The notes below the pieces were generated by a model. The model was not told the origin of the DNA. It saw only the letters and a program-made list of their open reading frames with translations, and ran no database searches. DNA of 40,602 nt, from the IMG/VR virus record IMGVR_UViG_2541047755_000009. One strand, 5' to 3'. How positions within the stretch are numbered: the first letter of the stretch is position 1; the number at the start of each line of letters is the position of its first letter. Made by a program: the position numbers and the translations under genes. Of the stretch, positions 1 through 40,602 are shown in pieces. This stretch comes from a virus. Taxonomy: Duplodnaviria > Heunggongvirae > Uroviricota > Caudoviricetes.

Positions 1-516
1 ATGAAATTTAAAAAATGTCTTCTGCCTGTGGCAACGTTAGCGTCATTCACTCTGGCAGGATGCCAGTCAAATGCTGATGATCATGCCGCCGATGTTTATC
101 AAACCGATCAACTGAATACCAAACAAGAAACTAAAACCGTTAATATTATTTCCATTCTTCCCGCAAAAGTTGCCGTAGACAACTCCCAAAATAAACGAAA
201 CGCACAAGCCTTCGGCGCGCTTATTGGTGCAGTCGCTGGCGGTGTTATTGGCCACAACGTCGGGTCTGGCAGCAATTCCGGAACGACGGCAGGTGCAGTT
301 GGCGGCGGAGCTGTTGGCGCGGCAGCGGGTTCTATGGTGAATGATAAAACCTTAGTGGAAGGTGTTTCTTTAACGTATAAGGAAGGCACCAAAGTGTATA
401 CCTCCACCCAGGTGGGTAAAGAGTGCCAGTTTACGACAGGTTTAGCCGTTGTTATTACCACGACGTATAACGAAACGCGTATTCAGCCAAATACGAAATG
501 TCCTGAAAAGAGCTAA
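1..516 (+). CDS. lipoprotein with glycine-zipper (SlyB-like) region; probable chromosomal flank
   Basis: ATG at position 1; signal peptide ending in lipobox LAGC; Gly/Ala-rich zipper stretch GALIGAVAGGVIGH; next gene follows 16 nt later. Confidence 0.7.
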   Translation: MKFKKCLLPVATLASFTLAGCQSNADDHAADVYQTDQLNTKQETKTVNIISILPAKVAVDNSQNKRNAQAFGALIGAVAGGVIGHNVGSGSNSGTTAGAVGGGAVGAAAGSMVNDKTLVEGVSLTYKEGTKVYTSTQVGKECQFTTGLAVVITTTYNETRIQPNTKCPEKS

Positions 517-531
517 TGATCAGGAGGAGTC

Positions 532-1071
532 ATGAAGAAAGTTTTTCTTTGCGCCATCTTAGCCTCCTTAAGCTATCCGGCTATCGCCTCATCATTGCAG
601 GATCAACTCTCTGCTGTCGCAGAAGCGGAACAGCAAGGTAAAAATGAAGAGCAAAGGCAGCATGACGAATGGATCGCGGAGCGCAACAGGGAAATCCAGC
701 AAGAGAAGCAACGTCGCGCAAACGCCCAGGCCGCCGCTAACAAAAGAGCGGCAACGGCAGCGGCAAATAAGAAAGCTCGTCAGGATAAACTGGATGCCGA
801 AGCCACTGCGGACAAAAAACGCGATCAAAGTTATGAAGATGAGCTACGCAGCTTAGAGATTCAGAAACAAAAACTGGCGCTGGCGAAAGAAGAAGCCCGC
901 GTTAAGCGCGAAAACGAATTTATCGATCAGGAACTGAAGCACAAAGCTGCGCAAACCGATGTGGTGCAATCTGAAGCTGACGCAAACAGGAATATGACTG
1001 AGGGCGGTCGCGATCTGATGAAAAGCGTGGGCAAAGCAGAAGAGAACAAATCGGACAGCTGGTTTAACTAA
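532..1071 (+). CDS. secreted Lys/Glu/Gln/Ala-rich coiled-coil protein (hypothetical)
   Basis: AGGAGG-type RBS upstream; N-terminal signal peptide; intrinsic terminator downstream. Confidence 0.6.
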   Translation: MKKVFLCAILASLSYPAIASSLQDQLSAVAEAEQQGKNEEQRQHDEWIAERNREIQQEKQRRANAQAAANKRAATAAANKKARQDKLDAEATADKKRDQSYEDELRSLEIQKQKLALAKEEARVKRENEFIDQELKHKAAQTDVVQSEADANRNMTEGGRDLMKSVGKAEENKSDSWFN

Positions 1072-1118
1072 GCGATGTCAGTAACTTCAAGCCTATGATT
1101 CGTGAGTATAATAAATAT

Positions 1119-1142
1119 CCTCCGGCATAGCCGGAGGTTTTT
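1119..1142 (+). terminator. rho-independent terminator of the 532-1071 gene
   Basis: stem CCTCCGGC / GCCGGAGG with loop ATA followed by TTTTT. Confidence 0.7.
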
Positions 1143-1149
1143 CAAATGC

Positions 1150-1862
1150 GCCTATAAGGCTCTCTTACCAGCCGCGCCCTAACAGGCGCACACGATCTGA
1201 CATTTGCATCCAACTTCGTTACTTACGGCCCGTAAACGGGCTGCCCGGATAGGGAATCGATAACTGCTCTCCCATTTTATCCTCTTCAAGCTGGTGCTTT
1301 ATGTAATCCTGTATCTTCGCCGTGTTCTTACCCACTGTATCGACGTAGTACCCTCTGCACCAGAACTCCCTGTTCCTGTATTTGAATTTCAAATCACCAA
1401 ACTGCTCGTAAAGCATCAGACTGCTTTTCCCTTTCAGATATCCCATAAACCCGGATACGCTCATTTTAGGCGGGATCTCCACAAGCATATGGATATGATC
1501 TGCACAGCATTCAGCTTCCAGAATCCGTACGCTTTTCCACTCACACAGCTTTCTCAAAATACTGCCTATTGCTCTACGCTTCTCTCTGTAGAACACCTGT
1601 CTTCGGTATTTTGGCGCAAAAACTATGTGATATTTACAGTTCCATCGGGTGTGCGCTAAGCTCTTTTCGTTCCCCATTGGGACCCCCTTTTGATTTCTTG
1701 TTTGACACTTGCAGTTGCCAGACCGCAAGGTGTTTTAACAAATCAAAAGGGGTTTTAATAACTGGCTCAAAGCTGAAAGCTTTCCGGAACCCCCAGCCTA
1801 GCTGGGGGTTTTCTGTGCACAAAAAACCCTCTGTAGTAACAGAGGGTTTTGTTCATTCATAG
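1150..1862 (-). mobile_element. IS200 (IS200/IS605 family) insertion sequence; ends approximate
   Basis: tnpA with IS200 hallmark; terminator-like hairpin AAAACCCTCTG..CAGAGGGTTTT plus T-run near 1822-1850 on the tnpA strand; RBS-sequestering inverted repeat CCCCTTTTGATTT / AAATCAAAAGGGGG just 5' of the tnpA ATG; about 0.7 kb overall. Confidence 0.7.
1219..1677 (-). CDS. tnpA: IS200 transposase TnpA (Y1/HUH transposase)
   Basis: MGNEKSLAHTRWNCKYHIVFAPKYRR... is the IS200 TnpA N-terminus; HxH motif (HIHML); about 152 aa from the internal ATG at 1677. Confidence 0.9.
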   Translation of the reverse strand: MGNEKSLAHTRWNCKYHIVFAPKYRRQVFYREKRRAIGSILRKLCEWKSVRILEAECCADHIHMLVEIPPKMSVSGFMGYLKGKSSLMLYEQFGDLKFKYRNREFWCRGYYVDTVGKNTAKIQDYIKHQLEEDKMGEQLSIPYPGSPFTGRK

Positions 1863-1999
1863 TGCAGGGTCAAATCATTCCCACTCAATTATTTACGATA
1901 ACCATAACCAATTGAGTGATAACATTTTTCCAAATCTCAATTTTTATCGTACCGTTTTATATACCGTCACCGGAAATCAGTACCATGAAAAATGCCATG

Positions 2000-2482
2000 C
2001 TATCTGGTCAGGGTGTCGTACTGTTTTTCACAGACTCTTCCGGCTTCGGCTGCCCGGTCAGCATACTCTGCCAGTTGTCTGTTTCTCTCGAGAGATTTAC
2101 TGAGCACGTCGGCAAGCAAAACTCCGGTGTCTGCGGCTGACGTCCCAGCGCCGACAATGGCGTTATACTGCCTGAGCTGCTCACGGATGGCAACGAGCTG
2201 TTGCTGCAACCGGCCAGCGCGAGCGGCAGCATCAAGAGCATCATTGCGCGCCTGGTCGATCCTCTGCTGCGCTTCACGTTCATTGATCGCTTTCTCCTGT
2301 TCGTAGTGCTGACGAATTCTCTCATCTTCGGTTTTGCGGTCTTCTTTCGCCTGCGCATACCCGGCGTCGTACTGACGACTGCCGTGTACACTCCAGGCAA
2401 CAACTCCTGATATGACCAGAACAGCAAGCACCGCCATGATAATCAACTGTTTCCGGTATGCTTTTACGAATGCCCAGATCAT
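2000..2482 (-). CDS. Rz: i-spanin Rz
   Basis: N-terminal TM helix then Gln/Ala/Arg-rich coiled coil; ATG overlaps the endolysin stop (ATGA); last gene of lysis cassette. Confidence 0.8.
2008..2244 (-). CDS. Rz1: o-spanin Rz1 lipoprotein embedded in the +1 frame of Rz
   Basis: alternate frame inside Rz encodes [13 protein letters not shown] (lipobox LAGC) followed by a Pro/Ser-rich peptide; start codon chosen by eye. Confidence 0.65.
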   Translation of the reverse strand: MMLLMLPLALAGCSNSSLPSVSSSGSITPLSALGRQPQTPEFCLPTCSVNLSRETDNWQSMLTGQPKPEESVKNSTTP

Positions 2483-3108
2483 ACCGCCAGCACCTTACTG
2501 GCATTGATGTATCGCGCGCGCCGGTCGTCGATGCCGTTCCGGCCACCATTGATAATCAGAGTTACACGTGCAATATCGCCGGTATACTTCATGCATCCTT
2601 TGCTGGCAAAGAACCACGCCGCGCTACGAGCCGCGTATTCGTCCTGCGCCAGCAGTTCAGGACTCTCCAGCAGGTCAACCTTAAGACCGTTTCCACAGTC
2701 ACGATAGTTATTCAAACCGGTAACCTGGATAAGCCCGCGCCCACGGTAGTTCCAGCCATCACCAGGGGCATTGTTCCCCATGCGTTTGCTGTACACCAGA
2801 TTGGCAATCGCTCTCTGGCGCTCAAGTGGCAATGGTGGTTCGCCTGCACGTCGCCCCAATGCGTTGGCCTGTCCCTGAGTGAGACGCCCAGCCCGAACAA
2901 AGTTAGCCAGTCCGCTGACGCTGTAGTTGAAATTCTCCTGCAACCGGGTGAAGCCTCCAGACTCATGCCCGACCTGAGCAATAAACATAGCCTGATCTTC
3001 TGGTTTGCTGATACCAAACTCTTTCATCGCAGAAGTTATATGCGAGAACCAGCGTGCGGCCAGTGCCTCGCTGATACCAGCAGCTCGCTGGAATTGTTTA
3101 ATCTCCAT
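2479..3108 (-). CDS. endolysin, glycoside hydrolase family 19 (chitinase-like)
   Basis: GH19 signatures [10 protein letters not shown] and [15 protein letters not shown]; GAGG RBS 8 nt upstream; no N-terminal TM segment so not a SAR endolysin. Confidence 0.85.
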
Positions 3109-3406
3109 GTTTAGACCTCGATACTTTGAAAATTTGAACGACGTTACCGCGCGTTTTAATAACCGCAGCTAGCATGACAGCGTTGATAATGACCTCAGAT
3201 AAATCCACAGCCATTGGCGTACGTAACCAGATTGCATAGGCGACACGAACAGGAATACTGGCCGCAGCAACAATCAGGAAATAAGCAAGCCATCCTCCCC
3301 ACCTTCGGTGTTGAGAGCCGTTACGCCGGAATGTGACAACGCGAATTGCTATGCCAGTGCAAATAACTGCATTGGTGATAAGCAAAAAAAACTCATGCGT
3401 TACCAT
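3098..3406 (-). CDS. lysis-cassette membrane protein (holin or antiholin candidate)
   Basis: 102 aa with about 3 hydrophobic helices; GGGGAGAAAAG RBS; overlaps both the upstream gene end and the endolysin start. Confidence 0.6.
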
Positions 3407-3797
3407 CGTCTTTTCTCCCCGGAATTAACTCGCGTGGATTATCGGAACGGTGATAGAGCCATATACCAATACGCACAGCGACAATTGCTGACACGAATGC
3501 GCCTGCAGAGAAAACAATCCCTTTTTCAAAAGAGTCCTGCGTGATGGTAGGGATCAGGCTGGCTATGCCGATAAGAATTGATGCTGCTGGTTTGTAAAAG
3601 AGAAGGCCGCAAAGAAAGCTGAGCATCGACAGGAGCACCCGGCGACGGATGGGGTACTCTACTGCAGAGGTAACAAAAATTACCGCTCCAGCCAAAGCAC
3701 CCAAAGCAACCTCAGGAGGAACTCCTGCTATCACCGCCGCCAGAGAACTCATGCTAAGCCACTGATTTAAAGTTTCACTGGTTAGTTGAGCTGACAT
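3393..3797 (-). CDS. multi-TM membrane protein (holin candidate)
   Basis: about 134 aa from ATG at 3797 with GGTGGA RBS (track ORF begins at GTG 3806); about 4 predicted TM helices; immediately upstream of the lysis genes. Confidence 0.55.
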   Translation of the reverse strand: MSAQLTSETLNQWLSMSSLAAVIAGVPPEVALGALAGAVIFVTSAVEYPIRRRVLLSMLSFLCGLLFYKPAASILIGIASLIPTITQDSFEKGIVFSAGAFVSAIVAVRIGIWLYHRSDNPRELIPGRKDDGNA

Positions 3798-3999
3798 GTT
3801 TTCCACCGTTTATATGCATAACAACCTCCTGAACAGTAAAGCATTACGCATAATAAACCATTTATGGTTTTTTGTTACTTTAACATCGTCAATTCCCTGT
3901 TTTTCATGCCGAGAATAAAGCTCACCTTTTACATGACTCTGAAGAAACAAACAGTGAAGAGCAGGTTGAATACCGCACCATTTAATGGCGCGGTAGCAG

Positions 4000-4296
4000 T
4001 CAAATAGAGAAATAAACACAAAAACAAAAAACAACAGGAACAGCAAAATCCAACAGACTTCCCACATCCCACACGCGTGGATCAAAACCTCCCCACCACG
4101 GCATGTTGATACGTTTCCCTTTCCCAAACTTTTCTATCCAGCGATATTCTGCCTGGGTGTGTTCACGCGCAATGAAGAACGTACAACCGGCTATCGCACC
4201 GTAAGCCCAGTTTCCGGTAAAAATACCAACCAGTACCTGAGCCACAAAAGCGCAAAGCGAGTGAAGAAATGGAGTGACATCAATGCTCTTAATCAT
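4000..4296 (-). CDS. small membrane protein translationally coupled to the tailspike (function unknown)
   Basis: ATG overlaps the tailspike stop (tcATGA); GGGGAAG RBS; 98 aa with 2-3 hydrophobic helices; AT-rich. Confidence 0.55.
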   Translation of the reverse strand: MIKSIDVTPFLHSLCAFVAQVLVGIFTGNWAYGAIAGCTFFIAREHTQAEYRWIEKFGKGKRINMPWWGGFDPRVWDVGSLLDFAVPVVFCFCVYFSI

Positions 4297-6482
4297 GAAA
4301 CTTCCCCATTGGTTGAAAATATGGCTCCTCCAACGCCAAGTGTATTTCGTGTTGTGCTCAACCTCAGAGGGCTGGAGTCAGAATTAGAATATCCTGTAGC
4401 AGAAATAAAAGATCCTCCACTAATAGTCAACTGCGGAACATCGGCTATATCTGAATAAGTTCTGTCAGCAACAGTATTATTTATAGCCACATATGATCCA
4501 AAAAAACTTCTTATTGTTTGGTTTTTAACTTTACTTCCTTCAATGGTTATCCTACTACCACAGTCGGCAATAAATCCTGAATCTGCATCCAGCGTTGCAT
4601 TCATAAAAGAAGCTTCAGATCTCTCTACATCAATCCATCTAATATCTTTTGTGGGATTTGCACCAAATACATGACAAATATTAGAGTTAAACCTTACACC
4701 ATCTTGGAGGTGCATTAATTTTTTTATATCTGTACCCCATAGCCTTGGAAAATTAACAGATGCTCCTGCATGGCAATCAAATCCCAGCTCAGCCCCTGAG
4801 ATATCTACAGCCTTTCCTGAAATAACAGCACCAGTGTCTGCATTAACGGCTGTTCCACAATTGCGCATATCATTACCAGCAACATCAACGCAACCCGCAC
4901 CATCAATACGCACACCAAGTGCACATCCATAAAAACCTTTTTCAATATTTGGTTCAAGGACTTTACCACTTGTTTCTGCATCACTTTCTTCAACGTCATG
5001 TCGTCTTGCATCAACATATGCTGTATGAATGCAGGTTAATCCACGATATGAGCAATGTATAGTTTTATGGTCGCGTATATTAACATTTGAACCATCTCTT
5101 ACATTCCATCCTATATAACAATAGCTTGCACTTGACCCCTGAAAATCTGCTTTAACATTATAAATACAATTAACTGACGCAACCGTACTCTCTGTGCACC
5201 GTTCAAACTTGCTTACAGGCATTGATGCCTTGACATTATTTACCAGTTGCAGGGAAGAGTATCTGCTATAAGAAAAATCACATACGTAATACCCTTCTGG
5301 CATATATGCAGCAACACTTTCCTCATCAGGAGCACATCCGGTATGATATGCACTAATTTTTGCACCAAAACTACCATGAATTCCAACGTAGAACTTTCGA
5401 GCACCTGAATACGGATAGAAATTAAGTTCAGCTTTTTGAGTTACAATAAATGCACAAACATCGCTATCATCTCTATTTTCTTCGATCTGAATAGCAAATA
5501 CAGGACTTTTTGCTGCATCGCAAATGTAAAATAAATACTTGTATTCGTAATACGTTCTAACGATTTTAGTAAACAAACGAGTGTCAGAGAAAACCACTGA
5601 GTCTTCTGATGTTATTTTAATCCAAGACAAATCAACACCTGAACTGAATTCAATTTGATAGTTGATAATATGCCCGGTCTTAATTCTTATTTCGCAGAAA
5701 GCATTACCACCATCCCACATAGGTCTCATTGACTGGGCTGCAATGATTGCATCTTTGAGTGTAGGGTAATCACCCCATTCGCCAACAGTAATAACAAAAG
5801 TATAATATGAGTTAAAAACAGCGGCATTTTTGCCTTTGGATATCAACTCCTTAATCATAAAAATATTATCTTCGTAATCACAAGGAGAAATTATATCCCT
5901 CATTTTGCTTTGAAATGTTCGTTGTCTTGCCCCGCTTCCTGACGGTATAAACCAACCAAAACCACCAACAACCCCGGCGATTGCAGCATCGACATAATTA
6001 CGCATTGAGCGATTATTTACAGCGTCCTGCTCAAATGATGGATCTGCAAGGTTAGAAATTTTGTTTTGCTTTGCATCGTAATATTTTGCAAGCAAAGATG
6101 GTTTCATCAATGCACGTCTGAACCACCCAAAACATCGCTGGATCAGCATCGTCAGGTAGTCAAATGCATCTTCATGAACTTCGGGGAAAAATTTTCCCTG
6201 ATTGCGAAGATCAGTCTCCTGCACCACATCAAGCACACGCTCTATCGTAATTCGCCAGCCAGCAGCAAGCGGCGACGGGAGAACCACTTCACCGCCACTA
6301 TAAGTGCCCGCTCCAGTTACCTTATAACCGGTATCCAGAACCAATTCTGTTACGTTCCCGTTCAGGTCAGACACCTGAACAACCAGGTCGGTTTTTTTGA
6401 AAATACGGAAGGTATACGGAAATGATGTCGTAACGCCGTTACCGGTGTATTCGTTGTGGTCAACTTCGGTTGAGACCGTCAT
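4293..6482 (-). CDS. tailspike with epsilon15-gp20-like N-terminal particle-binding domain
   Basis: N-terminus MTVSTEVDHNEYTGNGVTTSFPYTFRIFKK...HEDAFDYLTMLIQ matches the conserved epsilon15-type tailspike head-binding module as I recall it; long Gly/Asn/Ser/Thr-rich C-terminal part typical of beta-helix receptor-binding domains. Confidence 0.8.
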   Translation of the reverse strand: MTVSTEVDHNEYTGNGVTTSFPYTFRIFKKTDLVVQVSDLNGNVTELVLDTGYKVTGAGTYSGGEVVLPSPLAAGWRITIERVLDVVQETDLRNQGKFFPEVHEDAFDYLTMLIQRCFGWFRRALMKPSLLAKYYDAKQNKISNLADPSFEQDAVNNRSMRNYVDAAIAGVVGGFGWFIPSGSGARQRTFQSKMRDIISPCDYEDNIFMIKELISKGKNAAVFNSYYTFVITVGEWGDYPTLKDAIIAAQSMRPMWDGGNAFCEIRIKTGHIINYQIEFSSGVDLSWIKITSEDSVVFSDTRLFTKIVRTYYEYKYLFYICDAAKSPVFAIQIEENRDDSDVCAFIVTQKAELNFYPYSGARKFYVGIHGSFGAKISAYHTGCAPDEESVAAYMPEGYYVCDFSYSRYSSLQLVNNVKASMPVSKFERCTESTVASVNCIYNVKADFQGSSASYCYIGWNVRDGSNVNIRDHKTIHCSYRGLTCIHTAYVDARRHDVEESDAETSGKVLEPNIEKGFYGCALGVRIDGAGCVDVAGNDMRNCGTAVNADTGAVISGKAVDISGAELGFDCHAGASVNFPRLWGTDIKKLMHLQDGVRFNSNICHVFGANPTKDIRWIDVERSEASFMNATLDADSGFIADCGSRITIEGSKVKNQTIRSFFGSYVAINNTVADRTYSDIADVPQLTISGGSFISATGYSNSDSSPLRLSTTRNTLGVGGAIFSTNGEVS

Positions 6483-6585
6483 GTTAAATCTCCAGATAGT
6501 CGCAGCACCCGTTGCGCCGCATATCTGGTTATTCTATTACCTGTAAAACCACATATGGATAGAAAGACTGTAAATACGAATAGAT

Positions 6586-6602
6586 ATTACCTTTCAGGTA
6601 AT
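6586..6602. promoter_or_regulatory. operator-like palindrome ATTACC-TTTCA-GGTAAT (site A)
   Basis: perfect 6+5+6 inverted repeat abutting a TTGCAA -35-like hexamer upstream of the 6678 gene. Confidence 0.55.
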
Positions 6603-6640
6603 TTGCAAAACGTGCTGGATAGCAAACAAATTATTTGATA

Positions 6641-6656
6641 CTGTATAAATATACAG
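6641..6656. promoter_or_regulatory. LexA (SOS) box
   Basis: taCTGTataaatatACAGtt, i.e. CTGT-N8-ACAG with AT-rich spacer, near-perfect to the enterobacterial LexA consensus; about 20 nt upstream of the GGAGAAG RBS / ATG at 6678. Confidence 0.8.
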
Positions 6657-6677
6657 TTATTGCATGGAGAAGATAAG

Positions 6678-6935
6678 ATGCAGCAGTATCACTATCCACT
6701 GGAAGACGGATTTACCGAAAGGATTCACACGCCGGGAGGCGTCAGGTCACTGGTGGAGGGATCGCACTTGATGAAATTACTCCGGGATCTCGATAAGGAT
6801 GGATTTAATGTCGATGGCCCACTTGCCGAACTGACTGCACTGATTAACTACGTCACCAGCTCACAGATGTCTATGCGGGATCTGCAAACACATCTCGACT
6901 ATTGTGCCGAACAATTACGAAAACAAACCAGATAA
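6678..6935 (+). CDS. small antirepressor-like protein (stand-alone copy of the Bro-N protein C-terminal domain)
   Basis: 85 aa; RBS GGAGAAG; about 75 aa align with the C-terminus of the 7249-7935 product (LMKLLRDLDKDGFNVDGPLAELT...RDLQTH versus LLMNLLNQLQEDGHDVSGAAAELT...RDIQTH). Confidence 0.65.
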   Translation: MQQYHYPLEDGFTERIHTPGGVRSLVEGSHLMKLLRDLDKDGFNVDGPLAELTALINYVTSSQMSMRDLQTHLDYCAEQLRKQTR

Positions 6936-6965
6936 GGTTTGCAATTGCCAAGTGGAGTGCTTATA

Positions 6966-6982
6966 TTTACCTTTGCGGTAAA
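6966..6982. promoter_or_regulatory. operator-like palindrome TTTACC-TTTGC-GGTAAA (site I) inside a GGAGTGC / GCACTCC hairpin
   Basis: same half-site family; sits in the 310-nt untranslated gap between the two antirepressor-like genes. Confidence 0.45.
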
Positions 6983-7248
6983 TTTACATCGCACTCCTCT
7001 TGTGCCATAGTAATCGGGCACTGGCAAAATCCAGTGCCGGGATTGGCGTCCCGAGTTACTACAGAGGCACATATGCCGCATAAGCGGTTTTTTTTATGTG
7101 TAAAGCGCACCTATTCTATGGTGGGCTGTGTGGGGGCACCGAAAGGTGCGCCGGGTCCTTTGTAGCCGGTTACGCCAACCCTGCACAGTTCACCACCAAC
7201 CGATTGGCGTCGGTAGTGGTGATTAACCTAACTACAAAGGTGATCACT

Positions 7249-7935
7249 ATGACTGCTAACGTAACCCCATCTGTTTTTCATTTTGAATCAGAAGCAACCA
7301 TTCGAGCCATTGTTATTGATGGAAATCCTTGGTTTGTTGCCAAAGACGTTATTAAAGCTCTTCAACTGACAAACCCCACTATGTCAATAAAATCTCTTGA
7401 TGATGATGAAAGGGCTAAATTTAACTTAGGCCGTCAAGGCGAAACCAATATTATCAACGAGTCAGGCCTCTACACACTGATCCTCCGCTGCCGCGATGCA
7501 GTAACACCAGGCACTATCCCCTACCGCTTTCGCAAATGGGTTACAGGTGAGGTTCTTCCTCAGATCCGCCGCACCGGAAGTTACATTAAAAACTCGCTCC
7601 CGCAGGAAGAACGCATAAAGATGGTTGCCGACCAGGTTGCAAACGCCACAGCATCAGCAGTGATGCAGGCAATGAAGATAGAGAACAAAACCTACAGCGC
7701 CCCACTGAAGCCCGGCTACCGCAGCCTGATTCATTCGCCGTCTGGTGTTCTCGGCCTGACGGAGAACTCACTGCTGATGAATTTGCTGAACCAGTTACAG
7801 GAAGACGGGCATGACGTATCGGGCGCGGCGGCGGAGCTGACTACCATGTTCTGCTACATCGTCGGTGTGAGCAAATGCCTGCGTGATATCCAGACGCACG
7901 CGGAGTACATCAACGACAAGGCAGGGTTCTTCTGA
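7249..7935 (+). CDS. phage antirepressor with Bro-N domain
   Basis: Bro-N signature IRAIVIDGNPWFVAKDVIKALQL; AAGGTGA RBS before ATG 7249; C-terminal domain shared with the 6678 gene. Confidence 0.8.
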   Translation: MTANVTPSVFHFESEATIRAIVIDGNPWFVAKDVIKALQLTNPTMSIKSLDDDERAKFNLGRQGETNIINESGLYTLILRCRDAVTPGTIPYRFRKWVTGEVLPQIRRTGSYIKNSLPQEERIKMVADQVANATASAVMQAMKIENKTYSAPLKPGYRSLIHSPSGVLGLTENSLLMNLLNQLQEDGHDVSGAAAELTTMFCYIVGVSKCLRDIQTHAEYINDKAGFF

Positions 7936-7946
7936 CAGAACGGCGG

Positions 7947-7972
7947 CACAGGGATGTGCCTTTAAATAATTC
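7947..7972 (+). terminator. terminator-like hairpin after the Bro-N gene
   Basis: GGCACA-GGGA-TGTGCC followed by TTTAAATAATT. Confidence 0.45.
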
Positions 7973-8007
7973 TGTACAGATTGCAGACCGGGGGTGAATA
8001 GCGTACT

Positions 8008-8024
8008 ATTACCTTAAAGGTAAA
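8008..8024. promoter_or_regulatory. operator-like palindrome ATTACC-TTAAA-GGTAAA (site B) with promoter-like TTGCAG / TACTAT hexamers
   Basis: sits between a putative -10 and the GAGGAGG RBS of the 8050 gene. Confidence 0.5.
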
Positions 8025-8049
8025 CCATGTGTTTACATGAGGAGGAGAT

Positions 8050-8259
8050 ATGGGATTTTGGTTCGCTCGTACAAAAACGAGGGATAATGCACCCAGCCCT
8101 CAGGCAAAAAATGCAGAAGTTCCGGCGTCAGCGCAGGTTAACAAGCGTGGTGGTGTGTATATCTCATCACAGCAAATTTCTGAGCTTCCTGAGGTTAAGG
8201 AGATGCGTCGTCTCGCTGCTGCAATCGTTAAACAGGATCTTGCCACTGTAAGGAAATAG
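8050..8259 (+). CDS. hypothetical small hydrophilic protein, first gene of accessory cassette
   Basis: strong RBS GAGGAGG then ATG; 69 aa; stop TAG overlaps the GTG start of the next gene (taGTG). Confidence 0.6.
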   Translation: MGFWFARTKTRDNAPSPQAKNAEVPASAQVNKRGGVYISSQQISELPEVKEMRRLAAAIVKQDLATVRK

Positions 8260-9125
8260 TGTTGTTAGCTCTTCTAATTATCCCCATTCTGGTTAGTGGT
8301 TATATTATGATAACCGCTAACCAGTATCATTATTTCCGTTTATACCGACATGAAGGCCAGCTTCTTTATATGAAAGTAGCTGCATTAGGTACATATTGCC
8401 TTGTTGCTTCGGTAATAATTGCCGCATTTATAAAATATAAATATCCTGATTTTCACCTAGTTCACGATATGGTGGAAACTTTTAATGTAACGTCAAAACC
8501 AGAAACAGATAGAATTTACATGTGGCTGCTTCTTCTCTCAGCCACATCCATTTGCTTCTCTTTGTGTTATGTGTCTGTTGTGTGGGTGAAAGATTTTCTT
8601 CTTGGTTGTTTTTATAAACGTGATATTTATGAGCAAAAAACAGAGGCAATGAAGGCCAGAGTACTGCGAAAAACTTACTCGCAAGGTTCTTTAGACTTAC
8701 TATTGCTTGATGCTATTGAATCGGATCCTAAACGACCAATGCTGATTACTTTATCATCAAACAAAGTGTATGTTGGAATAATAAATGGTTCTGGTGAACC
8801 AACGGAAAATCAGGGTCCGCATCAGCACATATCTTTTGTTCCTTTAATGTCAGGATACAGGAACAAAGACAACTTATCTGTCACATTCACTAATGCTTAT
8901 CCAGGAGAAATACAGGTCAAGCGGACTGCAGCAATAAGAGGAATTAGCAGAAAGAAAGTGCCAGGACTTGAGATCATGGTGTCTATTGACGAAATAAGTT
9001 ATATATCATGGTTTGATTTTGAAGTATATAAAGCAACAAATAACAAAGTAGAATCCAGGGGGCACGTTATTCGTGTTACCAAAAATGGAAGAAATATATA
9101 TCAAAGAAATAGCAAAAAAGAATAG
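8259..9125 (+). CDS. membrane-anchored protein, 3 N-terminal TM helices plus about 180-aa soluble domain (unknown function; exclusion/defense candidate)
   Basis: 288 aa; GTG start coupled to upstream stop; visibly AT-rich codon usage unlike the neighbouring phage genes; intrinsic terminator directly downstream. Confidence 0.65.
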   Translation: MLLALLIIPILVSGYIMITANQYHYFRLYRHEGQLLYMKVAALGTYCLVASVIIAAFIKYKYPDFHLVHDMVETFNVTSKPETDRIYMWLLLLSATSICFSLCYVSVVWVKDFLLGCFYKRDIYEQKTEAMKARVLRKTYSQGSLDLLLLDAIESDPKRPMLITLSSNKVYVGIINGSGEPTENQGPHQHISFVPLMSGYRNKDNLSVTFTNAYPGEIQVKRTAAIRGISRKKVPGLEIMVSIDEISYISWFDFEVYKATNNKVESRGHVIRVTKNGRNIYQRNSKKE

Positions 9126-9146
9126 CCCGCGCTGCGGGCTTTTTTG
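9125..9146 (+). terminator. rho-independent terminator of the accessory cassette
   Basis: GCCCGC-gct-GCGGGC followed by TTTTTTG. Confidence 0.7.
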
Positions 9147-9217
9147 TGGACGAAACAAAAGCCAGTGCTACACTCATTGACGCCACATTGAGGTGGCTTA
9201 TAGATGGAAATTTCACA

Positions 9218-9379
9218 ATGAAAAAAGCATTTGCTGCACTGTTCGTTTTGTTGTCTCTGGTAGCTTCAACTCAGGCCTTTGCCGGTCGTTGTCAGCACGA
9301 CAGCGATACTGCCGCTGACGGCTCCCGCTGCGGTGGGCGTTCTGCGGATTCCCGCCCGGGTGGCGGTGGCATTCGTTAA
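9218..9379 (+). CDS. small secreted Cys-containing peptide (hypothetical)
   Basis: MKKAFAALFVLLSLVASTQAFA signal peptide then about 30 aa Gly/Arg/Asp-rich; start chosen at the internal ATG of track ORF 9146-9379. Confidence 0.35.
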   Translation: MKKAFAALFVLLSLVASTQAFAGRCQHDSDTAADGSRCGGRSADSRPGGGGIR

Positions 9380-9401
9380 AAACAAGGCCGCGAAAGCGGC
9401 C
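9380..9401 (-). terminator. terminator at the end of the minus-strand late operon
   Basis: GGCCGC-tttc-GCGGCC followed on the minus strand by TTGTTTTT. Confidence 0.6.
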
Positions 9402-9402
9402 T

Positions 9403-9414
9403 GTGACATGTCAC
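9403..9414. repeat. 12-bp perfect palindrome GTGACATGTCAC, copy 1 of 3
   Basis: identical 12-mer also at 26972-26983 and 29237-29248. Confidence 0.8.
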
Positions 9415-9707
9415 GTCCCTTTTCTGAATGATAGCCATTCGAAAAATGATGACATTCCACCGCAGACAATAGCAAAGATGATCCCACCAAAGAAGAGAAG
9501 GCCAGCCTGCCACCACTCCCACCGCCATACATCCACAGCGCCAACCATACCAACAATCGCTCCAACAAATGGAATATAGCTCACGATGAAAGCAATGGGG
9601 GCTGCAATTATCCAGTGCAATCCCCACCATGATTCAAGCCCAGCCATAATTGCTGCCAACTGAAAAAGACCAACGACGATATAAACAATGAATCCTATAG
9701 CTTGCAT
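9411..9707 (-). CDS. Trp-rich small membrane protein (about 3 TM helices), function unknown
   Basis: 98 aa; ATG start; last gene of the minus-strand operon before the terminator. Confidence 0.55.
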   Translation of the reverse strand: MQAIGFIVYIVVGLFQLAAIMAGLESWWGLHWIIAAPIAFIVSYIPFVGAIVGMVGAVDVWRWEWWQAGLLFFGGIIFAIVCGGMSSFFEWLSFRKGT

Positions 9708-9719
9708 GTAGTCACCTAT

Positions 9720-9893
9720 TTACCCAGTAAAAATAAGAGGCCTCCCCTCAATAAGGCTTGCAACAAGAACTACTCCCTGCACAACAAAGATGAACCAGCA
9801 AATAGCTTGAGTCTGAGGGTTAAGAAAATATTTGTAGCGGTCAATAAATAACAATACACCAGAAATTATCACACTCAAAATAATTAAAAACAC
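9720..9893 (-). CDS. possible 57-aa hydrophobic peptide (GTG start)
   Basis: not in ORF track; AAGGAAG motif 4 nt before GTG; two hydrophobic segments; directly precedes the 9411-9707 gene. Confidence 0.3.
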   Translation of the reverse strand: MFLIILSVIISGVLLFIDRYKYFLNPQTQAICWFIFVVQGVVLVASLIEGRPLIFTG

Positions 9894-9902
9894 AACACTT
9901 CC

Positions 9903-12377
9903 TTATTGCGGAGTGACATCCTGAGGTCGCCACCAGTATGTCTGGTTAAACTCTTTCTTCGAACGTTGCTCCATTTTACGCAAATAGCCTGGTGAAAAAT
10001 ACTCCTGCATCTGGTTAAAGATCATGTGATCGAGAGCCGCCTTCAAGTACCAGAGATTCGCACCAGGCATCAAACCTTTCCCCAGCTTCACCAGATCACC
10101 ACCAGTCTGCTCACTCTTCCCTTCCACAGCATTTAACGGTATGCCCTGAGCAATCTTCACTACGTCATCAACTAGACCAGCTACCGGGCCAAGCATCGAC
10201 GCCAGCGCGCCGCTTCCGTACCTAGTGTGATCTGACAATAAAAAGTCACCGTAAAGGCCAAGACCACCACCTTTCAGTAGAGCACCAAGCCAGAATTTTG
10301 CGGCATCTTCTCCTGTCATCTCTCGAGGATTACGACCAGACGCAAGGTCGTTAAGTTGTTGCGACAAAGCGCCAAGAATGGTCGTACTGGCAATAAACGT
10401 CGCAATATATGCCGCACGCCCACCAGCAGACGGCATACCCATAGCGCGTGACCAGTGACGCATAACAACCGAGATAGGGAACGATTTAAACAGGAAAACA
10501 CTTCTCGTTAATTCACCTTTCCATGTTCCACGCTGAATACCAGAACCGGTTATCAGTTGCTCACGTGCTCCCGGTGTAATAACAGCCATATCAACTTCTT
10601 CAGTTACGGCACCGAGCAGTTTACGCATTGCCTCAAATTTCACGCGTTCAGGCTCACCAAGATGTTTAACTGCTGAATCAGGGATACGCATAATGCTTTC
10701 CGGTGTCAGCATCGTATTATTACCGTTCCCCCAGTCCTCCTGTTGCGCCAACTTCCATACGCTCCAGTCTGTGTCAGTAATCCCTTTGCTTTTCAGGATA
10801 CGAAAATCAGAGTCATCGAGGCGACGAAGGTCTGGTGTCCGTGACACTACTTCTCCCAGGCTTCCCATCATGGTTACGCCATAGGCGCGCTTGTGCGCAT
10901 CTGACCATGCTGTAAGCCCACTGGCACGCATTACCGCCGTTGCAGCCCAACGAGACACAGACGGCCCCATATTATCCATCGCCCAGCGGTTAACGCTGCC
11001 AAGTAGAGATTCCATCGCCAGACCAGCGCGGCGCGCCCGCGCAAGTTCTGTACGGTTCGTTGGGTCCATAGCTTCAAGCTGGTTGCGGAATAACTGGTTC
11101 ATTGGAAGGTTGGTAACCTTCGCAGACAGATACATGGTTCCAAGATCAGAGAACGATGACAGCAACGCGGATCCGAGTCTGCTGGCAACCAGCCAGTTGC
11201 GGATATTGTCAGACCATCGCGCGATGTGCGGATTCGCTACAGGCTGTGTCTTTCCGGAAATAAAGTTGTACAGATTCTCTGTGTTGTTCGCCAGCCGCTC
11301 GACTTTACCGGTTTTACTCGGGTTAGCTGTTGCCGTTTCTGCCTTCACCTGATCAAGAAGAGAGCGGAAAACATGATCGGGGTTTGGACCATATGTTTCC
11401 ACCAGTGCAATATCTTTACTGATACCTTCCAGGTGACCGACCATGATTTCCCATAGAGAGCGATCGCCATAAAGTTGCTGATATTGCAGATAGGAATCTG
11501 CATCTTTGAAATGTATCTGTCGTGATGCATTACCACGGTTAGCACGTGCGCCGGAAATTCGCATTCCGGTATCAGTAAGCTTATTCAGCCCACCAGTAGC
11601 GATCGTGTTATAAGCCTCTCCAAGAAATGCAGACAACTCGGCATCGTTCATCAGTTGTCCATCGGCTCGGGTATAATATTTGCGATCCAGCTTACCTATA
11701 ACATCGCTAACCCATTTATCTTTTGATACCGCCCCAACCTTTTCCATAGAATGATGTTGAGGGATCCCCCAGTTTTCGAGATAGCCAATGTCCCCACCAG
11801 CATCATTAAACCGGCGGCGCAGTAGCTCTGTCACTTCTCTCCACGCCTTAGCACCTTTTCTTGCTTTAGCATTGCCAGTATTTTGCCCCCGCATTTCATA
11901 TACCAGGTCACGTACGCCCGCTTCATCTTCAAACAGACCAAAAAAGCGAGGATCAACTGCTTCGAATGCCTCCTGCAATTGACTCAATGCATAATCACGG
12001 GTGGCTTTTGTTCTGGATTCAACAGAGAGGAAATTCGATTTACCGTCTGCATTAAAAGCAATAGTACGGTTAAGAGCGCCAAGTTTCCCATCAGCCCCTT
12101 GATAGCTATTGATAAATTTATCCAATCTCTGACGTGCGGCTATAGTGAGGGCCACACGACGTTTCTTTAATGCCGCTTCTCGCTGTAATTCTTCAGATGC
12201 CAATTGTGCTGCACGATACAGCCGCTCTGATTCGGAAAGTTGTCGCCACGACATCGGGTCATCACGAGCAATGGAGCGCATATTTCGATAAATGCGGTCT
12301 TCAATGTTCTGTATTTCTCGCGCCGTTAACGTGCGCTGCGCCGCCTGCTGGACCGCTTGTATACATTCCTGTCTCAT
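9903..12377 (-). CDS. large virion protein (internal/ejection or tail protein)
   Basis: 824 aa in the late structural operon; position analogous to podovirus ejection proteins; no motif recognised. Confidence 0.55.
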   Translation of the reverse strand: MRQECIQAVQQAAQRTLTAREIQNIEDRIYRNMRSIARDDPMSWRQLSESERLYRAAQLASEELQREAALKKRRVALTIAARQRLDKFINSYQGADGKLGALNRTIAFNADGKSNFLSVESRTKATRDYALSQLQEAFEAVDPRFFGLFEDEAGVRDLVYEMRGQNTGNAKARKGAKAWREVTELLRRRFNDAGGDIGYLENWGIPQHHSMEKVGAVSKDKWVSDVIGKLDRKYYTRADGQLMNDAELSAFLGEAYNTIATGGLNKLTDTGMRISGARANRGNASRQIHFKDADSYLQYQQLYGDRSLWEIMVGHLEGISKDIALVETYGPNPDHVFRSLLDQVKAETATANPSKTGKVERLANNTENLYNFISGKTQPVANPHIARWSDNIRNWLVASRLGSALLSSFSDLGTMYLSAKVTNLPMNQLFRNQLEAMDPTNRTELARARRAGLAMESLLGSVNRWAMDNMGPSVSRWAATAVMRASGLTAWSDAHKRAYGVTMMGSLGEVVSRTPDLRRLDDSDFRILKSKGITDTDWSVWKLAQQEDWGNGNNTMLTPESIMRIPDSAVKHLGEPERVKFEAMRKLLGAVTEEVDMAVITPGAREQLITGSGIQRGTWKGELTRSVFLFKSFPISVVMRHWSRAMGMPSAGGRAAYIATFIASTTILGALSQQLNDLASGRNPREMTGEDAAKFWLGALLKGGGLGLYGDFLLSDHTRYGSGALASMLGPVAGLVDDVVKIAQGIPLNAVEGKSEQTGGDLVKLGKGLMPGANLWYLKAALDHMIFNQMQEYFSPGYLRKMEQRSKKEFNQTYWWRPQDVTPQ

Positions 12378-12382
12378 TTAAT

Positions 12383-14185
12383 TTAACCTCTCAAGAAACA
12401 CGCCACAGCAACATCAAACAGGCTGGAATCCTGTATTGCCTGCTCACTTTCCCTGTTCGCTTCATCCAGTACTTCACGCGCACTGCGCGATTGTGGATTA
12501 CCATCATCATCCAGCACGGTGATTATCATGTCAGGTGATTCAAGCAGCGAGTCTTCAGCTATACGCAGATCAATATCTCCTGCCGGATCTGCCATCATTT
12601 TTTGTTCTGTCTGTTGCAATATCTTACCGGGCTCAAAAGGAGCTACTTCTTCTGGCGTCCTGACCTCTGCTGTTTTATAGAATGAAACAGCCTGAGCATT
12701 AAGTTCACTTTCTGCCTGCTGTCGTCGTGCCAGTTCTGCTCGAGCTTCAAAAAACTGACCTCCAGGCTCGTGCGGCGCCAACGCGTTACGAGAAAATTCC
12801 AGGCGTTCTTGTGCCTGCCGGATTCGTTGGTCAATATCGCGAAGTCTGGCCTGTTTATCTGATCGAGCACGAGATAAAGCCTTACCGCTACCGGTTGGCT
12901 CTTCTGCAAGAATTTGTGCGCGCTGTTCAGTGAGATTTTCAATAATTCGTTGGCTATTAGCGATTTCAGACTGGTAAACCTTTCTATCGCCACGCGACAA
13001 AAGCTGCGCGGCCTGTTCTTCAAGCAACCGATTTTCTATAGCGCGCGCCGTTACTCCATCATCTACAGATGACAGAGCCTCATTAACTGCCTGAGACAGC
13101 AGACTCTTGCGCCCAGGAATTTCACTGAAAGATGCAGACTCAACAATGCTGGCAACGTCTACAGGTCTCCCCTGGCTAACATCAGACATGGCTTTTCGCA
13201 GAGCCTGAATGTGCGAATTACGCGAAAGCACGTTGATCGGAACGCCGGGAGCAATATCAATTTCAGCATGATGAGCGGCATTCGCCGCCAGTGCAGCATC
13301 AATATCAACTGGTGAAAAATTTGGTGCGCTTGTAGACTCGCCGCGAGAGTTAATAAATCTGCCGACACCACCAAACGCCACCCCAAGAACAGCATCAATA
13401 GCAATTGCCTGTCGATCCAACACATCATACTGGTTAGCCATTTCGCTATAGCCACCATCACGAAGCGTTTTTGCAGTAAGCCCACGCTGTGCCATACCGA
13501 ACGCAATATTTGTACCTGCGGCATAGGCAATATCTGGCGTTGCACGTACTGCTGTTGCTGCGGCGCGTCGCACTGAACTTTCACCCGTCCGCGCAAGCTG
13601 AGCCGCCACACCTTCCGCCAGCGCACCACCAGCACGTAACCCGAGGCTCATAGGGATCAGTGTTCCGGCACCAGCAGTAATACCCTGCACTAATCCCGCT
13701 TCCTGCGCCGTCCTGAAATCAACACCCTGTGCTGTCAACCGTTCAAACTCAGAAAAACCCTGTAGAGAAGTTACCGCCGCAGCACCTCCGACCGGACCAC
13801 CGAGCGTTGTACCGACAACAGCCTGCCCGCCCATATCGAACAACCCATAAAGGACCTGCCCGGCGGTTCCGGTTGTCGCGGCATCAGGCGTCAGCCGCTT
13901 AACCTGCTGCTCTGCTAGTTTTCTCTGCTCAGCAATGTATGAAACTGAAGTGTCATTGAGCGAGGTGTTTTCGTTAACAAGCTGAGCAATCGGGGATACG
14001 ATTTTATCCATCCCTGCCCATAGCAACTGATCTGGCTTTGCCACCAGCCCGGAGTACAAACCAGACAATGCCGCTCCTACAGCATTGTCGAAAAAACCAA
14101 CATCGCTGTTAAAGCCAACTGGATTTGATGCTGCTTCGTCAAGCTGCTGATTCTGGTTTACTGGATTAAGGCCAAAGTAACTCAT
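12383..14185 (-). CDS. virion protein (ejection/tail), Ala/Gly-rich
   Basis: 600 aa; start overlaps the upstream stop (ATGA); late operon. Confidence 0.55.
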   Translation of the reverse strand: MSYFGLNPVNQNQQLDEAASNPVGFNSDVGFFDNAVGAALSGLYSGLVAKPDQLLWAGMDKIVSPIAQLVNENTSLNDTSVSYIAEQRKLAEQQVKRLTPDAATTGTAGQVLYGLFDMGGQAVVGTTLGGPVGGAAAVTSLQGFSEFERLTAQGVDFRTAQEAGLVQGITAGAGTLIPMSLGLRAGGALAEGVAAQLARTGESSVRRAAATAVRATPDIAYAAGTNIAFGMAQRGLTAKTLRDGGYSEMANQYDVLDRQAIAIDAVLGVAFGGVGRFINSRGESTSAPNFSPVDIDAALAANAAHHAEIDIAPGVPINVLSRNSHIQALRKAMSDVSQGRPVDVASIVESASFSEIPGRKSLLSQAVNEALSSVDDGVTARAIENRLLEEQAAQLLSRGDRKVYQSEIANSQRIIENLTEQRAQILAEEPTGSGKALSRARSDKQARLRDIDQRIRQAQERLEFSRNALAPHEPGGQFFEARAELARRQQAESELNAQAVSFYKTAEVRTPEEVAPFEPGKILQQTEQKMMADPAGDIDLRIAEDSLLESPDMIITVLDDDGNPQSRSAREVLDEANRESEQAIQDSSLFDVAVACFLRG

Positions 14186-16695
14186 TGCGGAATATCTCCG
14201 GAGAATCTCTGACGCTTCTGTGTCAGATCAAGAACAACGGGAGAACCATCATCTTTTAGCAGATAACCAGTACCAAGTTTCACCAGGTACTGACTATCGC
14301 CGTAACTTTGCAAACCATACTGACCAGGCGGTGTTTTTATCCCTGTGCCAACAACTTGTTCATTCCAAGCCTGATTAACCTGCTTATCGAATTGCTCTGC
14401 AGACATTCCCCACGGCAAAAGAACATTCCCCATTCCGTTATAGTCATGCACGCCACCTGTAGCTACGTTAACAGCCTGTTTCCAGATATCATTGTCAATT
14501 TCGCCTGATACCACGCCTTTTTTCGCCATCACACCAGCGTAATAGTCCTTTGCGATCTCGTATGCCATTGATGCCCCCTGAGCATCACCAGCAAATGCAT
14601 TCTTCACCATGTCAGAAAACTCAAGGCGAAGATCAGCATCTTTAGGCATCGGAATACCTTTCTCGTCATCAGTACCTTTACGAGCCGCCGCGCCAGCAAG
14701 AATTGTCTGCGCAGCGGTTTCTGGAGACACGGAAACATCCGGATTAAACCAGTTTTTTTCTGCCAAAATACCACCTGGCTTATCCATCAGTATCCCGGCA
14801 ACGGCAGCAGATGGAGCGTTGGCACTGATCTGCTGTAGTGCTGACATATACACCTGCCCACCACCAGTGCTCTGCCTGATGGTATCGAGATATGCTGCCT
14901 GTTGGGAAACGGGCGCATCACGAAAGAAAACACCGATCTGATTGGCCTCGTCTTTGGAAAAGAACGTCAGTGGAGTGCCATATGACTTAGCAAGGTCACT
15001 GACCTGAGCAGCACGCAAGGCAACGCTCTGTCCAAAGTTATCCTTATTGCTCATGTCGATAGGCTTTGCCTGTCCGGCGGCAAGAGAGAACTGTACAGGA
15101 TCAGCCTGTCGCTGCTTTATCACCTGACTTGCAGCCGACACAACGTTGTCATAAAGAGCGGCTCGTGCCGCATAACCCTCCCCTGTCTCACCAGTATCCG
15201 GGCGTAATTGCTCAACATATGCTGTAATGCTGCTTGTCGGCATGTTGCGGAAAGAGCCTATATACTGTCCGGCGATTTGCGTATTTCTGAACTCGGTATA
15301 TCGCAGGTTTCCTTCTCTTACTCCATAAGCTGCAATAAAATCAGCCTCACCAGGTGGGTTAGGAAATTCAACGCCACGCATATACGCAGCTGTCGCATCG
15401 CGAACCTGGCTGTCAATCATCGTTTTATATTCAGCCTGCTGCTGCCGACGCAGTTGATCCGCCTGTCGCATAAAACTTGCCTGCGCCTCAGGAGATGCCG
15501 CATCGAATGCTGCATTACCGGTATAGCGTTTGGTGTTGGTTGGAATTGTTGATAAACCAAGTGCTGCACTGACACCAGCAGTTAACTGCTGATCACTGTA
15601 TGGCTGGCTACCGTTCTCATGATGGATAATGGCTGCACAAAGCGCCTTCAGGGTATCAGGATTAGATGCATCGAGAGGCTCATCAGCAGAAACGCCAAGT
15701 TGTTCGCACACTGCTTTGATATACGACATAGTGTCATTTTTATCAGCAGGCGGTGCCCAGCGATTAATTATCTCGCTGACGGTATCAATACCCTGCCTCT
15801 GATACGACATCAGGTTCCGCCCTAATGCACGAATCCCGTGTTCAGGTGTTTCGAATTTAGCAAATCGACCATCATCACCGGTCTGGCCTACCCACGGATT
15901 AGTTTTGCTGTATTCGAGATTTCCTGGGTTATTGTTGCGTATGCCACGGGCACGCTCGGAAGAGTCACTATCTGCTACAGCACGGCGAGCTCCAGCAGCA
16001 GTATCACTTAACTCGCCATTACTTTGGATGAATGCGGTCGCATTGTTTGCCGACCACTGGGACAATGCGGCATCAGCAACCTTCTCTTTAAACTCGATTT
16101 TCTTGGCCTGGATTTGCTCGTCGCTCCAGCCATGCGCAATGCCGTAATCCTCAATTTGCTGGAAAGTTTGCTTATTAGCCAATACGTATGCGGCGTTGTC
16201 GCCATACAATGCTGCGGCATTTTTACCATTGTTCAGCAGCGTCGCCTGAAACTGGCCTTCTTCGTAGGCATTTATTTGCCCTATCTCGTGCCGCCCGGCC
16301 TGCGTAGTGAACTGAATGCGCTGCTGCTGCGCCTGCTGCATGAAAGCATTACGAGCCTGTTCATCCGGCAGCGACATAGCCAATTGTTCGACCTGAGCAT
16401 CAAACTGCTGCGTATACTCATGGCCTTTTCCAATAGCATTTTTCCCTTTCAGGTTAAGCAATCCTGTTTCAGGATTATTCAGCAAATCACTGCTTATCTG
16501 ACTGAGGTTAAGAGATGCCTCCTGAGCCAAGGCAATATTGGCACGCTGTTTTGCCTGCCCAAAAACATCAATTGCCTCTTCCCCTGCCAGAACAAAAGCA
16601 TCACCAATACCTGGCTGAGAAAACGTCTGCAAGCCTGCTGACTGAACTCCACGGCTCTCAACCTGACGTCCGGATACTGTTGGTACGACTGGCAT
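14182..16695 (-). CDS. large virion protein, possible cell-wall-degrading ejection protein
   Basis: about 838 aa from ATG at 16695 (GGAGGA RBS; overlaps upstream stop as TAATG); internal IRNNNPGNL-containing segment that I tentatively associate with virion peptidoglycan hydrolase domains. Confidence 0.5.
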   Translation of the reverse strand: MPVVPTVSGRQVESRGVQSAGLQTFSQPGIGDAFVLAGEEAIDVFGQAKQRANIALAQEASLNLSQISSDLLNNPETGLLNLKGKNAIGKGHEYTQQFDAQVEQLAMSLPDEQARNAFMQQAQQQRIQFTTQAGRHEIGQINAYEEGQFQATLLNNGKNAAALYGDNAAYVLANKQTFQQIEDYGIAHGWSDEQIQAKKIEFKEKVADAALSQWSANNATAFIQSNGELSDTAAGARRAVADSDSSERARGIRNNNPGNLEYSKTNPWVGQTGDDGRFAKFETPEHGIRALGRNLMSYQRQGIDTVSEIINRWAPPADKNDTMSYIKAVCEQLGVSADEPLDASNPDTLKALCAAIIHHENGSQPYSDQQLTAGVSAALGLSTIPTNTKRYTGNAAFDAASPEAQASFMRQADQLRRQQQAEYKTMIDSQVRDATAAYMRGVEFPNPPGEADFIAAYGVREGNLRYTEFRNTQIAGQYIGSFRNMPTSSITAYVEQLRPDTGETGEGYAARAALYDNVVSAASQVIKQRQADPVQFSLAAGQAKPIDMSNKDNFGQSVALRAAQVSDLAKSYGTPLTFFSKDEANQIGVFFRDAPVSQQAAYLDTIRQSTGGGQVYMSALQQISANAPSAAVAGILMDKPGGILAEKNWFNPDVSVSPETAAQTILAGAAARKGTDDEKGIPMPKDADLRLEFSDMVKNAFAGDAQGASMAYEIAKDYYAGVMAKKGVVSGEIDNDIWKQAVNVATGGVHDYNGMGNVLLPWGMSAEQFDKQVNQAWNEQVVGTGIKTPPGQYGLQSYGDSQYLVKLGTGYLLKDDGSPVVLDLTQKRQRFSGDIPQ

Positions 16696-17240
16696 TATAA
16701 TCCTCCGGGTAATCTGGTTCCTGCTGCTGCCCCGATTGGCGCAGGAGTGCTTTGAGTAAACGGACTCCACGTCCCACCAAACATCTGGTACGCACCGTAT
16801 GCCTTCAGAGGCGCAGTGAGCAATGTTGTTGCTGCTCCCACATTCCCCTGTTTACGGGCTGAACTGGCTTCTGCTTTATAGTTAGCAGCCTGCATCTGAT
16901 AACCGTAAGCCTCGCGTTGCGCATTATTCACCGTCGTCAGAGAATCAAGAGCGCCAAACTGAGCTGTGTCGCCAAATATATCCAGCGCGTTACCGGTAGA
17001 TAAATCGGCGCCGGTCGCCCCCATTGTCGCCGCCTGTGTACCAAGCCGCTGTCGGGTCTCTCTGCGCCGTTGCTCAGCTTCAGCGTTACCTCTGTTTATT
17101 GCATCATTTGCCTGAGCTGTGGCTATATCTGCGTTCGCTTCTGCAACCTTCGAGGCATACTTTCCCTGTTGGTACTGGGTGTATGCCTGAATGCCACTCA
17201 TGGCGAGCATTGCGCCACCAGCAATAACCGGATCGCACAT
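16695..17240 (-). CDS. virion protein (hypothetical)
   Basis: 181 aa; overlapping start/stop with neighbours in the late operon. Confidence 0.5.
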   Translation of the reverse strand: MCDPVIAGGAMLAMSGIQAYTQYQQGKYASKVAEANADIATAQANDAINRGNAEAEQRRRETRQRLGTQAATMGATGADLSTGNALDIFGDTAQFGALDSLTTVNNAQREAYGYQMQAANYKAEASSARKQGNVGAATTLLTAPLKAYGAYQMFGGTWSPFTQSTPAPIGAAAGTRLPGGL

Positions 17241-17704
17241 TATTTTCTCTCCATGTGAAATCTGTGGAAATTAAGACCAAGAGCACCATAAGGCGCGGCT
17301 TCTTCAAGCCTGAATCCAAGCCAGTGCAGCCATGCTTTGGCAACATGGTTTCGCTCGTCGACATAGTTTTCCAGGCGCGGATAAACTGCCAGCATCTGCT
17401 GCAATACAGGGCGGCAGTGGCGAAGAAATGTCTTCTGATATTTTTCGATACGGCTGGTTCCGACCAGCCAGGGCGTACCATTGCCACCGATCATTGACGC
17501 CGGAGATACGCCAAACATGGTTACCAGTTCTCCGTTCGCAAATCCTGACCAGGCCATAGTCGCAGTACGCAGACCAACACGCAGCGCATCTTCGGTAGTC
17601 ATCAGTGATACCGCATACAGTTCGTCAATATCAGCCTGACGAACATCCGGCAAAATCATCTGAAGATGCTCTTCGGTTGCGGGAATAATTTGAACATAGA
17701 TCAT
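17240..17704 (-). CDS. virion-associated protein (hypothetical)
   Basis: 154 aa; start/stop overlaps on both sides. Confidence 0.5.
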   Translation of the reverse strand: MIYVQIIPATEEHLQMILPDVRQADIDELYAVSLMTTEDALRVGLRTATMAWSGFANGELVTMFGVSPASMIGGNGTPWLVGTSRIEKYQKTFLRHCRPVLQQMLAVYPRLENYVDERNHVAKAWLHWLGFRLEEAAPYGALGLNFHRFHMERK

Positions 17705-20175
17705 CAGAATCCCCCAACAGTAAGGCGAGGAATAACGGCAAGAACAGACAGCGGCAACGGATCAAGCTGACGGATTTTTACACGTCCGTTTTTGCCCCAG
17801 TTACTGTCCAGTTTCACTTCTACTTTTCCGGTAGCATCATCAACAGGATCATCGTAGAACTCGAATTCACGCTGTGGATATTCGTACCATTTACCGCCGG
17901 GCGTAGTCGCCCAGATGCCGCGACTGGCATTCACAACCAGAGTAACGGAGGGGATCACCTGTTTTTTGTCCAGCAGCGTTTCCTGTCCGTTAATGTTGAT
18001 ATCCAGTGTTTCGAATTCAGCAGTTATTGGCAGGCCGATGTGCACTACAGCCCCCGGAGATTCCAGCGTGACGGCACCTCTGGAAACCACTTTCTGTGGT
18101 TCCACGTTCGCATCAGAGAGAATGTTTACGGTCTGGCCTTCAAGATGAGACAGGCCTCCAAATGTCCGGCGCGCCATCTGCCAGTTCGTGGTGGCCACAT
18201 TCCTGAGGGATGGCGGGACGTTCCTGTTAGCACGAACCACTACAGCGGTATTGCTGGTTACAGAAATAATGTCGCAACGTAATTCTTTTGACACTTCATC
18301 GCCAGTACCAGGATCAGTTCCGGTATAAGGGAACTGTAGTTGCGCGCCGACATCACTACTGGTGAAGTACGCACCACCAGAAACACTGATTGTATATTCT
18401 GCACGGTAATCCCATTCACCAGAACCACCAGTGATGGTCATCGTTCTGTCAGACGTATTTCTTCCATCATAGCTAAGGCCAGAATCAACAAAGAAAGCAT
18501 CTTCATCGCTGGTAAATAAACGGCTGGACAGTCGCTCGATGTATCTCACTGTTTGCCCGTTAACGGTTCGGTTAATGACGAAATACACCGCATCTTCATT
18601 GCCTTCGCTGATACTGCATGTGCTTTCATATTTTCCGGTACTGGACTGTGGTGCCCATGCAAAAACCTGTTGATCACGCAAATAGGTCATCACCAGTAAT
18701 TTACCGTCATCACGAATGCAGAAGGCGCTGGAGTAAGGGACAATAGAGAAGCACCAGTCAACAATGCTGTGCTTCTGAAAAAGATGATTGGCAAGGATAG
18801 TAAGGTCGTTCCCCTGATAGCCGTCAACATCGAATGAGTAGGCCAGATCACGGACAACACTGCCTTTCTCCTGTACGAACAGAGCAATATTCGCCACGGC
18901 AATTGGTGGGACATTGCTCGAGCCATTTGATCCCTGAGAGCTGAATGCAAATGATGATGGGGTTAACACTTTGTTCTGGTCGCCGGTGATGACGTACTCA
19001 CCTCCGGAAGTCAGCGCCACCAGCGAACCAACATCAATCAGGTGGCGGATCTCATTAACCTGACGCCCGGCATAGGTGTAGATAATTCTGTCGTCATCCT
19101 GCGTAGGATTGCTTTTGCCAAAATCCTTATAATCCCCGGTACGGCTGGCCCAGATAGTCTGAGGGAACGCAGTCGATGCGGCGAAGTAAAGACGCTGTTG
19201 ATAATAAACAACAGTGCCAGGATAACCATTAACACTGTTCCAGGCATATTTAGCCCATTTATAGCTGGCATTATCCTCGCCAACTACCTGCGAAGGGATA
19301 TAGGAAATCACCTCAGCAGTTGCAGTAGTGCCATTTACAGCAGTTATACGGGCAATGCCAAAACCACTGTGCAGATACTCCCACTCAATGCCAGTATCAT
19401 CATCACCGGATCCGCCCCAGCCATCCCATGATGTGCCTTCTGTATGCGAAGGGCGCAAAGTGCCTGTTTTGCCTGCTGTAACGGCTCGATAGTAGTTACT
19501 GTCTGCACGGCGAATATCGCCAATCGACGTACTCTTACTGGTTTCCCATACCGGCACTGAATCCACTGCAGGCTGTTCCAGATAGAACAATTTGCCTACC
19601 TGCTCCGCGCCAAAAATAGAGGCGCTTGCCGTTAACGTAATTGTCCCGGTGCTGGCGCTGGCATAAACCGTCACTGACTCGTCAATATTGATATCTTCAA
19701 ATGGCCCGTTCTTCGTTACCACATCAACCAGTTGCCAGTTGTCATGAGCATATCGGCGCAACTCTTTCGGCGGGTATGCCGGGTGAACCAGCGTAAGCAC
19801 GTCGGCGCTTTGCGTGAATTTAATTCGGAACAGATCGGCTTCAGTATATGGCGTGGCAATTTCATAAATAACATTGCTGCTGTTCAGCACCAACGCACCA
19901 TCTTTGATAACGCGCATGTACTGGTGTCCGAACTCCAGAGCATAGGTCTGAACCGTCGAGAACTGGAACGGGATCAGGCGGCATTTCCGATTTGGGTATT
20001 TGGCGGCACCGACAAAACGCGTACCAGGTCGATTCTCAACGCCGCCATACTGCCGCACGATAAAGTTATCGCACTTGCGCAATGCCACCTGGTACTTCGC
20101 CATGTCGATACGACCGTACAACGACGGTCCAATCTCACCACCGGCAAAGCTGGGCTGGATCCAACTGATAGCCAT
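17704..20175 (-). CDS. tail protein (tube/hub candidate)
   Basis: 823 aa; between head genes and ejection proteins. Confidence 0.55.
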   Translation of the reverse strand: MAISWIQPSFAGGEIGPSLYGRIDMAKYQVALRKCDNFIVRQYGGVENRPGTRFVGAAKYPNRKCRLIPFQFSTVQTYALEFGHQYMRVIKDGALVLNSSNVIYEIATPYTEADLFRIKFTQSADVLTLVHPAYPPKELRRYAHDNWQLVDVVTKNGPFEDINIDESVTVYASASTGTITLTASASIFGAEQVGKLFYLEQPAVDSVPVWETSKSTSIGDIRRADSNYYRAVTAGKTGTLRPSHTEGTSWDGWGGSGDDDTGIEWEYLHSGFGIARITAVNGTTATAEVISYIPSQVVGEDNASYKWAKYAWNSVNGYPGTVVYYQQRLYFAASTAFPQTIWASRTGDYKDFGKSNPTQDDDRIIYTYAGRQVNEIRHLIDVGSLVALTSGGEYVITGDQNKVLTPSSFAFSSQGSNGSSNVPPIAVANIALFVQEKGSVVRDLAYSFDVDGYQGNDLTILANHLFQKHSIVDWCFSIVPYSSAFCIRDDGKLLVMTYLRDQQVFAWAPQSSTGKYESTCSISEGNEDAVYFVINRTVNGQTVRYIERLSSRLFTSDEDAFFVDSGLSYDGRNTSDRTMTITGGSGEWDYRAEYTISVSGGAYFTSSDVGAQLQFPYTGTDPGTGDEVSKELRCDIISVTSNTAVVVRANRNVPPSLRNVATTNWQMARRTFGGLSHLEGQTVNILSDANVEPQKVVSRGAVTLESPGAVVHIGLPITAEFETLDININGQETLLDKKQVIPSVTLVVNASRGIWATTPGGKWYEYPQREFEFYDDPVDDATGKVEVKLDSNWGKNGRVKIRQLDPLPLSVLAVIPRLTVGGF

Positions 20176-20780
20176 CAGGACAACCTCGCAATGGTAAACT
20201 CGTCAACCGGTGGCTGTGGTTCCTGTGATTCATTCTGGCTATGCGAGCCAGCACTAAGAATCACGCGATTGTACATATTGAGGGCAAACGTACCGAGGTC
20301 TGCATTCCCAGTCAGCGCCATGTTAATGGCTGCCGCAAGACGCCAGGCCAACGCCTCCATAAAAATGGCATCAAACATGTTCACATCTGAAACGCGAGAT
20401 ACATACTTGAGCCATGCCTGCGGCTGGTCTGTGTAGATCAACTTTCCTGTTCCGTTGGTGTCTGCACCAACTTCGTACTGAACGCGCATTGCTGCTGTTG
20501 GATTGCGTACACCAGGAAGCATAATTTCAGTAATGCGCAGACAATCGGACGGGTACTGGTACGCATATTCCCAGTCAGGCGGTGGATTGCTCGTATCTGC
20601 AAGCGCCACGCGTTTGGTAGCAAAGTTCCAGTCAAAATCAGAAAGCACAGCATCACGGCAGGCCTCAAAGTGCAGCGAACATTCCCCCGCTTCCTTGCTG
20701 GCTTCCGTCAGGCTGTTAATACTGCGGCTATTGCCAATATTGGACAGCGCACGATTGCAGATCTCTACTACAGAGGCCAT
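20175..20780 (-). CDS. head-tail adaptor or tail protein (hypothetical)
   Basis: 201 aa; coupled stop/start with flanking genes. Confidence 0.45.
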   Translation of the reverse strand: MASVVEICNRALSNIGNSRSINSLTEASKEAGECSLHFEACRDAVLSDFDWNFATKRVALADTSNPPPDWEYAYQYPSDCLRITEIMLPGVRNPTAAMRVQYEVGADTNGTGKLIYTDQPQAWLKYVSRVSDVNMFDAIFMEALAWRLAAAINMALTGNADLGTFALNMYNRVILSAGSHSQNESQEPQPPVDEFTIARLS

Positions 20781-21109
20781 TACTCACCCCCATTGCCGTA
20801 CAGGGTTTCAGCCGCTGATTTTTCTACATCCCCGGAAACAGGAGCGATCGCCATATCAGTGATCTGCAGATCGGCGCTGCGATTAACACCATCGTCAGTT
20901 TCTCTGGCAGACAGGCCTCGAATAACAGCTTTTGCAGTTATCATCACTTCTGTTCCGACGCCCTGAGGTTGCGCCTTCAGCTTATTCAATGTGTCGTTAT
21001 TAAGAGTGATGCACAGCCCCCACGGGTATTCATCGCGAGTTCTGGTTTCTCCGCTCTCATCCTGGTAGCTGTCAGTGCCGGTTTTGAGGTTTACGAGTTC
21101 CATATACAC
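20780..21109 (-). CDS. small structural protein (hypothetical)
   Basis: 109 aa; GGAG RBS; late operon. Confidence 0.45.
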   Translation of the reverse strand: MYMELVNLKTGTDSYQDESGETRTRDEYPWGLCITLNNDTLNKLKAQPQGVGTEVMITAKAVIRGLSARETDDGVNRSADLQITDMAIAPVSGDVEKSAAETLYGNGGE

Positions 21110-21153
21110 TCCTGCAATAAAGGGGCCGAAGCCCCTTGTCGGATTCGCGAGGC

Positions 21154-21489
21154 TTACACGCCTAGTTCTTTACGCTTATCTGCGATCTTCTCGCGGAGCG
21201 TTTCGGCTTTAGCGTTATGGTGTGGCTTCTCGTTAAAGAGCAATTCGTACTCTTCACGGAGCTTATCCAGTTCACCATCATCTGACACATCGTTGATGAT
21301 TTTGGTGCTGGTTGCTGCCATTGACACCTTTCCTGCAACTTTTGCTTTTGCCTGTCTGGCTGCATCGTTAACAGGTTCCAGTGCGCTACCAGGCTCACCT
21401 TCGTATTCGATTTCTGCCCCCTCCGGCCACAGAGTGTTATGGATATGAGAGAGGCGCAGAACGCGGTATCTTGGTTTCTCACCTGACAT
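21154..21489 (-). CDS. small structural protein (hypothetical)
   Basis: ATG at 21489 with AAGGTGA RBS (track ORF extends to GTG 21498). Confidence 0.45.
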   Translation of the reverse strand: MSGEKPRYRVLRLSHIHNTLWPEGAEIEYEGEPGSALEPVNDAARQAKAKVAGKVSMAATSTKIINDVSDDGELDKLREEYELLFNEKPHHNAKAETLREKIADKRKELGV

Positions 21490-21499
21490 CGATATCACC

Positions 21500-21937
21500 T
21501 TAACCAGTTACTTTTGAGCGGATCGGATACGGCGTATTGGCATCAACATCAAGACTGATACCAGCAGTGAATTCGCCAGCCGTTAGTGGGCCAGTTGCGA
21601 CGGAGTAGTTAACACGCAGATATCGCTGAACACCGGCAGGCACCTTTGCAGAAACAACTCGTTTACCTGCTGTCAGGGCGGTCTTTGCCAGTGCGCCACT
21701 ATCATAAATAGTGGTCCATGAGCTGTTATTCTCACTCGTCTGCAACTGGATGTTTACAGTTGCATCACCGCTTGCCGCGGCGGCTGTGTTAACCAGCGCC
21801 CAAAACTCAAGCGGGTAACCCACGCCGATATCACGACGTTTTCCGTCAATTGGACCGAGATCGATTACGTCAGTAGAAGCCGCGGTATTCGTAACCGCCT
21901 GAGCTTCGGAGAACATCAACAGTTTGTCGGTGATCAT
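21500..21937 (-). CDS. capsid decoration/accessory protein candidate
   Basis: 145 aa, Thr/Ala/Ser-rich, immediately downstream of the major capsid gene. Confidence 0.4.
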   Translation of the reverse strand: MITDKLLMFSEAQAVTNTAASTDVIDLGPIDGKRRDIGVGYPLEFWALVNTAAAASGDATVNIQLQTSENNSSWTTIYDSGALAKTALTAGKRVVSAKVPAGVQRYLRVNYSVATGPLTAGEFTAGISLDVDANTPYPIRSKVTG

Positions 21938-21952
21938 CTTCTTTCTCCATTA

Positions 21953-21972
21953 GTGGGTCTGTTACGACCCAC
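21953..21972 (-). other. stem-loop immediately 3' of the major capsid gene
   Basis: 7-bp stem GTGGGTC / GACCCAC with 6-nt loop, followed by the RBS of the next gene; may stabilise or attenuate the transcript. Confidence 0.4.
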
Positions 21973-21988
21973 AGGTTAATAACAGGCG

Positions 21989-22975
21989 TTACACCACGCG
22001 GGCTTCTGTTTCCAGAAGCGCATCAGTTTCACGGATTGGTACACCACGGAATGAAGTCCACCACTCGCCTTCTGTCTCTTTTACGCTGATCGCCAGAGAT
22101 GTTTTCTCCAGAGATTGCAGATCAAGAGCCTGGCCTACAGTGCGGTTCATGTAGAACACCGGGCGACCCATGCCACGATTTGGAATGCGATGCAGTGCTT
22201 TAACCATCAACTTCGCAATATTTGCGGCAGAGGAAGGTTCTGAAAGATTGCTGACATCGATGTTTGCAATGCGAACAACATAACGCCAGTCACGCAGAGC
22301 AAGTCCGTTGTCCCATTTGTAATGGGTACGGTAGCCTTCGTACTTGCCGCCATTAGCATCTTCCAGTGTCACCTGGCCTTTATCTTCCATCTGAATGCCA
22401 GCCTTCTGCCCTTTCGGGAAGATGCCATGCACGGTGTTTTCGCCCCACACCACTAACCAGATTGAGGTGTTATCTGTACCCGTGCCACCAGCATCAATGA
22501 TGTTCTGAGCATTACCTGCAGACAGGCTGGAATAGCGGGAGGACAGTCCCATAAACTGCTGAGGGTTAACGCTGGAATCACCATAAAACAGCGTCTGCGC
22601 CATCTGCTGATTCATCGCTTCAATAAATGCGCGGTCTTCAGACAGGCGGAATTCGGCGGTATTGCCGTTCAGATCAGCCAGTGACTTATCGACTTCAGCA
22701 TAGGTTTCCAGCATGCCAACGGAATCGGTTACCTGCACTGTGGTTGATTTGCTTGGCTGTACGCCATAGTTCAGCAAACGCCAGGTAGCTGAAGGTAAAC
22801 CAGAACGAATGGTGGTTCGGTGTCCGGTAGGAAGGTTCCCTTCGACAAAAGGCATATCCTGAAGGATCGGGTTAGTTTGACCGAGAAGCTCGATAATCTT
22901 ATCGACTTTCCCGTTTGGATCGACGCGCTTACCCCAGTCAGCCAGCGTTAGCGCAGTTAAGCCTTTAACAGCCAT
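21989..22975 (-). CDS. major capsid protein
   Basis: about 330 aa directly after the scaffold gene; GAGAGGA RBS; post-gene hairpin; call rests mainly on position and size. Confidence 0.6.
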   Translation of the reverse strand: MAVKGLTALTLADWGKRVDPNGKVDKIIELLGQTNPILQDMPFVEGNLPTGHRTTIRSGLPSATWRLLNYGVQPSKSTTVQVTDSVGMLETYAEVDKSLADLNGNTAEFRLSEDRAFIEAMNQQMAQTLFYGDSSVNPQQFMGLSSRYSSLSAGNAQNIIDAGGTGTDNTSIWLVVWGENTVHGIFPKGQKAGIQMEDKGQVTLEDANGGKYEGYRTHYKWDNGLALRDWRYVVRIANIDVSNLSEPSSAANIAKLMVKALHRIPNRGMGRPVFYMNRTVGQALDLQSLEKTSLAISVKETEGEWWTSFRGVPIRETDALLETEARVV

Positions 22976-22989
22976 TGTCATTTCCTCTC

Positions 22990-23685
22990 TTATTTGCCAT
23001 AGAGCACTTCGGCCGCACTACGCTGGCCTTCATTACCACCGGTGACCATGCCATCTTCAGACATCGCCTTTCCGATTTTCACGAACGTTTTGACCAGATC
23101 AGGGTGATTACCCAGCCCGGTGGTGTTCAGATATTCTTTGAGTTCAGGTGTCCCGAACTGGTCAAGCGCACGCTGTGCGGCGCTAAGGTTAGAAATCAAC
23201 TTGTCGCCACCGATTTCTTTGTCAGCTTTTACATCAGCAGCCCACTGCTCGGTTGTTTTCTGCCAGGCTTCTGCCTGGCGCTGCTGCACACCTGCCAGAA
23301 TCTTCGGATAAGCATCAACCAGCTTTTGCGCTTGCTCGTTGGTCAGGTTAAGTTCTCGCGCCACCGGCTCGAATTCCTTCAACGCTTCTGTATCCAGCTC
23401 TACGCCTTCGGCAGCCTGAAACTCGTACTTCTCAGGCGCACCCTCTGGTTTATCGCCGTCCTTTTTTTCATCCTGCTTATCGTTTTCAGGCTTTTTGTCA
23501 TCAGCAGGTTTATCGCCATCAGCAACAGGTTGTGGCTTATCACCTTCCGATTGTGATGGATCACCAACTGGAGCAGGGTTATCACCTGCAGGCGCTGACG
23601 GTTCTGACGCAGCCGGAGCTGCTCCACCATCGACTGGTTGCTCATTGCAAAGACGGCGATACAGCAAACGCTCAAATAAATTCAT
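22990..23685 (-). CDS. scaffolding protein
   Basis: acidic, Pro/Ala/Asp/Lys-rich low-complexity N-terminal half plus helical C-terminal half; AGGAG RBS before ATG 23685. Confidence 0.6.
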   Translation of the reverse strand: MNLFERLLYRRLCNEQPVDGGAAPAASEPSAPAGDNPAPVGDPSQSEGDKPQPVADGDKPADDKKPENDKQDEKKDGDKPEGAPEKYEFQAAEGVELDTEALKEFEPVARELNLTNEQAQKLVDAYPKILAGVQQRQAEAWQKTTEQWAADVKADKEIGGDKLISNLSAAQRALDQFGTPELKEYLNTTGLGNHPDLVKTFVKIGKAMSEDGMVTGGNEGQRSAAEVLYGK

Positions 23686-23687
23686 GA

Positions 23688-23984
23688 TCACTCCTGTTCA
23701 CTGGCCTCTTTGGCCATCTTCAAATACTGTTCAGGGCAATGCGCCATAACGCGCTGAAACAGTTCCAGCGCCAGATTGCGTTGCCCCTCATTAAATGCCA
23801 TTGCCATAGCGTCCATCGGTGAGATAGCGGAAAACACACGGCCTTTCTCCAGCACCGACCAGACAACGCGACGCCCCTGTTCACTGCTCATGACAAAGCG
23901 AATGTCATCAATTTCACGCTGTGCCATGTCACGTTGCTTACGGGCGCTTTCTTCTTTCAGTTGATCATCTTCGTAATCTGTCAT
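23688..23984 (-). CDS. small acidic head-morphogenesis-region protein (hypothetical)
   Basis: 98 aa between portal and scaffold genes; ATGA overlap with the portal stop. Confidence 0.45.
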   Translation of the reverse strand: MTDYEDDQLKEESARKQRDMAQREIDDIRFVMSSEQGRRVVWSVLEKGRVFSAISPMDAMAMAFNEGQRNLALELFQRVMAHCPEQYLKMAKEASEQE

Positions 23985-25660
23985 TGTGATTGCCCACCCT
24001 GACCACTAACTGCATTCGCCATAGCTGACAAAACACTCGGATCCGAAGTTTTAGCTTCGCTTAGCGTCTTGGCGCCCTGTGCCGCCGCCATTCCCATCGC
24101 CATCATTTGTTGCTGCTGTTGCTGCTGTGCCCGTTGCTGGCGAGCCTGCTCAACCTGTTCCTGCGGAACAATGACGGTTGGAGACACTCCGGACATATCA
24201 GCGAATGCATCGATCGCCTGATCAACGTTGAGTTTGTCGAGAGCTTCTGGTTTCGCTTGCGCAAGTTGACCAATGAAGTTGACCGTAGACGCCAGACTGG
24301 ACAGGCCGATAGACTTCTGCGCCTGAGCCATGACGGAAATGTATTCGACCTTCAGGGGCATACCTTCCATCGCGTCAGGCGGTGGCGGCAGCATGTTTTT
24401 ACGCACCATCATCGAGAAAGCGCGGTCAATGAGAGGATTAAGACATTCGTCGTTCAGACGCTCCAGAACCGGCCCCAACATCAGAAGTTTTTCTTCTTTC
24501 ATTTCGATCACCGCTTCAACAGGCATCGAGCGGGTATTGATGTTCTGCAACATCATGAACAGATCGACAAAGTAGGCGCTGTTAATGATTTGACGAGTGT
24601 CCTGAATGTCTGCCACCAAATCTGCTGTACTGGGGTTAACCAGATAAGCAGGCCTGAAACCATCCTGACCAGTAATCTGATCGATATACGTGATGTCGCC
24701 AGGAAGAAGGGAGGCACGCTGATTCTTGAGGGAAGTCGGAGCAACCATCGGCGGATTGGTGGCTTTATCAATCAACTGCGACTTGCGCTTCTGGAGAAGC
24801 TGCAATGCCTTAACAGGTCCAAGCGCCAGCATACCCGGGCATGATGATCCATAAACATCTTCGCCGTTAACTTCCCAGCGCGGAGCCATAATTGGAAACT
24901 CATCGAATCCGGACTCACGCAACAACTTGTCGTTATCGCCACCAACCTCGTAATAAACCGATTTGAATGGCTTGTTCTTGCTATCCAGCTTCGATGTATC
25001 GCGGTCAATGTTCGGGTAAACCGAATGCATCACTTCAATCCACTTCTCGTAGGTTCCGCTTTCCCACATGCTTTTTACGGATTCGCTGACGTTATTTAGC
25101 CCGAACTCCTGAACAAGCTGACGAACAGTCATAGAGAACTTGCGAAAACAGGTGTCCACACTGCCACGAGGTGAGTTAGCCAGGTAGTAACTGCCTATCG
25201 GGAATGGCATTGTGCGAATGATGTCCTCATCATCCTCCAGTACCGCCATTGCACCGGTGCTGTATGTGCCGAGGCTTCCGTATAACTGCGGCAGCGACTG
25301 ATAGAGATTCGACTTATTGAACATATCGTTCATGCGGTTCTGCACCGCCTCAAGCCACAACTTAACAGGGCCATAATCCATCATTTCAGGATCTGGCGTA
25401 GCCAGGCGAAACCACGGACGCGCGGGGCTTGTGATGCCTGACATCATGCCGCTGGCGAGAGTGCGCGCCGCCATAGTCCCGGTCGAATCAATAATGCGTG
25501 TATTGCGTCGATCGTTACGGTTGACCTCAGAAGTCAGAAAGCGGGAACCACGCGGGTTGATGTAATCACTCAACTCGCGCCAGTGCGGCTCGAACGACTG
25601 ACGCTCGCTTTCAAGTTGTGCGAACTGTTTGTTCAATCGCTCTTTAGTTGTTTCCGCCAT
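23981..25660 (-). CDS. portal protein
   Basis: 559 aa directly downstream of the terminase block; GGAG RBS; Gln/Ala-rich C-terminal tail. Confidence 0.75.
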   Translation of the reverse strand: MAETTKERLNKQFAQLESERQSFEPHWRELSDYINPRGSRFLTSEVNRNDRRNTRIIDSTGTMAARTLASGMMSGITSPARPWFRLATPDPEMMDYGPVKLWLEAVQNRMNDMFNKSNLYQSLPQLYGSLGTYSTGAMAVLEDDEDIIRTMPFPIGSYYLANSPRGSVDTCFRKFSMTVRQLVQEFGLNNVSESVKSMWESGTYEKWIEVMHSVYPNIDRDTSKLDSKNKPFKSVYYEVGGDNDKLLRESGFDEFPIMAPRWEVNGEDVYGSSCPGMLALGPVKALQLLQKRKSQLIDKATNPPMVAPTSLKNQRASLLPGDITYIDQITGQDGFRPAYLVNPSTADLVADIQDTRQIINSAYFVDLFMMLQNINTRSMPVEAVIEMKEEKLLMLGPVLERLNDECLNPLIDRAFSMMVRKNMLPPPPDAMEGMPLKVEYISVMAQAQKSIGLSSLASTVNFIGQLAQAKPEALDKLNVDQAIDAFADMSGVSPTVIVPQEQVEQARQQRAQQQQQQQMMAMGMAAAQGAKTLSEAKTSDPSVLSAMANAVSGQGGQSQ

Positions 25661-25674
25661 TTCAATGACTCCGG

Positions 25675-25881
25675 TTACTGACCAAGCAGCGTTTTACCGC
25701 TGGTATTAGCGGTTGATGTGTCGCCCTGAGAACCGGTAAGCAGCGTAGAACTACGACCAGCAGCAGCGCGACGGCGACGTGTTTCTTCGTCGCGGGCATC
25801 AACAACGGCGGCATCCTGCTCCTGTGGTGCTGCCTGAACTTCTGGTGTTGCAGGCACTGATGGTGAGCTACCCATGCACAT
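25675..25881 (-). CDS. small low-complexity protein upstream of portal (hypothetical)
   Basis: 68 aa; GGAG about 10 nt upstream of ATG. Confidence 0.35.
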   Translation of the reverse strand: MCMGSSPSVPATPEVQAAPQEQDAAVVDARDEETRRRRAAAGRSSTLLTGSQGDTSTANTSGKTLLGQ

Positions 25882-25970
25882 ATCAATGACTCCGTACGCA
25901 ATTAAATTATTACCAATTTAACCACATATGATTTATTTATCGTAGACAGTTGACATTTAACGCGCGAATT

Positions 25971-25987
25971 ATTACCTTTAAGGTAAC
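25971..25987. promoter_or_regulatory. operator-like palindrome ATTACC-TTTAA-GGTAAC (site C) next to a TTGACA hexamer
   Basis: same family as the immunity-region operators; lies between the late operon and the tRNA leader. Confidence 0.5.
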
Positions 25988-26315
25988 CAAAGAGTTCATT
26001 CCGGTTACTAACCTGACTGGCTTGTCGTTAAATTGAACAGGTGGAGTGAGCTTTTATTTTGAGCAGTACGGCGTATGGCACATGCGACGATAGCGGTCTG
26101 GATACGTTTAAGGGGCACCCTCCCTTGCTCGGGCAAACGAACCAGGTAGCCGGAATGTGCAAGTCGAGCGGTTTTATTCCGCGCACGGGGATTCACCATC
26201 CCGGCGATTCGGTGTGACGCCTCGGAAGAGACGAGGGTACAACGATGAGAGCATTGGATATTAGCGGGCTGTTCCACCCTACCTGATATCGAGCCAAACC
26301 AGTGCTCTCAGCGTT

Positions 26316-26392
26316 GTGGCATTAGCTCAGTTGGACAGAGCAACCGCCTTCTAAGCGGTTGGTCGCAGGTTCGAATCCTGCATGCCACGCCA
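26316..26392 (+). tRNA. tRNA-Arg, anticodon UCU (reads AGA)
   Basis: 77 nt cloverleaf: acceptor GTGGCAT / ATGCCAC, D-stem GCTC / GAGC with A20, anticodon stem ACCGC / GCGGT, loop CTTCTAA, T-arm GCAGG-TTCGAAT-CCTGC, G73, encoded CCA. Confidence 0.9.
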
Positions 26393-26436
26393 GAATCACG
26401 CCTAAGGACCGTGATGCCAGAAGTTCCAGGGGATTG

Positions 26437-26477
26437 GCGGTGATGGTTTCCCTTGAAGGACTATCACCGCCCTTTTT
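26437..26477 (+). terminator. rho-independent terminator downstream of the tRNA
   Basis: GGCGGTGAT...ATCACCGCC stem followed by CTTTTT. Confidence 0.65.
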
Positions 26478-26555
26478 ACAGCAGGACGCCATTGCGATGA
26501 CTTCATGCTGTAAACCAGTACAGCCACGGAAGGCATAACTCATTGCTTCCAGTTC

Positions 26556-26579
26556 GCCCGGTTCGCCGGGCATTTTTTT
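26556..26579 (+). terminator. second hairpin plus T-run directly upstream of the 26596 gene RBS (terminator or attenuator)
   Basis: GCCCGG-ttcg-CCGGGC followed by ATTTTTTT. Confidence 0.55.
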
Positions 26580-26595
26580 AAGGTGAGAATAGACT

Positions 26596-26967
26596 ATGAG
26601 TGACAAAGACATTGAATCTGAAATTCAGGCTAAAGGTTTAGCCGCGCCGCGCGTTACGCCAGACCATATCGAGAGCATTATTGCTCAGGAGGCATATTTC
26701 ACAGCAGAAGATGGTGTCTTTGGCGTAGCCATAAAAGCGAAACATACTGGCGGAGAGGTAAACTACCAGCCGCACGAATCACTTTCTCTGCTGACATTCT
26801 GCGTTCTGGTGCTGCGCAACGGCTTCACCGTCACCGGAGAGAGCGCCTGTGCAAGCCCGGAAAACTTTGATGCGGAAATTGGTCGGAAGATTGCCCGGCA
26901 GAATGCTGTAAACAAAATCTGGATGCTTGAAGGTTACTTGCTGAAGCAGAAGTTAAGCGAGCAATAA
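26596..26967 (+). CDS. conserved phage protein, tentatively Gp49 / Sf6-gene-66-like
   Basis: 123 aa; AAGGTGAG RBS; family assignment from memory only. Confidence 0.4.
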   Translation: MSDKDIESEIQAKGLAAPRVTPDHIESIIAQEAYFTAEDGVFGVAIKAKHTGGEVNYQPHESLSLLTFCVLVLRNGFTVTGESACASPENFDAEIGRKIARQNAVNKIWMLEGYLLKQKLSEQ

Positions 26968-26971
26968 CACC

Positions 26972-26983
26972 GTGACATGTCAC
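26972..26983. repeat. 12-bp perfect palindrome GTGACATGTCAC, copy 2 of 3
   Basis: between the convergent ends of the 26596 gene and the large terminase gene. Confidence 0.8.
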
Positions 26984-27057
26984 AAACAGCCAGCCGATGA
27001 GCTGGCTTTGTTTTATCCTCACCAGAGGATATCAGCAGCATTATCCCCTCCAGAGGA

Positions 27058-28533
27058 TTAAGCATAGGGATCGTAATCTGTAATGGCCTTGCCTTGCTGG
27101 TTCTGCTGACCGGGAATTCGCAGACGCTTCGACACCGGGAAAGCAAACGTCAGCAGTAGCGCATCGCCTTTACCCGGCGAACGCCCAAGCCGCTCCTTGA
27201 TATCTTCCTTCGGTTCGATAACGATTTTACCGTCCACGCGAACTTTGTACTCTGCCGCCGACAGGTCGTCCGCTGTTTCCTGGTCATCCAGCATGCCGCC
27301 CAGCCTCAGCCATGTCTTGCATGCATTGAACATCTCCCCACGCTTGTTAAGCATCTGCGGGTCAGTGGACGCACCGCCGAACGGAACAAGTTGCCATGTA
27401 CGTCCCCAGCCATCACCGATTGACTTCAAACCGGTTCCGTAACCGAAGTCGATGAACACCGCGTCAGCCTGGTACTGGTCTTCAAAGTCAGCGATACGCT
27501 TCGCCATAATCAGATCGTCGGTGGTCTTGTTGCCAGTCCATAGCACCTTACTATGCAACCCCTGCCGCAGGTATATCACCGCGTCATCAACGCCTGAATA
27601 TGCCGGGTCAACACCGATTATCACCGGTGCATGTGCCACCTGCGCAGCAGTTACCACCCGTTTCATTGCCTCGTCAGTAAGACCGGTAGGGATAAACTGC
27701 AATTCAGATGCATTAGGGAATATGCCGCGTACACGGATTTTAACGAAGTCGCTGTCTTCCCCGTAGTCATCAACCCATTTCTGCAATTGCTGCTTGTTAG
27801 TACCTTCCACCGTCCGGCTGTCAATCTGCGCAGTTTTCCAGCGGTGTTTATATTTGCGGAAACATTCACGGAATCGCCCGGTATTACGTGTCGGGTTTCC
27901 GAACGCCACCCAGATAATCTCAGTGTCTTCGTCCGTTAGCGCACCTTCGGCAACTTCCCACACCAGATCCGCAATGTTCGACGCTTCATCGAATACCACG
28001 ATAATACGTTTGCGCTCGTTGTGTAGTCCGGCGAATGCCTCAGTGTTGTGCTCAGACCAGGGAATTGCGTCAGCTCGCCACCGCTTGTCGTGCCCAGGAT
28101 CATTGCTGTACATCGCGGTAGCGGTACAGGTAAACCAGTCTTTCGTGATAGCAAGGTTGGACCACTTGATAATTTCCGGCCAGGTCTTCGTTCGTAGCTG
28201 GTTGTCGGTGTTGGCGGTCACCACGACCTTACAATCCTCGCAAGTGGACATGCCCCAGTTGATCAGCATTGAGATGAATGCGGATTTACCAATACCGTGA
28301 CCAGAAGCACGTGCCAGCATAAGCGGCTGATAGCGCGTCTCTGGATTCTGCAGATGATCACGTATCTCTCGGAACGCATCGGCCTGCCACTGACGTGGAC
28401 CGGTGGCATGTGCCAGTTCAGTACCCTCTTCCCCCCACGGGAACGCATAGAGGGCATAGCCAAGCGGATCGTGAGTGAACCCTGCAATATCCTCGATCAA
28501 CTGCTCTTCAGGAGATAACGCTGTATCTGTCAC
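27058..28533 (-). CDS. terminase large subunit
   Basis: Walker A-like ARASGHGIGKS; about 490 aa; GTG start overlapping the small-subunit stop. Confidence 0.85.
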   Translation of the reverse strand: MTDTALSPEEQLIEDIAGFTHDPLGYALYAFPWGEEGTELAHATGPRQWQADAFREIRDHLQNPETRYQPLMLARASGHGIGKSAFISMLINWGMSTCEDCKVVVTANTDNQLRTKTWPEIIKWSNLAITKDWFTCTATAMYSNDPGHDKRWRADAIPWSEHNTEAFAGLHNERKRIIVVFDEASNIADLVWEVAEGALTDEDTEIIWVAFGNPTRNTGRFRECFRKYKHRWKTAQIDSRTVEGTNKQQLQKWVDDYGEDSDFVKIRVRGIFPNASELQFIPTGLTDEAMKRVVTAAQVAHAPVIIGVDPAYSGVDDAVIYLRQGLHSKVLWTGNKTTDDLIMAKRIADFEDQYQADAVFIDFGYGTGLKSIGDGWGRTWQLVPFGGASTDPQMLNKRGEMFNACKTWLRLGGMLDDQETADDLSAAEYKVRVDGKIVIEPKEDIKERLGRSPGKGDALLLTFAFPVSKRLRIPGQQNQQGKAITDYDPYA

Positions 28534-29126
28534 TGATTACCATCCTGACGTTCTTTGAGTCGCTTCCTGGCTGCTGCTATGCGATCAGCAATTGTCACAT
28601 TCACATTAACATCCAGACGTTCTTTGAACGCGTTGACATCAACATGCTTACCAATCAGTTCTAGGTTCTTCACCTTGTCAGGCCATTTAATTTTTTTGAG
28701 GATTGTCTCTATCGAATCCTCGTTCATGTTCATGATGGTCGATGACAGATCAAAGCCACTAAGCGTAGTGCGCCAGATTTTCGGCCACTCACGGATTGGT
28801 TTAAGGCTCCCATCGTCGTTGAGGATATCGATCACGTCCATCTGGTCGATCTCCACCAAGCGCATGAGAACGTAATCAGCACTGACGCGCATTCGTTTGT
28901 TGCGCTCCTCCATCAACTCGGCAATCCGTTTTTGAATGCGTTCATCGCGCATCATGACACTGGCTTTAACTGCCGCTGTATTTGGGGAGAATCCTGCGTT
29001 AATCGCTGCCTGAGTCTGGTTTTCAGGCGTTTTGATGTATGACTGGCAATAAGCCTCCTGCATTGCTGTGAGCGGCTTAAATTGCGTTGATTTGCGTTTA
29101 TAGGTTTTAGGTTCAGCAGGCATCAT
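28530..29126 (-). CDS. terminase small subunit
   Basis: about 198 aa from the ATG doublet near 29126 (track ORF extends to a TTG at 29204 without RBS); directly upstream of and coupled to the large subunit. Confidence 0.6.
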   Translation of the reverse strand: MMPAEPKTYKRKSTQFKPLTAMQEAYCQSYIKTPENQTQAAINAGFSPNTAAVKASVMMRDERIQKRIAELMEERNKRMRVSADYVLMRLVEIDQMDVIDILNDDGSLKPIREWPKIWRTTLSGFDLSSTIMNMNEDSIETILKKIKWPDKVKNLELIGKHVDVNAFKERLDVNVNVTIADRIAAARKRLKERQDGNQ

Positions 29127-29236
29127 AACCACCGTGGTAATAGTTACCGTTGTGGTAATAGTACCATGCAAAATAAAGCCGCCATAGTTGGCGGCAGTAT
29201 TCAAAACCCGTCAAATTCATCATGCATAATCTACTC

Positions 29237-29248
29237 GTGACATGTCAC
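29237..29248. repeat. 12-bp perfect palindrome GTGACATGTCAC, copy 3 of 3
   Basis: immediately upstream of the small terminase gene. Confidence 0.8.
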
Positions 29249-29592
29249 ACTATTAATTTCGTTTCATGCCAGCCTTTAGTCACCCAGCATTGCGAGTCAC
29301 CATTACACGGGCATGAATTAACTGGAACTCTCTCGCCGCACTTACCGCAACGTTTTCTGCTGATCGATTTTATACGCCCGCGCACACGTGCATCATCCTG
29401 GCGGATCAGCAGCGCGATGTACTCGGCCATTTCATAGGGATCGCGACCAGGGCGCCGGGCGGCGCAGTTCCGCGCCAGCATTTCCTGCTCCTGCTTATCC
29501 AGCACCAGTTCAATTTTGCGCTCACCGGCGGCGGACTGCCGAGCGCGCTGCGCGGCTTTGCGTTCTGCGGGGGATTTAGCCACGAATCGCAC
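29245..29592 (-). CDS. basic protein with C-terminal Cys cluster (possible zinc-binding DNA-binding protein)
   Basis: 115 aa; Arg/Lys-rich N-terminus; CGKCG...CPC...C cluster; GTG start; immediately upstream of the terminase genes. Confidence 0.45.
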   Translation of the reverse strand: MRFVAKSPAERKAAQRARQSAAGERKIELVLDKQEQEMLARNCAARRPGRDPYEMAEYIALLIRQDDARVRGRIKSISRKRCGKCGERVPVNSCPCNGDSQCWVTKGWHETKLIV

Positions 29593-29698
29593 TCCACGCC
29601 AGATTGATTAATGACTCCCAGGTAATATAAACCCGGATACCAGCAGCCAGGCCGAAACCAATCACCATGGCATAAAGCAGAGCGTTGCACTTGTTCAT
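29576..29698 (-). CDS. 41-aa single-TM peptide coupled to the DUF551 gene
   Basis: not in ORF track; strong RBS AGGAGGTGA about 5 nt before ATG; ATG overlaps upstream stop (TGATG); product MNKCNALLYAMVIGFGLAAGIRVYITWESLINLAWSAIRG. Confidence 0.45.
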   Translation of the reverse strand: MNKCNALLYAMVIGFGLAAGIRVYITWESLINLAWSAIRG

Positions 29699-30555
29699 CA
29701 CTTCACCTCCTGCGGCGGTTCTGGTAGCGGCATCCAGTGGGTTACATTGCGGCTCTGCGTTTCGAAGAACTCCTCACCATTGCGGACGACATCAAAAAAT
29801 TCACCGTCTCGATATTGCGCATAAAGAACGAATGCGCTATCACATAAAATAATTACGTGCTGACCATCATCAGGCATTCGCTCACTACAGCTTATCCAAC
29901 CATCCGGAGTAACCGGATAGTTGCCATTCACAAGGTCAGCTCGAACATATAGCGTGTCATCATGGTGCTGATTGTGGCTGCACCACGTTAATTCGCTTAA
30001 CTCGCCATCTTCTGGCCATACTCCAGCCGTTTGCAGCCAGATATGGGCTGGCGCATCTTGGCAAGGTGTATTAACTGGCAACTTGTAAGTTTGGCTTACA
30101 GGTTCGGCACCATGAAGCATGGCGGCGCGGCAGGCGTTAAGCGCGTTTTGCACGCGTTTAGCGTTCTGTACTTCGTATTTAGGTGCGGCTGCCAATGCCC
30201 ATAGCCAACCAATTTCATAGCTATCAGCTTTTGATAGAGCACATTCCATTTCCAGTGTTATTTTCTTAGGTACGAGTTGCCAATCATCTGGCACTACCGG
30301 TGCTGGCAGCTCGCGATACAGCGAGATTACACGACGCGGGTCCGCATATTTATCTGGCGGACACTGAAATATCTCACCGAAACCATACTTCCTGACATCG
30401 CGCAGTTCCTCTTCATCAGTCCATGCCACCGGTTCTGCTTCCAGCGATACCAAAGCAATTTCATAAGCACGGCGCTCAATATTGTCTCGAACGTCCAGGC
30501 TGCCTATGCGCTCTTTGATTTCTTTAATCAGTTCTTTGTCGGTTAAAGTGGTCAT
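29698..30555 (-). CDS. DUF551-domain phage protein
   Basis: C-terminal HWMPLPEPP signature that I associate with DUF551; GAGGA RBS. Confidence 0.6.
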   Translation of the reverse strand: MTTLTDKELIKEIKERIGSLDVRDNIERRAYEIALVSLEAEPVAWTDEEELRDVRKYGFGEIFQCPPDKYADPRRVISLYRELPAPVVPDDWQLVPKKITLEMECALSKADSYEIGWLWALAAAPKYEVQNAKRVQNALNACRAAMLHGAEPVSQTYKLPVNTPCQDAPAHIWLQTAGVWPEDGELSELTWCSHNQHHDDTLYVRADLVNGNYPVTPDGWISCSERMPDDGQHVIILCDSAFVLYAQYRDGEFFDVVRNGEEFFETQSRNVTHWMPLPEPPQEVK

Positions 30556-30558
30556 GTG

Positions 30559-30708
30559 TTAGTCCTCTGTAGCAGGTGATACGCCGTAGTTGCATTCTTC
30601 ATAGAATATGTCTCTGCCTATTTCTTCGGCATCCTCTGGCGTGTCTGCTTCAAACTCAACAACCTTGCAATCATTAAATCCTTCGATAGTCACGATGTAC
30701 TTAGCCAT
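30559..30708 (-). CDS. small acidic protein (49 aa)
   Basis: ATG at 30708 with AAGGAGAG RBS inside track ORF 30559-31044; product MAKYIVTIEGFNDCKVVEFEADTPEDAEEIGRDIFYEECNYGVSPATED. Confidence 0.45.
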   Translation of the reverse strand: MAKYIVTIEGFNDCKVVEFEADTPEDAEEIGRDIFYEECNYGVSPATED

Positions 30709-30709
30709 A

Positions 30710-31438
30710 TCACTCTCCTTTGATGCGAATGCCAGCTGCGCTTGCTGATTCTTCATATGCGCGTTTAGCAGCGTTAAGGATTGCTGCCAGTGGCGTATAG
30801 CCGCCATCCATTCGGATTGTGTTGTGGATGCCAGCCATTGTGTCGCGCAATTTGCTGTGGCTAGCAGACAGTTCTGCAATGCGCTTCTCTGCGGCTTCCA
30901 GCTTCTCGCGCATATCGTCAACGTACTCGACCAGAGAACCGCCAGCAGGAATTTCGCACTCCTCGACCAGTTGGAAGTAGATATCAGCTGCGGCCCGTGT
31001 GTTGCTATGCCTAGCGTCGCCCATCTCACCTTCACGAAGAGCATCGCGTTCGGCGGTAAGATTGGCTATTTTGCTGTCTTTGCCTTCCAGCTCAACGCGC
31101 AGCTTCCCTACCGTTAGCGCAATATCCTCGTTCTCCTGGTCGCGGCGTTTTATGTATTGCTGGTTTCTTTCCCGTTCATCCAGTAGTGCCAGCACGGTAG
31201 CCGGATTGGCTGCGGCGATGAATTCAGCATTGGCCTGCTGTTCCATTTGGAAATCTTCATCGAAACCGCTTTCTGGATGCGCTCCTTCAATTCTGCAAAT
31301 GGGAATATATCCAGCAGCCTCGCGATGAATTAGTGCATCATCACCATCAAATCGGCCCTCTCCATATTCGAGTGACCACACACCACACGTTGCTTTTTCT
31401 GCCTTTTCACGCAGTGCCTGATAGTCAATCTTGCTCAC
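30710..31438 (-). CDS. Ea22/ead-like early protein
   Basis: 242 aa; coiled-coil middle region; resembles lambdoid Ea22-type proteins from memory. Confidence 0.5.
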   Translation of the reverse strand: MSKIDYQALREKAEKATCGVWSLEYGEGRFDGDDALIHREAAGYIPICRIEGAHPESGFDEDFQMEQQANAEFIAAANPATVLALLDERERNQQYIKRRDQENEDIALTVGKLRVELEGKDSKIANLTAERDALREGEMGDARHSNTRAAADIYFQLVEECEIPAGGSLVEYVDDMREKLEAAEKRIAELSASHSKLRDTMAGIHNTIRMDGGYTPLAAILNAAKRAYEESASAAGIRIKGE

Positions 31439-32010
31439 TGGTTGCCTCCTTTGCGAAGCTGAGCGGCTAACTCGTCACATATGTGCGTCAAAGCGCAAAG
31501 TTGGATTGCTGGGTGTTCGCGCACCATCTCAACCCCCTGCGCCCGTACTTCAGCCAGGAAAGCATCGATGGCTGGGTGCTCTGTCTGGCTATGCATTACC
31601 CATTCAGATAAGTACTCGAAGCAACGGCGAAACTCCTGCCAATCACTGCACATGTTTAGGTTTCCGCCTTCACACTCGAACTGGTAATTCTCTAAACGGT
31701 CTGCAAACGCCCTGCCATTCTCGATGGCACCAAGTGGAGCATCAGATTTCAGCCAAGCATTCTCCGCCACCAGCGCTGAAAACTTCTCGTGTGCCAACTT
31801 AACAGCCGAATCAGCCTGCTTAATTGACTCAATCGCTTTCTGCTGGTCTTCGGCCAGCGCATTAGCACGCGCCAGTTGCACTTCCAGTTGCGTTGCCAAA
31901 TCGCTGATCAGCTTTGCCACACTGCGCATATCAACGGCACCACATTCTGCTTTCAGTTCCGAAGCCATCTCATGCCCGGCGGCAACTAACCCTTTGATAT
32001 TACTTTCCAT
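31435..32010 (-). CDS. coiled-coil early protein (Ea22-like family, tentative)
   Basis: 191 aa; ATG start; overlaps the downstream gene start. Confidence 0.45.
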   Translation of the reverse strand: MESNIKGLVAAGHEMASELKAECGAVDMRSVAKLISDLATQLEVQLARANALAEDQQKAIESIKQADSAVKLAHEKFSALVAENAWLKSDAPLGAIENGRAFADRLENYQFECEGGNLNMCSDWQEFRRCFEYLSEWVMHSQTEHPAIDAFLAEVRAQGVEMVREHPAIQLCALTHICDELAAQLRKGGNQ

Positions 32011-32071
32011 CTTTACCCTCGCTTATCCACATAACTTATTGATTACATTGATAACTAAAAAGATCGTCGAT

Positions 32072-32416
32072 TCAGAACTCTTCGATGTTCCAGCCACCAC
32101 CTGCTTTCTTTGGTTTAACCGTTACCCCGATGATTCGGAACGGATACTGATCTGCGGCGACTTTGGTTTTCACCCTGGCGTCGTCGGTCCAGAAACCTTT
32201 CACTTCGTGCAGTTCCATCTCGCCGGTGACGAGCATCACAGCGAAATCGGGCGTATAGAACGTGTTGTCAGCTAACCGCAGCTTGATACCCTCGAATCGA
32301 TACCAGGCGATTTCCCCTGCACGTTTACGCTGCTCAAGGTGCTGGCAATACGCAGATTCTGTTTTGTTCATCTGGCCTGTTTTGAGTCGACCAAGAGCCT
32401 GTATCTGTTTTCTCAT
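32072..32416 (-). CDS. small PD-(D/E)XK nuclease-like protein
   Basis: 114 aa with YTPDF...MELHEVKG arrangement compatible with a D...E-x-K nuclease core. Confidence 0.4.
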   Translation of the reverse strand: MRKQIQALGRLKTGQMNKTESAYCQHLEQRKRAGEIAWYRFEGIKLRLADNTFYTPDFAVMLVTGEMELHEVKGFWTDDARVKTKVAADQYPFRIIGVTVKPKKAGGGWNIEEF

Positions 32417-32418
32417 GA

Positions 32419-32497
32419 TTTACCTCTGAGGTAATTAAAAACCACATAAGACACTAAATCAATAGAATTTAGAATATTTTGTTACCCAATAGGTAAC
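32419..32497. promoter_or_regulatory. two operator-like palindromes (TTTACC-TCTGA-GGTAAT and GTTACC-CAATA-GGTAAC) in the gap after the P-like gene
   Basis: sites J and H; the second is a perfect 6+5+6 palindrome. Confidence 0.5.
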
Positions 32498-32533
32498 TAT
32501 CGAGGCGTAAAAAAATGCGCTATCGCGCTGGTA

Positions 32534-33334
32534 TTACTTGATAAATCCTGCCGCCTTTCCCCGCCTGTATTCCTCCATCAGCCACTGCGCCGGTGTTATT
32601 CCCCCAAGGGTGGCGGCGTTAGGCATGCACCCGAAACTTCGCCCTGGCGGGTGGTAAACGTCTCTCCCTGTGTCCGGAGGTGTACTCATGGGTTCTGGCT
32701 TTGCCTGTATGCTGATCACCGGATCGGGTATCTGCTGTCCGGAAGCCACCTTTTTCGCCCAATCATCGAGCAGCCTGCGCGCGTGTTTCTCAACCTCAAT
32801 CTCGCTAAGCTGGCGCTGATACATTGCACGGCGGGTATCACATACGACCCAGTACATAACCGGATGTCGCCACGGGAATCTTTCGGGACCGCCAGGATAT
32901 AAACTTTTTTCCTTGCTGTACCGGTGAAACTCCGCCATCACATCGTCAATGGTGACGCCAAGAACCATCTTGCTGTCTTTGCACCACTTGATGAATTGCC
33001 CTGGCGACGGCCAGAACGGAGATTCACTGGCGCGGGCGTGGCGCATACCAGCAGAAACCTGTTCACGGGTTCGGATCCCCCCTTCGGCAAACGCAGCAAT
33101 CCACTGCTGTTTTGCAGCAACTTCCTGCTCTGGCGTCTTCAGGTTGGTTACCACTGCCGCCGGAAACAGTTGTTTCAGCTGTTTAAAAAGGGCATCAACA
33201 AGCCTCTCTGCTGACATGTTCACCACATTGTCATTGTTGACGTATTGATGCTCATAACCTGACATGCGAGAAAGGGCTTCTCCGTCACGGTTTTGTATCG
33301 CGGTAAAAACGTTGTTCACAAGAAATCCTCCCAT
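32534..33334 (-). CDS. replication protein P-like helicase loader
   Basis: segment IRTREQVSAGMRHARASESPFWPSPGQFIKWCK parallels lambda P (MEQVNAGMRVARRQNRPFLPSPGQFVAWCRE). Confidence 0.8.
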   Translation of the reverse strand: MGGFLVNNVFTAIQNRDGEALSRMSGYEHQYVNNDNVVNMSAERLVDALFKQLKQLFPAAVVTNLKTPEQEVAAKQQWIAAFAEGGIRTREQVSAGMRHARASESPFWPSPGQFIKWCKDSKMVLGVTIDDVMAEFHRYSKEKSLYPGGPERFPWRHPVMYWVVCDTRRAMYQRQLSEIEVEKHARRLLDDWAKKVASGQQIPDPVISIQAKPEPMSTPPDTGRDVYHPPGRSFGCMPNAATLGGITPAQWLMEEYRRGKAAGFIK

Positions 33335-34131
33335 GCTTCAGGGCTGTTCCAGTGCGGAACGTTGTTATCAGGTAATGTTGATTGCTTCTGTCTGCTAATC
33401 TGCAGCCGCCTTGCCAGCTTCTGCTCCCACTGTGCCTGATGGTATGCCTTACCCTCAGCCATCCAGTAAATTCTGAACTCTGCAAGTTCCTGTGCCGTTG
33501 GCAGACTGTCCAGGTAGATCCCCTGCAATGAGCTTTTCCGAAGAAAGTCATCTGATGGCTGCCATTGTTCATGCATGACAAATTTGCCTAATTGCCCTGG
33601 CCCACCAGGAGGAACAAAGTTATTCATCACGGCGTTGTTTGCGCCGGGGTCATGAGGCACAGAATCCCCGCTTTTTGTCCTGCTCTCCCTCTCTTGGTTA
33701 AATGACTGGTTATATGACTGGTTCTGGATCCCGTTTTTGGGATCATTCAACATCCCGTTTTTGGGATCATTCAACATCCCGTTTTTGGGTATATTCCCTT
33801 TTTCGGTAACATTACCGTTTTCGGGTTCATTGCCCCCCTCTCGGTTGCCTTTAATGTTCCCGTTTTTGGTTATATTAAGAGAGAAAACCCGCACTCTTTT
33901 TGTCGCTCCCTTTCTCTCCCCGGTATCTGAAATAAGCCCCATTTTCATGAGCGATATAAGTCCGGCCTGCACGGTTTTTTTATTCAGGCAAGTGTCTTTA
34001 ACGAGGCGTTCTATGCTGGGGTAGCAGAGGTTATATTCATCGGCTCTGTCAGCCATCGAGAGCAGTATGAGCTTTAATGACGAGCTACCTGGATCTGTCT
34101 CCCAGGCCCAATCTGTTGCATGTCTGCTCAT
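33316..34131 (-). CDS. replication initiator O-like protein containing the ori iterons
   Basis: N-terminal HTH-like region; central repeated peptide NGNV..KNGMLNDPKNGMLNDPKNG encoded by DNA iterons; directly upstream of the P-like gene with overlap. Confidence 0.65.
   Translation of the reverse strand: MSRHATDWAWETDPGSSSLKLILLSMADRADEYNLCYPSIERLVKDTCLNKKTVQAGLISLMKMGLISDTGERKGATKRVRVFSLNITKNGNIKGNREGGNEPENGNVTEKGNIPKNGMLNDPKNGMLNDPKNGIQNQSYNQSFNQERESRTKSGDSVPHDPGANNAVMNNFVPPGGPGQLGKFVMHEQWQPSDDFLRKSSLQGIYLDSLPTAQELAEFRIYWMAEGKAYHQAQWEQKLARRLQISRQKQSTLPDNNVPHWNSPEAWEDFL
33725..33875. repeat. origin-of-replication iterons (4-6 copies of ATCCCGTTTTTGGGAT-type palindromic repeats)
   Basis: near-identical repeats with roughly 24-bp periodicity inside the O-like gene, as in lambda ori. 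Confidence 0.7.
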
Positions 34132-34146
34132 GATTAATCTCCGCTA

Positions 34147-34383
34147 TCAGCTTGAATGTTGTGGGGAGGAATTAATCATGATCTGCTTAATCTCTGCCCT
34201 GATACGACGGTTTGATTCCATGGTGCACTCAACACAGTGTCCGTTGTAAACCCAGCGTTCACTGTCATGTCCGTGCTTACATGTTTTTCCGGTGTAGTAG
34301 CGTTTAAGTCCGCGCTTTGCGGCATCAATACGTGTAATGATTTCCATGGTAAGCCCTGTTATTAGTATTGGGATTACGGTCAT
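34147..34383 (-). CDS. small zinc-ribbon protein (CxH...CVEC), function unknown
   Basis: Cys/His cluster; start ambiguous (ATG at 34383 or 34347; track begins at TTG 34410). Confidence 0.4.
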   Translation of the reverse strand: MTVIPILITGLTMEIITRIDAAKRGLKRYYTGKTCKHGHDSERWVYNGHCVECTMESNRRIRAEIKQIMINSSPQHSS

Positions 34384-34426
34384 TTTGTGCTGACACAAAA
34401 AAAATATCAACCAGATTTGGTTTTTT

Positions 34427-34442
34427 ATTACCTTTGAGGTAC
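34427..34442. promoter_or_regulatory. operator-like site ATTACC-TTTGA-GGTAC (site D) downstream of the Cro-like gene
   Basis: one mismatch in the right half-site. Confidence 0.4.
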
Positions 34443-34497
34443 GAATAGATATGAAAAGACCGCCGGGTGGCGGTCTACAGAGGGTTGTAGCTGGATA

Positions 34498-34728
34498 TCA
34501 TGAGTAGAAGAAGTATGCCAGTTCTGCTTTTGAGCGCAGCCATTGTCTTGTTTTACAGGCTTTAAAAAGCCCATTCATCAATACTTTACCTGGCATTTTG
34601 CGCTTACCTGTTAAGTGAGTCTGGATATAGTGACTCGTCGTTCCGGCTTCCTGTGCGAAGGCTTCACGCTCATCCGGAGTAAGTGCAAGCCAGTGCTTTT
34701 TGAAATCGAAATGTCCGTTATCGCTCAT
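34498..34728 (-). CDS. Cro-like HTH regulator
   Basis: 76 aa; first gene of the rightward early operon, divergent from the repressor; HTH-like segment AFAQEAGTTSHYIQTHLTGKRKM. Confidence 0.55.
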   Translation of the reverse strand: MSDNGHFDFKKHWLALTPDEREAFAQEAGTTSHYIQTHLTGKRKMPGKVLMNGLFKACKTRQWLRSKAELAYFFYS

Positions 34729-34763
34729 AGCTATTGCCTGATATTTATTTCAGATAATAAATA

Positions 34764-34828
34764 TTCACCCATAAGGTAACAAAAATCAAGGATAGTTACC
34801 TATGAGGTGCATTTACCTGTTGGGTAAT
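34764..34828. promoter_or_regulatory. immunity-region operators (three sites) with divergent promoters
   Basis: TTCACC-CATAA-GGTAAC, GTTACC-TATGA-GGTGC and TTTACC-TGTTG-GGTAAT within the 154-nt gap; on the cro strand a TTGTTA-N17-TATTAT promoter-like pair overlaps the first site. Confidence 0.65.
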
Positions 34829-34882
34829 ATTGCTTTAAATTGAATCATCTACTGATTCATATATGAGGCGATTTTCCAGAAA

Positions 34883-35467
34883 ATGAAAAGTATCCAGGAC
34901 GTCCGCAGGCAAAATCTCAACGACTTGATCGACCGTGAATTCAATGGTGTTCAGACGCGGATGGCAGAAAAACTTGGAACTCAGGCAAATCTGGTAAACC
35001 GCTGGGCTCTTGGCAAGAAGGTTATCGGCGACCAGGTTGCACGAAAAATTGAAGCTGCCGCCAATAAACCCCGTAACTGGCTTGATATTGATCGCTCGCT
35101 TTCTCAGGAGGGTTTTCAGCCTGTCGGCCCGAGCGATATAGGTCAGCTGGCGGCTCACAACCTGGAACGCTGGATGAGCGAAAGCCGCGACCTTTCAACG
35201 CAGGGAAAACTACACCGCGCATCCGGCGTCGCCCAGGTGACAATCAGCCGCCTGTTAAACAATGAGGTCAGCGTTTCCATTTCCACCCTGGAGAATGTTG
35301 CATCCGCATTCGGGCGTCACGGCTATGAATTACTGATTCACCCGCACGACCCTGCGACCATCAACTATGATCGCTCGCGCTACGCATTGTTACCCGAAAC
35401 CGAGAAAGCAAAGATCGAAAGTTACATTGAATTTGTCATCAACCAGAACGAAAAAAACAAACAATAA
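34883..35467 (+). CDS. prophage repressor, dual HTH, no S24 peptidase domain
   Basis: XRE-type HTH QTRMAEKLGTQANLVNRWALGKK plus a second HTH-like segment; no Ser/Lys autocleavage module at 194 aa; divergent from the Cro-like gene across the operator cluster. Confidence 0.7.
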   Translation: MKSIQDVRRQNLNDLIDREFNGVQTRMAEKLGTQANLVNRWALGKKVIGDQVARKIEAAANKPRNWLDIDRSLSQEGFQPVGPSDIGQLAAHNLERWMSESRDLSTQGKLHRASGVAQVTISRLLNNEVSVSISTLENVASAFGRHGYELLIHPHDPATINYDRSRYALLPETEKAKIESYIEFVINQNEKNKQ

Positions 35468-35489
35468 AATCATATTTTTCAGTAAGTAA

Positions 35490-35511
35490 GCCGCCAGAAG
35501 GCGGCTTTTTT
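35490..35511 (+). terminator. rho-independent terminator after the repressor gene
   Basis: GCCGCC-agaa-GGCGGC followed by TTTTTT. Confidence 0.75.
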
Positions 35512-35523
35512 ATTGCCTATTCG

Positions 35524-35602
35524 ATTACCTAATGGGTAATTTTTTTAACTCATATCTATTGACATCAAACCAGATACGCATAATTATTACCTCAACGGTA
35601 AC
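35524..35602 (+). promoter_or_regulatory. promoter for the plus-strand early operon bracketed by two operators
   Basis: ATTACC-TAATG-GGTAAT (perfect), TTGACA -35, TAATTA -10-like hexamer about 16-17 nt later, then ATTACC-TCAAC-GGTAAC. Confidence 0.6.
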
Positions 35603-35620
35603 AGACCGAGGTAACAAGTT

Positions 35621-35773
35621 ATGCAGTGGAAAATCATCAACGGTTGGTACTGCGTTACTGCATGCGGATTCATGAGCTGGAAGTTCCGCACCTTACAGGA
35701 AGGCATTAAGTGGGCTTTCGTCAGCAAAGAAGCTCGCGATGTGGCAAACGATAACGAGATATGGGAGGGCTGA
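35621..35773 (+). CDS. 50-aa Trp/Cys-containing small protein (hypothetical)
   Basis: not in ORF track; GAGGTAA RBS then ATG; first ORF after the promoter; product MQWKIINGWYCVTACGFMSWKFRTLQEGIKWAFVSKEARDVANDNEIWEG. Confidence 0.4.
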   Translation: MQWKIINGWYCVTACGFMSWKFRTLQEGIKWAFVSKEARDVANDNEIWEG

Positions 35774-35775
35774 TA

Positions 35776-36075
35776 ATGAACGTTAATCAGCAGAAAAATC
35801 TTCAAAAAATCATGCTGGCATTCGACAAGGACTACCGCCTGTCAGAACAGCTATATGACCGACAAGTTGAACTGATTGAGAGTATCCGGCTTCATCAACT
35901 GACCTCAACTTTCGACGTTGTAACAGGCAAAGGCGTTCGTCAGGAAGTGCTGGAGGCTGCTAAAGACAGCCCTGAGTTCGAAGAACTGATGGATGCCTAC
36001 CGGCGCGAGGCAATGGCAATTATCGCCCGCTGGGATCTGGCGGATCAGCTTGATGGACAGAGGGACGCGGCATGA
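35776..36075 (+). CDS. hypothetical early protein (about 100 aa)
   Basis: ATG at 35776 with GGGAGGG RBS; overlaps the next gene start. Confidence 0.5.
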   Translation: MNVNQQKNLQKIMLAFDKDYRLSEQLYDRQVELIESIRLHQLTSTFDVVTGKGVRQEVLEAAKDSPEFEELMDAYRREAMAIIARWDLADQLDGQRDAA

Positions 36076-36893
36076 ATCCGGGAATTTATTTCGATATCAG
36101 CAACGAAGACTACCACGCCGGTGACGGCGTGAGTAAGTCGCAACTGGACATGGTTGCCAAGAATCCGGCGCTTCTTAAATGGGTTCAGGCAGCACCAGAA
36201 GACGAAGAGAAAAAGTCTGCACTGGATATGGGAACCGCATTGCACTGTCTGCTTCTGGAGCCTGGAGAGTTCGACAAACGCTTCATTGTTTCACCGAAAT
36301 TCGATCGTCGGACGAAACAAGGTAAAGCTGACGAAGAGGCATTTCTTCGTGATGTGGCGGATATGGGGATTACGGTACTTGATGCCGAGCAGTGGCGGAA
36401 ACTGGAGTTGATGCGTGATAGCGCAATGGCTCATCCGGCGGCACGCTGGATGCTGGAAGCACCTGGTTACTGCGAAGCATCAATGTACTGGAACGATGAA
36501 GAGACGGGTGAGTTGTGCCGAATTCGTCCAGACAAATGGCTAAACGAGCACAACGTGATCGTCGACGTGAAAAAGGTTGCAGATATGGACCGTTTTGCAC
36601 GCCACATCGAGGAATTCCGCTACCACGTGCAGGACGCAATGTACCGCGAAGGCGCAATGAGGGTTACTGGTCAGCCACATGGTTTTTTCTTTCTTGCCGT
36701 GAGCGAAAGCATTGATTGTGGTCGGTATCCGGTACGCGTGTTCGGGCTGGATGCGCCAGATGTCGATGCCGGGCACGCTCTGTTCCGCCGGGATCTGAAT
36801 ACCTATCACGAATGCCGCATCAACGATGAATGGGGCGGCGTGGAAATTATTAAACGCCCTGAGTGGGCACGCAAACAGGATATGTACGTATGA
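36072..36893 (+). CDS. exonuclease partner of the annealase (PD-(D/E)XK-type, tentative)
   Basis: 273 aa immediately upstream of and overlapping the Bet/RecT-like gene; the canonical position of the recombination exonuclease. Confidence 0.5.
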   Translation: MNPGIYFDISNEDYHAGDGVSKSQLDMVAKNPALLKWVQAAPEDEEKKSALDMGTALHCLLLEPGEFDKRFIVSPKFDRRTKQGKADEEAFLRDVADMGITVLDAEQWRKLELMRDSAMAHPAARWMLEAPGYCEASMYWNDEETGELCRIRPDKWLNEHNVIVDVKKVADMDRFARHIEEFRYHVQDAMYREGAMRVTGQPHGFFFLAVSESIDCGRYPVRVFGLDAPDVDAGHALFRRDLNTYHECRINDEWGGVEIIKRPEWARKQDMYV

Positions 36894-37807
36894 GCAACGA
36901 AATTGCAATCACCAATGATGTGTTGGCTATTCGGGGAATCGATGAAGTTACATGGAGCGCTCTGAAAAACAGTATTTACCCTGGGGCAAAAGATGAATCG
37001 GTAATGATGGCAGTCGATTACTGCCGGGCGCGTCAACTCGATCCTCTTCTTAAGCCGGTACACCTGGTACCAATGAGTGTTAAAGACTCGAAGAGTGGAA
37101 AGAATGAATGGCGCGACGTGGTCATGCCTGGCATTGGACTTTATCGCATTCAGGCCTACCGTTCCGGCGATTACGCAGGCGCTAATGAACCTGAGTTCGG
37201 TCCAGATGTAACACAAACGCTTTCAGGCGTGGAGGTTACCTTCCCTCAGTGGTGTAAGTACACCGTCAGCAAGCGAATGGCAAGCGGGGAAATCGTAGAG
37301 TTTAGCGCCAAAGAATACTGGATTGAGAACTATGCAACTGGGGGGCGTGACACATCGGCACCAAATGCCATGTGGAAAAAGCGCCCTTATGCGCAGTTGG
37401 CAAAATGCGCAGAGGCACAGGCATTACGTAAAGCATGGCCGGAGATTGGTCAACAAGCCACAGCTGAGGAAATGGAAGGTAAATATATCGACTCACCTGA
37501 CATTATTGAACGTGACGTAACTCCAAGAAGTCAGGCAAAGCACGGCACAGCATCCAGCATGAACAGTCTGATCAACGCTAAAACAGTGAAAAAGCCTGAT
37601 GAGCAAACGCGTAAAGCGGATAGCCGTGATCCAGAAGAAATGCTGATGGCCTTTACCAGCGCAGCGATGAATTACAGCACTGTCTCCGAACTGGATAAGG
37701 CTTACAAATACATTGCACAAAAACTTTCAGATGATGACGAACTGCTGGCAAAAGCCACCGACGTTTACAGCGTTCGTCGGGAAGAATTAAACGAAACATC
37801 TATGTAA
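36890..37807 (+). CDS. single-strand annealing protein (Bet/RecT family)
   Basis: ATG at 36890 overlapping upstream stop; N-terminal region patterned like lambda Bet; acidic C-terminal tail. Confidence 0.65.
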   Translation: MSNEIAITNDVLAIRGIDEVTWSALKNSIYPGAKDESVMMAVDYCRARQLDPLLKPVHLVPMSVKDSKSGKNEWRDVVMPGIGLYRIQAYRSGDYAGANEPEFGPDVTQTLSGVEVTFPQWCKYTVSKRMASGEIVEFSAKEYWIENYATGGRDTSAPNAMWKKRPYAQLAKCAEAQALRKAWPEIGQQATAEEMEGKYIDSPDIIERDVTPRSQAKHGTASSMNSLINAKTVKKPDEQTRKADSRDPEEMLMAFTSAAMNYSTVSELDKAYKYIAQKLSDDDELLAKATDVYSVRREELNETSM

Positions 37808-37856
37808 CCACCACCGCGGCGCCACGCGCGCCGCACTGCAACCAAGAGAGGTATTT

Positions 37857-38105
37857 ATGAAAGGTGCATTAGGTAAGAAGGAACTCCTGGCGGTGGTGCC
37901 ACTGTCATGGAGCACTATCGACCGTATGGAGCGCGCAGGGGAATTTCCTAAACGCTGGTATATCACCGATAAACGCTGCGCATGGAACCGTGATGAAGTT
38001 GAGCGTTGGCTTGATGAACGTCAGGCAGCAAGCCCGGCAGAGTTCCAGGGTAAAAAGCCTCCTGTTCAGCAACGTGTATATCGTCCCGTGAGCAACGCTG
38101 CATGA
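37857..38105 (+). CDS. AlpA-family HTH protein (excisionase/regulator candidate)
   Basis: 82 aa; resembles the AlpA-type prophage regulator motif; located near the integrase. Confidence 0.55.
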   Translation: MKGALGKKELLAVVPLSWSTIDRMERAGEFPKRWYITDKRCAWNRDEVERWLDERQAASPAEFQGKKPPVQQRVYRPVSNAA

Positions 38106-38214
38106 GTGCGCTGCTAAGGCACTGGAGCAAATGGTCAGGATGGTACTTATTCCTGGCCTCTGTTTCAGCATGGCTTTATCTGCTGGCATTAATTTTCAGA
38201 GAGGGTTGGATTAA

Positions 38215-38514
38215 GTGAGAAAGTTAAGCCGACTTGAAAAATATCACATGAATAAGGTTTCAATGCGCAGTCCGTCAAAGATTGTCGCCGTTACTCCTGC
38301 GGCGATAGAGATCGAAAAACGCGCGATTGAAAGAGAGAAAAAAGGGCAATTCCGCATTGCCGCTCACCTTTGGCTTCAGTGTATGGATGTTGCTTCTGGT
38401 GATGTTGAACGTGCAAGGATCGCGGTTCGCAGGGACCAATGTATCACAAAAGGTAACGGCCTTCGCCGTGGCGACTATAGCGGCATAGGATGTTGTGGGG
38501 TGGTTTATGACTAA
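38215..38514 (+). CDS. small regulatory-like protein (PerC-like, tentative)
   Basis: 99 aa; start uncertain (GTG 38215 or ATG 38248); family call from memory only. Confidence 0.35.
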   Translation: MRKLSRLEKYHMNKVSMRSPSKIVAVTPAAIEIEKRAIEREKKGQFRIAAHLWLQCMDVASGDVERARIAVRRDQCITKGNGLRRGDYSGIGCCGVVYD

Positions 38515-39157
38515 GAAATACACACTAATCTATGCAGATCCACCCTGGGTATACCGGGACAAAGCCGCAGATGGTAATCGCGGTGCCGGTTTTAAATATC
38601 CGGTTATGAGTGTGCTGGATATCTGCCGCCTTCCTGTATGGGATTTGGCCGATGAAAACTGTCTGTTGGCCATGTGGTGGGTGCCAACACAACCACTCGA
38701 AGCACTAAAAGTTGTTGAAGCCTGGGGATTCCGTCTGATGACGATGAAGGGCTTCACGTGGATAAAATGTGGTAGTCGACAACCAGATAAACTGGTTATG
38801 GGTATGGGACACATGACTCGCGCCAATAGTGAAGATTGCCTGTTTGCGGTAAAGGGAAAACTACCTCCGCGCATTAATGCAGGGATCGTTCAGTCATTTA
38901 CCGCACCGCGGCTTGAGCACTCAAGAAAACCAGATGTCGTTCGTGAAAAACTTGTGCAATTGTTAGGCGATGTTTCTCGCATTGAACTGTTCGCCCGCCA
39001 GTCGTCTCATGGCTTCGATGTTTGGGGTAATCAGTGTGAAGACCCGGCAGTGCAACTACACCCTGGATACGCGTTGGATATTGCCAGATTAACAAATGCA
39101 TTCAGCAATGCTCCGCTGTCACCAACAGACAACCAGGGGCGGGAGCGTGCAGCATGA
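38507..39157 (+). CDS. DNA N6-adenine methyltransferase, MT-A70 family (orphan, no cognate restriction gene seen)
   Basis: catalytic DPPW motif in TLIYADPPWVY; ATG 38507 with GGGGTGG RBS. Confidence 0.8.
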   Translation: MTKKYTLIYADPPWVYRDKAADGNRGAGFKYPVMSVLDICRLPVWDLADENCLLAMWWVPTQPLEALKVVEAWGFRLMTMKGFTWIKCGSRQPDKLVMGMGHMTRANSEDCLFAVKGKLPPRINAGIVQSFTAPRLEHSRKPDVVREKLVQLLGDVSRIELFARQSSHGFDVWGNQCEDPAVQLHPGYALDIARLTNAFSNAPLSPTDNQGRERAA

Positions 39158-39348
39158 ACCGGGCATCACCAGCAGATTTAAGGAAATGCCTTGAAACTGC
39201 AAACATGCTTGCACACAGCGGGATCAGGTTTGTTCCAATTCCCGCTGTCACCGATGCTGAATTTGCAATGCTGTCAGCAATATTCGCAGACAAAATTGAA
39301 TCACTGGCAGCAGAAGCCGAGATGGAAGAAAATCAGCAGAACTATTAA
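39154..39348 (+). CDS. small hypothetical protein (64 aa)
   Basis: ATG overlaps the methyltransferase stop (ATGA). Confidence 0.45.
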   Translation: MNRASPADLRKCLETANMLAHSGIRFVPIPAVTDAEFAMLSAIFADKIESLAAEAEMEENQQNY

Positions 39349-39351
39349 ACG

Positions 39352-40602
39352 TTATTCCCCCGCCATCCACTTCTCAAACTTCGACGGGGAGAACGGAATC
39401 AGATCCGTATGCTCCCCGTTAATCCAGGAATCAATCATATCGGCCCACTGCTGCAACATGTAGGCGCGCTGTCTGGCGTATTCCGCTTTGTTATATACGG
39501 CGCGCACACCTTTCTGCTCATGTGCCAGAGCCTTTTCAATCCAGTCTGAAGGATAACCAGCCTCATGCAACAACGTACTGGCTGTACGGCGCATATCGTG
39601 TACGGTGAAGTCCTGAATATGCTCACCATCTTCATTTATTATTTTCACCGTTCTGTCGATCAGAGAGTTCAGCGCGGCATTAGATAATGGCTTCCGGAAA
39701 TTGTAACGACCAGGAACCAGATATTCACTTCCACCAGCGCACATCTGCAACCCGACCAATATATCCTGTGCCTGTTTAGGCAGGTAAATAACGTGCGCCC
39801 GGCTTCCCTTCATGCGGTCTGAAGGAATTGTCCATGTCCATTTTTTAAAATCTATTTCATCCCACGTTGCATTGGTGAATTCGCCTTTACGAACCATAGT
39901 GATAAGCACCAGCTTTAAAGCCATTTTCATAGTGCCCATAGCACCAATGGCATCCAGCGTGCGGAAGAACAGGCCAATTTCTTCTGGTGTCAGTGTTCGC
40001 TCTCGTGGTTTAAATATGGCGATAGACGAAGGTTTAATGTCAGCCGCAGGATTAAACAAACCATGACCACGGTCATTGGCGTGACGGTATACGCTGCTGA
40101 TGATCTCCCTGGCCTGTACTGCTGTTGCCCGACCACCGCGTTCGACAATCCGGTCACACAAATCACGAACCATCGATGTGGTAATTTCAGCCATCATTTT
40201 GTTGCCAAGAACCGGAAGTATGTCACGGTCGATCACCGCCTGCTTCATTGCGCGGGTACTGTCAGCCAAGATGACGTGTTTCATATAACTGTCGGTATGT
40301 ACCGCAAACGTCTCGGCACCACGAATCTTTTTGATACCGTCACGTTTAGCCGCAGCCGGCGACTGGCCTGCTTTAAGCAGCTTCTTTGCAGCAATCAGTT
40401 CTTCTCGCGCTTCTGCCAGGCTGATACCGTCACGCCCATACTGCCCGATTACCAATGTTTCGCGGCGACCGTTGATACGGTAGTCATAGCGAAACGAGAC
40501 CGTGCCTGACGTAAGCACAGCTACATACAGCCCGTCACGATCGGAGACCTTGTACAGTTTGTCCTGCGGCTTGAGGTTTTTTAATTTTGTATCGGTAAGC
40601 AC
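39352..40602 (-). CDS. int: tyrosine integrase (P4/CP4-57-like), 5' end at or just beyond the window edge
   Basis: N-terminal LTDTKLKNLKP..YKVSD motif typical of P4-type integrases; C-terminal catalytic region with the expected Arg...His-x-x-Arg...Tyr arrangement; ORF runs off the right edge. Confidence 0.85.
   Translation of the reverse strand: MLTDTKLKNLKPQDKLYKVSDRDGLYVAVLTSGTVSFRYDYRINGRRETLVIGQYGRDGISLAEAREELIAAKKLLKAGQSPAAAKRDGIKKIRGAETFAVHTDSYMKHVILADSTRAMKQAVIDRDILPVLGNKMMAEITTSMVRDLCDRIVERGGRATAVQAREIISSVYRHANDRGHGLFNPAADIKPSSIAIFKPRERTLTPEEIGLFFRTLDAIGAMGTMKMALKLVLITMVRKGEFTNATWDEIDFKKWTWTIPSDRMKGSRAHVIYLPKQAQDILVGLQMCAGGSEYLVPGRYNFRKPLSNAALNSLIDRTVKIINEDGEHIQDFTVHDMRRTASTLLHEAGYPSDWIEKALAHEQKGVRAVYNKAEYARQRAYMLQQWADMIDSWINGEHTDLIPFSPSKFEKWMAGE

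Follow-up and report, generated by a model that had tools for sequence, protein, structure and literature searches.

A mobile two-gene module encoding a membrane-anchored Sm-like protein in the cargo slot of an ε15-like Escherichia coli prophage, a candidate phage-exclusion device

The window, i.e., the whole analysed stretch of 40,602 nt (IMG/VR record IMGVR_UViG_2541047755_000009), is an E. coli prophage of the ε15/phiV10-like (Uetakevirus) type and adjoins yfgI. Between its BRO antirepressor gene and a gene for a 53-aa membrane protein there is a cargo slot with a promoter plus operator on the left and a terminator on the right, both conserved, and the content of this slot is a mobile two-gene module. 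As a pair, the two genes have spread through Proteobacteria on phages, on plasmids, and in chromosomal islets. As this widespread pair tends to occupy the sites at which phages carry anti-phage genes, it is a good candidate for a new phage-exclusion system, and an exclusion device located at the inner membrane is the reading tentatively preferred here. Features of the slot and of the module are listed in Table 1.

Table 1. Features of the cargo slot and of the two-gene module (positions in the window)
Feature	Position	Strand	Remark
Hairpin GGCACA-GGGA-TGTGCC	7945..7960	+	just past the BRO stop codon; conserved left border of the slot
Sigma-70-like promoter, weak, TTGCAG-17-TACTAT	7982..8010	+	read from sequence; conserved in phages with other cargo
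Operator-type palindrome TACCTTAAAGGTA	8010..8022	.	abuts the -10-like hexamer; conserved across cargo variants
Left cargo junction	8023..8027	.	homology with TL-2011b and phiv142-3 stops
Shine-Dalgarno GAGGAGG of the small gene	8036..8042	+	5 nt before ATG 8050
Gene of the small partner, a net-basic soluble protein of 69 aa	8050..8259	+	phrog_5739 match (function not assigned in PHROG)
Shine-Dalgarno AAGGA and TAGTG stop/start overlap	8246..8262	+	alternative start TTG at 8262
Large gene, 288 aa	8259..9125	+	three TM helices, linker helices, Sm-like beta-barrel, C-terminal extension
RNA hairpin in codons 11-22 of the large gene	8289..8324	+	15-bp stem; 12-bp conserved core
Sm/LSm-like domain region	8691..8921	+	about residues 145-221
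Right cargo junction	9115..9117	.	homology with other-cargo phages restarts
Intrinsic terminator AGCCCGCGCTGCGGGCT then TTTTTTG	9124..9146	+	slot-owned; scores on the minus strand too

Homology with phages that carry different cargo runs to about position 8025 and resumes at about 9115. The same flanks enclose other genes in TL-2011b, phiv142-3, and strain 4/4, so the cargo is exchangeable. A YafO-family toxin pair is the cargo of TL-2011b, and the DUF2335 cargo of strain 4/4 ends at the same terminator as the cassette in the window. Because the slot holds such different genes elsewhere, its position alone tells little about function. In the initial annotation, the cassette was described as a unit with a promoter, a palindrome, and a clean intrinsic terminator of its own. 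All three are instead conserved parts of the slot, the same for every cargo type in the related ε15-like phages. The promoter-like hexamers do exist, but they agree with the consensus at only 7 of 12 positions (hand count) and are absent from the consensus-scan output. The terminator also exists (9124-9140, then a T-run), but it is the slot's, and the minus strand scores as well. The suggestion that the cassette had been acquired separately holds, given the different cargo in the slot of sister phages and a large gene that exceeds its flanks in AT content at 48 of 59 loci. Its placement between the antirepressor gene (BRO-N) and the ejection-protein genes was also described correctly.

Both predicted ORFs are real genes with boundaries as first annotated, and both are under strong purifying selection, with dN/dS of 0.02-0.08 for the small gene and 0.05-0.09 for the large gene. 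The GAGGAGG ribosome-binding site and the TAGTG overlap were found as reported earlier, with an additional AAGGA just upstream of the overlap. The overlap is expected to give translational coupling of the two genes, and the intergenic distance in homologs is -1 to +16 nt. PGAP annotation of some genomes begins the large gene at ATG 8370 and leaves the small gene out. As the N-terminal motif LL(I/L)IPILVSGY is invariant, GTG 8259 or TTG 8262 is the right start. The large gene has a GC content of 0.361 (GC3 0.294) against 0.49 for the window and thus differs in composition from the phage that carries it. The small gene, at 0.481, does not, so the AT-richness that had been attributed to the whole cassette is true of the 288-aa gene only, and the nearby tailspike gene is equally AT-rich.

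The description of the cassette as a compact two-gene unit is confirmed by its conservation. In 55 of 59 distant proteobacterial loci the large gene has an adjacent small ORF directly upstream, and 41 of these ORFs match the partner profile with E < 0.05. The small gene was found in 30 E. coli genomes, 28 of which also have the large gene, and no E. coli genome with the latter lacked the small one (0/28). Clustered at 50% identity, the family of the large protein forms at least 2,339 clusters, and Pfam, NCBIfam, and PADLOC have no entry for it. Its hosts include E. coli, Klebsiella pneumoniae, Salmonella (on IncC plasmids), Proteus, and Serratia. That the small gene is part of the phage backbone and separable from the cargo was also considered, because of its GC content of about 0.48 and its arrangement with DUF2335 in strain 4/4. 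This was rejected, since its homologs accompany the large gene across lineages; the DUF2335 arrangement is known from two genomes only, and the small gene of strain 4/4 has an R-to-C change in the conserved core.

Such tight linkage to a co-occurring small upstream gene is also what an addiction module of toxin-antitoxin type would have, in which a toxic large membrane protein is neutralised by the small upstream protein and the carrier element is stabilised without a dedicated anti-phage role. The small gene stands first and is translationally coupled, the large gene of E. coli is always accompanied by it (28/28), and two E. coli genomes lacking the large gene retain the small one, the copy in strain 4/4 bearing the substitution mentioned above. 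The YafO-family pair in the same slot of TL-2011b, the carriage of the pair by conjugative plasmids, and a hairpin early in the large gene, which could hold the toxin level low, point in the same direction. Against this stands the small protein itself. Its N-terminus is disordered and its core is a beta-hairpin with two helices (AF2 core pLDDT 85-92) and the motif RG-G-V-Y-I-S...ELPEVKEM..A..IV. It showed no relationship to AbrB or MazE (hhalign probability <1%), no match to Pfam antitoxin families, and no recognisable antitoxin DNA-binding fold of the SpoVT/AbrB, RHH, or HTH type. We consider an addiction role unlikely. It partly overlaps with the preferred exclusion reading, because toxin-antitoxin and abortive-infection roles are not mutually exclusive.

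Three TM helices anchor the large protein in the inner membrane, and its cytoplasmic part contains a β-barrel of Sm-like fold. Its TM or hydrophobic segments lie at about residues 1-22, 35-60, and 86-116, and linker helices at 127-154. Hydropathy and charge bias predict an N-out/C-in topology. Three N-terminal TM helices had also been annotated earlier. They are followed by a soluble domain of about 170 aa (residues 120-288; about 180 aa in the initial annotation) free of Pfam or catalytic motifs. Structure prediction of both proteins, which the initial annotation had proposed, gave an Sm-like barrel for the large protein and no assignable fold for its small partner. The barrel shows the elements that define the Sm fold, a helix at the N-terminus and, after it, a five-stranded β-sheet with a strong bend. 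Residues K169, Y171, G173, P181, E183, P195, S198, G199, R201, and Y214 are invariant in it. Unlike the Sm, LSm, Hfq, and WYL barrels, this domain is anchored in the membrane through three TM helices, and no family member matches the LSM, Hfq, or WYL (PF13280) models of Pfam. No structure matched the TM part.

The pair was rightly called uncharacterised, as neither Pfam, NCBIfam, PADLOC, nor PDB sequence searches gave it a name. The large protein of the window had no Pfam match at E ≤ 1, and none of 84 family members had one at E ≤ 0.01. In the PHROG scan it matched only families of unassigned function (phrog_3630 and phrog_23864). Neither protein of the window matches any component model of PADLOC-DB v2.0.0 at E ≤ 1, and among the 84 family members there was one marginal match (AbiEii, E 0.0094). 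PDB sequence searches with single proteins and with profiles gave no match for either protein, and Foldseek found nothing among viral structures. In the Pfam, PHROG, PADLOC, and NCBIfam scans, there was no sequence similarity to known defence, exclusion, toxin-antitoxin, or channel families. Literature searches by accession, PHROG identifier, and architecture revealed no mention of the gene pair, and the search by architecture found no description of an Sm-like domain on a three-TM anchor.

An exclusion or defence role is plausible, if somewhat short of probable, and its basis is genomic context only, namely the P2 hotspot and the neighbouring bSEFIR, IetAS, type I restriction-modification, and Abi_alpha genes. 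In a search of other prophages and defence islands, as suggested by the initial annotation, the pair recurred at the ε15-like "ant moron", the P2 gpA-gpQ hotspot, int-att junctions (Klebsiella, Citrobacter, and phiES15), and on conjugative plasmids. Distant homologs of the pair in Salmonella SEN4/SEN5 and Klebsiella ST15-OXA48phi14.1 lie exactly at the gpA-gpQ locus of P2-like phages, a validated defence hotspot and reservoir of anti-phage systems (PMC9122126; PMC3573123). They share this place with cargo such as old, tin, and the systems of Rousset et al. 2022, but the pair is homologous to no PADLOC v2 system. In ST15-OXA48phi14.1 the pair adjoins bSEFIR (E 7e-103), other homologs adjoin IetS/IetA (IetAS) and type I restriction-modification genes, and a Serratia homolog neighbours an Abi_alpha gene; further defence matches were present among the neighbours. 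These adjacencies were noted at individual loci, and most chromosomal neighbours of the pair are ordinary housekeeping genes. The 147 neighbour proteins contain 173 Pfam families, none of them recurrent, so the module seems to be self-contained. The TIR/SEFIR gene beside the Klebsiella homolog was considered as a third component and rejected, as phage 500465-1 has this gene by itself at the same hotspot, and it is the known single-gene system bSEFIR.

The position in the window had been likened to the exclusion and immunity region of P22-like phages. This comparison is sound, as the slot corresponds in position to the "ant moron" of P22, the site of immI and sieA (PMC2629481). Both are variable regions between ejection-protein and tailspike genes that adjoin antirepressor genes, and like SieA the large protein is an inner-membrane protein whose gene is exchangeable among related phages. 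The phage in the window is, however, ε15-like, and its cargo consists of two genes, with a cytoplasmic Sm-like domain in the larger product. PHROG and Pfam scans of the window proteins (including Pfam SieB) found no superinfection-exclusion family. Furthermore, sieA acts in lysogens, whereas the promoter of the cassette carries an immunity-type operator.

The palindrome over this promoter, noted earlier as operator-like, is a genuine recurrent operator-type site. A single palindrome is not improbable, as a similar one arose in 7.5% of shuffles of that intergenic stretch. The pattern TACC-N5-GGTA, however, occurs at 11 sites in the window against 0.58 expected, with a maximum of three in shuffles. 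The sites include O_R/O_L-like positions in the immunity region, and the same geometry is present at the strong promoter 35559-35587. A CI-like protein is encoded at 34883-35467 and a Cro-like protein at 34498-34728. The copy at the cassette promoter is perfect with respect to the operator at the O_R-/O_L-like sites and ahead of the antirepressor gene, which fits the proposed switching with the lytic programme. Because the slot promoter has the same operator as these sites, the module is probably repressed as long as lysogeny is stable and expressed, like the antirepressor, at entry or induction. If the prophage repressor binds the operator, the module would be silent in the lysogen and a poor fit with classical prophage-encoded defence here. 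The operator thus speaks against a lysogen-expressed defence in this particular phage. Wiring of the cargo promoter to the phage's own immunity operator raises the question of whether lysogens express such cargo at all.

Lysogen repression and co-expression with early functions, as the operator suggests, would also suit a function in the life cycle of the phage at entry or induction, such as exclusion of secondary infection during lytic growth, lysis timing, membrane energisation, or host takeover, with the lysogen left unprotected. Class I holins have three TM helices in N-out/C-in orientation. The large protein is predicted to share this topology, and the lysis cassette is only a few kb away. 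Holins of this class are, however, about 100 aa long and encoded in the lysis cassette, while the large protein has 288 aa, with a folded cytoplasmic domain of about 170 aa, is encoded outside that cassette, and matched no holin family in Pfam or PHROG. The module is also dispensable, as sister phages have other cargo in the slot, and a phage-cycle function would be hard to reconcile with its occurrence at int-att junctions, in the P2 hotspot, on plasmids, and in non-phage chromosomal islets by housekeeping genes. Such a role seems improbable.

A factor of lysogenic conversion, which alters the envelope or host physiology (surface polysaccharide, fitness) without acting directly on an incoming phage, would suit an inner-membrane protein encoded in this region. 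Conversion genes lie near the tailspike gene in ε15-like and P22-like phages, in a Proteus relative the tailspike gene adjoins an Acyl_transf_3 gene, and phiV10 has an O-acetyltransferase homolog at a known moron position (PMC3573123). We regard conversion as very unlikely, as the large protein has no glycosyl- or acyl-transferase-like domain, its conserved domain is a cytoplasmic Sm-like barrel, and a pair that occurs so widely, in unrelated hosts with different surface chemistries, more likely has a generic target.

If the module excludes phages, as preferred here, the following mechanism can be proposed. Judging from the fold alone, copies of the large protein would form a ring through their Sm-like domains, as Sm, LSm, and Hfq proteins do, and this would bring their TM helices together in a structure that is gated or perturbs the membrane. 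A ligand pocket comparable to that of Sm or WYL sensors may be made up of the invariant K/Y/E/SGYR residues, and it could respond to a nucleotide or nucleic-acid cue, or else to the small partner. This partner might restrain or tune the large protein, activation would block DNA entry or collapse the membrane potential of the infected cell, and the hairpin in the 5' coding region may cap the amount of membrane protein made. Sm-like barrels serve as ligand sensors in defence systems (PMC4012209), and the TM proteins that occur in known anti-phage systems are considered effectors of cell suicide upon infection (PMC9122126). Like RexAB and the TM-effector systems of the CBASS, retron, and Thoeris type, the module combines a cytoplasmic component with a small multi-TM protein and consists of AT-rich genes borne on prophages or islands. 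It differs from them in having no sequence relationship to them, in fusing a putative Sm-like sensor and a TM effector in the large protein, and in its partner of about 65 aa without an enzymatic domain.

MscS has about 286 aa and three TM helices in N-out/C-in orientation, followed by a ring-forming cytoplasmic Sm-like β domain. The overall plan of the large protein resembles it, but hhalign gave a probability of 0.1% against E. coli MscS, there was no MS_channel Pfam match, and no structural match of TM3 plus the β domain to MscS was found. A more far-reaching proposal, possible but rather doubtful, is that of an anti-phage or exclusion system of a new two-component kind, with an MscS-like layout that arose independently. 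Its membrane-anchored Sm-like ring would sense a nucleotide or nucleic-acid cue or the loss of the small partner and gate a three-TM pore, the mRNA hairpin would throttle the dangerous component, and the family would represent a large unrecognised class of immune effectors, spread among Proteobacteria by phages, plasmids, and islets. Should exclusion or defence be the function, a widespread family would be added to the bacterial immune repertoire, and in defence a membrane-tethered Sm-like barrel would be a new architecture. Because hosts of clinical relevance frequently carry the family, it could affect host range in phage therapy.

The hairpin within the coding region of the large gene was flagged in the scan, has a folding z of -5.4, and persists in homologs with as little as about 45% amino-acid identity. 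It scored as terminator-like in the scan, but its U-rich tail is poor and not conserved, and it is not taken to be a terminator or attenuator. An Rfam search with it found nothing. Two of its base pairs have compensatory changes and 88% of cells are paired, a covariation reached by 2 of 500 shuffles. The other hairpin, at the left border of the slot, is unchanged in 7/7 cargo variants, and the 51-nt region around it has a folding z of -4.1. Whatever the function of its present cargo, the ε15-like slot with its conserved borders is a clear example of accessory-gene swapping.

The small and the large gene are both real coding genes, as they are under strong purifying selection (dN/dS 0.02–0.08 and 0.05–0.09, respectively, with about 0.01 in the β-domain of the large gene). 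They represent a self-contained, horizontally mobile pair, which codes for a soluble small protein and for a large protein combining three TM helices with an Sm-like domain and is located in a regulated cargo slot of an E. coli prophage. The two ORFs were found as described in the initial annotation, and the GAGGAGG ribosome-binding site and the stop/start overlap were also read in the sequence. An overlapping 74-aa ORF in another frame (8027–8251), seen in near-identical relatives only, is not regarded as a gene. The upstream start of the large gene is supported by the N-terminal motif LL(I/L)IPILVSGY, which is invariant even in homologs of 33–37% identity. PGAP sometimes places this start at ATG 8370 and then omits the small gene, and automated surveys will therefore miss the pair. 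In K_EC180 (L003 8370–9125) and similar RefSeq records, the internal ATG gives a protein of 251 aa with TM1 lost, and the small gene is missing in several genomes.

The AT-richness ascribed to the whole cassette holds for the large gene (GC 0.361, GC3 0.294), but not for the small gene (GC 0.481, against 0.49 in the window). Separate acquisition of the cassette agrees with the GC of the large gene being below that of the flanks in 48 of 59 loci (median difference −7 points) and with the other cargo held by the slot in relatives. When FDAARGOS_1257 (L004 8070–8420) was compared with 8050–8400 of the window, dS was 0 over the whole small gene and codons 1–45 of the large one, and 0.2–1.1 thereafter; this jump places a recombination junction within the large gene, with the C-terminal two-thirds exchanged separately.

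Coordinates of the gene pair, the neighbouring features, and the operator-type sites
Feature	Position	Strand	Length	Remarks
Small gene	8050-8259		69 aa	GAGGAGG Shine-Dalgarno upstream
Large gene	8259-9125		288 aa	GTG start at the stop of the small gene (taGTG); AAGGA closely upstream
Terminator	9124-9146	both strands score		G+C-rich hairpin and T-run
53-aa ORF	9218-9379	+	53 aa	phrog_14503 'membrane associated protein', moron category
Small ORF	9411-9707	-		looks hydrophobic by eye; uncharacterised
Small ORF	9720-9893	-		looks hydrophobic by eye; uncharacterised
TACC-N5-GGTA sites	6588, 6968, 8010, 25973, 29145, 32421, 32483, 34429, 34814, 35526, 35588		13 nt each	

The ε15/phiV10-like relatives with different cargo match the window as far as about 8025, and the match resumes at about 9115. 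Thus, the phage has a cargo slot with a conserved promoter-plus-operator on one side and a conserved terminator on the other. The pair now fills this slot, in which TL-2011b has a small gene and a YafO-family toxin gene, and phiv142-3 two small genes. Promoter and terminator were initially taken for the cassette's own, but they are common to these relatives and so are parts of the slot. The clean intrinsic terminator reported after the cassette was recovered. The promoter-like hexamers TTGCAG-17-TACTAT exist as well, but they match at only 7/12 positions by our own count and are absent from the consensus-scan output.

A hairpin after the BRO stop codon (7945–7960, GGCACA-GGGA-TGTGCC) is invariant in 7/7 relatives. 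The CsrA/RsmA high-affinity binding consensus is RUACARGGAUGU, and the loop and stem of this hairpin (CACAGGGATGTG) appear to resemble it; the Rfam search gave only a partial, not significant match to RsmV (E 0.36). A phrog_450 module of about 85 aa makes up the entire 91-aa protein (6660–6935) and the C-terminus of the BRO protein (7681–7935). The 258-bp stretch 7702–7959 recurs inverted in TL-2011b (L001 4189–4445) and OkiPb01676 (L006 9798–10055), under their Ant/antirepressor genes; these repeats flank the slot, and cargo exchange or inversion could be driven by them. The stretch from the cassette to the ejection-protein genes holds three further small ORFs. In some E. coli prophages an extra 167-aa gene follows the pair (FDAARGOS_1257, L004 9168–9671; OkiPb01676, L006 9166–9669) and takes the place of the 5' part of the 53-aa gene, whose annotation there is that of a pseudogene truncated at the N-terminus. 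The L004 protein has a weak sub-threshold match to nucleoside 2-deoxyribosyltransferase-like PF11071 (E 0.0037) and no match in PADLOC.

The operator-like palindrome noted over the cassette promoter proved to be one of 11 TACC-N5-GGTA sites in the window, where 0.58 are expected and shuffling gave 3 at most; the strict palindrome form has 11 strand matches against 0.41 expected. A −10-like hexamer directly precedes each strict site, and the promoter 35559–35587 (TTGACA-17-AATTAT, 10/12 in the scan) ends exactly at the start of palindrome 35588. Palindrome 34814 and two near-copies recognized by eye (34767 and 34798) lie between the divergent Cro-like gene and the gene for a 194-aa HTH (CI-like) protein, while 35526 and 35588 lie beyond the CI-like gene (34883–35467) and before the rightward recombination genes; these positions are O_R-like and O_L-like. 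Several accessory units on the plus strand also have a site in front of them. Of the other copies, 6588 lies ahead of the 91-aa gene, 6968 ahead of the BRO antirepressor gene, and 8010 ahead of the cassette, the last being perfect and conserved in all cargo variants with occasional single changes. Most simply, a single DNA-binding protein of immunity type would govern the antirepressor and the early promoters together with the slot promoter, and the sites probably define the immunity regulon of the phage. Because the slot promoter would be under this protein, the cargo may be silent in a stable lysogen. Palindromes at immunity-region sites thus lend support, as far as we infer, to the earlier idea of a cassette switched along with the lytic programme, but the operator is that of the slot and not of the cassette. 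The operator finding also favours the alternative that the pair serves the phage's own lytic programme, which we consider rather unlikely on the whole.

Palindrome 25973 precedes a unit with tRNA-Arg and a Gp49-family gene. In this region (25973–26967), a promoter of our own reading (TAGACA-18-AATTAT) with the operator faces tRNA-Arg(tct) (26316–26392) and ORF 26596–26967, at the equivalent position of which a related prophage has a 'Gp49 family protein' gene; it is another accessory unit, opposite the structural genes.

The word-indexed search recovered 28 clusters of the large protein, and the exhaustive profile search 2,339 representatives at 50% identity (E ≤ 1e-3), 903 of them with E ≤ 1e-10 and most of them full-length (250–300 aa). 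Among the sources with a name are Yersinia, Pantoea, Shewanella, Bowmanella, and Marinomonas, all with the label "hypothetical". No family member was matched by sequence in Pfam, NCBIfam, PADLOC, or solved structures, and the matching PHROG families (3630 and 23864 for the large protein, 5739 for the small one) are of unknown function, so the pair is uncharacterised, as initially stated. A small same-strand ORF stands immediately upstream of the large gene in every locus examined, and in the closer homologs −1 to +16 nt separate the two. In the scan of 59 loci, one genome per species, from Gamma-, Beta-, and Alphaproteobacteria, it was present in 55, and 41 of those ORFs match the partner profile (E < 0.05). 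The compact two-gene unit therefore recurs, and the pair is a conserved, mobile one. The partner family counts 108 clusters in the word-indexed search, all unannotated or obviously mislabelled. The large gene occurs in 28 and the small gene in 30 of 5,426 complete E. coli genomes, all in prophages of ε15/phiV10-like type adjoining yfgI. In the two genomes with the small gene only, a DUF2335 gene replaces the large gene; in one of them, strain 4/4, where the sequence was read, the conserved core of the small gene carries an R-to-C change, and the gene looks like what is left after a cargo swap.

The pair is present in the tailspike-proximal accessory region of ε15-like podophages of E. coli, Providencia, and Proteus. 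The counterpart of this region in P22-like phages is the variable "ant moron" with immI and sieA (PMC2629481), in accordance with the position first proposed. The P2-like phages SEN4/SEN5 and Klebsiella ST15-OXA48phi14.1 have the pair at gpA-gpQ, a locus designated as "moron position 1" (PMC3573123) and confirmed by experiment as a hotspot of anti-phage systems (PMC9122126). The gene after the pair in ST15-OXA48phi14.1 is bSEFIR (E 7e-103); since another phage has this gene by itself at that locus, it counts as a neighbour only. Lambdoid prophages of Cronobacter (phiES15), Citrobacter, and Klebsiella pneumoniae carry the pair at the integrase-attachment junction, in one Klebsiella locus with an SMC/CTD1/MComp1 island and a SMODS gene within 8 kb. 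In K. pneumoniae locus L113 (1–7514), a second integrase island adjoins the pair-bearing prophage end and codes for SMC_N/AAA_23, MComp1, and CTD1-domain proteins and a SMODS/AGS_C (CBASS-like) gene; this attachment region looks like a stacked hotspot.

Plasmid records with the pair number 28 (26 from Salmonella, 19 predicted conjugative), and in the inspected IncC plasmid it lies in accessory DNA. A Serratia chromosomal islet holds the pair with AlpA and Abi_alpha genes between housekeeping genes, IetS and IetA directly follow it in Citrobacter youngae (E 9e-272 and 6e-132), and type I R-M S and R subunits directly precede it in a Nitrosomonas MAG. The search in other prophages and defence islands suggested in the initial annotation thus located the pair in phages, plasmids, and islets, some copies adjoining bSEFIR, IetS/IetA, or type I R-M. 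The 147 proteins within ±2 genes at 40 de-duplicated loci fall into 173 Pfam families, and since none recurs more than four times, the pair needs no third gene. PADLOC matches among these neighbours include a CBASS cyclase, NucC, TRIP13, AbiLi, MADS components, and GajA-like proteins.

In the large protein, hydrophobic stretches near residues 1–22, 35–60, and 86–116 agree with the three N-terminal TM helices recognized before. Counts of K+R versus D+E (2/1 in loop 1, 4/5 in loop 2, 8/4 after TM3) favour a predicted N-out/C-in topology with a cytoplasmic C-terminal domain. The AlphaFold2 model (22-sequence alignment, mean pLDDT 72.9) has long helices at 2–117, two linker helices at 127–154, and a β-rich domain from 161 on. 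The family-wide partner consensus is an N-terminal helix, RVVGRGT(V/I)xIDPxEV, and then a helix ...EFKxAxxxAKxIV. Profile comparison gave no support to AbrB and MazE as relatives of the small protein (hhalign probabilities of 0.8% and 0.2%) or to MscS as a relative of the large one (0.1%).

As a rule, Sm-like domains assemble into rings and have nucleic acids or small molecules as ligands. [quoted passage not shown] On these grounds, the large protein would form a ring as an inner-membrane device, in which the cytoplasmic barrel would be the sensor of a cue or of the small partner while the TM bundle would block DNA entry or dissipate membrane potential. An exclusion or defence function of the pair has somewhat less than an even chance, and any single step of this mechanism is less probable than the function as a whole. 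By the tests applied, the pair belongs to none of the Sie proteins, MscS, WYL, AbrB/MazE antitoxins, holins, or PADLOC systems; an addiction or TA-like module is rather unlikely, and an envelope conversion factor still less likely. A literature search found no description of the large-protein family or its architecture. Cargo of this general category, accessory membrane proteins in phage hotspots, is well known.

A 15-bp hairpin (8289–8324, z = −5.4) lies 30 nt into the large gene and pairs the V-S-G-Y codons with the (I/V)-x-A-N codons. Homologs with protein identity as low as about 45% retain a 12-bp core of it, with 88% of cells paired across 17 distinct sequences and compensatory changes at two pairs (UA 10, CG 5, AU 1; CG 7, UA 4, UG 4). 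The Ala codon is GCT in 17/17 sequences and Ser is always AGY. The observed covariation was reached by 2/500 shuffles and was far lower in slid controls. Because G·U pairs occur, an RNA-level feature is favoured over a DNA palindrome, with moderate support only, since both arms encode conserved residues. No Rfam family matched this hairpin, and although the scan flags it as terminator-like, its U-rich tail is poor and it is not taken for a terminator. We suggest that it might limit synthesis of the membrane protein.

Follow-up and report, generated by a model that had tools for sequence, protein, structure and literature searches.

The stretch of DNA analysed here (the window, 40,602 nt) is an epsilon15/phiV10-like Uetakevirus prophage of E. 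coli. The phages HEMP4 and phiv142-3 share 98-99% identity with the window, and its gene order is syntenic with those of phiV10 and epsilon15. The locus under study begins where the gene of an 824-aa virion/ejection protein ends (9903-12377, minus strand), a homologue of epsilon15 gp17 and phiV10 p20 whose product matched PHROG 684 'virion structural protein'. Directly downstream on the same strand lie p57 (9720-9893, GTG start), encoding a predicted two-helix membrane protein of 57 aa, and p98 (9411-9707; WP_001147903/4), encoding a predicted Trp-rich membrane protein of 98 aa. Facing them on the plus strand is p53 (9218-9379; PHROG 14503, RefSeq WP_000708858), the gene of a 53-aa pre-peptide. 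An earlier note, made from the letters of the window, had proposed these three ORFs, and all of them were recovered: p53 with an N-terminal hydrophobic segment and two Cys, p98 with 8 Trp (8.2%) and three hydrophobic segments, and p57 with two hydrophobic segments.

Since small ORFs are common in this region (22 ORFs of at least 30 aa within 2.1 kb around the locus), the case for the genes being real rests on their conservation. The p53 product matched PHROG 14503 over residues 1-53 of the 53-position profile (E 2.3e-40), homologues were found in 57 clusters, and dN/dS was 0.04-0.13 (Fisher test of synonymous versus non-synonymous changes, p = 1e-8). The p98 product matched PHROG 3075 over residues 1-98 of the 98-position profile (E 1.6e-54), with homologues in 52 clusters, a profile search reaching 738 representative clusters, a dN/dS of 0.02-0.16 (Fisher p = 2e-10) and a Shine-Dalgarno sequence AGGTGA 4 nt before the ATG. 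Homologues of p57 formed 8 clusters with 74-96% identity from E. coli, Citrobacter, Salmonella and Enterobacter. The ORF positions and selection tests bear out the proposal that small genes for secreted or membrane proteins lie where an ejection-gene operon ends, and p53, p57 and p98 are all real genes under purifying selection, with p57 less secure than the other two, as it has no PGAP annotation and is interrupted by a TAG in one Cronobacter prophage. Two longer gene models were rejected. A 77-aa version of p53 with an upstream GTG start was dropped because homologues begin at MKK, the sequence ahead of that point has diverged and contains indels, and the extension would span the predicted promoter. 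On similar grounds p98 is taken to be 98 aa long, against the 118 aa annotated in phiv142-3.

None of the three products matched any known virion component, holin, defence or toxin family. Searches of Pfam, NCBIfam and PADLOC found no significant match to p53, p57 or p98; what the family searches did return was at signal-peptide level or sub-threshold (MarB, HxsA3, the N-terminus of Spackle, Hol44), and PDB sequence searches with the family profiles found no solved-structure match. An Rfam scan of 8800-10100 returned chance-level matches, a repeat scan of the region found hairpins and nothing further, and literature searches with the protein names, accessions, peptide motif and palindrome retrieved no papers; looking for transcriptome or phenotype data likewise found none. 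The transcriptome of the LF82 'Gally' prophage concerns a P22-like phage instead.

The sequence around p53 has the look of a self-contained moron, with an upstream terminator, a conserved predicted extended -10 promoter, a 5' hairpin and a signal peptide. Morons are independent transcription units between conserved phage genes, a concept that reportedly came from comparisons of HK97 and HK022; bor and lom of lambda are examples. An intrinsic terminator (9124-9140, plus strand; -14.4 kcal/mol, z -2.6), which scored as terminator-like on both strands, follows the upstream 288-aa gene and is kept in TL-2011b and EC.W1-9 despite different upstream genes; it would insulate p53 from the repressor-controlled genes upstream. 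Behind it, our own scan predicted a sigma-70 promoter (9147-9174, plus strand) with a -35 element TGGACG (9147-9152), a 16-nt spacer and an extended -10 TGcTACACT (9166-9174), a promoter that a stricter consensus scan did not list. A -10 was found at the same aligned position in the Klebsiella and Pectobacterium copies (TAAACT, TACAAT, TACGCT). At the predicted transcript start the 5' leader can form a stem-loop GCCAC-ATTGAG-GTGGC (9182-9197, plus strand), which is present in the minimum-energy fold. Stems of altered sequence occur at this place in Klebsiella (GCCAC/GTGGT), Cronobacter (ACCACC/GGTGGT) and Pectobacterium (CCGC/GCGG), which lends the stem-loop modest support because the sequences are few. 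A terminator hairpin follows p53 in every context examined. No repressor-operator motif was found near the predicted promoter, the nearest lying at 8008, and with its own predicted extended -10 promoter and no repressor operator p53 is therefore probably expressed in the lysogen.

The distribution and composition of p53 point the same way. Its presence varies among otherwise near-identical phages, only its last ~20 nt being left in phiV10, where p57 and p98 are also missing, and its G+C content is 0.60 against 0.34-0.40 in the neighbouring sequence. About one in ten complete E. coli genomes carry p53 via this region; it also occurs on a 3.4-kb plasmid and, in a lambdoid prophage, after the Q antiterminator. 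In its predicted promoter and terminator, variable presence, GC contrast and envelope-directed product p53 resembles lambda bor and lom. Unlike those two, its product is far smaller and is neither a lipoprotein nor an outer-membrane protein, the cassette is found on plasmids too, and the module occurs in non-phage genomes from other phyla.

The p53 pre-peptide consists of a predicted signal peptide, MKKAFAALFVLLSLVASTQAFA, followed by a 31-aa mature peptide with a Cys25-x12-Cys38 pair. A rule-based reading upheld the earlier call of a signal peptide: the N-terminus has MKK as a basic n-region, a 13-residue hydrophobic core and A-F-A before G23, placing small residues at -3 and -1. By this reading p53 is predicted to be a secreted peptide of the Sec/signal-peptidase-I type. 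The mature part is nearly invariant in the family and the signal part variable. Among 24 members from several phyla, C25, D30, A32, D34-G-S-R-C38, G39, R41 and G48-G49 are invariant, giving a mature consensus C-x4-D-[RT]-A-[AS]-D-G-S-R-C-G-x-R-x4-[RK]-x-G-G, and the n-h-c layout of the signal is kept family-wide although its residues vary. The module, which no Pfam or NCBIfam model covers, was found in addition in plasmids, siphophage prophages, Rhizobiales and cyanobacteria, and this wide spread outside phages disfavours a phage-specific role.

The family names, 'transmembrane anchored protein' at NCBI and 'membrane associated protein' in PHROG, convey another idea, namely that the signal is an uncleaved anchor holding the 31-aa tail in the periplasm at the inner membrane. 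AF2, which was confident for the signal helix only (mature peptide pLDDT ~46-63), models residues 2-22 as one helix, as an anchor would be. We consider such anchoring unlikely, since the layout is the classical n-h-c one with A-F-A at -3/-1, and since small residues recur at -3/-1 in a segment that is otherwise highly variable, the pattern of a cleaved signal. Lipid anchoring is also disfavoured: the lipobox [LVI][ASTVI][GAS]C is absent from p53, where Cys25 is preceded by F-A-G-R with R at -1, and enterobacterial homologues have N or S at that position. A few distant cyanobacterial members of the family have a separate upstream lipobox. As a secreted peptide, which is the reading we prefer, p53 would leave the cytoplasm through Sec, lose its signal by cleavage after AFA and, on oxidation, become a periplasmic peptide of 31 aa looped by a disulphide.

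In the p53 family, the invariant D-[RT]-A-[AS]-D-G-S-R-C has the D..DG..C spacing of the Excalibur calcium-binding motif, DxDxDGxxCE (Pfam PF05901), and would likewise be extracytoplasmic. The two differ in that two acidic ligand positions are replaced in p53 (by A and G), and Pfam gave no Excalibur match to p53 at E up to 1; the resemblance may serve as a lead but does not place p53 in that family. Mature p53 would most likely bind a conserved envelope component or an ion and may act as a lysogenic-conversion or fitness factor, as a member of a much wider stand-alone family of bacteria, plasmids and phages.

Between the convergent genes lies a G+C-rich hairpin, AGGCCGC-GAAA-GCGGCCT (9385-9402), with a fold of -17 to -18 kcal/mol. 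On the minus strand a T-tract (complement of 9377-9384; tail TTGTTTTTA), overlapping the p53 stop codon, completes an intrinsic terminator, and the homologous hairpin is annotated as a terminator in phiV10 and epsilon15. The earlier note had described a bidirectional terminator; a hairpin does lie between the genes, but what comes after it on the plus strand is a palindrome and no T-run. Because the T-tract is on the minus strand only, the hairpin would terminate the late operon and is not clearly bidirectional, unlike the hairpin at 9124-9140 with its terminator score on both strands. The palindrome, GTGACATGTCAC (9403-9414), is a perfect one of 12 bp that abuts the terminator. One exact copy is indeed present here, as had been noted, but its placement is not strictly intergenic, since it overlaps the TGA stop of p98. 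The window holds three exact copies against 0.08 expected, the same three positions are occupied in phiV10 and epsilon15, and at all three the order is gene stop, palindrome, terminator. At the late-operon end the palindrome is invariant in 18 related loci whose flanks and terminator stems vary, and it is a genuine, genus-conserved element. A role as a promoter -35 element was rejected, with only weak -10-like matches at the right distance.

On the other side of this junction, p57 and p98 appear to be the last cistrons of the late (ejection-protein) operon. The genes are separated by 9-nt and 12-nt gaps and have Shine-Dalgarno sequences, that of p57 (TAAGGAAG) overlapping the stop codon of the 824-aa gene; a scan for a consensus promoter upstream of p57 and p98 found none. 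Our own scan did pick up a possible extended -10, TGTGATAAT (9857-9865, minus strand), inside p57, which is partly kept as TGTGATAGT in Klebsiella phage BUCT711 and Cronobacter, within coding sequence; speculatively, it could drive p98 independently. A candidate internal terminator in the 3' end of p57 (9734-9750, hairpin and T-run) was discarded, as BUCT711 does not preserve its stem. The late operon would run leftward through three large internal-virion/ejection genes, for proteins of 862, 600 and 824 aa, into the tightly coupled p57 and p98, and transcription past p98 would meet the invariant palindrome and then the minus-strand terminator. Both small proteins would be expressed together with the late genes, and the internal promoter may contribute as well.

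The position after the last ejection gene is filled by a small membrane protein of two to three helices in every Uetakevirus examined, and the occupants belong to several unrelated families. Two-helix proteins of different families were found there in epsilon15 (gp18, 64 aa), phiV10 (p21, corresponding to SPN1S_0020, 46 aa), Tyrion (gp19, 103 aa) and Cronobacter (66 aa), and as a pair of 57 and 92 aa in Enterobacter. Epsilon15 gp18, whose gene overlaps the stop of gp17, phiV10 p21 and SPN1S_0020 share with p57 and p98 the slot, the strand, the coupling to the last ejection gene, the palindrome and terminator downstream, and a hydrophobic character, these proteins having two helices. They differ in being unrelated in sequence (21% identity in a forced alignment, no tblastn match) and in occupying the slot as one gene, against two in the window. 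The 824-aa gene is 98.6% identical in DNA to that of phiV10 up to the stop codon, beyond which the small genes are wholly different; a specific partnership with the adjacent ejection protein is disfavoured, because the large protein is so closely shared while the small one is entirely different.

The p57 product has two predicted helices and a basic loop predicted to be cytoplasmic. Its ORF might instead be non-functional, either a decaying remnant or a mere leader carrying a p98 promoter: besides the missing PGAP annotation, its start is GTG or TTG, its G+C content is 0.36-0.38, the extended -10-like element lies within it, and the Cronobacter copy combines its in-frame TAG with compensating frameshifts. 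Against this stand a dN/dS of 0.20 relative to BUCT711 (Fisher p = 4e-5), where the gene has the same length, a TTG start and a GGGGG Shine-Dalgarno, and the keeping of length and frame in the 8 clusters, from five genera. A strong Shine-Dalgarno is conserved while its sequence changes, p57 also precedes a different second gene in Enterobacter and Salmonella, and its position is that of the annotated two-helix proteins of phiV10 and epsilon15. We accordingly regard a non-functional ORF as improbable and treat p57 as a gene.

For p98, AF2 gave a model with a pLDDT of 89.7 and helices at residues 2-28, 32-42, 46-59 and 65-97; the predicted topology is N-out/C-in with three helices and a Trp-rich periplasmic loop, WxWxWWQ. 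Occasional fusions join the domain to DUF805, RDD, zinc-ribbon or MORN domains, but they gave no functional clue. Homologues come after the last large ejection gene in three different podophage architectures; with p98 itself, a position after the ejection genes was seen in four phage architectures. This tie is not absolute, because one distant relative from the profile search sits in a replication/recombination module beside SSB, RecT and replicase.

By analogy, and judging from position and predicted topology, superinfection exclusion by p98 and p57 is plausible. SieA of phage P22 is a three-helix inner-membrane exclusion protein that acts on the gp16 and gp20 ejection proteins, and its gene directly adjoins the last ejection gene, gene 16, in a region between the ejection genes and the tailspike that also holds antirepressor genes (PMC10883804). 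Like SieA, p98 is a small protein of three predicted helices, predicted to be in the inner membrane and encoded beside ejection genes. No homology between the p98 family profile and P22 SieA was found with hhalign (probability 0.2%, 8 aligned columns), and p98 matched no PADLOC defence model. SieA, moreover, has 162-164 aa, and its gene faces the late operon and is expressed in the prophage from a promoter of its own, unlike p57 and p98, which are co-directional last cistrons without a clear promoter; by position and orientation, the place of sieA is taken by p53, not by p98. The lysogen expression that exclusion needs is consequently putative for p57 and p98. From the inner membrane the two proteins may affect the entry of phage DNA, or exclusion at the ejection-conduit step, as functional analogues rather than homologues of SieA.

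Alternatively, p98, with or without p57, could be a late holin-like or lysis-timing protein that builds up in the inner membrane and adjusts when lysis occurs. In size and predicted topology it resembles class I holins such as lambda S (98 aa against ~100 aa, three transmembrane helices, N-out/C-in, a short basic C-terminal tail), its gene is in the late operon, with late expression to be expected, and it has a weak Pfam match to Phage_holin_5_2 (E 0.027). In a T7-like Salmonella prophage a p98 homologue has the last ejection gene on one side and the terminase genes on the other, roughly where the T7 map has the holin gene 17.5. The Pfam match, however, reached 15.2 bits against a cut-off of 29.2 bits and was shared by 2 of 28 family members, so that no significant holin-family match exists. 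The complete lysis cassette of phiV10 and epsilon15 (holin, endolysin, Rz/Rz1) is separate, after the tail-fibre and conversion genes, with corresponding ORFs at about 2000-4127 in the window; p98 is not beside an endolysin, and phiV10 and epsilon15 are without p98. There is, in our estimate, only a small chance that p98 acts in lysis, and we continue to favour an effect on DNA entry.

The three genes assort independently, to judge from their occurrence. p53 without p98 was found in TL-2011b, EC.W1-9, a Klebsiella phage, Pectobacterium and Rahnella prophages and the 3.4-kb plasmid, p98 without p53 in Cronobacter, Yersinia and Salmonella prophages, and across 57 genomes p53 had no recurring neighbour gene. 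The suggestion that the membrane proteins pair with a toxin-like peptide is therefore not supported, and we consider a toxin/antidote or toxin/partner pair, with a membrane toxin and a secreted or antisense-controlled partner, very improbable: the convergent genes share a 3' hairpin, their products are small, hydrophobic and type I toxin-like, and toxin-antitoxin genes (YafO, HicAB, RelB/YafQ) are common in the variable region of relatives, but they occur independently in many genomes, differ in base composition gene by gene, match no toxin-antitoxin or PADLOC model and gave weak consensus matches only in an antisense promoter scan.

Taken together, the locus is an ordinary mosaic accessory-gene architecture with some unexplained details. 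We put at about even odds a reading in which it is a junction of accessory genes at which the late operon of a temperate podophage ends and where three separately acquired small genes acting on the envelope, and not one system, have come to lie; p53 would be an autonomous, terminator-insulated moron convergent with the late operon. The timing of expression, export and cleavage, topology and all functions of p53, p57 and p98 we infer. More tentatively, and on the unlikely side though still to be considered, the mature part of p53 may be an unrecognised mini-domain recruited as a protective factor, with the palindrome serving as a termination-control site. The extracytoplasmic mini-domain, whose conservation extends from cyanobacteria and Rhizobiales to the phages and plasmids of enterobacteria, would then have been recruited by phages and small plasmids as a stand-alone periplasmic factor that shields the cell carrying it; it might, for instance, bind an ion or a conserved part of the envelope that incoming phages or colicins exploit. 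Through the palindrome by the three terminators, a dedicated factor would control termination at the ends of Uetakevirus transcription units.

Current understanding is not overturned by this locus, whose content is typical of mosaic accessory regions. Should the small membrane proteins keep DNA from entering, the position behind the last ejection gene would be a general place in which to seek podophage exclusion genes, and its fast turnover would be explained. The signature of palindrome plus terminator may help to mark the ends of transcription units in Uetakevirus, and a function for p53 would annotate a widespread, currently nameless family of mini-proteins.

By sequence, the window belongs to the genus Uetakevirus (epsilon15/phiV10-like) and represents a temperate podophage or prophage, with 98.7-99.5% identity to Escherichia phages HEMP4 and phiv142-3 over 8200-12400 and 98.6% identity to phiV10 from 9357 onward. 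The gene layout was fixed from the annotated maps of phiV10 and epsilon15. The minus-strand late operon runs through terminase, portal, capsid and tail genes to the genes of three large internal-virion/ejection proteins (862, 600 and 824 aa). The 824-aa gene, a homologue of epsilon15 gp17, comes last and stops at 9903. The locus studied here is the junction of this operon with a variable plus-strand cluster, which holds a Bro-N/antirepressor-like gene (7096-7935) and a 288-aa gene (8259-9125) and beyond which lies the tail-fibre gene. The 288-aa gene has hydrophobic N-terminal segments, a PHROG 3630 match and very low GC (0.33-0.40), and is bounded by an operator-like site at 8008 upstream and a terminator after it. 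It sits in a cargo position where relatives hold a YafO toxin, a DUF2335 protein or a HicA/DUF1902 pair; PADLOC gave no match for it, and it could be defence or abortive-infection cargo.

All three small ORFs of the earlier note are present: p53 (53 aa, 9218-9379, plus strand) with a hydrophobic N-terminus and two Cys, p98 (98 aa, 9411-9707, minus strand) with eight Trp and three hydrophobic segments, and p57 (57 aa, 9720-9893, minus strand) with a GTG start and two hydrophobic segments. Since ORFs this short often arise by chance (a 2.1-kb stretch contains 22 of 30 aa or more), we tested for selection by computing dN/dS relative to divergent copies from Klebsiella, Cronobacter, Pectobacterium and further loci. 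The ratios were 0.04-0.13 for p53, 0.02-0.16 for p98 and 0.20 for p57, and the excess of synonymous changes was significant for each (p = 1e-8, 2e-10 and 4e-5, respectively). These genes, already in databases as hypotheticals, are thus under selection. They also assort independently, each being found without the others in several genomes, which contradicts the proposed pairing of a membrane protein with a toxin-like peptide and leaves a toxin pair very improbable.

The p98 protein is a full-length match to PHROG 3075. Its homologues form 52 clusters (identity down to ~48%), and a profile search extends these to 738 representative clusters (E up to 1e-3), in some of which it is joined to a DUF805, RDD, zinc-ribbon or MORN domain. 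The confident AF2 model (pLDDT 89.7; helices 2-28, 32-42, 46-59 and 65-97) predicts that the chain crosses the membrane three times and kinks at Pro46. Because C-termini are basic across the family, that of p98 would be cytoplasmic and the conserved Trp-rich WxWxWWQ loop periplasmic. We consider it unlikely that this predicted three-span protein is holin-like. Its homologues lie directly 3' of the last large ejection gene in Uetakevirus-like prophages of Cronobacter; the same placement is seen in a T7-like Salmonella prophage and in a Yersinia prophage that encodes proteins of 1017 and 1130 aa. One distant relative is found in the replication/recombination module of a different mobile element.

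The GTG start of p57 is preceded by TAAGGAAG, which takes in the stop codon of the 824-aa gene; in Klebsiella phage BUCT711 and Cronobacter, a TTG start and a GGGGG Shine-Dalgarno sequence are used. PGAP does not call p57 and one Cronobacter copy carries a TAG, as might be expected of a non-functional ORF, a reading that we regard as improbable. It is probably a real gene, its length and DRYKYFL loop being preserved in eight clusters (E. coli, Citrobacter, Salmonella, Enterobacter). Speculatively, p98 might be driven separately from an extended -10-like element, TGTGATAAT, within p57. A hairpin with a T-run inside the p57 3' end (9734-9750, minus strand) scores as terminator-like; its stem is not conserved in BUCT711, and it probably arises incidentally from the coding sequence.

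In every relative examined, a small hydrophobic protein follows the gp17 homologue. The occupant of this slot is gp18 in epsilon15 (64 aa), p21 in phiV10 and its counterpart SPN1S_0020 (46 aa), gp19 in Tyrion (103 aa), a 66-aa protein in Cronobacter, and p57 plus a Tyrion-like protein (92 aa) in Enterobacter and Salmonella. The occupants in relatives have two predicted helices each and belong to unrelated families. Because the 824-aa gene is 98.6% identical between the window and phiV10 while the small genes are wholly different from its stop codon on, and because GC content differs among p57, p98 and p53, we conclude that the slot occupant is exchanged as a module. The Tyrion-like slot family (~92-103 aa, two helices) has a conserved charged C-terminal helix, SLWLKRKKLEE-KRIKEL; its members in Enterobacter (L025 5187-5465), Salmonella (L026 ~5270-5555) and Tyrion (gp19, L023 2161-2472) lie directly 3' of p57 or the gp17 homologue, and the Salmonella copy has no gene call.

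As genes contiguous with the late operon, p57 and p98 would be made together with the late genes, and their products would insert into the inner membrane. Our best guess is that they may interfere with or control phage DNA entry at the ejection-conduit step, as P22 SieA does; we regard this role as possible and rather doubtful. SieA is a three-helix inner-membrane protein whose gene adjoins ejection gene 16 and which acts on gp16/gp20 (PMC10883804). However, p98 shows no homology to SieA. Moreover, sieA is convergent with the P22 late operon and is transcribed in the prophage from a promoter of its own, and this arrangement fits p53 rather than p98.

Identical to RefSeq WP_000708858, p53 is a full-length match to PHROG 14503 (E 2e-40); its homologues form 57 clusters under the source name 'transmembrane anchored protein'. 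In family alignments, the N-terminal segment varies freely and has a signal-peptide layout (MKK, hydrophobic core, A-F-A before Gly23), and the mature part is nearly invariant (Cys25-x12-Cys38, D30, D34-G-S-R, R41); p53 contains no lipobox. From this contrast, p53 is predicted to be exported by Sec, cleaved to a 31-aa peptide and closed into a disulphide loop. An uncleaved membrane anchor, as the source name would have it, seems unlikely. AF2 gave no confident fold for the mature part, and Pfam and NCBIfam hold no model for the module.

A DNA alignment of eight copies of the p53 region from different phages revealed third-position variation within the ORF and conserved non-coding elements outside it. 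The -10 element is kept as TACACT, TAAACT, TACAAT or TACGCT, and in the window the predicted promoter has TG before the -10 and a -35 of TGGACG. A stem-loop at the predicted 5' end of the transcript keeps its pairing as bases change (GCCAC/GTGGC, ACCACC/GGTGGT, CCGC/GCGG), a terminator hairpin lies 3' of the stop in all contexts aligned, and a strong terminator (9124-9140) stands between the 288-aa gene and p53. These data show an insulated p53 unit whose promoter-like and terminator elements are conserved. Its GC content is 0.60 versus 0.34-0.40 in the adjoining DNA. phiV10 lacks p53 except for its last ~20 nt (GGCGGAGGCGGCATTCGTTAA), joined to the shared terminator (L001 2998-3023, window ~9355-9385), a scar of deletion or replacement which shows that the phiV10 lineage formerly carried the peptide gene. 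The epsilon15-annotated repressor operator, ATTACC-N5-GGTAAT, occurs 15 times in the window at up to two mismatches versus 1.2 expected (6586, 6966, 8008, 25971, 29125, 29143, 32419, 32481, 34427, 34812, 35524, 35586 and weaker sites in the motif scan). Copies are scattered before terminase, tail-fibre, antirepressor-side and immunity-region genes, the one at 8008 preceding the 288-aa gene, suggesting that the repressor may directly control many promoters; none was found near the p53 promoter in the window scan. Judged by these features, p53 looks like a typical moron and would probably be expressed in the lysogen from its predicted promoter.

Among unrelated podophages, TL-2011b, EC.W1-9 and a Klebsiella phage of 63 kb have the gene at the end of the antirepressor-side cluster. 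Elsewhere it follows tail genes in a Pectobacterium prophage, a lysis cassette with a RelB/YafQ pair in one E. coli prophage and the Q antiterminator in a lambdoid prophage of Rahnella, and it is the sole annotated non-mobilisation gene of a 3.36-kb Klebsiella plasmid. The mature module, C-x4-D-[RT]-A-[AS]-DGSRCG-x-R...GG, occurs behind signal peptides in distant bacteria and occasionally as the C-terminal tail of a larger protein, such as a 275-aa Bacteriovorax protein (L079). Scanning one genome per species gave 57 loci, including Rhizobiales (Mesorhizobium L046 and Agrobacterium L064), cyanobacteria (Anabaena L067), Vibrio, Tolumonas, Rhodoferax, Polyangiaceae and the Bacteriovorax protein (examples within L046-L089), and no neighbour gene recurs across them. 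Given these varied contexts, the lack of a recurrent neighbour and the lack of a Pfam or NCBIfam model, p53 appears to be a widely distributed, stand-alone extracytoplasmic mini-protein. Since it occurs far outside phages, a general envelope role to the carrier's benefit, binding a conserved periplasmic component or ion, is the likelier function, at somewhat below an even chance; direct phage exclusion is rather unlikely.

A bidirectional terminator and a 12-bp palindrome had been placed between the convergent genes. The G+C-rich hairpin (9385-9402) and the palindrome GTGACATGTCAC (9403-9414) exist, but the latter overlaps the p98 TGA stop, and the hairpin has a T-run on the minus strand only and is therefore the late-operon terminator, not demonstrably bidirectional. 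Exactly three palindromes occur in the window (also 26972-26983 and 29237-29248) versus 0.08 expected, at the same three positions as in phiV10 and epsilon15, and this holds for all Uetakevirus genomes checked (epsilon15 L027 2142, 19517, 39612; phiV10 L021 2262, 19493). On the transcribed strand, each follows a gene stop and precedes an intrinsic terminator 0-40 nt on: after the gp49-like regulator gene before the terminase genes, after the phiV10-p03-like gene that runs antisense between terminase and portal, and after the slot gene at the late-operon end. At this last site it is invariant in 18 related loci from 5 genera while flanks and terminator stems vary, which speaks for sequence-specific recognition over simple RNA pairing. 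The palindrome is similar to the MatP site matS (GTGACRNYGTCAC), though shorter by one base. The antisense gene (26596-26967, plus strand), a homologue of phiV10 p03 and epsilon15 p50 annotated as 'similar to Sf6 gene 66', separates the terminase large-subunit gene from the portal gene and has at its flanks a palindrome copy and a hairpin bearing T-runs on both strands; late transcription from terminase to portal would have to cross this terminator or restart past it.

The earlier observation largely stands. Its interpretation survives in part, as envelope-acting accessory proteins for which exclusion is conceivable, and the arrangement is ordinary moron and mosaic architecture. Mildly interesting are the phylum-spanning p53 peptide family that lacks a model, the conserved slot that small membrane proteins occupy, and the signature of palindrome plus terminator.

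Follow-up and report, generated by a model that had tools for sequence, protein, structure and literature searches.

Among the described systems closest to the element analysed here is MatP with its matS site. The sequence of matS is GTGACRNYGTCAC (PMC6907758; PMC3603311), and true matS is avoided by prophages (PMC3603311). The palindrome of the present phage contains the half-sites of matS (13 bp, GTGAC-RNY-GTCAC) and looks like matS minus one base, whereas its spacing is strictly 12 bp and the 13-bp matS spacing is found once in 3.73 Mb of phage loci. In addition, matS is located in a chromosomal macrodomain (Ter of E. coli), while the palindromes are located at phage gene ends.

Protein roadblocks (LacI, CodY/CcpA-type) and bidirectional terminators constitute a second group of related systems. 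They likewise combine the site of a DNA binder, here a predicted one, with a hairpin between convergent units, as seen at copies 1 and 2 of the palindrome. In contrast to these known cases, a role of the palindromes is one that we infer. A third group comprises the ribbon-helix-helix (RHH) repressors with palindromic operators, such as Arc, Mnt, CopG, and MetJ and the antitoxins TacA and ParD. RHH proteins have a beta-alpha-alpha fold, which forms a two-stranded ribbon on dimerisation, and they recognise short repeats, inverted or direct, one of which is usually located at the protein's own gene. The protein encoded next to copy 3, which belongs to PHROG 536 and is predicted to have an RHH core, differs from them in having no sequence-family match to these proteins, an extra Cys-rich C-terminal domain, and no toxin partner. 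Moreover, most of the palindromes are positioned at gene 3' ends or beside terminators, not over promoters. To our knowledge, no phage-encoded boundary sites that recur where transcription units end have been described, and literature on the 12-mer, on epsilon15/phiV10 repeats, on SPC32H, and on phage matS yielded no description of the element.

Palindromes beside terminators at the ends of transcription units

The window, the whole 40,602-nucleotide stretch of DNA analysed, derives from a phiV10/epsilon15-like (Uetakevirus) temperate podophage. An exact scan confirms that it contains GTGACATGTCAC three times, at 9403-9414, 26972-26983, and 29237-29248, as the first-pass annotation had reported. 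Only 0.0024 copies of one given 12-mer are expected by chance in 40.6 kb. Among 300 first-order Markov simulations of the window, which served as the null model for palindrome counts, a 12-bp palindrome reached three copies in 0/300 and two copies in 3/300, supporting the earlier statement that three copies are beyond chance. No Rfam family was found at any of the three sites. The palindromes and their surroundings are composed of the following features.

9377-9402, minus strand: intrinsic terminator (AGGCCGCTTTCGCGGCCT plus T-tract) with hairpin 9385-9402, closing the structural operon
9403-9414, no strand: palindrome copy 1 (tGTGACATGTCACg), holding the TGA of the last late ORF and abutting the terminator hairpin
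9411-9707, minus strand: last late-operon ORF, a cargo slot of variable content that encodes 98 aa without a Pfam family; its TGA stop lies within copy 1
23921-23932, no strand: one-mismatch copy GTGCCATGTCAC, inside coding sequence
26596-26967, plus strand: convergent cargo gene of Pfam family Phage_gp49_66, with its stop 4 nt before copy 2
26972-26983, no strand: palindrome copy 2 (cGTGACATGTCACa), flanked by the stop codon of the gp49/66-family gene on one side and by a terminator hairpin shared with TerL on the other
26988-27014, plus strand: intrinsic terminator (AGCCAGCCGATGAGCTGGCT plus TTGTTTT) with hairpin 26988-27007 and the T-tract on the side away from the palindrome
29125-29159, no strand: two repressor-operator-like sites (ATTACC-N5-GGTAAT type), located directly before the probable start of TerS and reaching into it
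29170-29195, minus strand: intrinsic terminator (GCCGCCAACTATGGCGGC plus TTTATTTT) with hairpin 29195-29178, between copy 3 and TerS
29237-29248, no strand: palindrome copy 3 (cGTGACATGTCACa), overlapping the TGA (29245-29247) of the PHROG 536 gene
29245-29592, minus strand: candidate cognate gene, 115 aa, PHROG 536, with its TGA stop within copy 3; predicted RHH and Cys-rich tail

Copy 1 sits between the last late ORF, whose gene differs from relative to relative, and the hairpin of the structural-operon terminator. Read on the plus strand, this terminator presents its hairpin followed by the palindrome at the place where a T-tract would be. At copy 2, the hairpin starts 4 nt beyond the palindrome, and TerL (27058-28533, minus strand) converges from the other side. 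From copy 3, the terminator at 29195-29178 lies 41 nt downstream, and the probable ATG of TerS (29126/29123) follows at about 110 nt. The repressor-operator-like sites at 29125-29159, whose homologue in epsilon15 carries a repressor-binding annotation, are context outside the palindrome system.

Every copy in the window is thus placed beside an intrinsic terminator closing a transcription unit, with the T-tract on the opposite side of the hairpin. The units ending at the sites are the early-right operon, the terminase pair with the convergent cargo gene, and the structural operon with a convergent SOS/repressor-controlled antirepressor operon. Counted over distinct contexts, a long ORF ends inside the site or no more than 12 nt from it in 48/67, compared with 148/1000 random positions (p = 3e-23), and a terminator-like hairpin is present within 50 nt in 30/67, compared with 79/400 (p = 3e-5). 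The palindrome itself does not qualify as an intrinsic terminator, having a 4-bp stem only and no T-tract; it adjoins terminators instead. The first-pass annotation had correctly placed the copies at module boundaries, and these positions can now be narrowed down to gene and transcription-unit 3' ends beside terminators.

Conservation of the motif and its pairing with the PHROG 536 gene

In phiV10, epsilon15, SPN1S, and Tyrion, the identical 12-mer occupies all three equivalent positions between diverged flanks, as it does in about 80 metagenomic relatives. The equivalents of copy 1 are located at 19493, 19517, 19662, and 20377 of the four named phages, respectively, and those of copy 2 at 2262, 2142, 2174, and 2702. 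The scan of related phages for exact and one-mismatch copies, suggested in the first-pass annotation, therefore recovers the motif at equivalent borders. Across 80 IMG/VR relatives (1.37 Mb), 133 motif matches were counted against 1.3 expected, all but one of them (132/133) being the identical 12-mer.

The sequences around the sites are mosaic. Among 47 distinct relatives, 46 share copy 3 without any change, whereas the sequence downstream falls into three unrelated types beginning 1-2 nt past GTGACATGTCACG. At copy 2 of the relatives, about ten apparently unrelated gene 3' ends, by our reading, stop exactly 4 nt away, and 13 contexts show a gene end at +4 from the palindrome. BLAST matches of TL-2011b and EC.W1-9 end at 9404-9415. 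For annotation, the motif provides a sharp landmark of module borders and cargo-gene slots in Uetakeviruses.

Several further candidates were examined and set aside. The Klebsiella phage BUCT711, which kept copies 1 and 3 and lost copy 2, is not a natural knockout, because the PHROG 536 gene is present. The one-mismatch copy at 23921 has a counterpart at 5306 of phiV10, and no match within two mismatches occurs at the equivalent position of epsilon15, SPN1S, or Tyrion; it is probably due to chance. A possible fourth site, closing the lysis cassette, matches at 11/12 in SPN1S and 10/12 in epsilon15, with nothing there in the window and phiV10. In the phiV10 record, the first position falls midway through the third palindrome; this is not a physical genome end, the record having merely been opened after the stop codon of the last gene.

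The spacing of the two half-sites is strict. GTGAC-N2-GTCAC is found 334 times in 3.73 Mb of loci, whereas each of the other spacer lengths counted (0, 1, and 3-8 bp) yields 0-3 matches against 3.6 expected. The flanks follow a Y...R rule in 65/68 distinct contexts and are Watson-Crick complementary in only 22/68, and the central pair and the orientation vary in L200. The symmetry of the site is of the DNA type rather than the RNA type.

Distant PHROG 536 homologues are encoded on many unrelated phage backbones: by N15 and phiKO2, by P2-like phages of Yersinia and Serratia, and by Vibrio, Photobacterium, and Aeromonas phages. Their genomes contain one to three copies of YGTGAC-NN-GTCACR each, about 100 times the chance expectation, and one site lies beside the PHROG 536 gene in every lineage. 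N15 and phiKO2 have three sites apiece, one of which overlaps the stop of the homologue, and the single site of a Yersinia P2-like phage is likewise located at this stop. Three sites are present in Vibrio K233, two in VPHZ6, and three in Photobacterium, and the Aeromonas phage carries the variant GTGACCGGACAC three times. Two prophages with two sites each have one of them upstream of the gene: at 31 nt in Morganella, and at about 100 nt in Providencia, directly before a small preceding ORF. The partition sites of phiKO2 and N15 are not the same element but a different palindrome, GTGCGACCACGGTCGCAC.

The pairing is sharpest among 80 P2-like loci picked by GpA. The motif is present in 41/41 loci with the gene (46 sites in 733 kb) and in 0/39 loci without it (598 kb; Fisher 1e-23). 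In an unbiased scan, 65 of the first 120 IMG/VR matches to TGTGACATGTCACG lie on contigs with the PHROG 536 gene or a Uetakevirus backbone.

The PHROG 536 protein as candidate binder and its possible role

The 115-aa protein has no Pfam family match. It is predicted to consist of a basic N-terminal helix, an RHH core, and a C-terminal Cys-rich region (CxxC...C...C), with helices modelled at 8-21, 33-45, 55-77, and 107-111. The Cys-rich region probably binds zinc. The AlphaFold model resembles RHH DNA binders, MatP among them. A first AF2 model, built on a shallow alignment (pLDDT 71), gave no Foldseek PDB matches, and a profile search of PDB sequences returned noise only. A family profile search retrieved about 1,100 clusters in phages and prophages of Enterobacterales, Vibrionaceae, and Aeromonas. 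N15 gp46 is not covered by Silpe et al. 2023 (PMC10432266).

The best explanation, to which we assign a probability of about 0.6, is that YGTGAC-NN-GTCACR and the PHROG 536 gene form a two-part module, the sites being operators of the phage's own protein. We give the same odds to the PHROG 536 protein being the binder of the palindromes; a dimer would occupy each of them, with one YGTGAC half-site per subunit. A protein-binding site, one of the readings in the first-pass annotation, is therefore favoured and acquires a candidate binder in the adjacent PHROG 536 protein, the binding itself being predicted from sequence and structural model.

Since the sites are located at the 3' ends of units and abut the hairpin side without a T-tract, a boundary element is the most likely function of such a complex, which we propose tentatively as a possibility. 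As a roadblock, the bound protein may strengthen the terminators, allow them to act in both directions, or otherwise tune read-through between modules. A conserved activator geometry was not found: the site centre is at about -66 to the predicted Pa promoter in N15, at about -91 to a possible TerS promoter in the window, and at about -73 in epsilon15.

If the assignment of the binder is right, it provides a function and a DNA target for a widespread family of 'hypothetical' phage proteins. The module would then be a portable gene-plus-site unit that has been exchanged among podo-, sipho-, and myoviruses and phage-plasmids, and protein-marked boundaries at the ends of transcription units would be indicated as a design feature of these genomes.

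A more specific version of the two-part module, which we hold to be improbable though worth stating, is that temperate phages and phage-plasmids of MatP-bearing bacteria carry a miniature MatP/matS-like system, not an ordinary transcription factor. The RHH protein would read matS half-sites at 12-bp spacing, orthogonally to host MatP, from a few sites at module boundaries. Its task may be to organise, bridge, or insulate phage DNA; alternatively, the system may protect this DNA from the MatP-MukBEF-divisome machinery of the host or disturb that machinery. The PHROG 536 protein differs from MatP in its length of 115 aa and in having no four-helix bundle, and a Cys-rich tail replaces the coiled coil, so that only the RHH part is comparable. 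Homology between the two found no support in Pfam or hhalign, and the family HMM scored 2.8 bits, though with the alignment in register. The likeness to matS minus one base is directly testable and could show phages reusing or evading the host code of chromosome organisation.

Other readings of the palindromes

The palindromes could be primarily recombination sites or microhomologies promoting module exchange between phages, and similarity to relatives does break right at them: at the three types past copy 3, at the cargo ends at copy 2, and at 9404-9415. The first-pass annotation had raised a recombination hotspot, and mosaic breakpoints do coincide with the palindromes. Whatever their role, conserved functional islands flanked by variable modules would give the same picture, so that the coincidence does not make the sites a cause of recombination. 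Moreover, none of the sites is associated with a recombinase, the protein paired with them is predicted to resemble RHH DNA binders, 12 bases are very short for homologous exchange, and the module is single-copy in P2-like phages. We regard this reading as unlikely.

An equally unlikely view takes copy 3 as the DNA-loading site of a Q-like late antiterminator and copies 1 and 2 as release or termination points. As in the lambda Q/QBE-PR'-tR' system, the PHROG 536 gene is the last early gene before the late genes, a promoter-like site is followed by a terminator (in the window, epsilon15, SPN1S, and Tyrion), and the protein contains a Cys-rich region. The lambda Q protein has a zinc finger. In the window, copy 3 overlaps the promoter-like GTGACA, followed by an 18-bp spacer, CATGAT, and then the terminator before TerS. 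Epsilon15-type relatives show a 17-bp spacer to TAAATT, and the promoter arrangement is absent from types B and C. In contrast to lambda Q, however, the PHROG 536 protein has no Pfam or PHROG match to Q families, and N15 and phiKO2 carry its module alongside a true Q, with this separate homologue and the late promoter elsewhere. In addition, many relatives have another gene or a LexA-controlled promoter straight after the palindrome, and the additional sites, copies 1 and 2, are not at promoters. TerS, the portal block, and the tailspike are each closely preceded by repressor-type operators, suggesting that these units have their own promoters. The late regulator proposed in the earlier reading is thus possible for copy 3 but leaves copies 1 and 2 unexplained.

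Binding by a host protein, most obviously MatP, with the phage gene as a linked passenger, appears a little less likely still. The half-sites GTGAC/GTCAC are those of matS, and the hosts of the motif-bearing phages all belong to Enterobacterales, Vibrionaceae, or Aeromonas, which are MatP-bearing lineages. The strict 12-bp spacing and the avoidance of true matS by prophages noted above both argue against it, as does the absence of the motif from 39/39 P2-like loci lacking the phage gene. Moreover, the Aeromonas variant changes one half-site alongside a diverged protein.

The element might also act in RNA, as a small hairpin of the 3' UTR or intercistronic leader that is bound by protein or processed and affects stability or translation of the next gene. 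The sites are transcribed and located at gene ends just ahead of terminators, and a ribosome-binding site follows at a distance of 0-10 nt in N15, in some Uetakevirus relatives, and in the Vibrio and Aeromonas phages. We consider this very doubtful, since the RNA stem comprises 4 bp only, the Y...R rule of the flanks is not base pairing, the half-sites are conserved rather than covarying, the central pair and orientation vary in L200, and the predicted fold of the PHROG 536 protein is of a DNA-binding type.

A packaging (pac) signal for terminase, raised in the first-pass annotation, is highly improbable: two copies flank the terminase genes and a Vibrio/Photobacterium copy lies 10-20 nt before the TerS ribosome-binding site beside a conserved cos-like region, but three copies per genome contrast with the single terminase-tied site expected of pac/cos, the same module is carried by cos phages with unrelated terminases (N15, phiKO2, P2-like) far from cos and the terminase genes, and the motif follows the PHROG 536 gene in its distribution rather than the type of terminase.

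The palindrome at the ends of transcription units

The first-pass annotation had described a 12-bp perfect palindrome occurring three times, beyond chance, at gene-block borders. The window scan recovers exact GTGACATGTCAC at 9403, 26972 and 29237 (copies 1, 2 and 3), and the window ORFs and hairpins confirm all three placements. The chance expectation of one given 12-mer in 40.6 kb is 0.0024, and none of 300 Markov simulations of the window produced a 12-bp palindrome with three copies or more. Coding sequence at 23921 contains a copy with one mismatch; phiV10 shares its counterpart, and epsilon15, SPN1S and Tyrion have no match within two mismatches at the equivalent position.

The window represents a phiV10/epsilon15-like temperate podophage (Uetakevirus) with its late genes on the minus strand. 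The features around the palindromes are as follows.

Sites and units near the three palindromes
9385-9402: hairpin beside copy 1
26988-27007: hairpin beside copy 2
29195-29178: terminator next to copy 3
29125 and 29143: repressor-operator-like sites (ATTACC-N5-GGTAAT) upstream of the small terminase gene (TerS)
25971: same type of site, upstream of the portal block
6586: same type, perfect, upstream of the tailspike gene and at the head of the antirepressor operon
6586-9379 (+): antirepressor operon, P1 immI / N15 immA type
6641: LexA box of this operon
7018-7094 (+): isrK, in this operon
7096-7935 (+): Bro-N antirepressor gene, in this operon
7114-7200 (+): C4 antisense RNA, in this operon

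Given this layout, the palindromes delimit three units at their 3' ends. The early-right operon closes with copy 3, and the terminator comes next. Copy 2 groups with the terminase pair and a convergent gp49/66-family gene. Copy 1 groups with the structural operon and, converging on it, the antirepressor operon. The latter, which further holds two ORFs without family, reaches copy 1 on the plus strand from the side opposite to the structural operon and ends at the adjacent hairpin. At copies 1 and 2 the palindrome lies on the hairpin side without a T-tract. Repressor-operator-like sites also occur in the immunity region. The epsilon15 annotation has repressor-binding sites at the corresponding places, both there and ahead of TerS, gp3 and the tailspike gene. 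For TerS, the longest ORF begins at TTG 29204, the start annotated in phiV10, and its frame would cross the terminator and operators; judging by the epsilon15 alignment and a Pfam match that begins at residue 45, the real start is probably ATG 29126/29123.

A linked regulator gene and the motif

Copy 3 overlaps the TGA of a 115-aa ORF (29245-29592, minus strand) that is assigned to PHROG 536, annotated 'transcriptional regulator', at E = 5e-54 and falls in no family of Pfam or NCBIfam. Tblastn detects distant homologues (30-45% identity) in N15 (gp46), phiKO2 (gp45), Yersinia phages of the P2-like type, and phages of Vibrio and Aeromonas. Every one of these genomes contains GTGAC-NN-GTCAC, at about 100x the expected density in each phage group, and the central pair tends to follow lineage (AT, TG or GC; mixed in Vibrionaceae phages).

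Motif sites in genomes with a homologue
N15 and phiKO2: three sites each, at the homologue's stop, inside repA, and about 25 nt ahead of the -35 element in the promoter predicted for the immA antirepressor operon
Yersinia phage: one site, at the homologue's stop
Vibrio K233: three sites, one 19 nt before the TerS start
VPHZ6: two sites, one followed by a terminator
Photobacterium: three sites, one as stop-palindrome-terminator
Morganella prophage: two sites, 31 nt upstream of the regulator gene and inside the late operon
Providencia prophage: two sites, one inside the late operon and one ahead of a small ORF that precedes the regulator gene, about 100 nt from the latter
Aeromonas phage 14AhydR10PP (weak homologue): three identical copies of an asymmetric variant, GTGACCGGACAC, at 251, 3032 and 29428

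In the Aeromonas phage each copy adjoins a ribosome-binding site and precedes a start codon by 15-26 nt; one of these start codons belongs to the regulator itself. Two of the copies follow good sigma-70-like promoters, at about +8 to +21, and one of these promoters serves the regulator homologue. The repA-internal GTGACTGGTCAC is conserved in both phage-plasmids (N15 33237, phiKO2 36062) and is distinct from the annotated partition sites. The late-operon copy of the Morganella (17846) and Providencia (17357) prophages lies between a Bbp16-like gene and the next late gene; in Morganella the downstream gene is called as starting at the ATG in the palindrome centre.

The association was examined in 80 P2-like loci chosen via the replication protein GpA, independently of the regulator. 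Loci carrying a PHROG 536 homologue have the motif in 41/41 cases, with 46 sites in 733 kb, against 0/39 for loci lacking one (0 sites in 598 kb; Fisher 1e-23), which excludes a general host-driven motif. Since one site is part of the gene's 3' end, this result shows a gene-plus-site module and is not by itself proof of binding. In an unbiased IMG/VR scan for TGTGACATGTCACG, 65 of the first 120 matches fall in contigs with the gene or a Uetakevirus backbone; the remainder are compatible with random background, save a few multi-site loci. In IMG/VR contigs of lambdoid type (L387, L301/L328/L391), GTGACATGTCAC or GTGACACGTCAC occurs two to three times in about 10 kb, and one copy encodes residues 2-5 of a Q-like protein. 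Their fetched stretches hold no PHROG 536 homologue, which would mean a binder encoded elsewhere on the contig or use of the motif by another family.

Placement is also biased. In 48/67 distinct contexts vs 148/1000 random positions (p = 3e-23), an ORF of at least 60 codons has its stop in the TGA of the palindrome or at most 12 nt ahead of the palindrome; the stop is the TGA itself in 30 contexts and lies exactly at +4 in 13. Terminator-like hairpins occur within 50 nt in 30/67 contexts vs 79/400 (p = 3e-5), mostly at Uetakevirus copies 1 and 2, and also in VPHZ6, L190 and the Photobacterium locus.

The evidence best supports the palindromes as operators for a predicted ribbon-helix-helix (RHH) type protein that the phage itself encodes. 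In the window phage the sites lie at unit ends, directly against terminators and on the hairpin side with no T-tract, so the most economical idea is that the bound protein would form a roadblock or boundary. In other lineages the pair may act as an ordinary repressor and its operator, since it precedes ribosome-binding sites or adjoins promoters there.

Conservation and mosaic borders in relatives

Extending the exact and one-mismatch scan to related phages, as the first-pass annotation had proposed, shows that the 12-mer is kept. Epsilon15, SPN1S and Tyrion have it unchanged at all three equivalent positions, and phiV10 differs by one mismatch in copy 3, at the point at which its record has been opened; flanking and hairpin sequences vary among these four phages. 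In 80 IMG/VR relatives there are 133 motif matches in 1.37 Mb vs 1.3 expected, 132 of them the identical 12-mer. A near copy overlaps the Rz stop at the lysis-cassette end in SPN1S (26722, GTGACATGTCAT) and epsilon15 (26618, GTGACATGGCAT), and the window and phiV10 have none there.

In an alignment of the copy-3 region, the palindrome is invariant in 46/47 distinct versions, and within 1-2 nt of it the following sequence changes among three unrelated arrangements: a terminator with operators and TerS, one additional gene, or a promoter under LexA control with a UmuD-like gene. The copy-2 slot, convergent with the large terminase gene, holds roughly ten apparently unrelated cargo genes in the contexts read (e.g. 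L056-L083, about 12.5-14.7 kb). Their stops lie exactly 4 nt from the palindrome (13 contexts; 3 nt in one case), across a spacer resembling CRCC, which recalls a cassette-like arrangement. The coincidence of recombination breakpoints and palindromes is real, and would be expected of a recombination site; however, a conserved functional island explains it equally well, and we consider a recombination site unlikely.

Other candidate binders and roles

Use of copy 3 as a Q-like loading site is likewise improbable. Host MatP is a still less probable binder. Its chromosomal site matS is the 13-bp GTGACRNYGTCAC (PMC6907758; PMC3603311), so that the phage site equals matS minus the central base; MatP recognises matS through an RHH domain, and all hosts seen for the phage family are Enterobacterales, Vibrionaceae or Aeromonas. 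Escherichia and Salmonella prophages are reported to avoid true matS (PMC3603311). The family HMM forced onto MatP aligns phage residues 7-77 with MatP 73-141 at only 2.8 bits, in the register of an earlier by-eye alignment, and hhalign found nothing. We take the likeness to be one of working principle and do not class the phage system with MatP/matS; spacing, domain architecture and sequence homology, each tested, set the two apart.

An RNA element is very unlikely, as the palindrome would form a stem of only 4 bp. Moreover, a Y...R extension by one position per side holds in 65/68 distinct contexts, but its bases are Watson-Crick complementary in only 22/68, a rule predicted by independent DNA half-sites (YGTGAC) and not by an RNA stem. 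The spacing is strict: the 3.73 Mb of fetched loci contain 334 matches with a 2-bp spacer, and 0-3 matches for each spacer of 0, 1 or 3-8 bp vs 3.6 expected. Packaging is the weakest reading, and a pac site is extremely improbable.

Regulator-operator pairs such as the one favoured here are familiar. Neither the motif nor a function for the protein was found described in the searchable literature. Three features are unusual: the sites sit at 3' ends and terminators, the module is portable between phage types that are unrelated to one another, and the half-sites equal those of matS at a spacing one base shorter.

Elsewhere, the window carries a tRNA gene and an insertion (1-1810). The insertion falls in the interval from the end of Rz (about 2000) to the start of the integrase (window end), which in phiV10 measures only about 320 bp.

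Further elements in the window
26316-26392 (+): tRNA-Arg (anticodon TCT), between the cargo gene and portal block
1-516: TraT-like/glycine-zipper lipoprotein gene, in the insertion
532-1071: DUF5384 gene, in the insertion
1219-1728 (-): IS200-family transposase, in the insertion
1687-1810: STnc490 sRNA, in the insertion

Follow-up and report, generated by a model that had tools for sequence, protein, structure and literature searches.

The window analyzed here is a 40,602-nucleotide (nt) stretch of DNA. It belongs to an epsilon15/phiV10-like prophage, whose minus-strand late operon contains a plus-strand unit at positions 25882-26967. The large terminase gene lies on one side of the unit, and a 68-aa gene together with the portal gene on the other. 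An earlier sequence-only reading had correctly placed the unit between terminase and portal, and every element of the unit that it listed is present at the coordinates it gave. From 5′ to 3′, these are a TTGACA promoter overlapped by an operator, ~330 nt of non-coding sequence, a tRNA-Arg(UCU), two terminator-like hairpins, and a Gp49-family gene. The unit had also been called an insertion. This holds in so far as it is an opposite-strand unit in the late operon; however, it is kept throughout the epsilon15-like group and is therefore not a recent insertion. Within that group its cargo alone varies, being Gp49 here and a Tad2-like gene in a Klebsiella phage.

23981-25660, minus strand: portal gene, on the same side of the unit as the 68-aa gene
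25675-25881, minus strand: 68-aa gene
25950..25978, plus strand: putative sigma-70-type promoter, read from the sequence (-35 TTGACA at 25950-25955, 17-nt spacer, -10 TACCTT at 25973-25978)
25972..25986, no strand assigned: phage repressor operator formed by the palindrome TTACCTTTAAGGTAA, which overlaps the -10 TACCTT
25987..26066, plus strand: 5′ extension P0, a P5-like stem-loop paired in the MFE fold, with motifs CUUGUCGUUAAAU and GGUGGAGUGAGCUUUU
26067..26238, plus strand: core structured RNA of a new family (covariance model R1 and covariation)
26240..26316, plus strand: long stem P5, in which CAACGAUGAGAGCAUU (26240-26255) pairs with AGUGCUCUCAGCGUUG (26301-26316)
26316-26392, plus strand: tRNA-Arg(UCU), anticodon tct, with encoded CCA (ARAGORN; Rfam tRNA; annotated as tRNA-Arg in RefSeq twins)
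26395..26415, plus strand: conserved trailer hairpin AUCACG-CCUAAGGAC-CGUGAU, recurring after the tRNA or tRNA-like scaffold in many loci
26436..26479, plus strand: terminator-like hairpin T1, a 14-pair stem (26436-26471) and then CUUUUU (pattern scan)
26475..26514, plus strand: imperfect palindrome or hairpin ACAGCAGG...CAUGCUGU between T1 and T2 (self reverse-complement match, 80% over 40 nt), conserved in relatives
26556..26579, plus strand: strong predicted intrinsic terminator T2, GCCCGG-UUCG-CCGGGC (26556-26571) and then ATTTTTTT, seven U
26596..26967, plus strand: Gp49-family gene, 123 aa (Pfam PF13876, Phage_gp49_66; PHROG 322, function unknown; RefSeq "Gp49 family protein")
26988..27013, plus strand: terminator-like hairpin that closes the unit (pattern scan); the convergent terminase gene lies 45 nt further on
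27058-28533, minus strand: large terminase gene

The palindrome TTACCTTTAAGGTAA is a genuine phage operator, since copies of its type flank the repressor and cro genes, with sites around the repressor gene at 34883-35467. Palindromes of the form TTACC-N5-GGTAA number 13 in the window against 0.78 expected (0/100 shuffles), and in the epsilon15 record the place homologous to 25972..25986 bears a repressor-site annotation. This enrichment, together with the overlap with the -10 element, upholds the operator-like site that had been noticed beside a TTGACA hexamer. The hexamer probably belongs to a functional promoter: a matching layout is present upstream of the core in related loci, and a simple promoter scan returned an overlapping, weaker match (TAGACA-18-AATTAT). 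A repressor-controlled early context is shared by the core in all three phage types that carry it (epsilon15-like, lambdoid, and P1/P7). In lambdoid loci, the promoter is located just downstream of cI and is overlapped by TTGCG..CGCAA-type sites that also occur in the cI/cro intergenic region, and in P1 the core resides in the ban operon, controlled by the C1 operator Op72.

The leader that follows (25987-26315) is about 330 nt long, with a G+C content of 0.59 and no credible ORF, much as had been claimed. The accompanying suggestion of a processed leader or small RNA was right in spirit, as the leader holds a covariation-supported structured RNA, which may in turn be processed. Judged from aligned sequences, the leader is a conserved, pseudoknotted non-coding RNA of a previously unannotated family. 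Rfam 15 (4227 models) gave no match to 25882-26315, either at gathering scores or with the E-value limit relaxed to 10, and nothing on the core and tRNA-like modules of eight related loci at E up to 1; the Rfam matches in the window and these eight loci (tRNA, C4, isrK, STnc490, and int-alpA) all fall outside the leader. A description of the core RNA was not found in the literature on prophage structured or tRNA-like RNAs, the epsilon15/phiV10 tRNA, put and antitermination, counter-defense by phage tRNAs, the P1 ban operon, or RNA-seq of P1, and the Pas sRNAs and HnrS are smaller RNAs that differ from it. The core is ~170 nt long (157 consensus positions) and comprises the following elements.

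26069-26077/26081-26089, plus strand: helix P1
26094-26100/26143-26145 plus 26149-26152, plus strand: helix P2
26145-26163, plus strand: invariant 19-mer GGUAGCCGGAAUGUGCAAG
26163-26165/26203-26205, plus strand: helix P3
26188-26191/26199-26202, plus strand: helix P3b
26194-26197 (CACC) with 26211-26214 (GGUG), plus strand: pseudoknot
26220-26224/26232-26236, plus strand: helix P4, loop GAAGAGA

Covariance model R1 scores this core at 134.7 bits (E about 3e-38). Across the alignment, 98.1% of cells are paired, compared to 31-44% when slid, and the covariation score is 0.256 versus 0.116 shuffled (0/500 shuffles). Among 78 distinct core sequences, 98.5% of cells are paired and 12 pairs changed on both sides; the pseudoknot pair is CG in 56, AU in 19, and unpaired in none. 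At the level of sequence comparison, this covariation backs the four helices, the three-way junction, and the pseudoknot, and the many G-U pairs render the fold specific to the plus strand. Two further candidate pairings were left out of this fold. The P1-loop GGCACAU could pair with AUGUGC of the invariant 19-mer, but both sides are invariant and one sequence (L031) breaks the pairing; a CUUG/CAAG pairing motif of the P2 loop is frequent but not universal.

The same substitutions bear on whether the conservation belongs to an RNA at all. It could conceivably reflect a DNA-level element, such as a recombination boundary, an attachment site remnant, or an origin, or else a small protein gene. 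P5 and its inserts do resemble exchangeable cassettes with conserved boundaries, some inserts carry hairpins resembling tRNA 3′ halves, and long open frames run over the core, some of them annotated as hypothetical proteins. Yet compensatory changes preserve seven helices, including the pseudoknot, with strand-specific G-U pairs, and the "shared" ORF frames shift between relatives. Indels between the conserved core blocks are not multiples of three, the spacer lengths modulo 3 spreading evenly (15/12/11 and 10/11/17), so the leader is not coding. An explanation at the DNA or protein level is thus largely refuted and extremely improbable. A protein-coding leader on either strand is ruled out by indel phase and shifting reading frames. 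Many of the "hypothetical proteins" annotated over the leader and core region in phage records are spurious.

The core is common to three unrelated types of temperate phage: epsilon15-like podoviruses, lambdoid phages of the SfV/mEp460/Stx2 type, in which it sits where the PL transcript begins, and P1/P7, in which it is located between trnI and ban (71023-71191 in P1). It is present in at least 120 viral contigs, with 101 model matches at 114-156 bits in a covariance-model search that covered the fetched loci, and in about a third of complete E. coli genomes (1836 of 5426), with 554 places on plasmids. Genome matches across Enterobacteriaceae genera number 27, and the core is conserved in more than 10 enterobacterial genera. 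Despite this abundance, which extends to Shiga-toxin-converting phages, it is annotated in none of the E. coli genomes, nor is it among the 535 features of the record of P1, one of the most thoroughly annotated phages. Model searches with filters off, applied to the window and the complete mEp460 genome, returned one significant match each and no second or diverged copy. Comparison of the ORF sets of the window phage, mEp460, and 55.5 of the 94.8 kb of P1 found no protein common to them but spurious ORFs over the RNA; the window phage and mEp460 share only DUF551-like and replication proteins.

In repressor-controlled early units of all three phage types, the core adjoins a tRNA or a tRNA-like scaffold. 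Directly after the core, 26 of 130 unique elements have tRNA-Arg(tct), about 49 have a tRNA-like scaffold, and none has a tRNA of another type, the one distant tRNA-Ile call being ~600 nt downstream (L012). The tRNA-like modules are built of acceptor-, D- and T-like arms around a variable 30-150-nt insert, and some, for example those of L020 and L014, display UUCUA in enlarged loops. What comes after the core varies by locus: some continue into a P5 stem or a further RNA domain, others into a coding gene or a convergent terminator. In P1, tRNA-Ile2 ends 13 nt ahead of the core, and the unit also contains a dicF-like region and two further tRNAs. Locus L014 holds RNA modules and no cargo-gene-like ORF of 70 aa or more, and in epsilon15 the tRNA position and the greater part of the core are deleted.

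On either side of the core are conserved stems. Stems homologous to P0, of the pattern "..AAC + strand ... GGNGGAGUGCGCUU + GUGUG", occur in Klebsiella, Enterobacter, and Salmonella relatives; SPN1S-type relatives are without P0, and their core begins about 25 nt past the operator. Between the arms of P5 lies a 45-nt hairpin insert (26256-26300) that is exchangeable, and the last base of the stem is also the first of the tRNA. P5, too, covaries: 93.2% of cells are paired versus 33-64% when slid, with seven pairs changed on both sides (0/500 shuffles). The inserts can be different in near-identical phages and common to distant ones, and P5-like stems border each cargo RNA. The stems around the core may well be of the processing type; an RNase III site is annotated in the corresponding region of the epsilon15 record.

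The tRNA adjoining P5 scores 73.3 bits against Rfam RF00005 (E 2.5e-14, gathering score 29) and is of the Arg-UCU isoacceptor type. It is identical to E. coli K-12 argU at 60 of 77 positions, differing by compensated changes in four acceptor-stem and two anticodon-stem pairs and in the variable loop; the anticodon loops are the same. These stem differences bear out the earlier view of a phage-specific tRNA. Megablast with the region found any match in only 1012 of the 5426 E. coli genomes, so the region is not a copy of a universal host gene. An exact host argU copy captured with att flanks is ruled out by this count and by the 60/77 identity. The proposal that the tRNA decodes AGA for the late genes survives in part. 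Counted from the window ORFs, AGA makes up 6.85 per 1000 codons, an overall enrichment that sits in tail, early, and accessory genes; the flanking head and packaging genes, however, have almost no AGA, at 1.6 per 1000.

Beyond decoding, the tRNA could be the center of a counter-defense module, in which tRNA-Arg(UCU) or the scaffolds would replace or decoy a tRNA hit by an anticodon nuclease, the core being an accessory decoy or stabilizer. Such a role would suit an anticodon loop retained from argU amid changed acceptor and anticodon stems, the UUCUA of the enlarged scaffold loops, the Tad2-like anti-Thoeris gene that a Klebsiella relative has as its cargo, and the early expression suggested by the operator. 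Colicin D targets tRNA-Arg. The retrieved literature, however, names no phage-defense nuclease specific for tRNA-Arg(UCU), and two settings of the core have no tRNA-Arg, namely P1 and L105, in which the core forms a unit by itself. Phage tRNAs that evade tRNA-targeting defenses have been published (PMC10264068, PMC11464382, PMC11555353); published escape tRNAs alter the anticodon loop, which is unchanged here. A module of this kind is quite unlikely.

Downstream of the tRNA, both of the hairpin/T-run elements that had been described were found by pattern scan, the second just before the ribosome-binding site of the next gene. As pattern matches, T1 and T2 display the G+C-rich hairpin and U run of intrinsic terminators, and the region has four terminator-like sites compared to 1.6 +/- 1.3 expected. 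T1 is conserved in epsilon15-like relatives, including epsilon15 itself. T2, with six G-C pairs, directly precedes the Gp49 ribosome-binding site, 16 nt before the Gp49 start region, and the epsilon15 record annotates its homologous stem-loop as a rho-independent terminator. The downstream gene, previously called Gp49-like, matches PF13876 over the full profile (1-82; E 2.4e-35, 121.3 bits, cut-off 27). In other phages this slot is filled by a Tad2-like gene or by small, unrelated genes.

An RNA placed ahead of terminators might act in cis, as a protein-independent processive antitermination or anti-Rho element, put-like but unrelated to put; the nascent RNA would modify the very polymerase that transcribed it, allowing read-through of T1/T2 or, in lambdoid phages lacking N, of the terminator behind the tRNA-like module and on into the early genes. 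The lambdoid loci lend themselves to this interpretation. Their core is positioned within about 0-15 nt of the predicted cI-controlled leftward start, the position of nutL/N or putL; terminator-like hairpins separate the RNA from the protein genes, as they do in epsilon15-like loci; and in L105 the early-left genes are reachable only past the terminator of a convergent gene. In mEp460, Q is present and no N gene is annotated. The HK022 put RNA, which is roughly 70 nt long and forms two hairpins, acts in cis (PMC9378689). The core resembles it in being structured, in following directly after a repressor-controlled early promoter, in preceding terminators, and in belonging to lambdoid phages without an annotated N. 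In contrast to put, the core is far larger, with 157 consensus positions, a three-way junction, and a pseudoknot, and is a single copy per genome, none lying downstream of PR, rather than a putL/putR pair. In P1, 2.3 kb separate it from the promoter and no terminator follows; in the one-gene unit of epsilon15-like phages, it would serve one small accessory gene converging on terminase; one locus even has no cargo-like ORF of at least 70 aa downstream. Its position relative to promoter and terminators fits cis antitermination in lambdoid loci and not in P1. Homology to HK022 put was rejected, the best score of the core model (filters off) being 4.4 bits in the early region of HK022 (24000-34000), where putL and putR are expected; the record does not annotate their coordinates. 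As regards the lambda N/nut system, the P4 hairpin, with its 5-bp stem, and recurring GGAAAGAC-loop hairpins resemble boxB only loosely, and the first early-left ORF has no match in Pfam. On balance, cis antitermination is unlikely.

Alternatively, the core might be a 5′ UTR sensor, that is, a riboswitch or protein-binding leader that responds to a cellular signal by tuning how far the early transcript extends or how much of it is translated, and so feeds a lysis-lysogeny or host-state decision. Its size, pseudoknot, and invariant unpaired blocks are reminiscent of aptamer domains, and other genes or RNAs of the same unit always lie downstream of it, the start codon of ban following at about 100 nt in P1. 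But no conserved expression platform adjoins it, what comes after the core being variable; no Rfam riboswitch matches at E up to 10; and the downstream genes, which include a helicase, a tRNA, recombination genes, xis-int, Gp49, and Tad2, share no functional theme. A sensor is accordingly doubtful, and we assign it a low probability.

Given the observed family, fold, strand, distribution, promoter/operator context, and tRNA linkage of the core, we tentatively favor the view that the region is an early polycistronic and mostly non-coding RNA operon, which would be processed into a stable RNA acting on a host factor plus a rare-codon tRNA. Our confidence in it falls slightly short of even. When repressor is absent, transcription would start at about 25985 and traverse P0, the pseudoknotted core, P5 with its exchangeable insert, tRNA-Arg(UCU), the trailer hairpin, and the two terminators, such that the gp49 cargo would be reached by read-through only. 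From their shape alone, the P0 and P5 stems would be cut by RNase III, and the tRNA would be matured by RNase P and 3′ trimming. The resulting stable core RNA may use its invariant single-stranded segments to bind, sequester, or redirect a conserved macromolecule of host translation or RNA metabolism, in a host-takeover or counter-defense role that would be needed early and be dispensable for plaque formation. The second product, the tRNA, would supply or replace AGA-decoding capacity.

Dispensability is suggested by the epsilon15 deletion, and a host factor is the proposed target because the core is invariant and no protein is shared by the window phage, mEp460, and the 55.5 kb of P1 compared. 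More generally, the retention of an invariant 19 nt and a covarying pseudoknot in three unrelated lineages argues for a specific molecular target, and the location in early repressor-controlled operons, beside rare-codon tRNAs or counter-defense cargo, makes the core a candidate early host-takeover, antitermination, or anti-defense RNA. One core copy per genome, the absence of a cargo-like ORF from L014, and the lack of a terminator after the P1 core speak for action in trans. Two observations run counter to an RNA operon. P5 pairs up to the first base of the tRNA (26316 belongs to both), which could hinder RNase P, and many lambdoid loci, in which the core at the predicted PL start is followed by a terminator and the early-left genes, have the look of a cis-antiterminator as well.

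A bolder proposal, and a rather unlikely one, is that the core constitutes a new functional class: a protein-independent RNA that reprograms host machinery or inhibits a defense or RNA-processing enzyme early, or a large ribozyme that matures the RNA operon. Were this true, the P5 inserts and tRNA-like scaffolds would represent a natural, exchangeable "RNA cargo display" common to P1, Stx, and epsilon15-like phages.

Several known systems share some of these features. Phage rare-codon tRNAs include argU-type genes and ileZ-argN-argO, the tRNA cluster of Stx phages. Like them, the unit supplies a functional-looking tRNA-Arg(UCU) in a temperate enterobacterial phage, and in P1 the core adjoins tRNA-Ile2(CAU), the other rare-codon tRNA. 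Unlike them, the tRNA here is fused via a covarying stem to a conserved structured RNA under direct repressor control, and in many relatives a non-decoding tRNA-like scaffold fills its slot. Non-coding RNAs and tRNAs in a repressor-controlled early polycistronic transcript are also seen with DicF (Qin dicBF), the P1 ban leader RNAs, and the P1 C4 and P4 CI RNAs, the last two being matured by RNase P; the dicF-like region of P1 even belongs to the same operon as the core. The core is nevertheless unrelated to these RNAs in sequence and structure, the Rfam models of C4, isrK, and DicF giving no match to it; it far exceeds them in size, forms a pseudoknot, and lacks an evident antisense target. 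GOLLD and ROOL, both Rfam families, are large ornate prophage RNAs often found beside tRNA genes. The core is likewise a phage-borne, tRNA-associated structured RNA of unknown function, but it is much smaller, lacks an Rfam match, and has Enterobacteriaceae as its host range. The T4 tRNA cluster yields the stable "species 1/2" RNAs of unknown role, which are co-transcribed and co-processed with phage tRNAs; the core similarly sits beside a phage tRNA, whereas T4 is virulent and its RNAs are presumably unrelated. Finally, the tRNA-like modules look like a natural equivalent of engineered tRNA scaffolds.

The plus-strand unit at 25882-26967 is mostly non-coding: a conserved pseudoknotted RNA, covarying stems and a tRNA lie under a repressor-controlled promoter, and the arrangement recurs in unrelated phages. 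The window is an E. coli prophage of the epsilon15/phiV10-like group (Uetakevirus), integrated beside guaA, and over the query region it matches E. coli strain B1 at 100% identity and phiV10 and the O157 typing phages 9 and 10 at 96%. The minus-strand late genes comprise the small and large terminase genes, a 68-aa gene, the portal, and head and tail genes, and the unit does interrupt them, as the sequence-only reading had proposed, between the large terminase and the 68-aa gene with the portal.

Genes flanking the unit
27058-28533, minus: large terminase, one flank of the unit
25675-25881, minus: 68-aa gene, the other flank (PHROG 831, function unknown)
23981-25660, minus: portal, adjoining the 68-aa gene

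The 68-aa gene holds an arginine-rich stretch, ETRRRRAAAGRS, and every epsilon15-like relative keeps this gene, immediately upstream of the RNA promoter that points the other way. That promoter, TTGACA-17-TACCTT, is present where an operator-like site had been suspected, and is overlapped by the palindrome TTACCTTTAAGGTAA. Since palindromes of this type are enriched in the window (13 copies versus 0.78 expected), with copies in the repressor-cro interval and around the antirepressor, the palindrome is the phage operator and the unit is repressor-controlled.

TTACC-N5-GGTAA copies in the window
6587, 6967, 8009, 25972, 29126, 29144, 32420, 32482, 34428, 34765, 34813, 35525, 35587

These thirteen copies mark no fewer than five or six repressor-controlled sites, and the paired operators 29126/29144 and 32420/32482 lie inside the early-right region.

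The GC-rich leader (25987-26315), earlier guessed to be a processed leader or a small RNA, is a conserved structured RNA, as sequence comparison shows. BLAST with the leader alone matched epsilon15-like phages of E. coli, Klebsiella, Enterobacter and Salmonella, and window 26068-26255 gave ~79% matches in many lambdoid phages (mEp460, cdtI, 2H10, Stx2a and Stx2c phages), unannotated in all. Scanning one genome from each species for an exact motif gave hits in Kosakonia, Phytobacter, Citrobacter, Kluyvera, Klebsiella, Erwinia, Superficieibacter, Pseudescherichia, Pseudocitrobacter, Buttiauxella and Enterobacter. The core (26067-26238) occurs in at least 120 loci of viral contigs and in 1836 of 5426 complete E. 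coli genomes, at 2467 places, 554 of them on plasmids, with no annotation of it among the records listed. One viral contig (L052) carries tandem cores at 3998-4154 and 4805-4959 (minus), ~650 nt apart, scoring 114 and 150 bits.

In core alignments, variable hairpins alternate with invariant blocks, one of which is the 19-mer GGUAGCCGGAAUGUGCAAG. Helices P1, P2, P3, P3b and P4 were supported first by RNAalifold and then by counting pairs explicitly, as was a pseudoknot in which the P3b loop (CACC) pairs with GGUG further downstream. Across 38 representatives, 98.1% of cells are paired, versus 31-44% with the partners slid, eleven pairs show changes on both sides, and the covariation score is 0.256 versus 0.116 for shuffled alignments (0/500). 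With 78 distinct sequences aligned by means of a model, 98.5% are paired and 12 pairs have changed on both sides; the varying pseudoknot pair is CG in 56, AU in 19 and unpaired in none, even though the underlying covariance model was built without the pseudoknot. The frequent G-U pairs fix the plus strand as the functional one. Long reading frames cross the region and are annotated in some records; the spacers between conserved blocks, however, are evenly spread in length modulo three, so that no protein is encoded on either strand. Conservation as a DNA site or as coding sequence is thus contradicted by both covariation and indel phase.

Rfam 15 contains no family matching the leader or core, even at E up to 10, and the core family, its flanking stems and the tRNA-like scaffolds are likewise absent from Rfam 15 and from the records inspected, P1 included. 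They are also undescribed in the searchable literature, exact-sequence searches included, a scope that stops short of most subscription papers; we consider it rather unlikely that an earlier description of the core family exists somewhere. The tRNA and the Gp49 gene are already annotated in RefSeq.

In lambdoid phages, the core lies just 3′ of cI on the same strand. Ahead of it come the cI terminator and a promoter that TTGCG..CGCAA-type sites overlap; such sites are also present between cI and cro. The PL transcript thus opens with the core, which often lies 0-15 nt from the predicted start and is followed by a scaffold, a terminator and the early-left genes. The strongest rival reading, a cis-acting antiterminator of the HK022 put type, fits this layout and the lack of N (in mEp460, Q is present and N is not annotated). 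It accommodates poorly the single core copy in each genome tested (window, mEp460), and the existence of RNA-only units and the lack of similarity to the HK022 early region holding put also speak against it. So does P1, whose core is 2.3 kb from its promoter and has no following terminator. In P1, P7, D6, SJ46 and many P1-like plasmids, the core sits between trnI (tRNA-Ile2) and ban, in a C1-controlled operon that also carries a dicF-like region, tRNA-Asn and tRNA-Thr; in P1 itself it fills the trnI-ban gap (L159 4523-4700; AF234172 about 71022-71199; 133 bits), and none of the record's 535 features falls on it. Epsilon15-like phages, the third context, share the window's own arrangement. A riboswitch-type leader, another rival, would be expected to adjoin a conserved expression platform and genes that form a coherent context, and the cores have neither.

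All three core-bearing phage types carry a C4-type immunity RNA. The window's antirepressor (immI-like) region matches isrK and C4 antisense RNA at 7018-7094 and 7114-7200 (plus; 74 and 80 bits; also L003 1706-1894, minus); the pair occurs in the lambdoid phages mEp460 and Stx2a_1447 too, and c4 in P1. Near the left end of the window, 1687-1810 (minus) is a full-length match to the Hfq-binding sRNA STnc490 (146 bits, E 4e-30).

Directly 3′ of P4 stands P5, a 16-bp stem (26240-26255 with 26301-26316) that shares its last base with the start of the tRNA and covaries well (93.2% of cells paired, 7 pairs changed on both sides, 0/500 shuffles). The insert inside P5 is cassette-like: the 45-nt insert of the window recurs unchanged in a Citrobacter werkmanii prophage with an SPN1S-type core, and typing phage 9 has a different one, common to mEp460 and a Klebsiella prophage. 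The long insert of Stx2a_1447 and SPN1S (L004 4190-4290; L009 1810-1900) forms two hairpins with T-loop-like CUGGUUCAAUUCCAG and GUCCGUUCGAUUCGGAC. The window's 80-nt 5′ extension, P0, is a P5-like stem, giving the order stem, core, stem, tRNA or scaffold, hairpin, terminators, cargo gene; longer versions have recurrent P4-like hairpins with GGAAAGAC loops. A tRNA-Arg(tct) follows in 26 of 130 unique elements, and no other tRNA type lies directly 3′ of a core, the only other call being a tRNA-Ile ~600 nt downstream in one locus (L012). About 49 of the 130 have instead a tRNA-like scaffold, built of an acceptor-like GUGGUG/CACCAC stem, a D-like hairpin, a variable centre of 30-150 nt and a T-like hairpin, with covarying arms. 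Beyond the tRNA or scaffold come a conserved hairpin, AUCACG...CGUGAU, and a terminator. Epsilon15 (L005 2821-2990) and a viral contig (L155) have lost P5, the tRNA position and most of the core through a deletion whose ends, in the P2 and T1 loops, meet at a 13-nt motif common to both, UUCCCUUGAUGCU; plaques can therefore form without the RNA.

ARAGORN and Rfam both call the tRNA-Arg(UCU), at 26316-26392, in agreement with its description as well-formed and as distinct from host argU in its acceptor and anticodon stems. It matches K-12 argU at 60 of 77 positions, sharing the D and T arms and the anticodon loop and differing by compensated changes in four acceptor-stem pairs and two anticodon-stem pairs, and in the variable loop, which rules out a captured host gene. 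The idea that it decodes rare AGA codons stood only in part: AGA amounts to 6.85 per 1000 codons overall (6.7 in tail, 8.6 in early-right and 13.2 in left-end accessory genes) but to 1.6 in head and packaging genes. Plausibly, then, the tRNA supplements AGA decoding. Six consecutive head genes, including major capsid and portal (21500-25881, minus), have no AGA codon; a 729-aa ORF at 4293-6482 has 13.

The unit resembles stable-RNA operons and the early operons P1 ban and Qin dicBF, and by this analogy its precursor may be matured by RNase III, acting at P0 and P5, and by RNase P and 3′ trimming, which would release a stable core RNA and tRNA-Arg. No protein is common to the window phage, mEp460 and P1 (55.5 of 94.8 kb of P1 compared), and the core's invariant nucleotides are kept across many host genera; together, these comparisons suggest that the core probably recognises a conserved host macromolecule.

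The two hairpin/T-run elements noted 3′ of the tRNA are terminator-like, the second (T2, 26556-26579) standing just ahead of the Gp49 ribosome-binding site, and the ORF behind it indeed encodes a Pfam Phage_gp49_66 protein. We propose that T1 (26436-26479) and T2 would end most transcripts, with gp49 reached by read-through, compatible with the attenuation suggested earlier. Between them, 26503-26579 (plus) ends in a terminal hairpin and then T2, resembling the 3′ end of an Hfq-type sRNA; its Rfam matches are weak and fall short of significance (RyhB, 18 bits, E 2.6), and it may represent an attenuator or one more small RNA. In Klebsiella phage ST512-KPC3phi13.3 (L006 2197-2718), a Tad2-like (Thoeris anti-defence 2) gene takes the gp49 position (Pfam E 4e-26), which suggests a counter-defence hot spot in the slot 3′ of the RNA and tRNA. 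A further rival reading, of the unit as a tRNA-centred counter-defence module, is attractive given its early timing, the Tad2-like neighbour and scaffolds bearing UUCUA, but it leaves cores without tRNA-Arg unexplained. At the terminase-portal locus of Enterobacter phage Tyrion (L007 2903-2967, plus), a match to int-alpA RNA lies 3′ of the cargo gene (Rfam 44 bits, above the gathering score).

Follow-up and report, generated by a model that had tools for sequence, protein, structure and literature searches.

Conserved small proteins p50 and p99 at the head of a lambda-like early-left recombination operon in phiV10/epsilon15-type phages

Here we report that two small genes at the front of a phage early-left operon, p50 and p99, encode genuine, lineage-specific proteins that are conserved in sequence, hold a fixed place ahead of a nuclease/annealase pair and lie directly behind an operator-bracketed promoter, with stop and start codons that adjoin or overlap from one gene to the next. 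Both belong to the window, by which we mean the whole 40,602-nucleotide stretch of viral DNA that was analysed. Judged by sequence comparison, the window is a phiV10/epsilon15-type temperate podovirus (Uetakevirus), another isolate or prophage of the phiV10 species group: the ~3.5 kb surrounding p50 and p99 shows 97-98% identity with Escherichia phages phiV10, EC.W1-9, ZX5 and TL-2011b, and 70-80% with Enterobacter phages Tyrion and BUCT554. p50 corresponds to phiV10 gp39 and epsilon15 gp37, and p99 to phiV10 gp38 and epsilon15 gp36 (identity to phiV10 of 100% and 99%, respectively); set against these two phages, the window has the same promoter, operators and downstream genes, with no substantive difference. 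As sequence features, p50 and p99 are already in public records (phiV10, epsilon15, SPC32H), where they are annotated as "hypothetical protein" in every database record and likewise in the PGAP calls for E. coli. In the literature searched, we found no test of either protein.

The first gene, p50 (35621-35773, plus strand), specifies a Trp-rich protein of 50 residues, with five Trp, two Cys, six Lys+Arg and a pI of 6.1, and its ATG follows a Shine-Dalgarno GAGG (35608-35611) at a distance of 9 nt. It matches PHROG 898 over its entire length (E 1.9e-38, residues 1-50 of 50). Residues 1-16 do not vary among 23 cluster representatives, residues 1-25 hardly vary across the family, and pairwise comparisons between lineages over codons 1-24 yield a pS of 0.26-0.66 against a pN of 0.02-0.08; it is because of this near-invariant N-terminus and this excess of synonymous change that we consider the amino-acid sequence itself to be under selection. 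The C-terminal half is far more variable than codons 1-24, and AlphaFold2 models the protein as a single low-confidence helix (pLDDT 59.5). An RNA element in place of p50 was rejected on account of the lack of an Rfam match, a folding z of -0.02 relative to shuffles and the occurrence of synonymous changes across the conserved codons.

The second gene, p99 (35776-36075, plus strand), starts 2 nt beyond the p50 stop and specifies an acidic (pI 4.7), all-helical protein of 99 residues, which matches PHROG 856 in full (E 2.1e-55, residues 1-99 of 99), evolves at a dN/dS of 0.08-0.37 and is modelled by AlphaFold2 as four helices (pLDDT 73.7). A sequence-only reading of this DNA had placed a Trp/Cys-rich peptide of 50 residues and a protein of roughly 100 residues ahead of an exonuclease/annealase pair. 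The peptide and the gene order are as it described, and the larger protein is present with a refined start: the mechanical ORF spans 104 aa from 35761, relatives annotate the ATG at 35776 that gives 99 aa, and this ATG stands 6 nt downstream of a Shine-Dalgarno GGGAGGG (35763-35769). The p99 stop is overlapped by the ATG of a RecE-type PD-(D/E)XK exonuclease gene (ATGA at 36072; 36072-36893, plus strand; Pfam DUF3799, E 1.2e-21; PHROG 412, exonuclease VIII), the stop of which is overlapped in turn by the ATG of a gene for a RecT single-strand annealing protein (ATGA at 36890; 36890-37807, plus strand; Pfam RecT, E 1.2e-28). Next in the operon is an AlpA-type excisionase/regulator (37857-38105, plus strand; Pfam Phage_AlpA; PHROG 66). 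The nuclease and annealase are annotated in phiV10 as a "RecE-RecT fusion", which stems from one extra A in an A-run before the nuclease stop (L001, ~4974); the window (36873-36876) and EC.W1-9 have one A fewer and hence separate genes with an ATGA overlap, and the fusion may represent a sequencing error or a strain-specific frameshift.

Searches across phage and bacterial genomes define the reach of the pair. Of 50,697 phage records, 36 have significant tblastn matches, in each case to both p50 and p99, and all 36 are Uetakevirus-type; seven further p99 matches, all in N4-like phages, are at chance level (E 0.4-0.9); a profile search with the p99 alignment through 1.84 billion representatives returned 34 clusters only, every one a member of the p99 family; and p50 was found in 368 IMG/VR stretches. 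A 631-bp segment is present in 559 of 5,426 complete E. coli genomes (~10%), and one genome scan located the module in seven species of Enterobacteriaceae or Erwiniaceae, always in an identical context. The order repressor gene, terminator/operators, p50, p99, nuclease, RecT, AlpA is common to phiV10, epsilon15, Tyrion, BUCT554, Klebsiella phages, SPC32H and PAT1, and the succession rep-p50-p99-nuclease-RecT was kept in all 167 of the related loci fetched, flanks included, with p99 identities as low as 34%.

Within this frame the recombination genes are exchanged and additional genes are inserted. In about one fifth of 160 IMG/VR loci p50 and p99 are retained together with a YqaJ-type nuclease and another RecT, which take the place of the RecE-type nuclease and its RecT. 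The exchange takes place as a block, in which the DUF3799 nuclease and its RecT give way to a YqaJ/lambda-Exo-type nuclease with another RecT and the flanking p50, p99 and AlpA genes are unchanged, as seen in locus L012 (4297-6228), in L015 and in 18 of the 80 loci L102-L181. The matching of p99 to one specific nuclease was rejected, p99 subtypes and nuclease types being shuffled relative to one another. The p50/p99 and p99/nuclease junctions are insertion points. Inserts of ~1 kb lie between p50 and p99 (L007, 1459-2493; L016, 3001-3993; L109, L114, L134 and L135). One insert, shared by phiv142-3 with Citrobacter and Kluyvera prophages, encodes a Glu/Lys/Ala-rich protein of 330-344 aa that has no Pfam match. 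Other inserts comprise a Cys-rich ORF of 45 aa in Tyrion (L004, 3107-3244), an 84-aa ORF in BUCT711 (L008, 2944-3198) and a 203-bp segment in six IMG/VR loci, and in SPC32H an HNH endonuclease gene is located between the nuclease and RecT genes.

Upstream of p50 lies the repressor gene (Rep; 34883-35467, plus strand; Pfam HTH_3), the product of which has two HTH domains and aligns with the SPC32H Rep structure (PDB 5D50, E 4e-42) over residues 1-190, spanning both HTH domains and the C-terminal domain. Overexpression of ZX5 ORF21, which is near-identical to the window Rep, abolished free phage and lowered holin and endolysin transcription by 99.97-99.99% (PMC9782041), and the SPC32H Rep acts as a tetramer on palindromic sites and is dismantled by the antirepressor Ant (PMC9638917, PMC9986798). 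The repressor gene is followed by an intrinsic terminator (35488-35507, plus strand; a G+C-rich hairpin with an 8-bp stem containing six G-C pairs, then a T-run), which is annotated in phiV10 and conserved in Tyrion and BUCT554. Beyond it, on the same strand, is an early-left sigma-70 promoter (35559-35587), the equivalent of lambda PL, composed of TTGACA (35559-35564), 17 nt and AATTAT (35582-35587); its 10/12 match to consensus is the best in the region, and all seven aligned lineages keep the -35 hexamer and, within the -10, ATTAT. The promoter is bracketed by two exact TTACC-N5-GGTAA palindromes. The distal operator, TTACCTAATGGGTAA (35525-35539), aligns with an epsilon15 RefSeq site annotated as a "repressor" protein_bind feature, and the proximal operator, TTACCTCAACGGTAA (35587-35601), overlaps the end of the -10 and the likely transcription start. 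Their centres are 62 bp apart in the window and 62-63 bp apart in all seven aligned lineages, throughout which the operator-promoter-operator architecture is conserved and coincides with the repressor-binding sites annotated in the epsilon15 RefSeq record. A leader of ~70 extra nt, containing a hairpin and a third operator just upstream of the p50 ribosome-binding site, separates promoter and p50 in epsilon15 (L003, 2443-2530) and likewise in L006, L009 and L010; it is found in Salmonella and Klebsiella lineages and is absent from E. coli and Enterobacter lineages, including the window.

The terminator and the operator-bracketed promoter on the repressor strand had both been read correctly from the letters of the window, whereas the accompanying claim that such a layout is unusual and unlike lambda does not hold. 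One strand of lambda carries cI, rexA, rexB, OL3-OL1/PL, nutL, N and, further along, cIII, kil, gam, bet, exo and xis; phi80 carries cI, gene 40A, OL/PL, N, kil and, further along, gamL, a RecT-like annealase gene, exo and xis. Because both show this order, it is the rule for the repressor gene and the early-left promoter to point the same way, and by its gene order the window reads as an ordinary lambda-type early-left transcription unit, in which the terminator separates the repressor gene from the promoter. Further likenesses to lambda and phi80 are operators that overlap the early-left promoter, a divergent promoter with three operators at the opposite flank of the repressor gene, and an excisionase gene placed after the recombination genes. 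Unlike these two phages, the window has int on the opposite strand and lacks both a nut site and an N antiterminator; neither Pfam nor PHROG connects p50 with N, and the leader gives no Rfam or RNA-structure signal. It also departs from them in having two operators 62 bp apart that bracket the promoter rather than three adjacent ones, in the possession of a two-HTH, tetrameric, antirepressor-inactivated Rep in place of a LexA-like, self-cleaving cI, and in the recurrence of the operator motif at seven other places in the genome.

The divergent side contains a 76-aa Cro/CII-like gene (phiV10 gp41; 34498-34728, minus strand; PHROG 35, "transcriptional repressor", E 5.6e-13), annotated in phiV10 and transcribed divergently from the repressor gene. 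A motif search located three operators equivalent to lambda OR, at 34765-34779, 34796-34810 and 34813-34827 (one, two and no mismatches, respectively), the first of which is overlapped by a minus-strand promoter-like site (34782-34754). After the 76-aa gene comes a terminator (34457-34476, minus strand), followed by a near-perfect operator (34428-34442) and a promoter-like site (34382-34410). As these two precede a 66-aa gene and the replication genes, replication seems to be served by a Rep-controlled promoter of its own. Over the window as a whole, ten exact copies of TTACC-N5-GGTAA occur against an expectation of 0.01, a count reached in 0 of 100 shuffles. This dispersal of exact copies suggests genome-wide control by Rep, in which one repressor would govern many separate transcription units in place of a lambda-style antitermination cascade. 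Outside the immunity region the exact copies are at 6587, 6967, 8009, 25972, 29144, 32420 and 32482. Copies with one mismatch are at 29126, 34428 and 34765; dispersed operator sites are already annotated as repressor-binding in the epsilon15 RefSeq record.

As to function, the sequence-only reading had pointed to the host-takeover or anti-restriction functions, such as Ral, Gam or Kil analogues, that commonly fill the first-expressed slot of lambdoid phages, a proposal that is reasonable by position and for which homology support is absent from Pfam, PHROG, PDB and PADLOC alike. Neither p50 nor p99 matches any Pfam-A family at E up to 1, and the Kil and Ral models that Pfam contains are among those searched; nor did either match an NCBIfam model, a PDB sequence or a PADLOC model at E up to 1, and each matches solely its own function-unassigned PHROG. 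A defence or toxin-antitoxin component was rejected, PADLOC giving no match for either protein.

Tentatively, we read p50 and p99 as linked accessory proteins that serve the recombination module, p99 through an effect on DNA-end metabolism, a reading that we regard as possible and well short of probable. In a lysogen, Rep would occupy the two operators 62 bp apart as a tetramer, a single tetramer presumably bridging both by looping, and would shut the sigma-70 promoter at 35559-35587, which the terminator at 35488-35507 would insulate from transcription of the repressor gene. Upon infection or antirepressor action the promoter would fire, and a single mRNA with adjacent or overlapping stop-starts would deliver p50, p99, the exonuclease and RecT, then the excisionase and later genes; from this arrangement we infer both the timing of expression and a translational coupling of successive genes. 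Placed in the slot that elsewhere holds Gam, GamL or Abc2, p99 might modulate a host DNA-end nuclease such as RecBCD, short of abolishing RecBCD, or might assist Exo/RecT, and p50 could be its small partner or co-factor.

The distribution of Chi sites bears on the form that such an activity might take. An octamer search of the window found nine copies of Chi, GCTGGTGG, all on the minus strand (10420, 11794, 13626, 14041, 17215, 19017, 22485, 31767 and 39731), against an expectation of 1.4 and with no shuffle out of 100 reaching that number; the stretch from 31.8 to 39.7 kb, which holds the recombination module, has none. All six sites of epsilon15 share a single orientation, as do those of phiV10, at least 7 in number (seven in the first 27 kb), the sites of both phages being co-directional with the terminase and structural genes. 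(In the window a tRNA-Arg gene with anticodon TCT, 26316-26392 on the plus strand, lies upstream of the terminase genes and on the strand opposite to them.) Lambdoid phages that encode an anti-RecBCD protein are mostly without Chi, and the combination of own Exo/RecT with many co-oriented Chi sites is rare (Zheng et al. 2025). The P22 proteins Abc1, Abc2 and Arf, which resemble p50 and p99 as small proteins encoded within a recombination module, aid recombination or re-programme RecBCD and do not destroy its activity (PMC12315714; bioRxiv 2026). By analogy they are the functional model that best suits a Chi-rich genome, and a modulating (Abc2-like) or accessory role is possible for p99; P22 itself differs from the window in its Erf annealase and its lack of Chi sites, and the comparison of p50 and p99 with the P22 proteins consists of the negative Pfam and PDB searches only. 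The stronger proposal, that p99 (perhaps with p50) founds a new sequence family of modulators of host DNA-end processing that re-programmes, and does not block, RecBCD or another host nuclease in a Chi-rich phage, we hold to be distinctly doubtful. If true, the phage would exploit RecBCD-Chi recombination and its own Exo/RecT simultaneously, which is rare among lambdoid phages.

A role unrelated to recombination is the chief competitor to the accessory-protein reading, and one that we judge somewhat unlikely. Here p50 and p99 would serve in host takeover or in the lysis-lysogeny decision after the manner of Kil or cIII, for example as a cell-division inhibitor or as a protease inhibitor stabilising a CII-like factor, or would have an anti-defence function at the front of the operon. 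The 47-70-aa proteins of lambda and phi80 (kil, cIII) are encoded upstream of gam in the same operon, p50 is about as long as cIII (54 aa) and Kil (47 aa), the window has a Cro/CII-like gene of its own, and the persistence of the pair through swaps of the nuclease and annealase points the same way. Against this, the closeness of the pair to the nuclease gene speaks for a common function, and no Pfam family matches either protein. A by-eye likeness of p50 to lambda cIII (MQWKIINGW...RTLQEGIKW vs MQYAIAGW...RKLRDGWKR) was followed up and rejected: BLASTP produced no alignment, hhalign gave a probability of 0.5%, and the Lambda_CIII model (PF02061), which hits lambda cIII at E 1.5e-30, leaves all three p50 variants tried unmatched at E up to 10. 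In cIII the central helix is the essential region; the invariant part of p50 is N-terminal, the opposite of the cIII conservation pattern.

It is more doubtful still, and in our view unlikely, that p99 is a true Gam-type DNA-mimic dimer that fully blocks the DNA-entry site of RecBCD and would constitute a third Gam-fold sequence family after Gam and GamL. Like lambda Gam, p99 is encoded adjoining the exonuclease/annealase genes, its stop overlapping the exonuclease start; it has no detectable sequence relationship with lambda Gam or phi80 GamL. For lambda Gam (PF06064; 2UUZ, 5MBV) there was no Pfam match and no Gam in the PDB profile search, GamS gave an hhalign probability of 4% and a BLASTP segment of just 33 residues that was out of register, and Foldseek did not confirm a match to lambda Gam; for GamL the hhalign probability was 0.1% and the BLASTP E 5.6. 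A full Gam-type inhibitor is moreover less likely because the window, unlike most Gam-encoding phages, is Chi-rich, and lambdoid phages with anti-RecBCD proteins are mostly without Chi.

We consider it very unlikely that p50 is chiefly a translated leader that feeds ribosomes to a weak p99 start, its peptide having little or no function. The junction has features that would suit such a role, in that the p50 stop lies 2-4 nt from the p99 start, or overlaps it, in all lineages, this start is GTG in most of them, the p99 Shine-Dalgarno falls within the last p50 codons, and the p50 C-terminus switches reading frame between lineages while the underlying DNA is conserved. The near-invariant N-terminus of p50 and its low pN argue otherwise, as do the several lineages in which a ~1-kb gene stands between p50 and p99 and p50 is still intact. 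Finally, a miscall of p50, with a structured RNA or an antisense 72-aa ORF (35587-35805, minus strand) as the real gene, is scarcely credible: the antisense stop-free stretch of 67-74 aa is open in nine of nine lineages examined, and the Tyrion record annotates it (gp39) and omits p50, but it shares wobble positions with the sense frame, which makes its openness and partial conservation by-products and led us to reject it as a gene, the nonsynonymous/synonymous count is 0.99 in sense against 1.54 in antisense and amino-acid identity 0.77 against 0.69, it is the sense ORF that has the conserved promoter, GAGG and ATG, and the RNA alternative meets the same lack of an Rfam match or of folding beyond shuffles that was noted above.

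Together, these results describe a regulatory layout that is textbook lambda, so that the observation is real yet ordinary, and a lead on the function of p50 and p99 that is modest. The two genes are restricted to their lineage and stand, strictly conserved, at the front of a recombination module that ~10% of complete E. coli genomes carry, with many pathogenic strains among these; recent work regards the slot they occupy as a source of RecBCD modulators yet to be described. Should p99 turn out to be a RecBCD modulator in a Chi-rich phage, it would provide a further case for the study of the balance between host recombination and a phage's own, and RecET recombineering might be improved by it.
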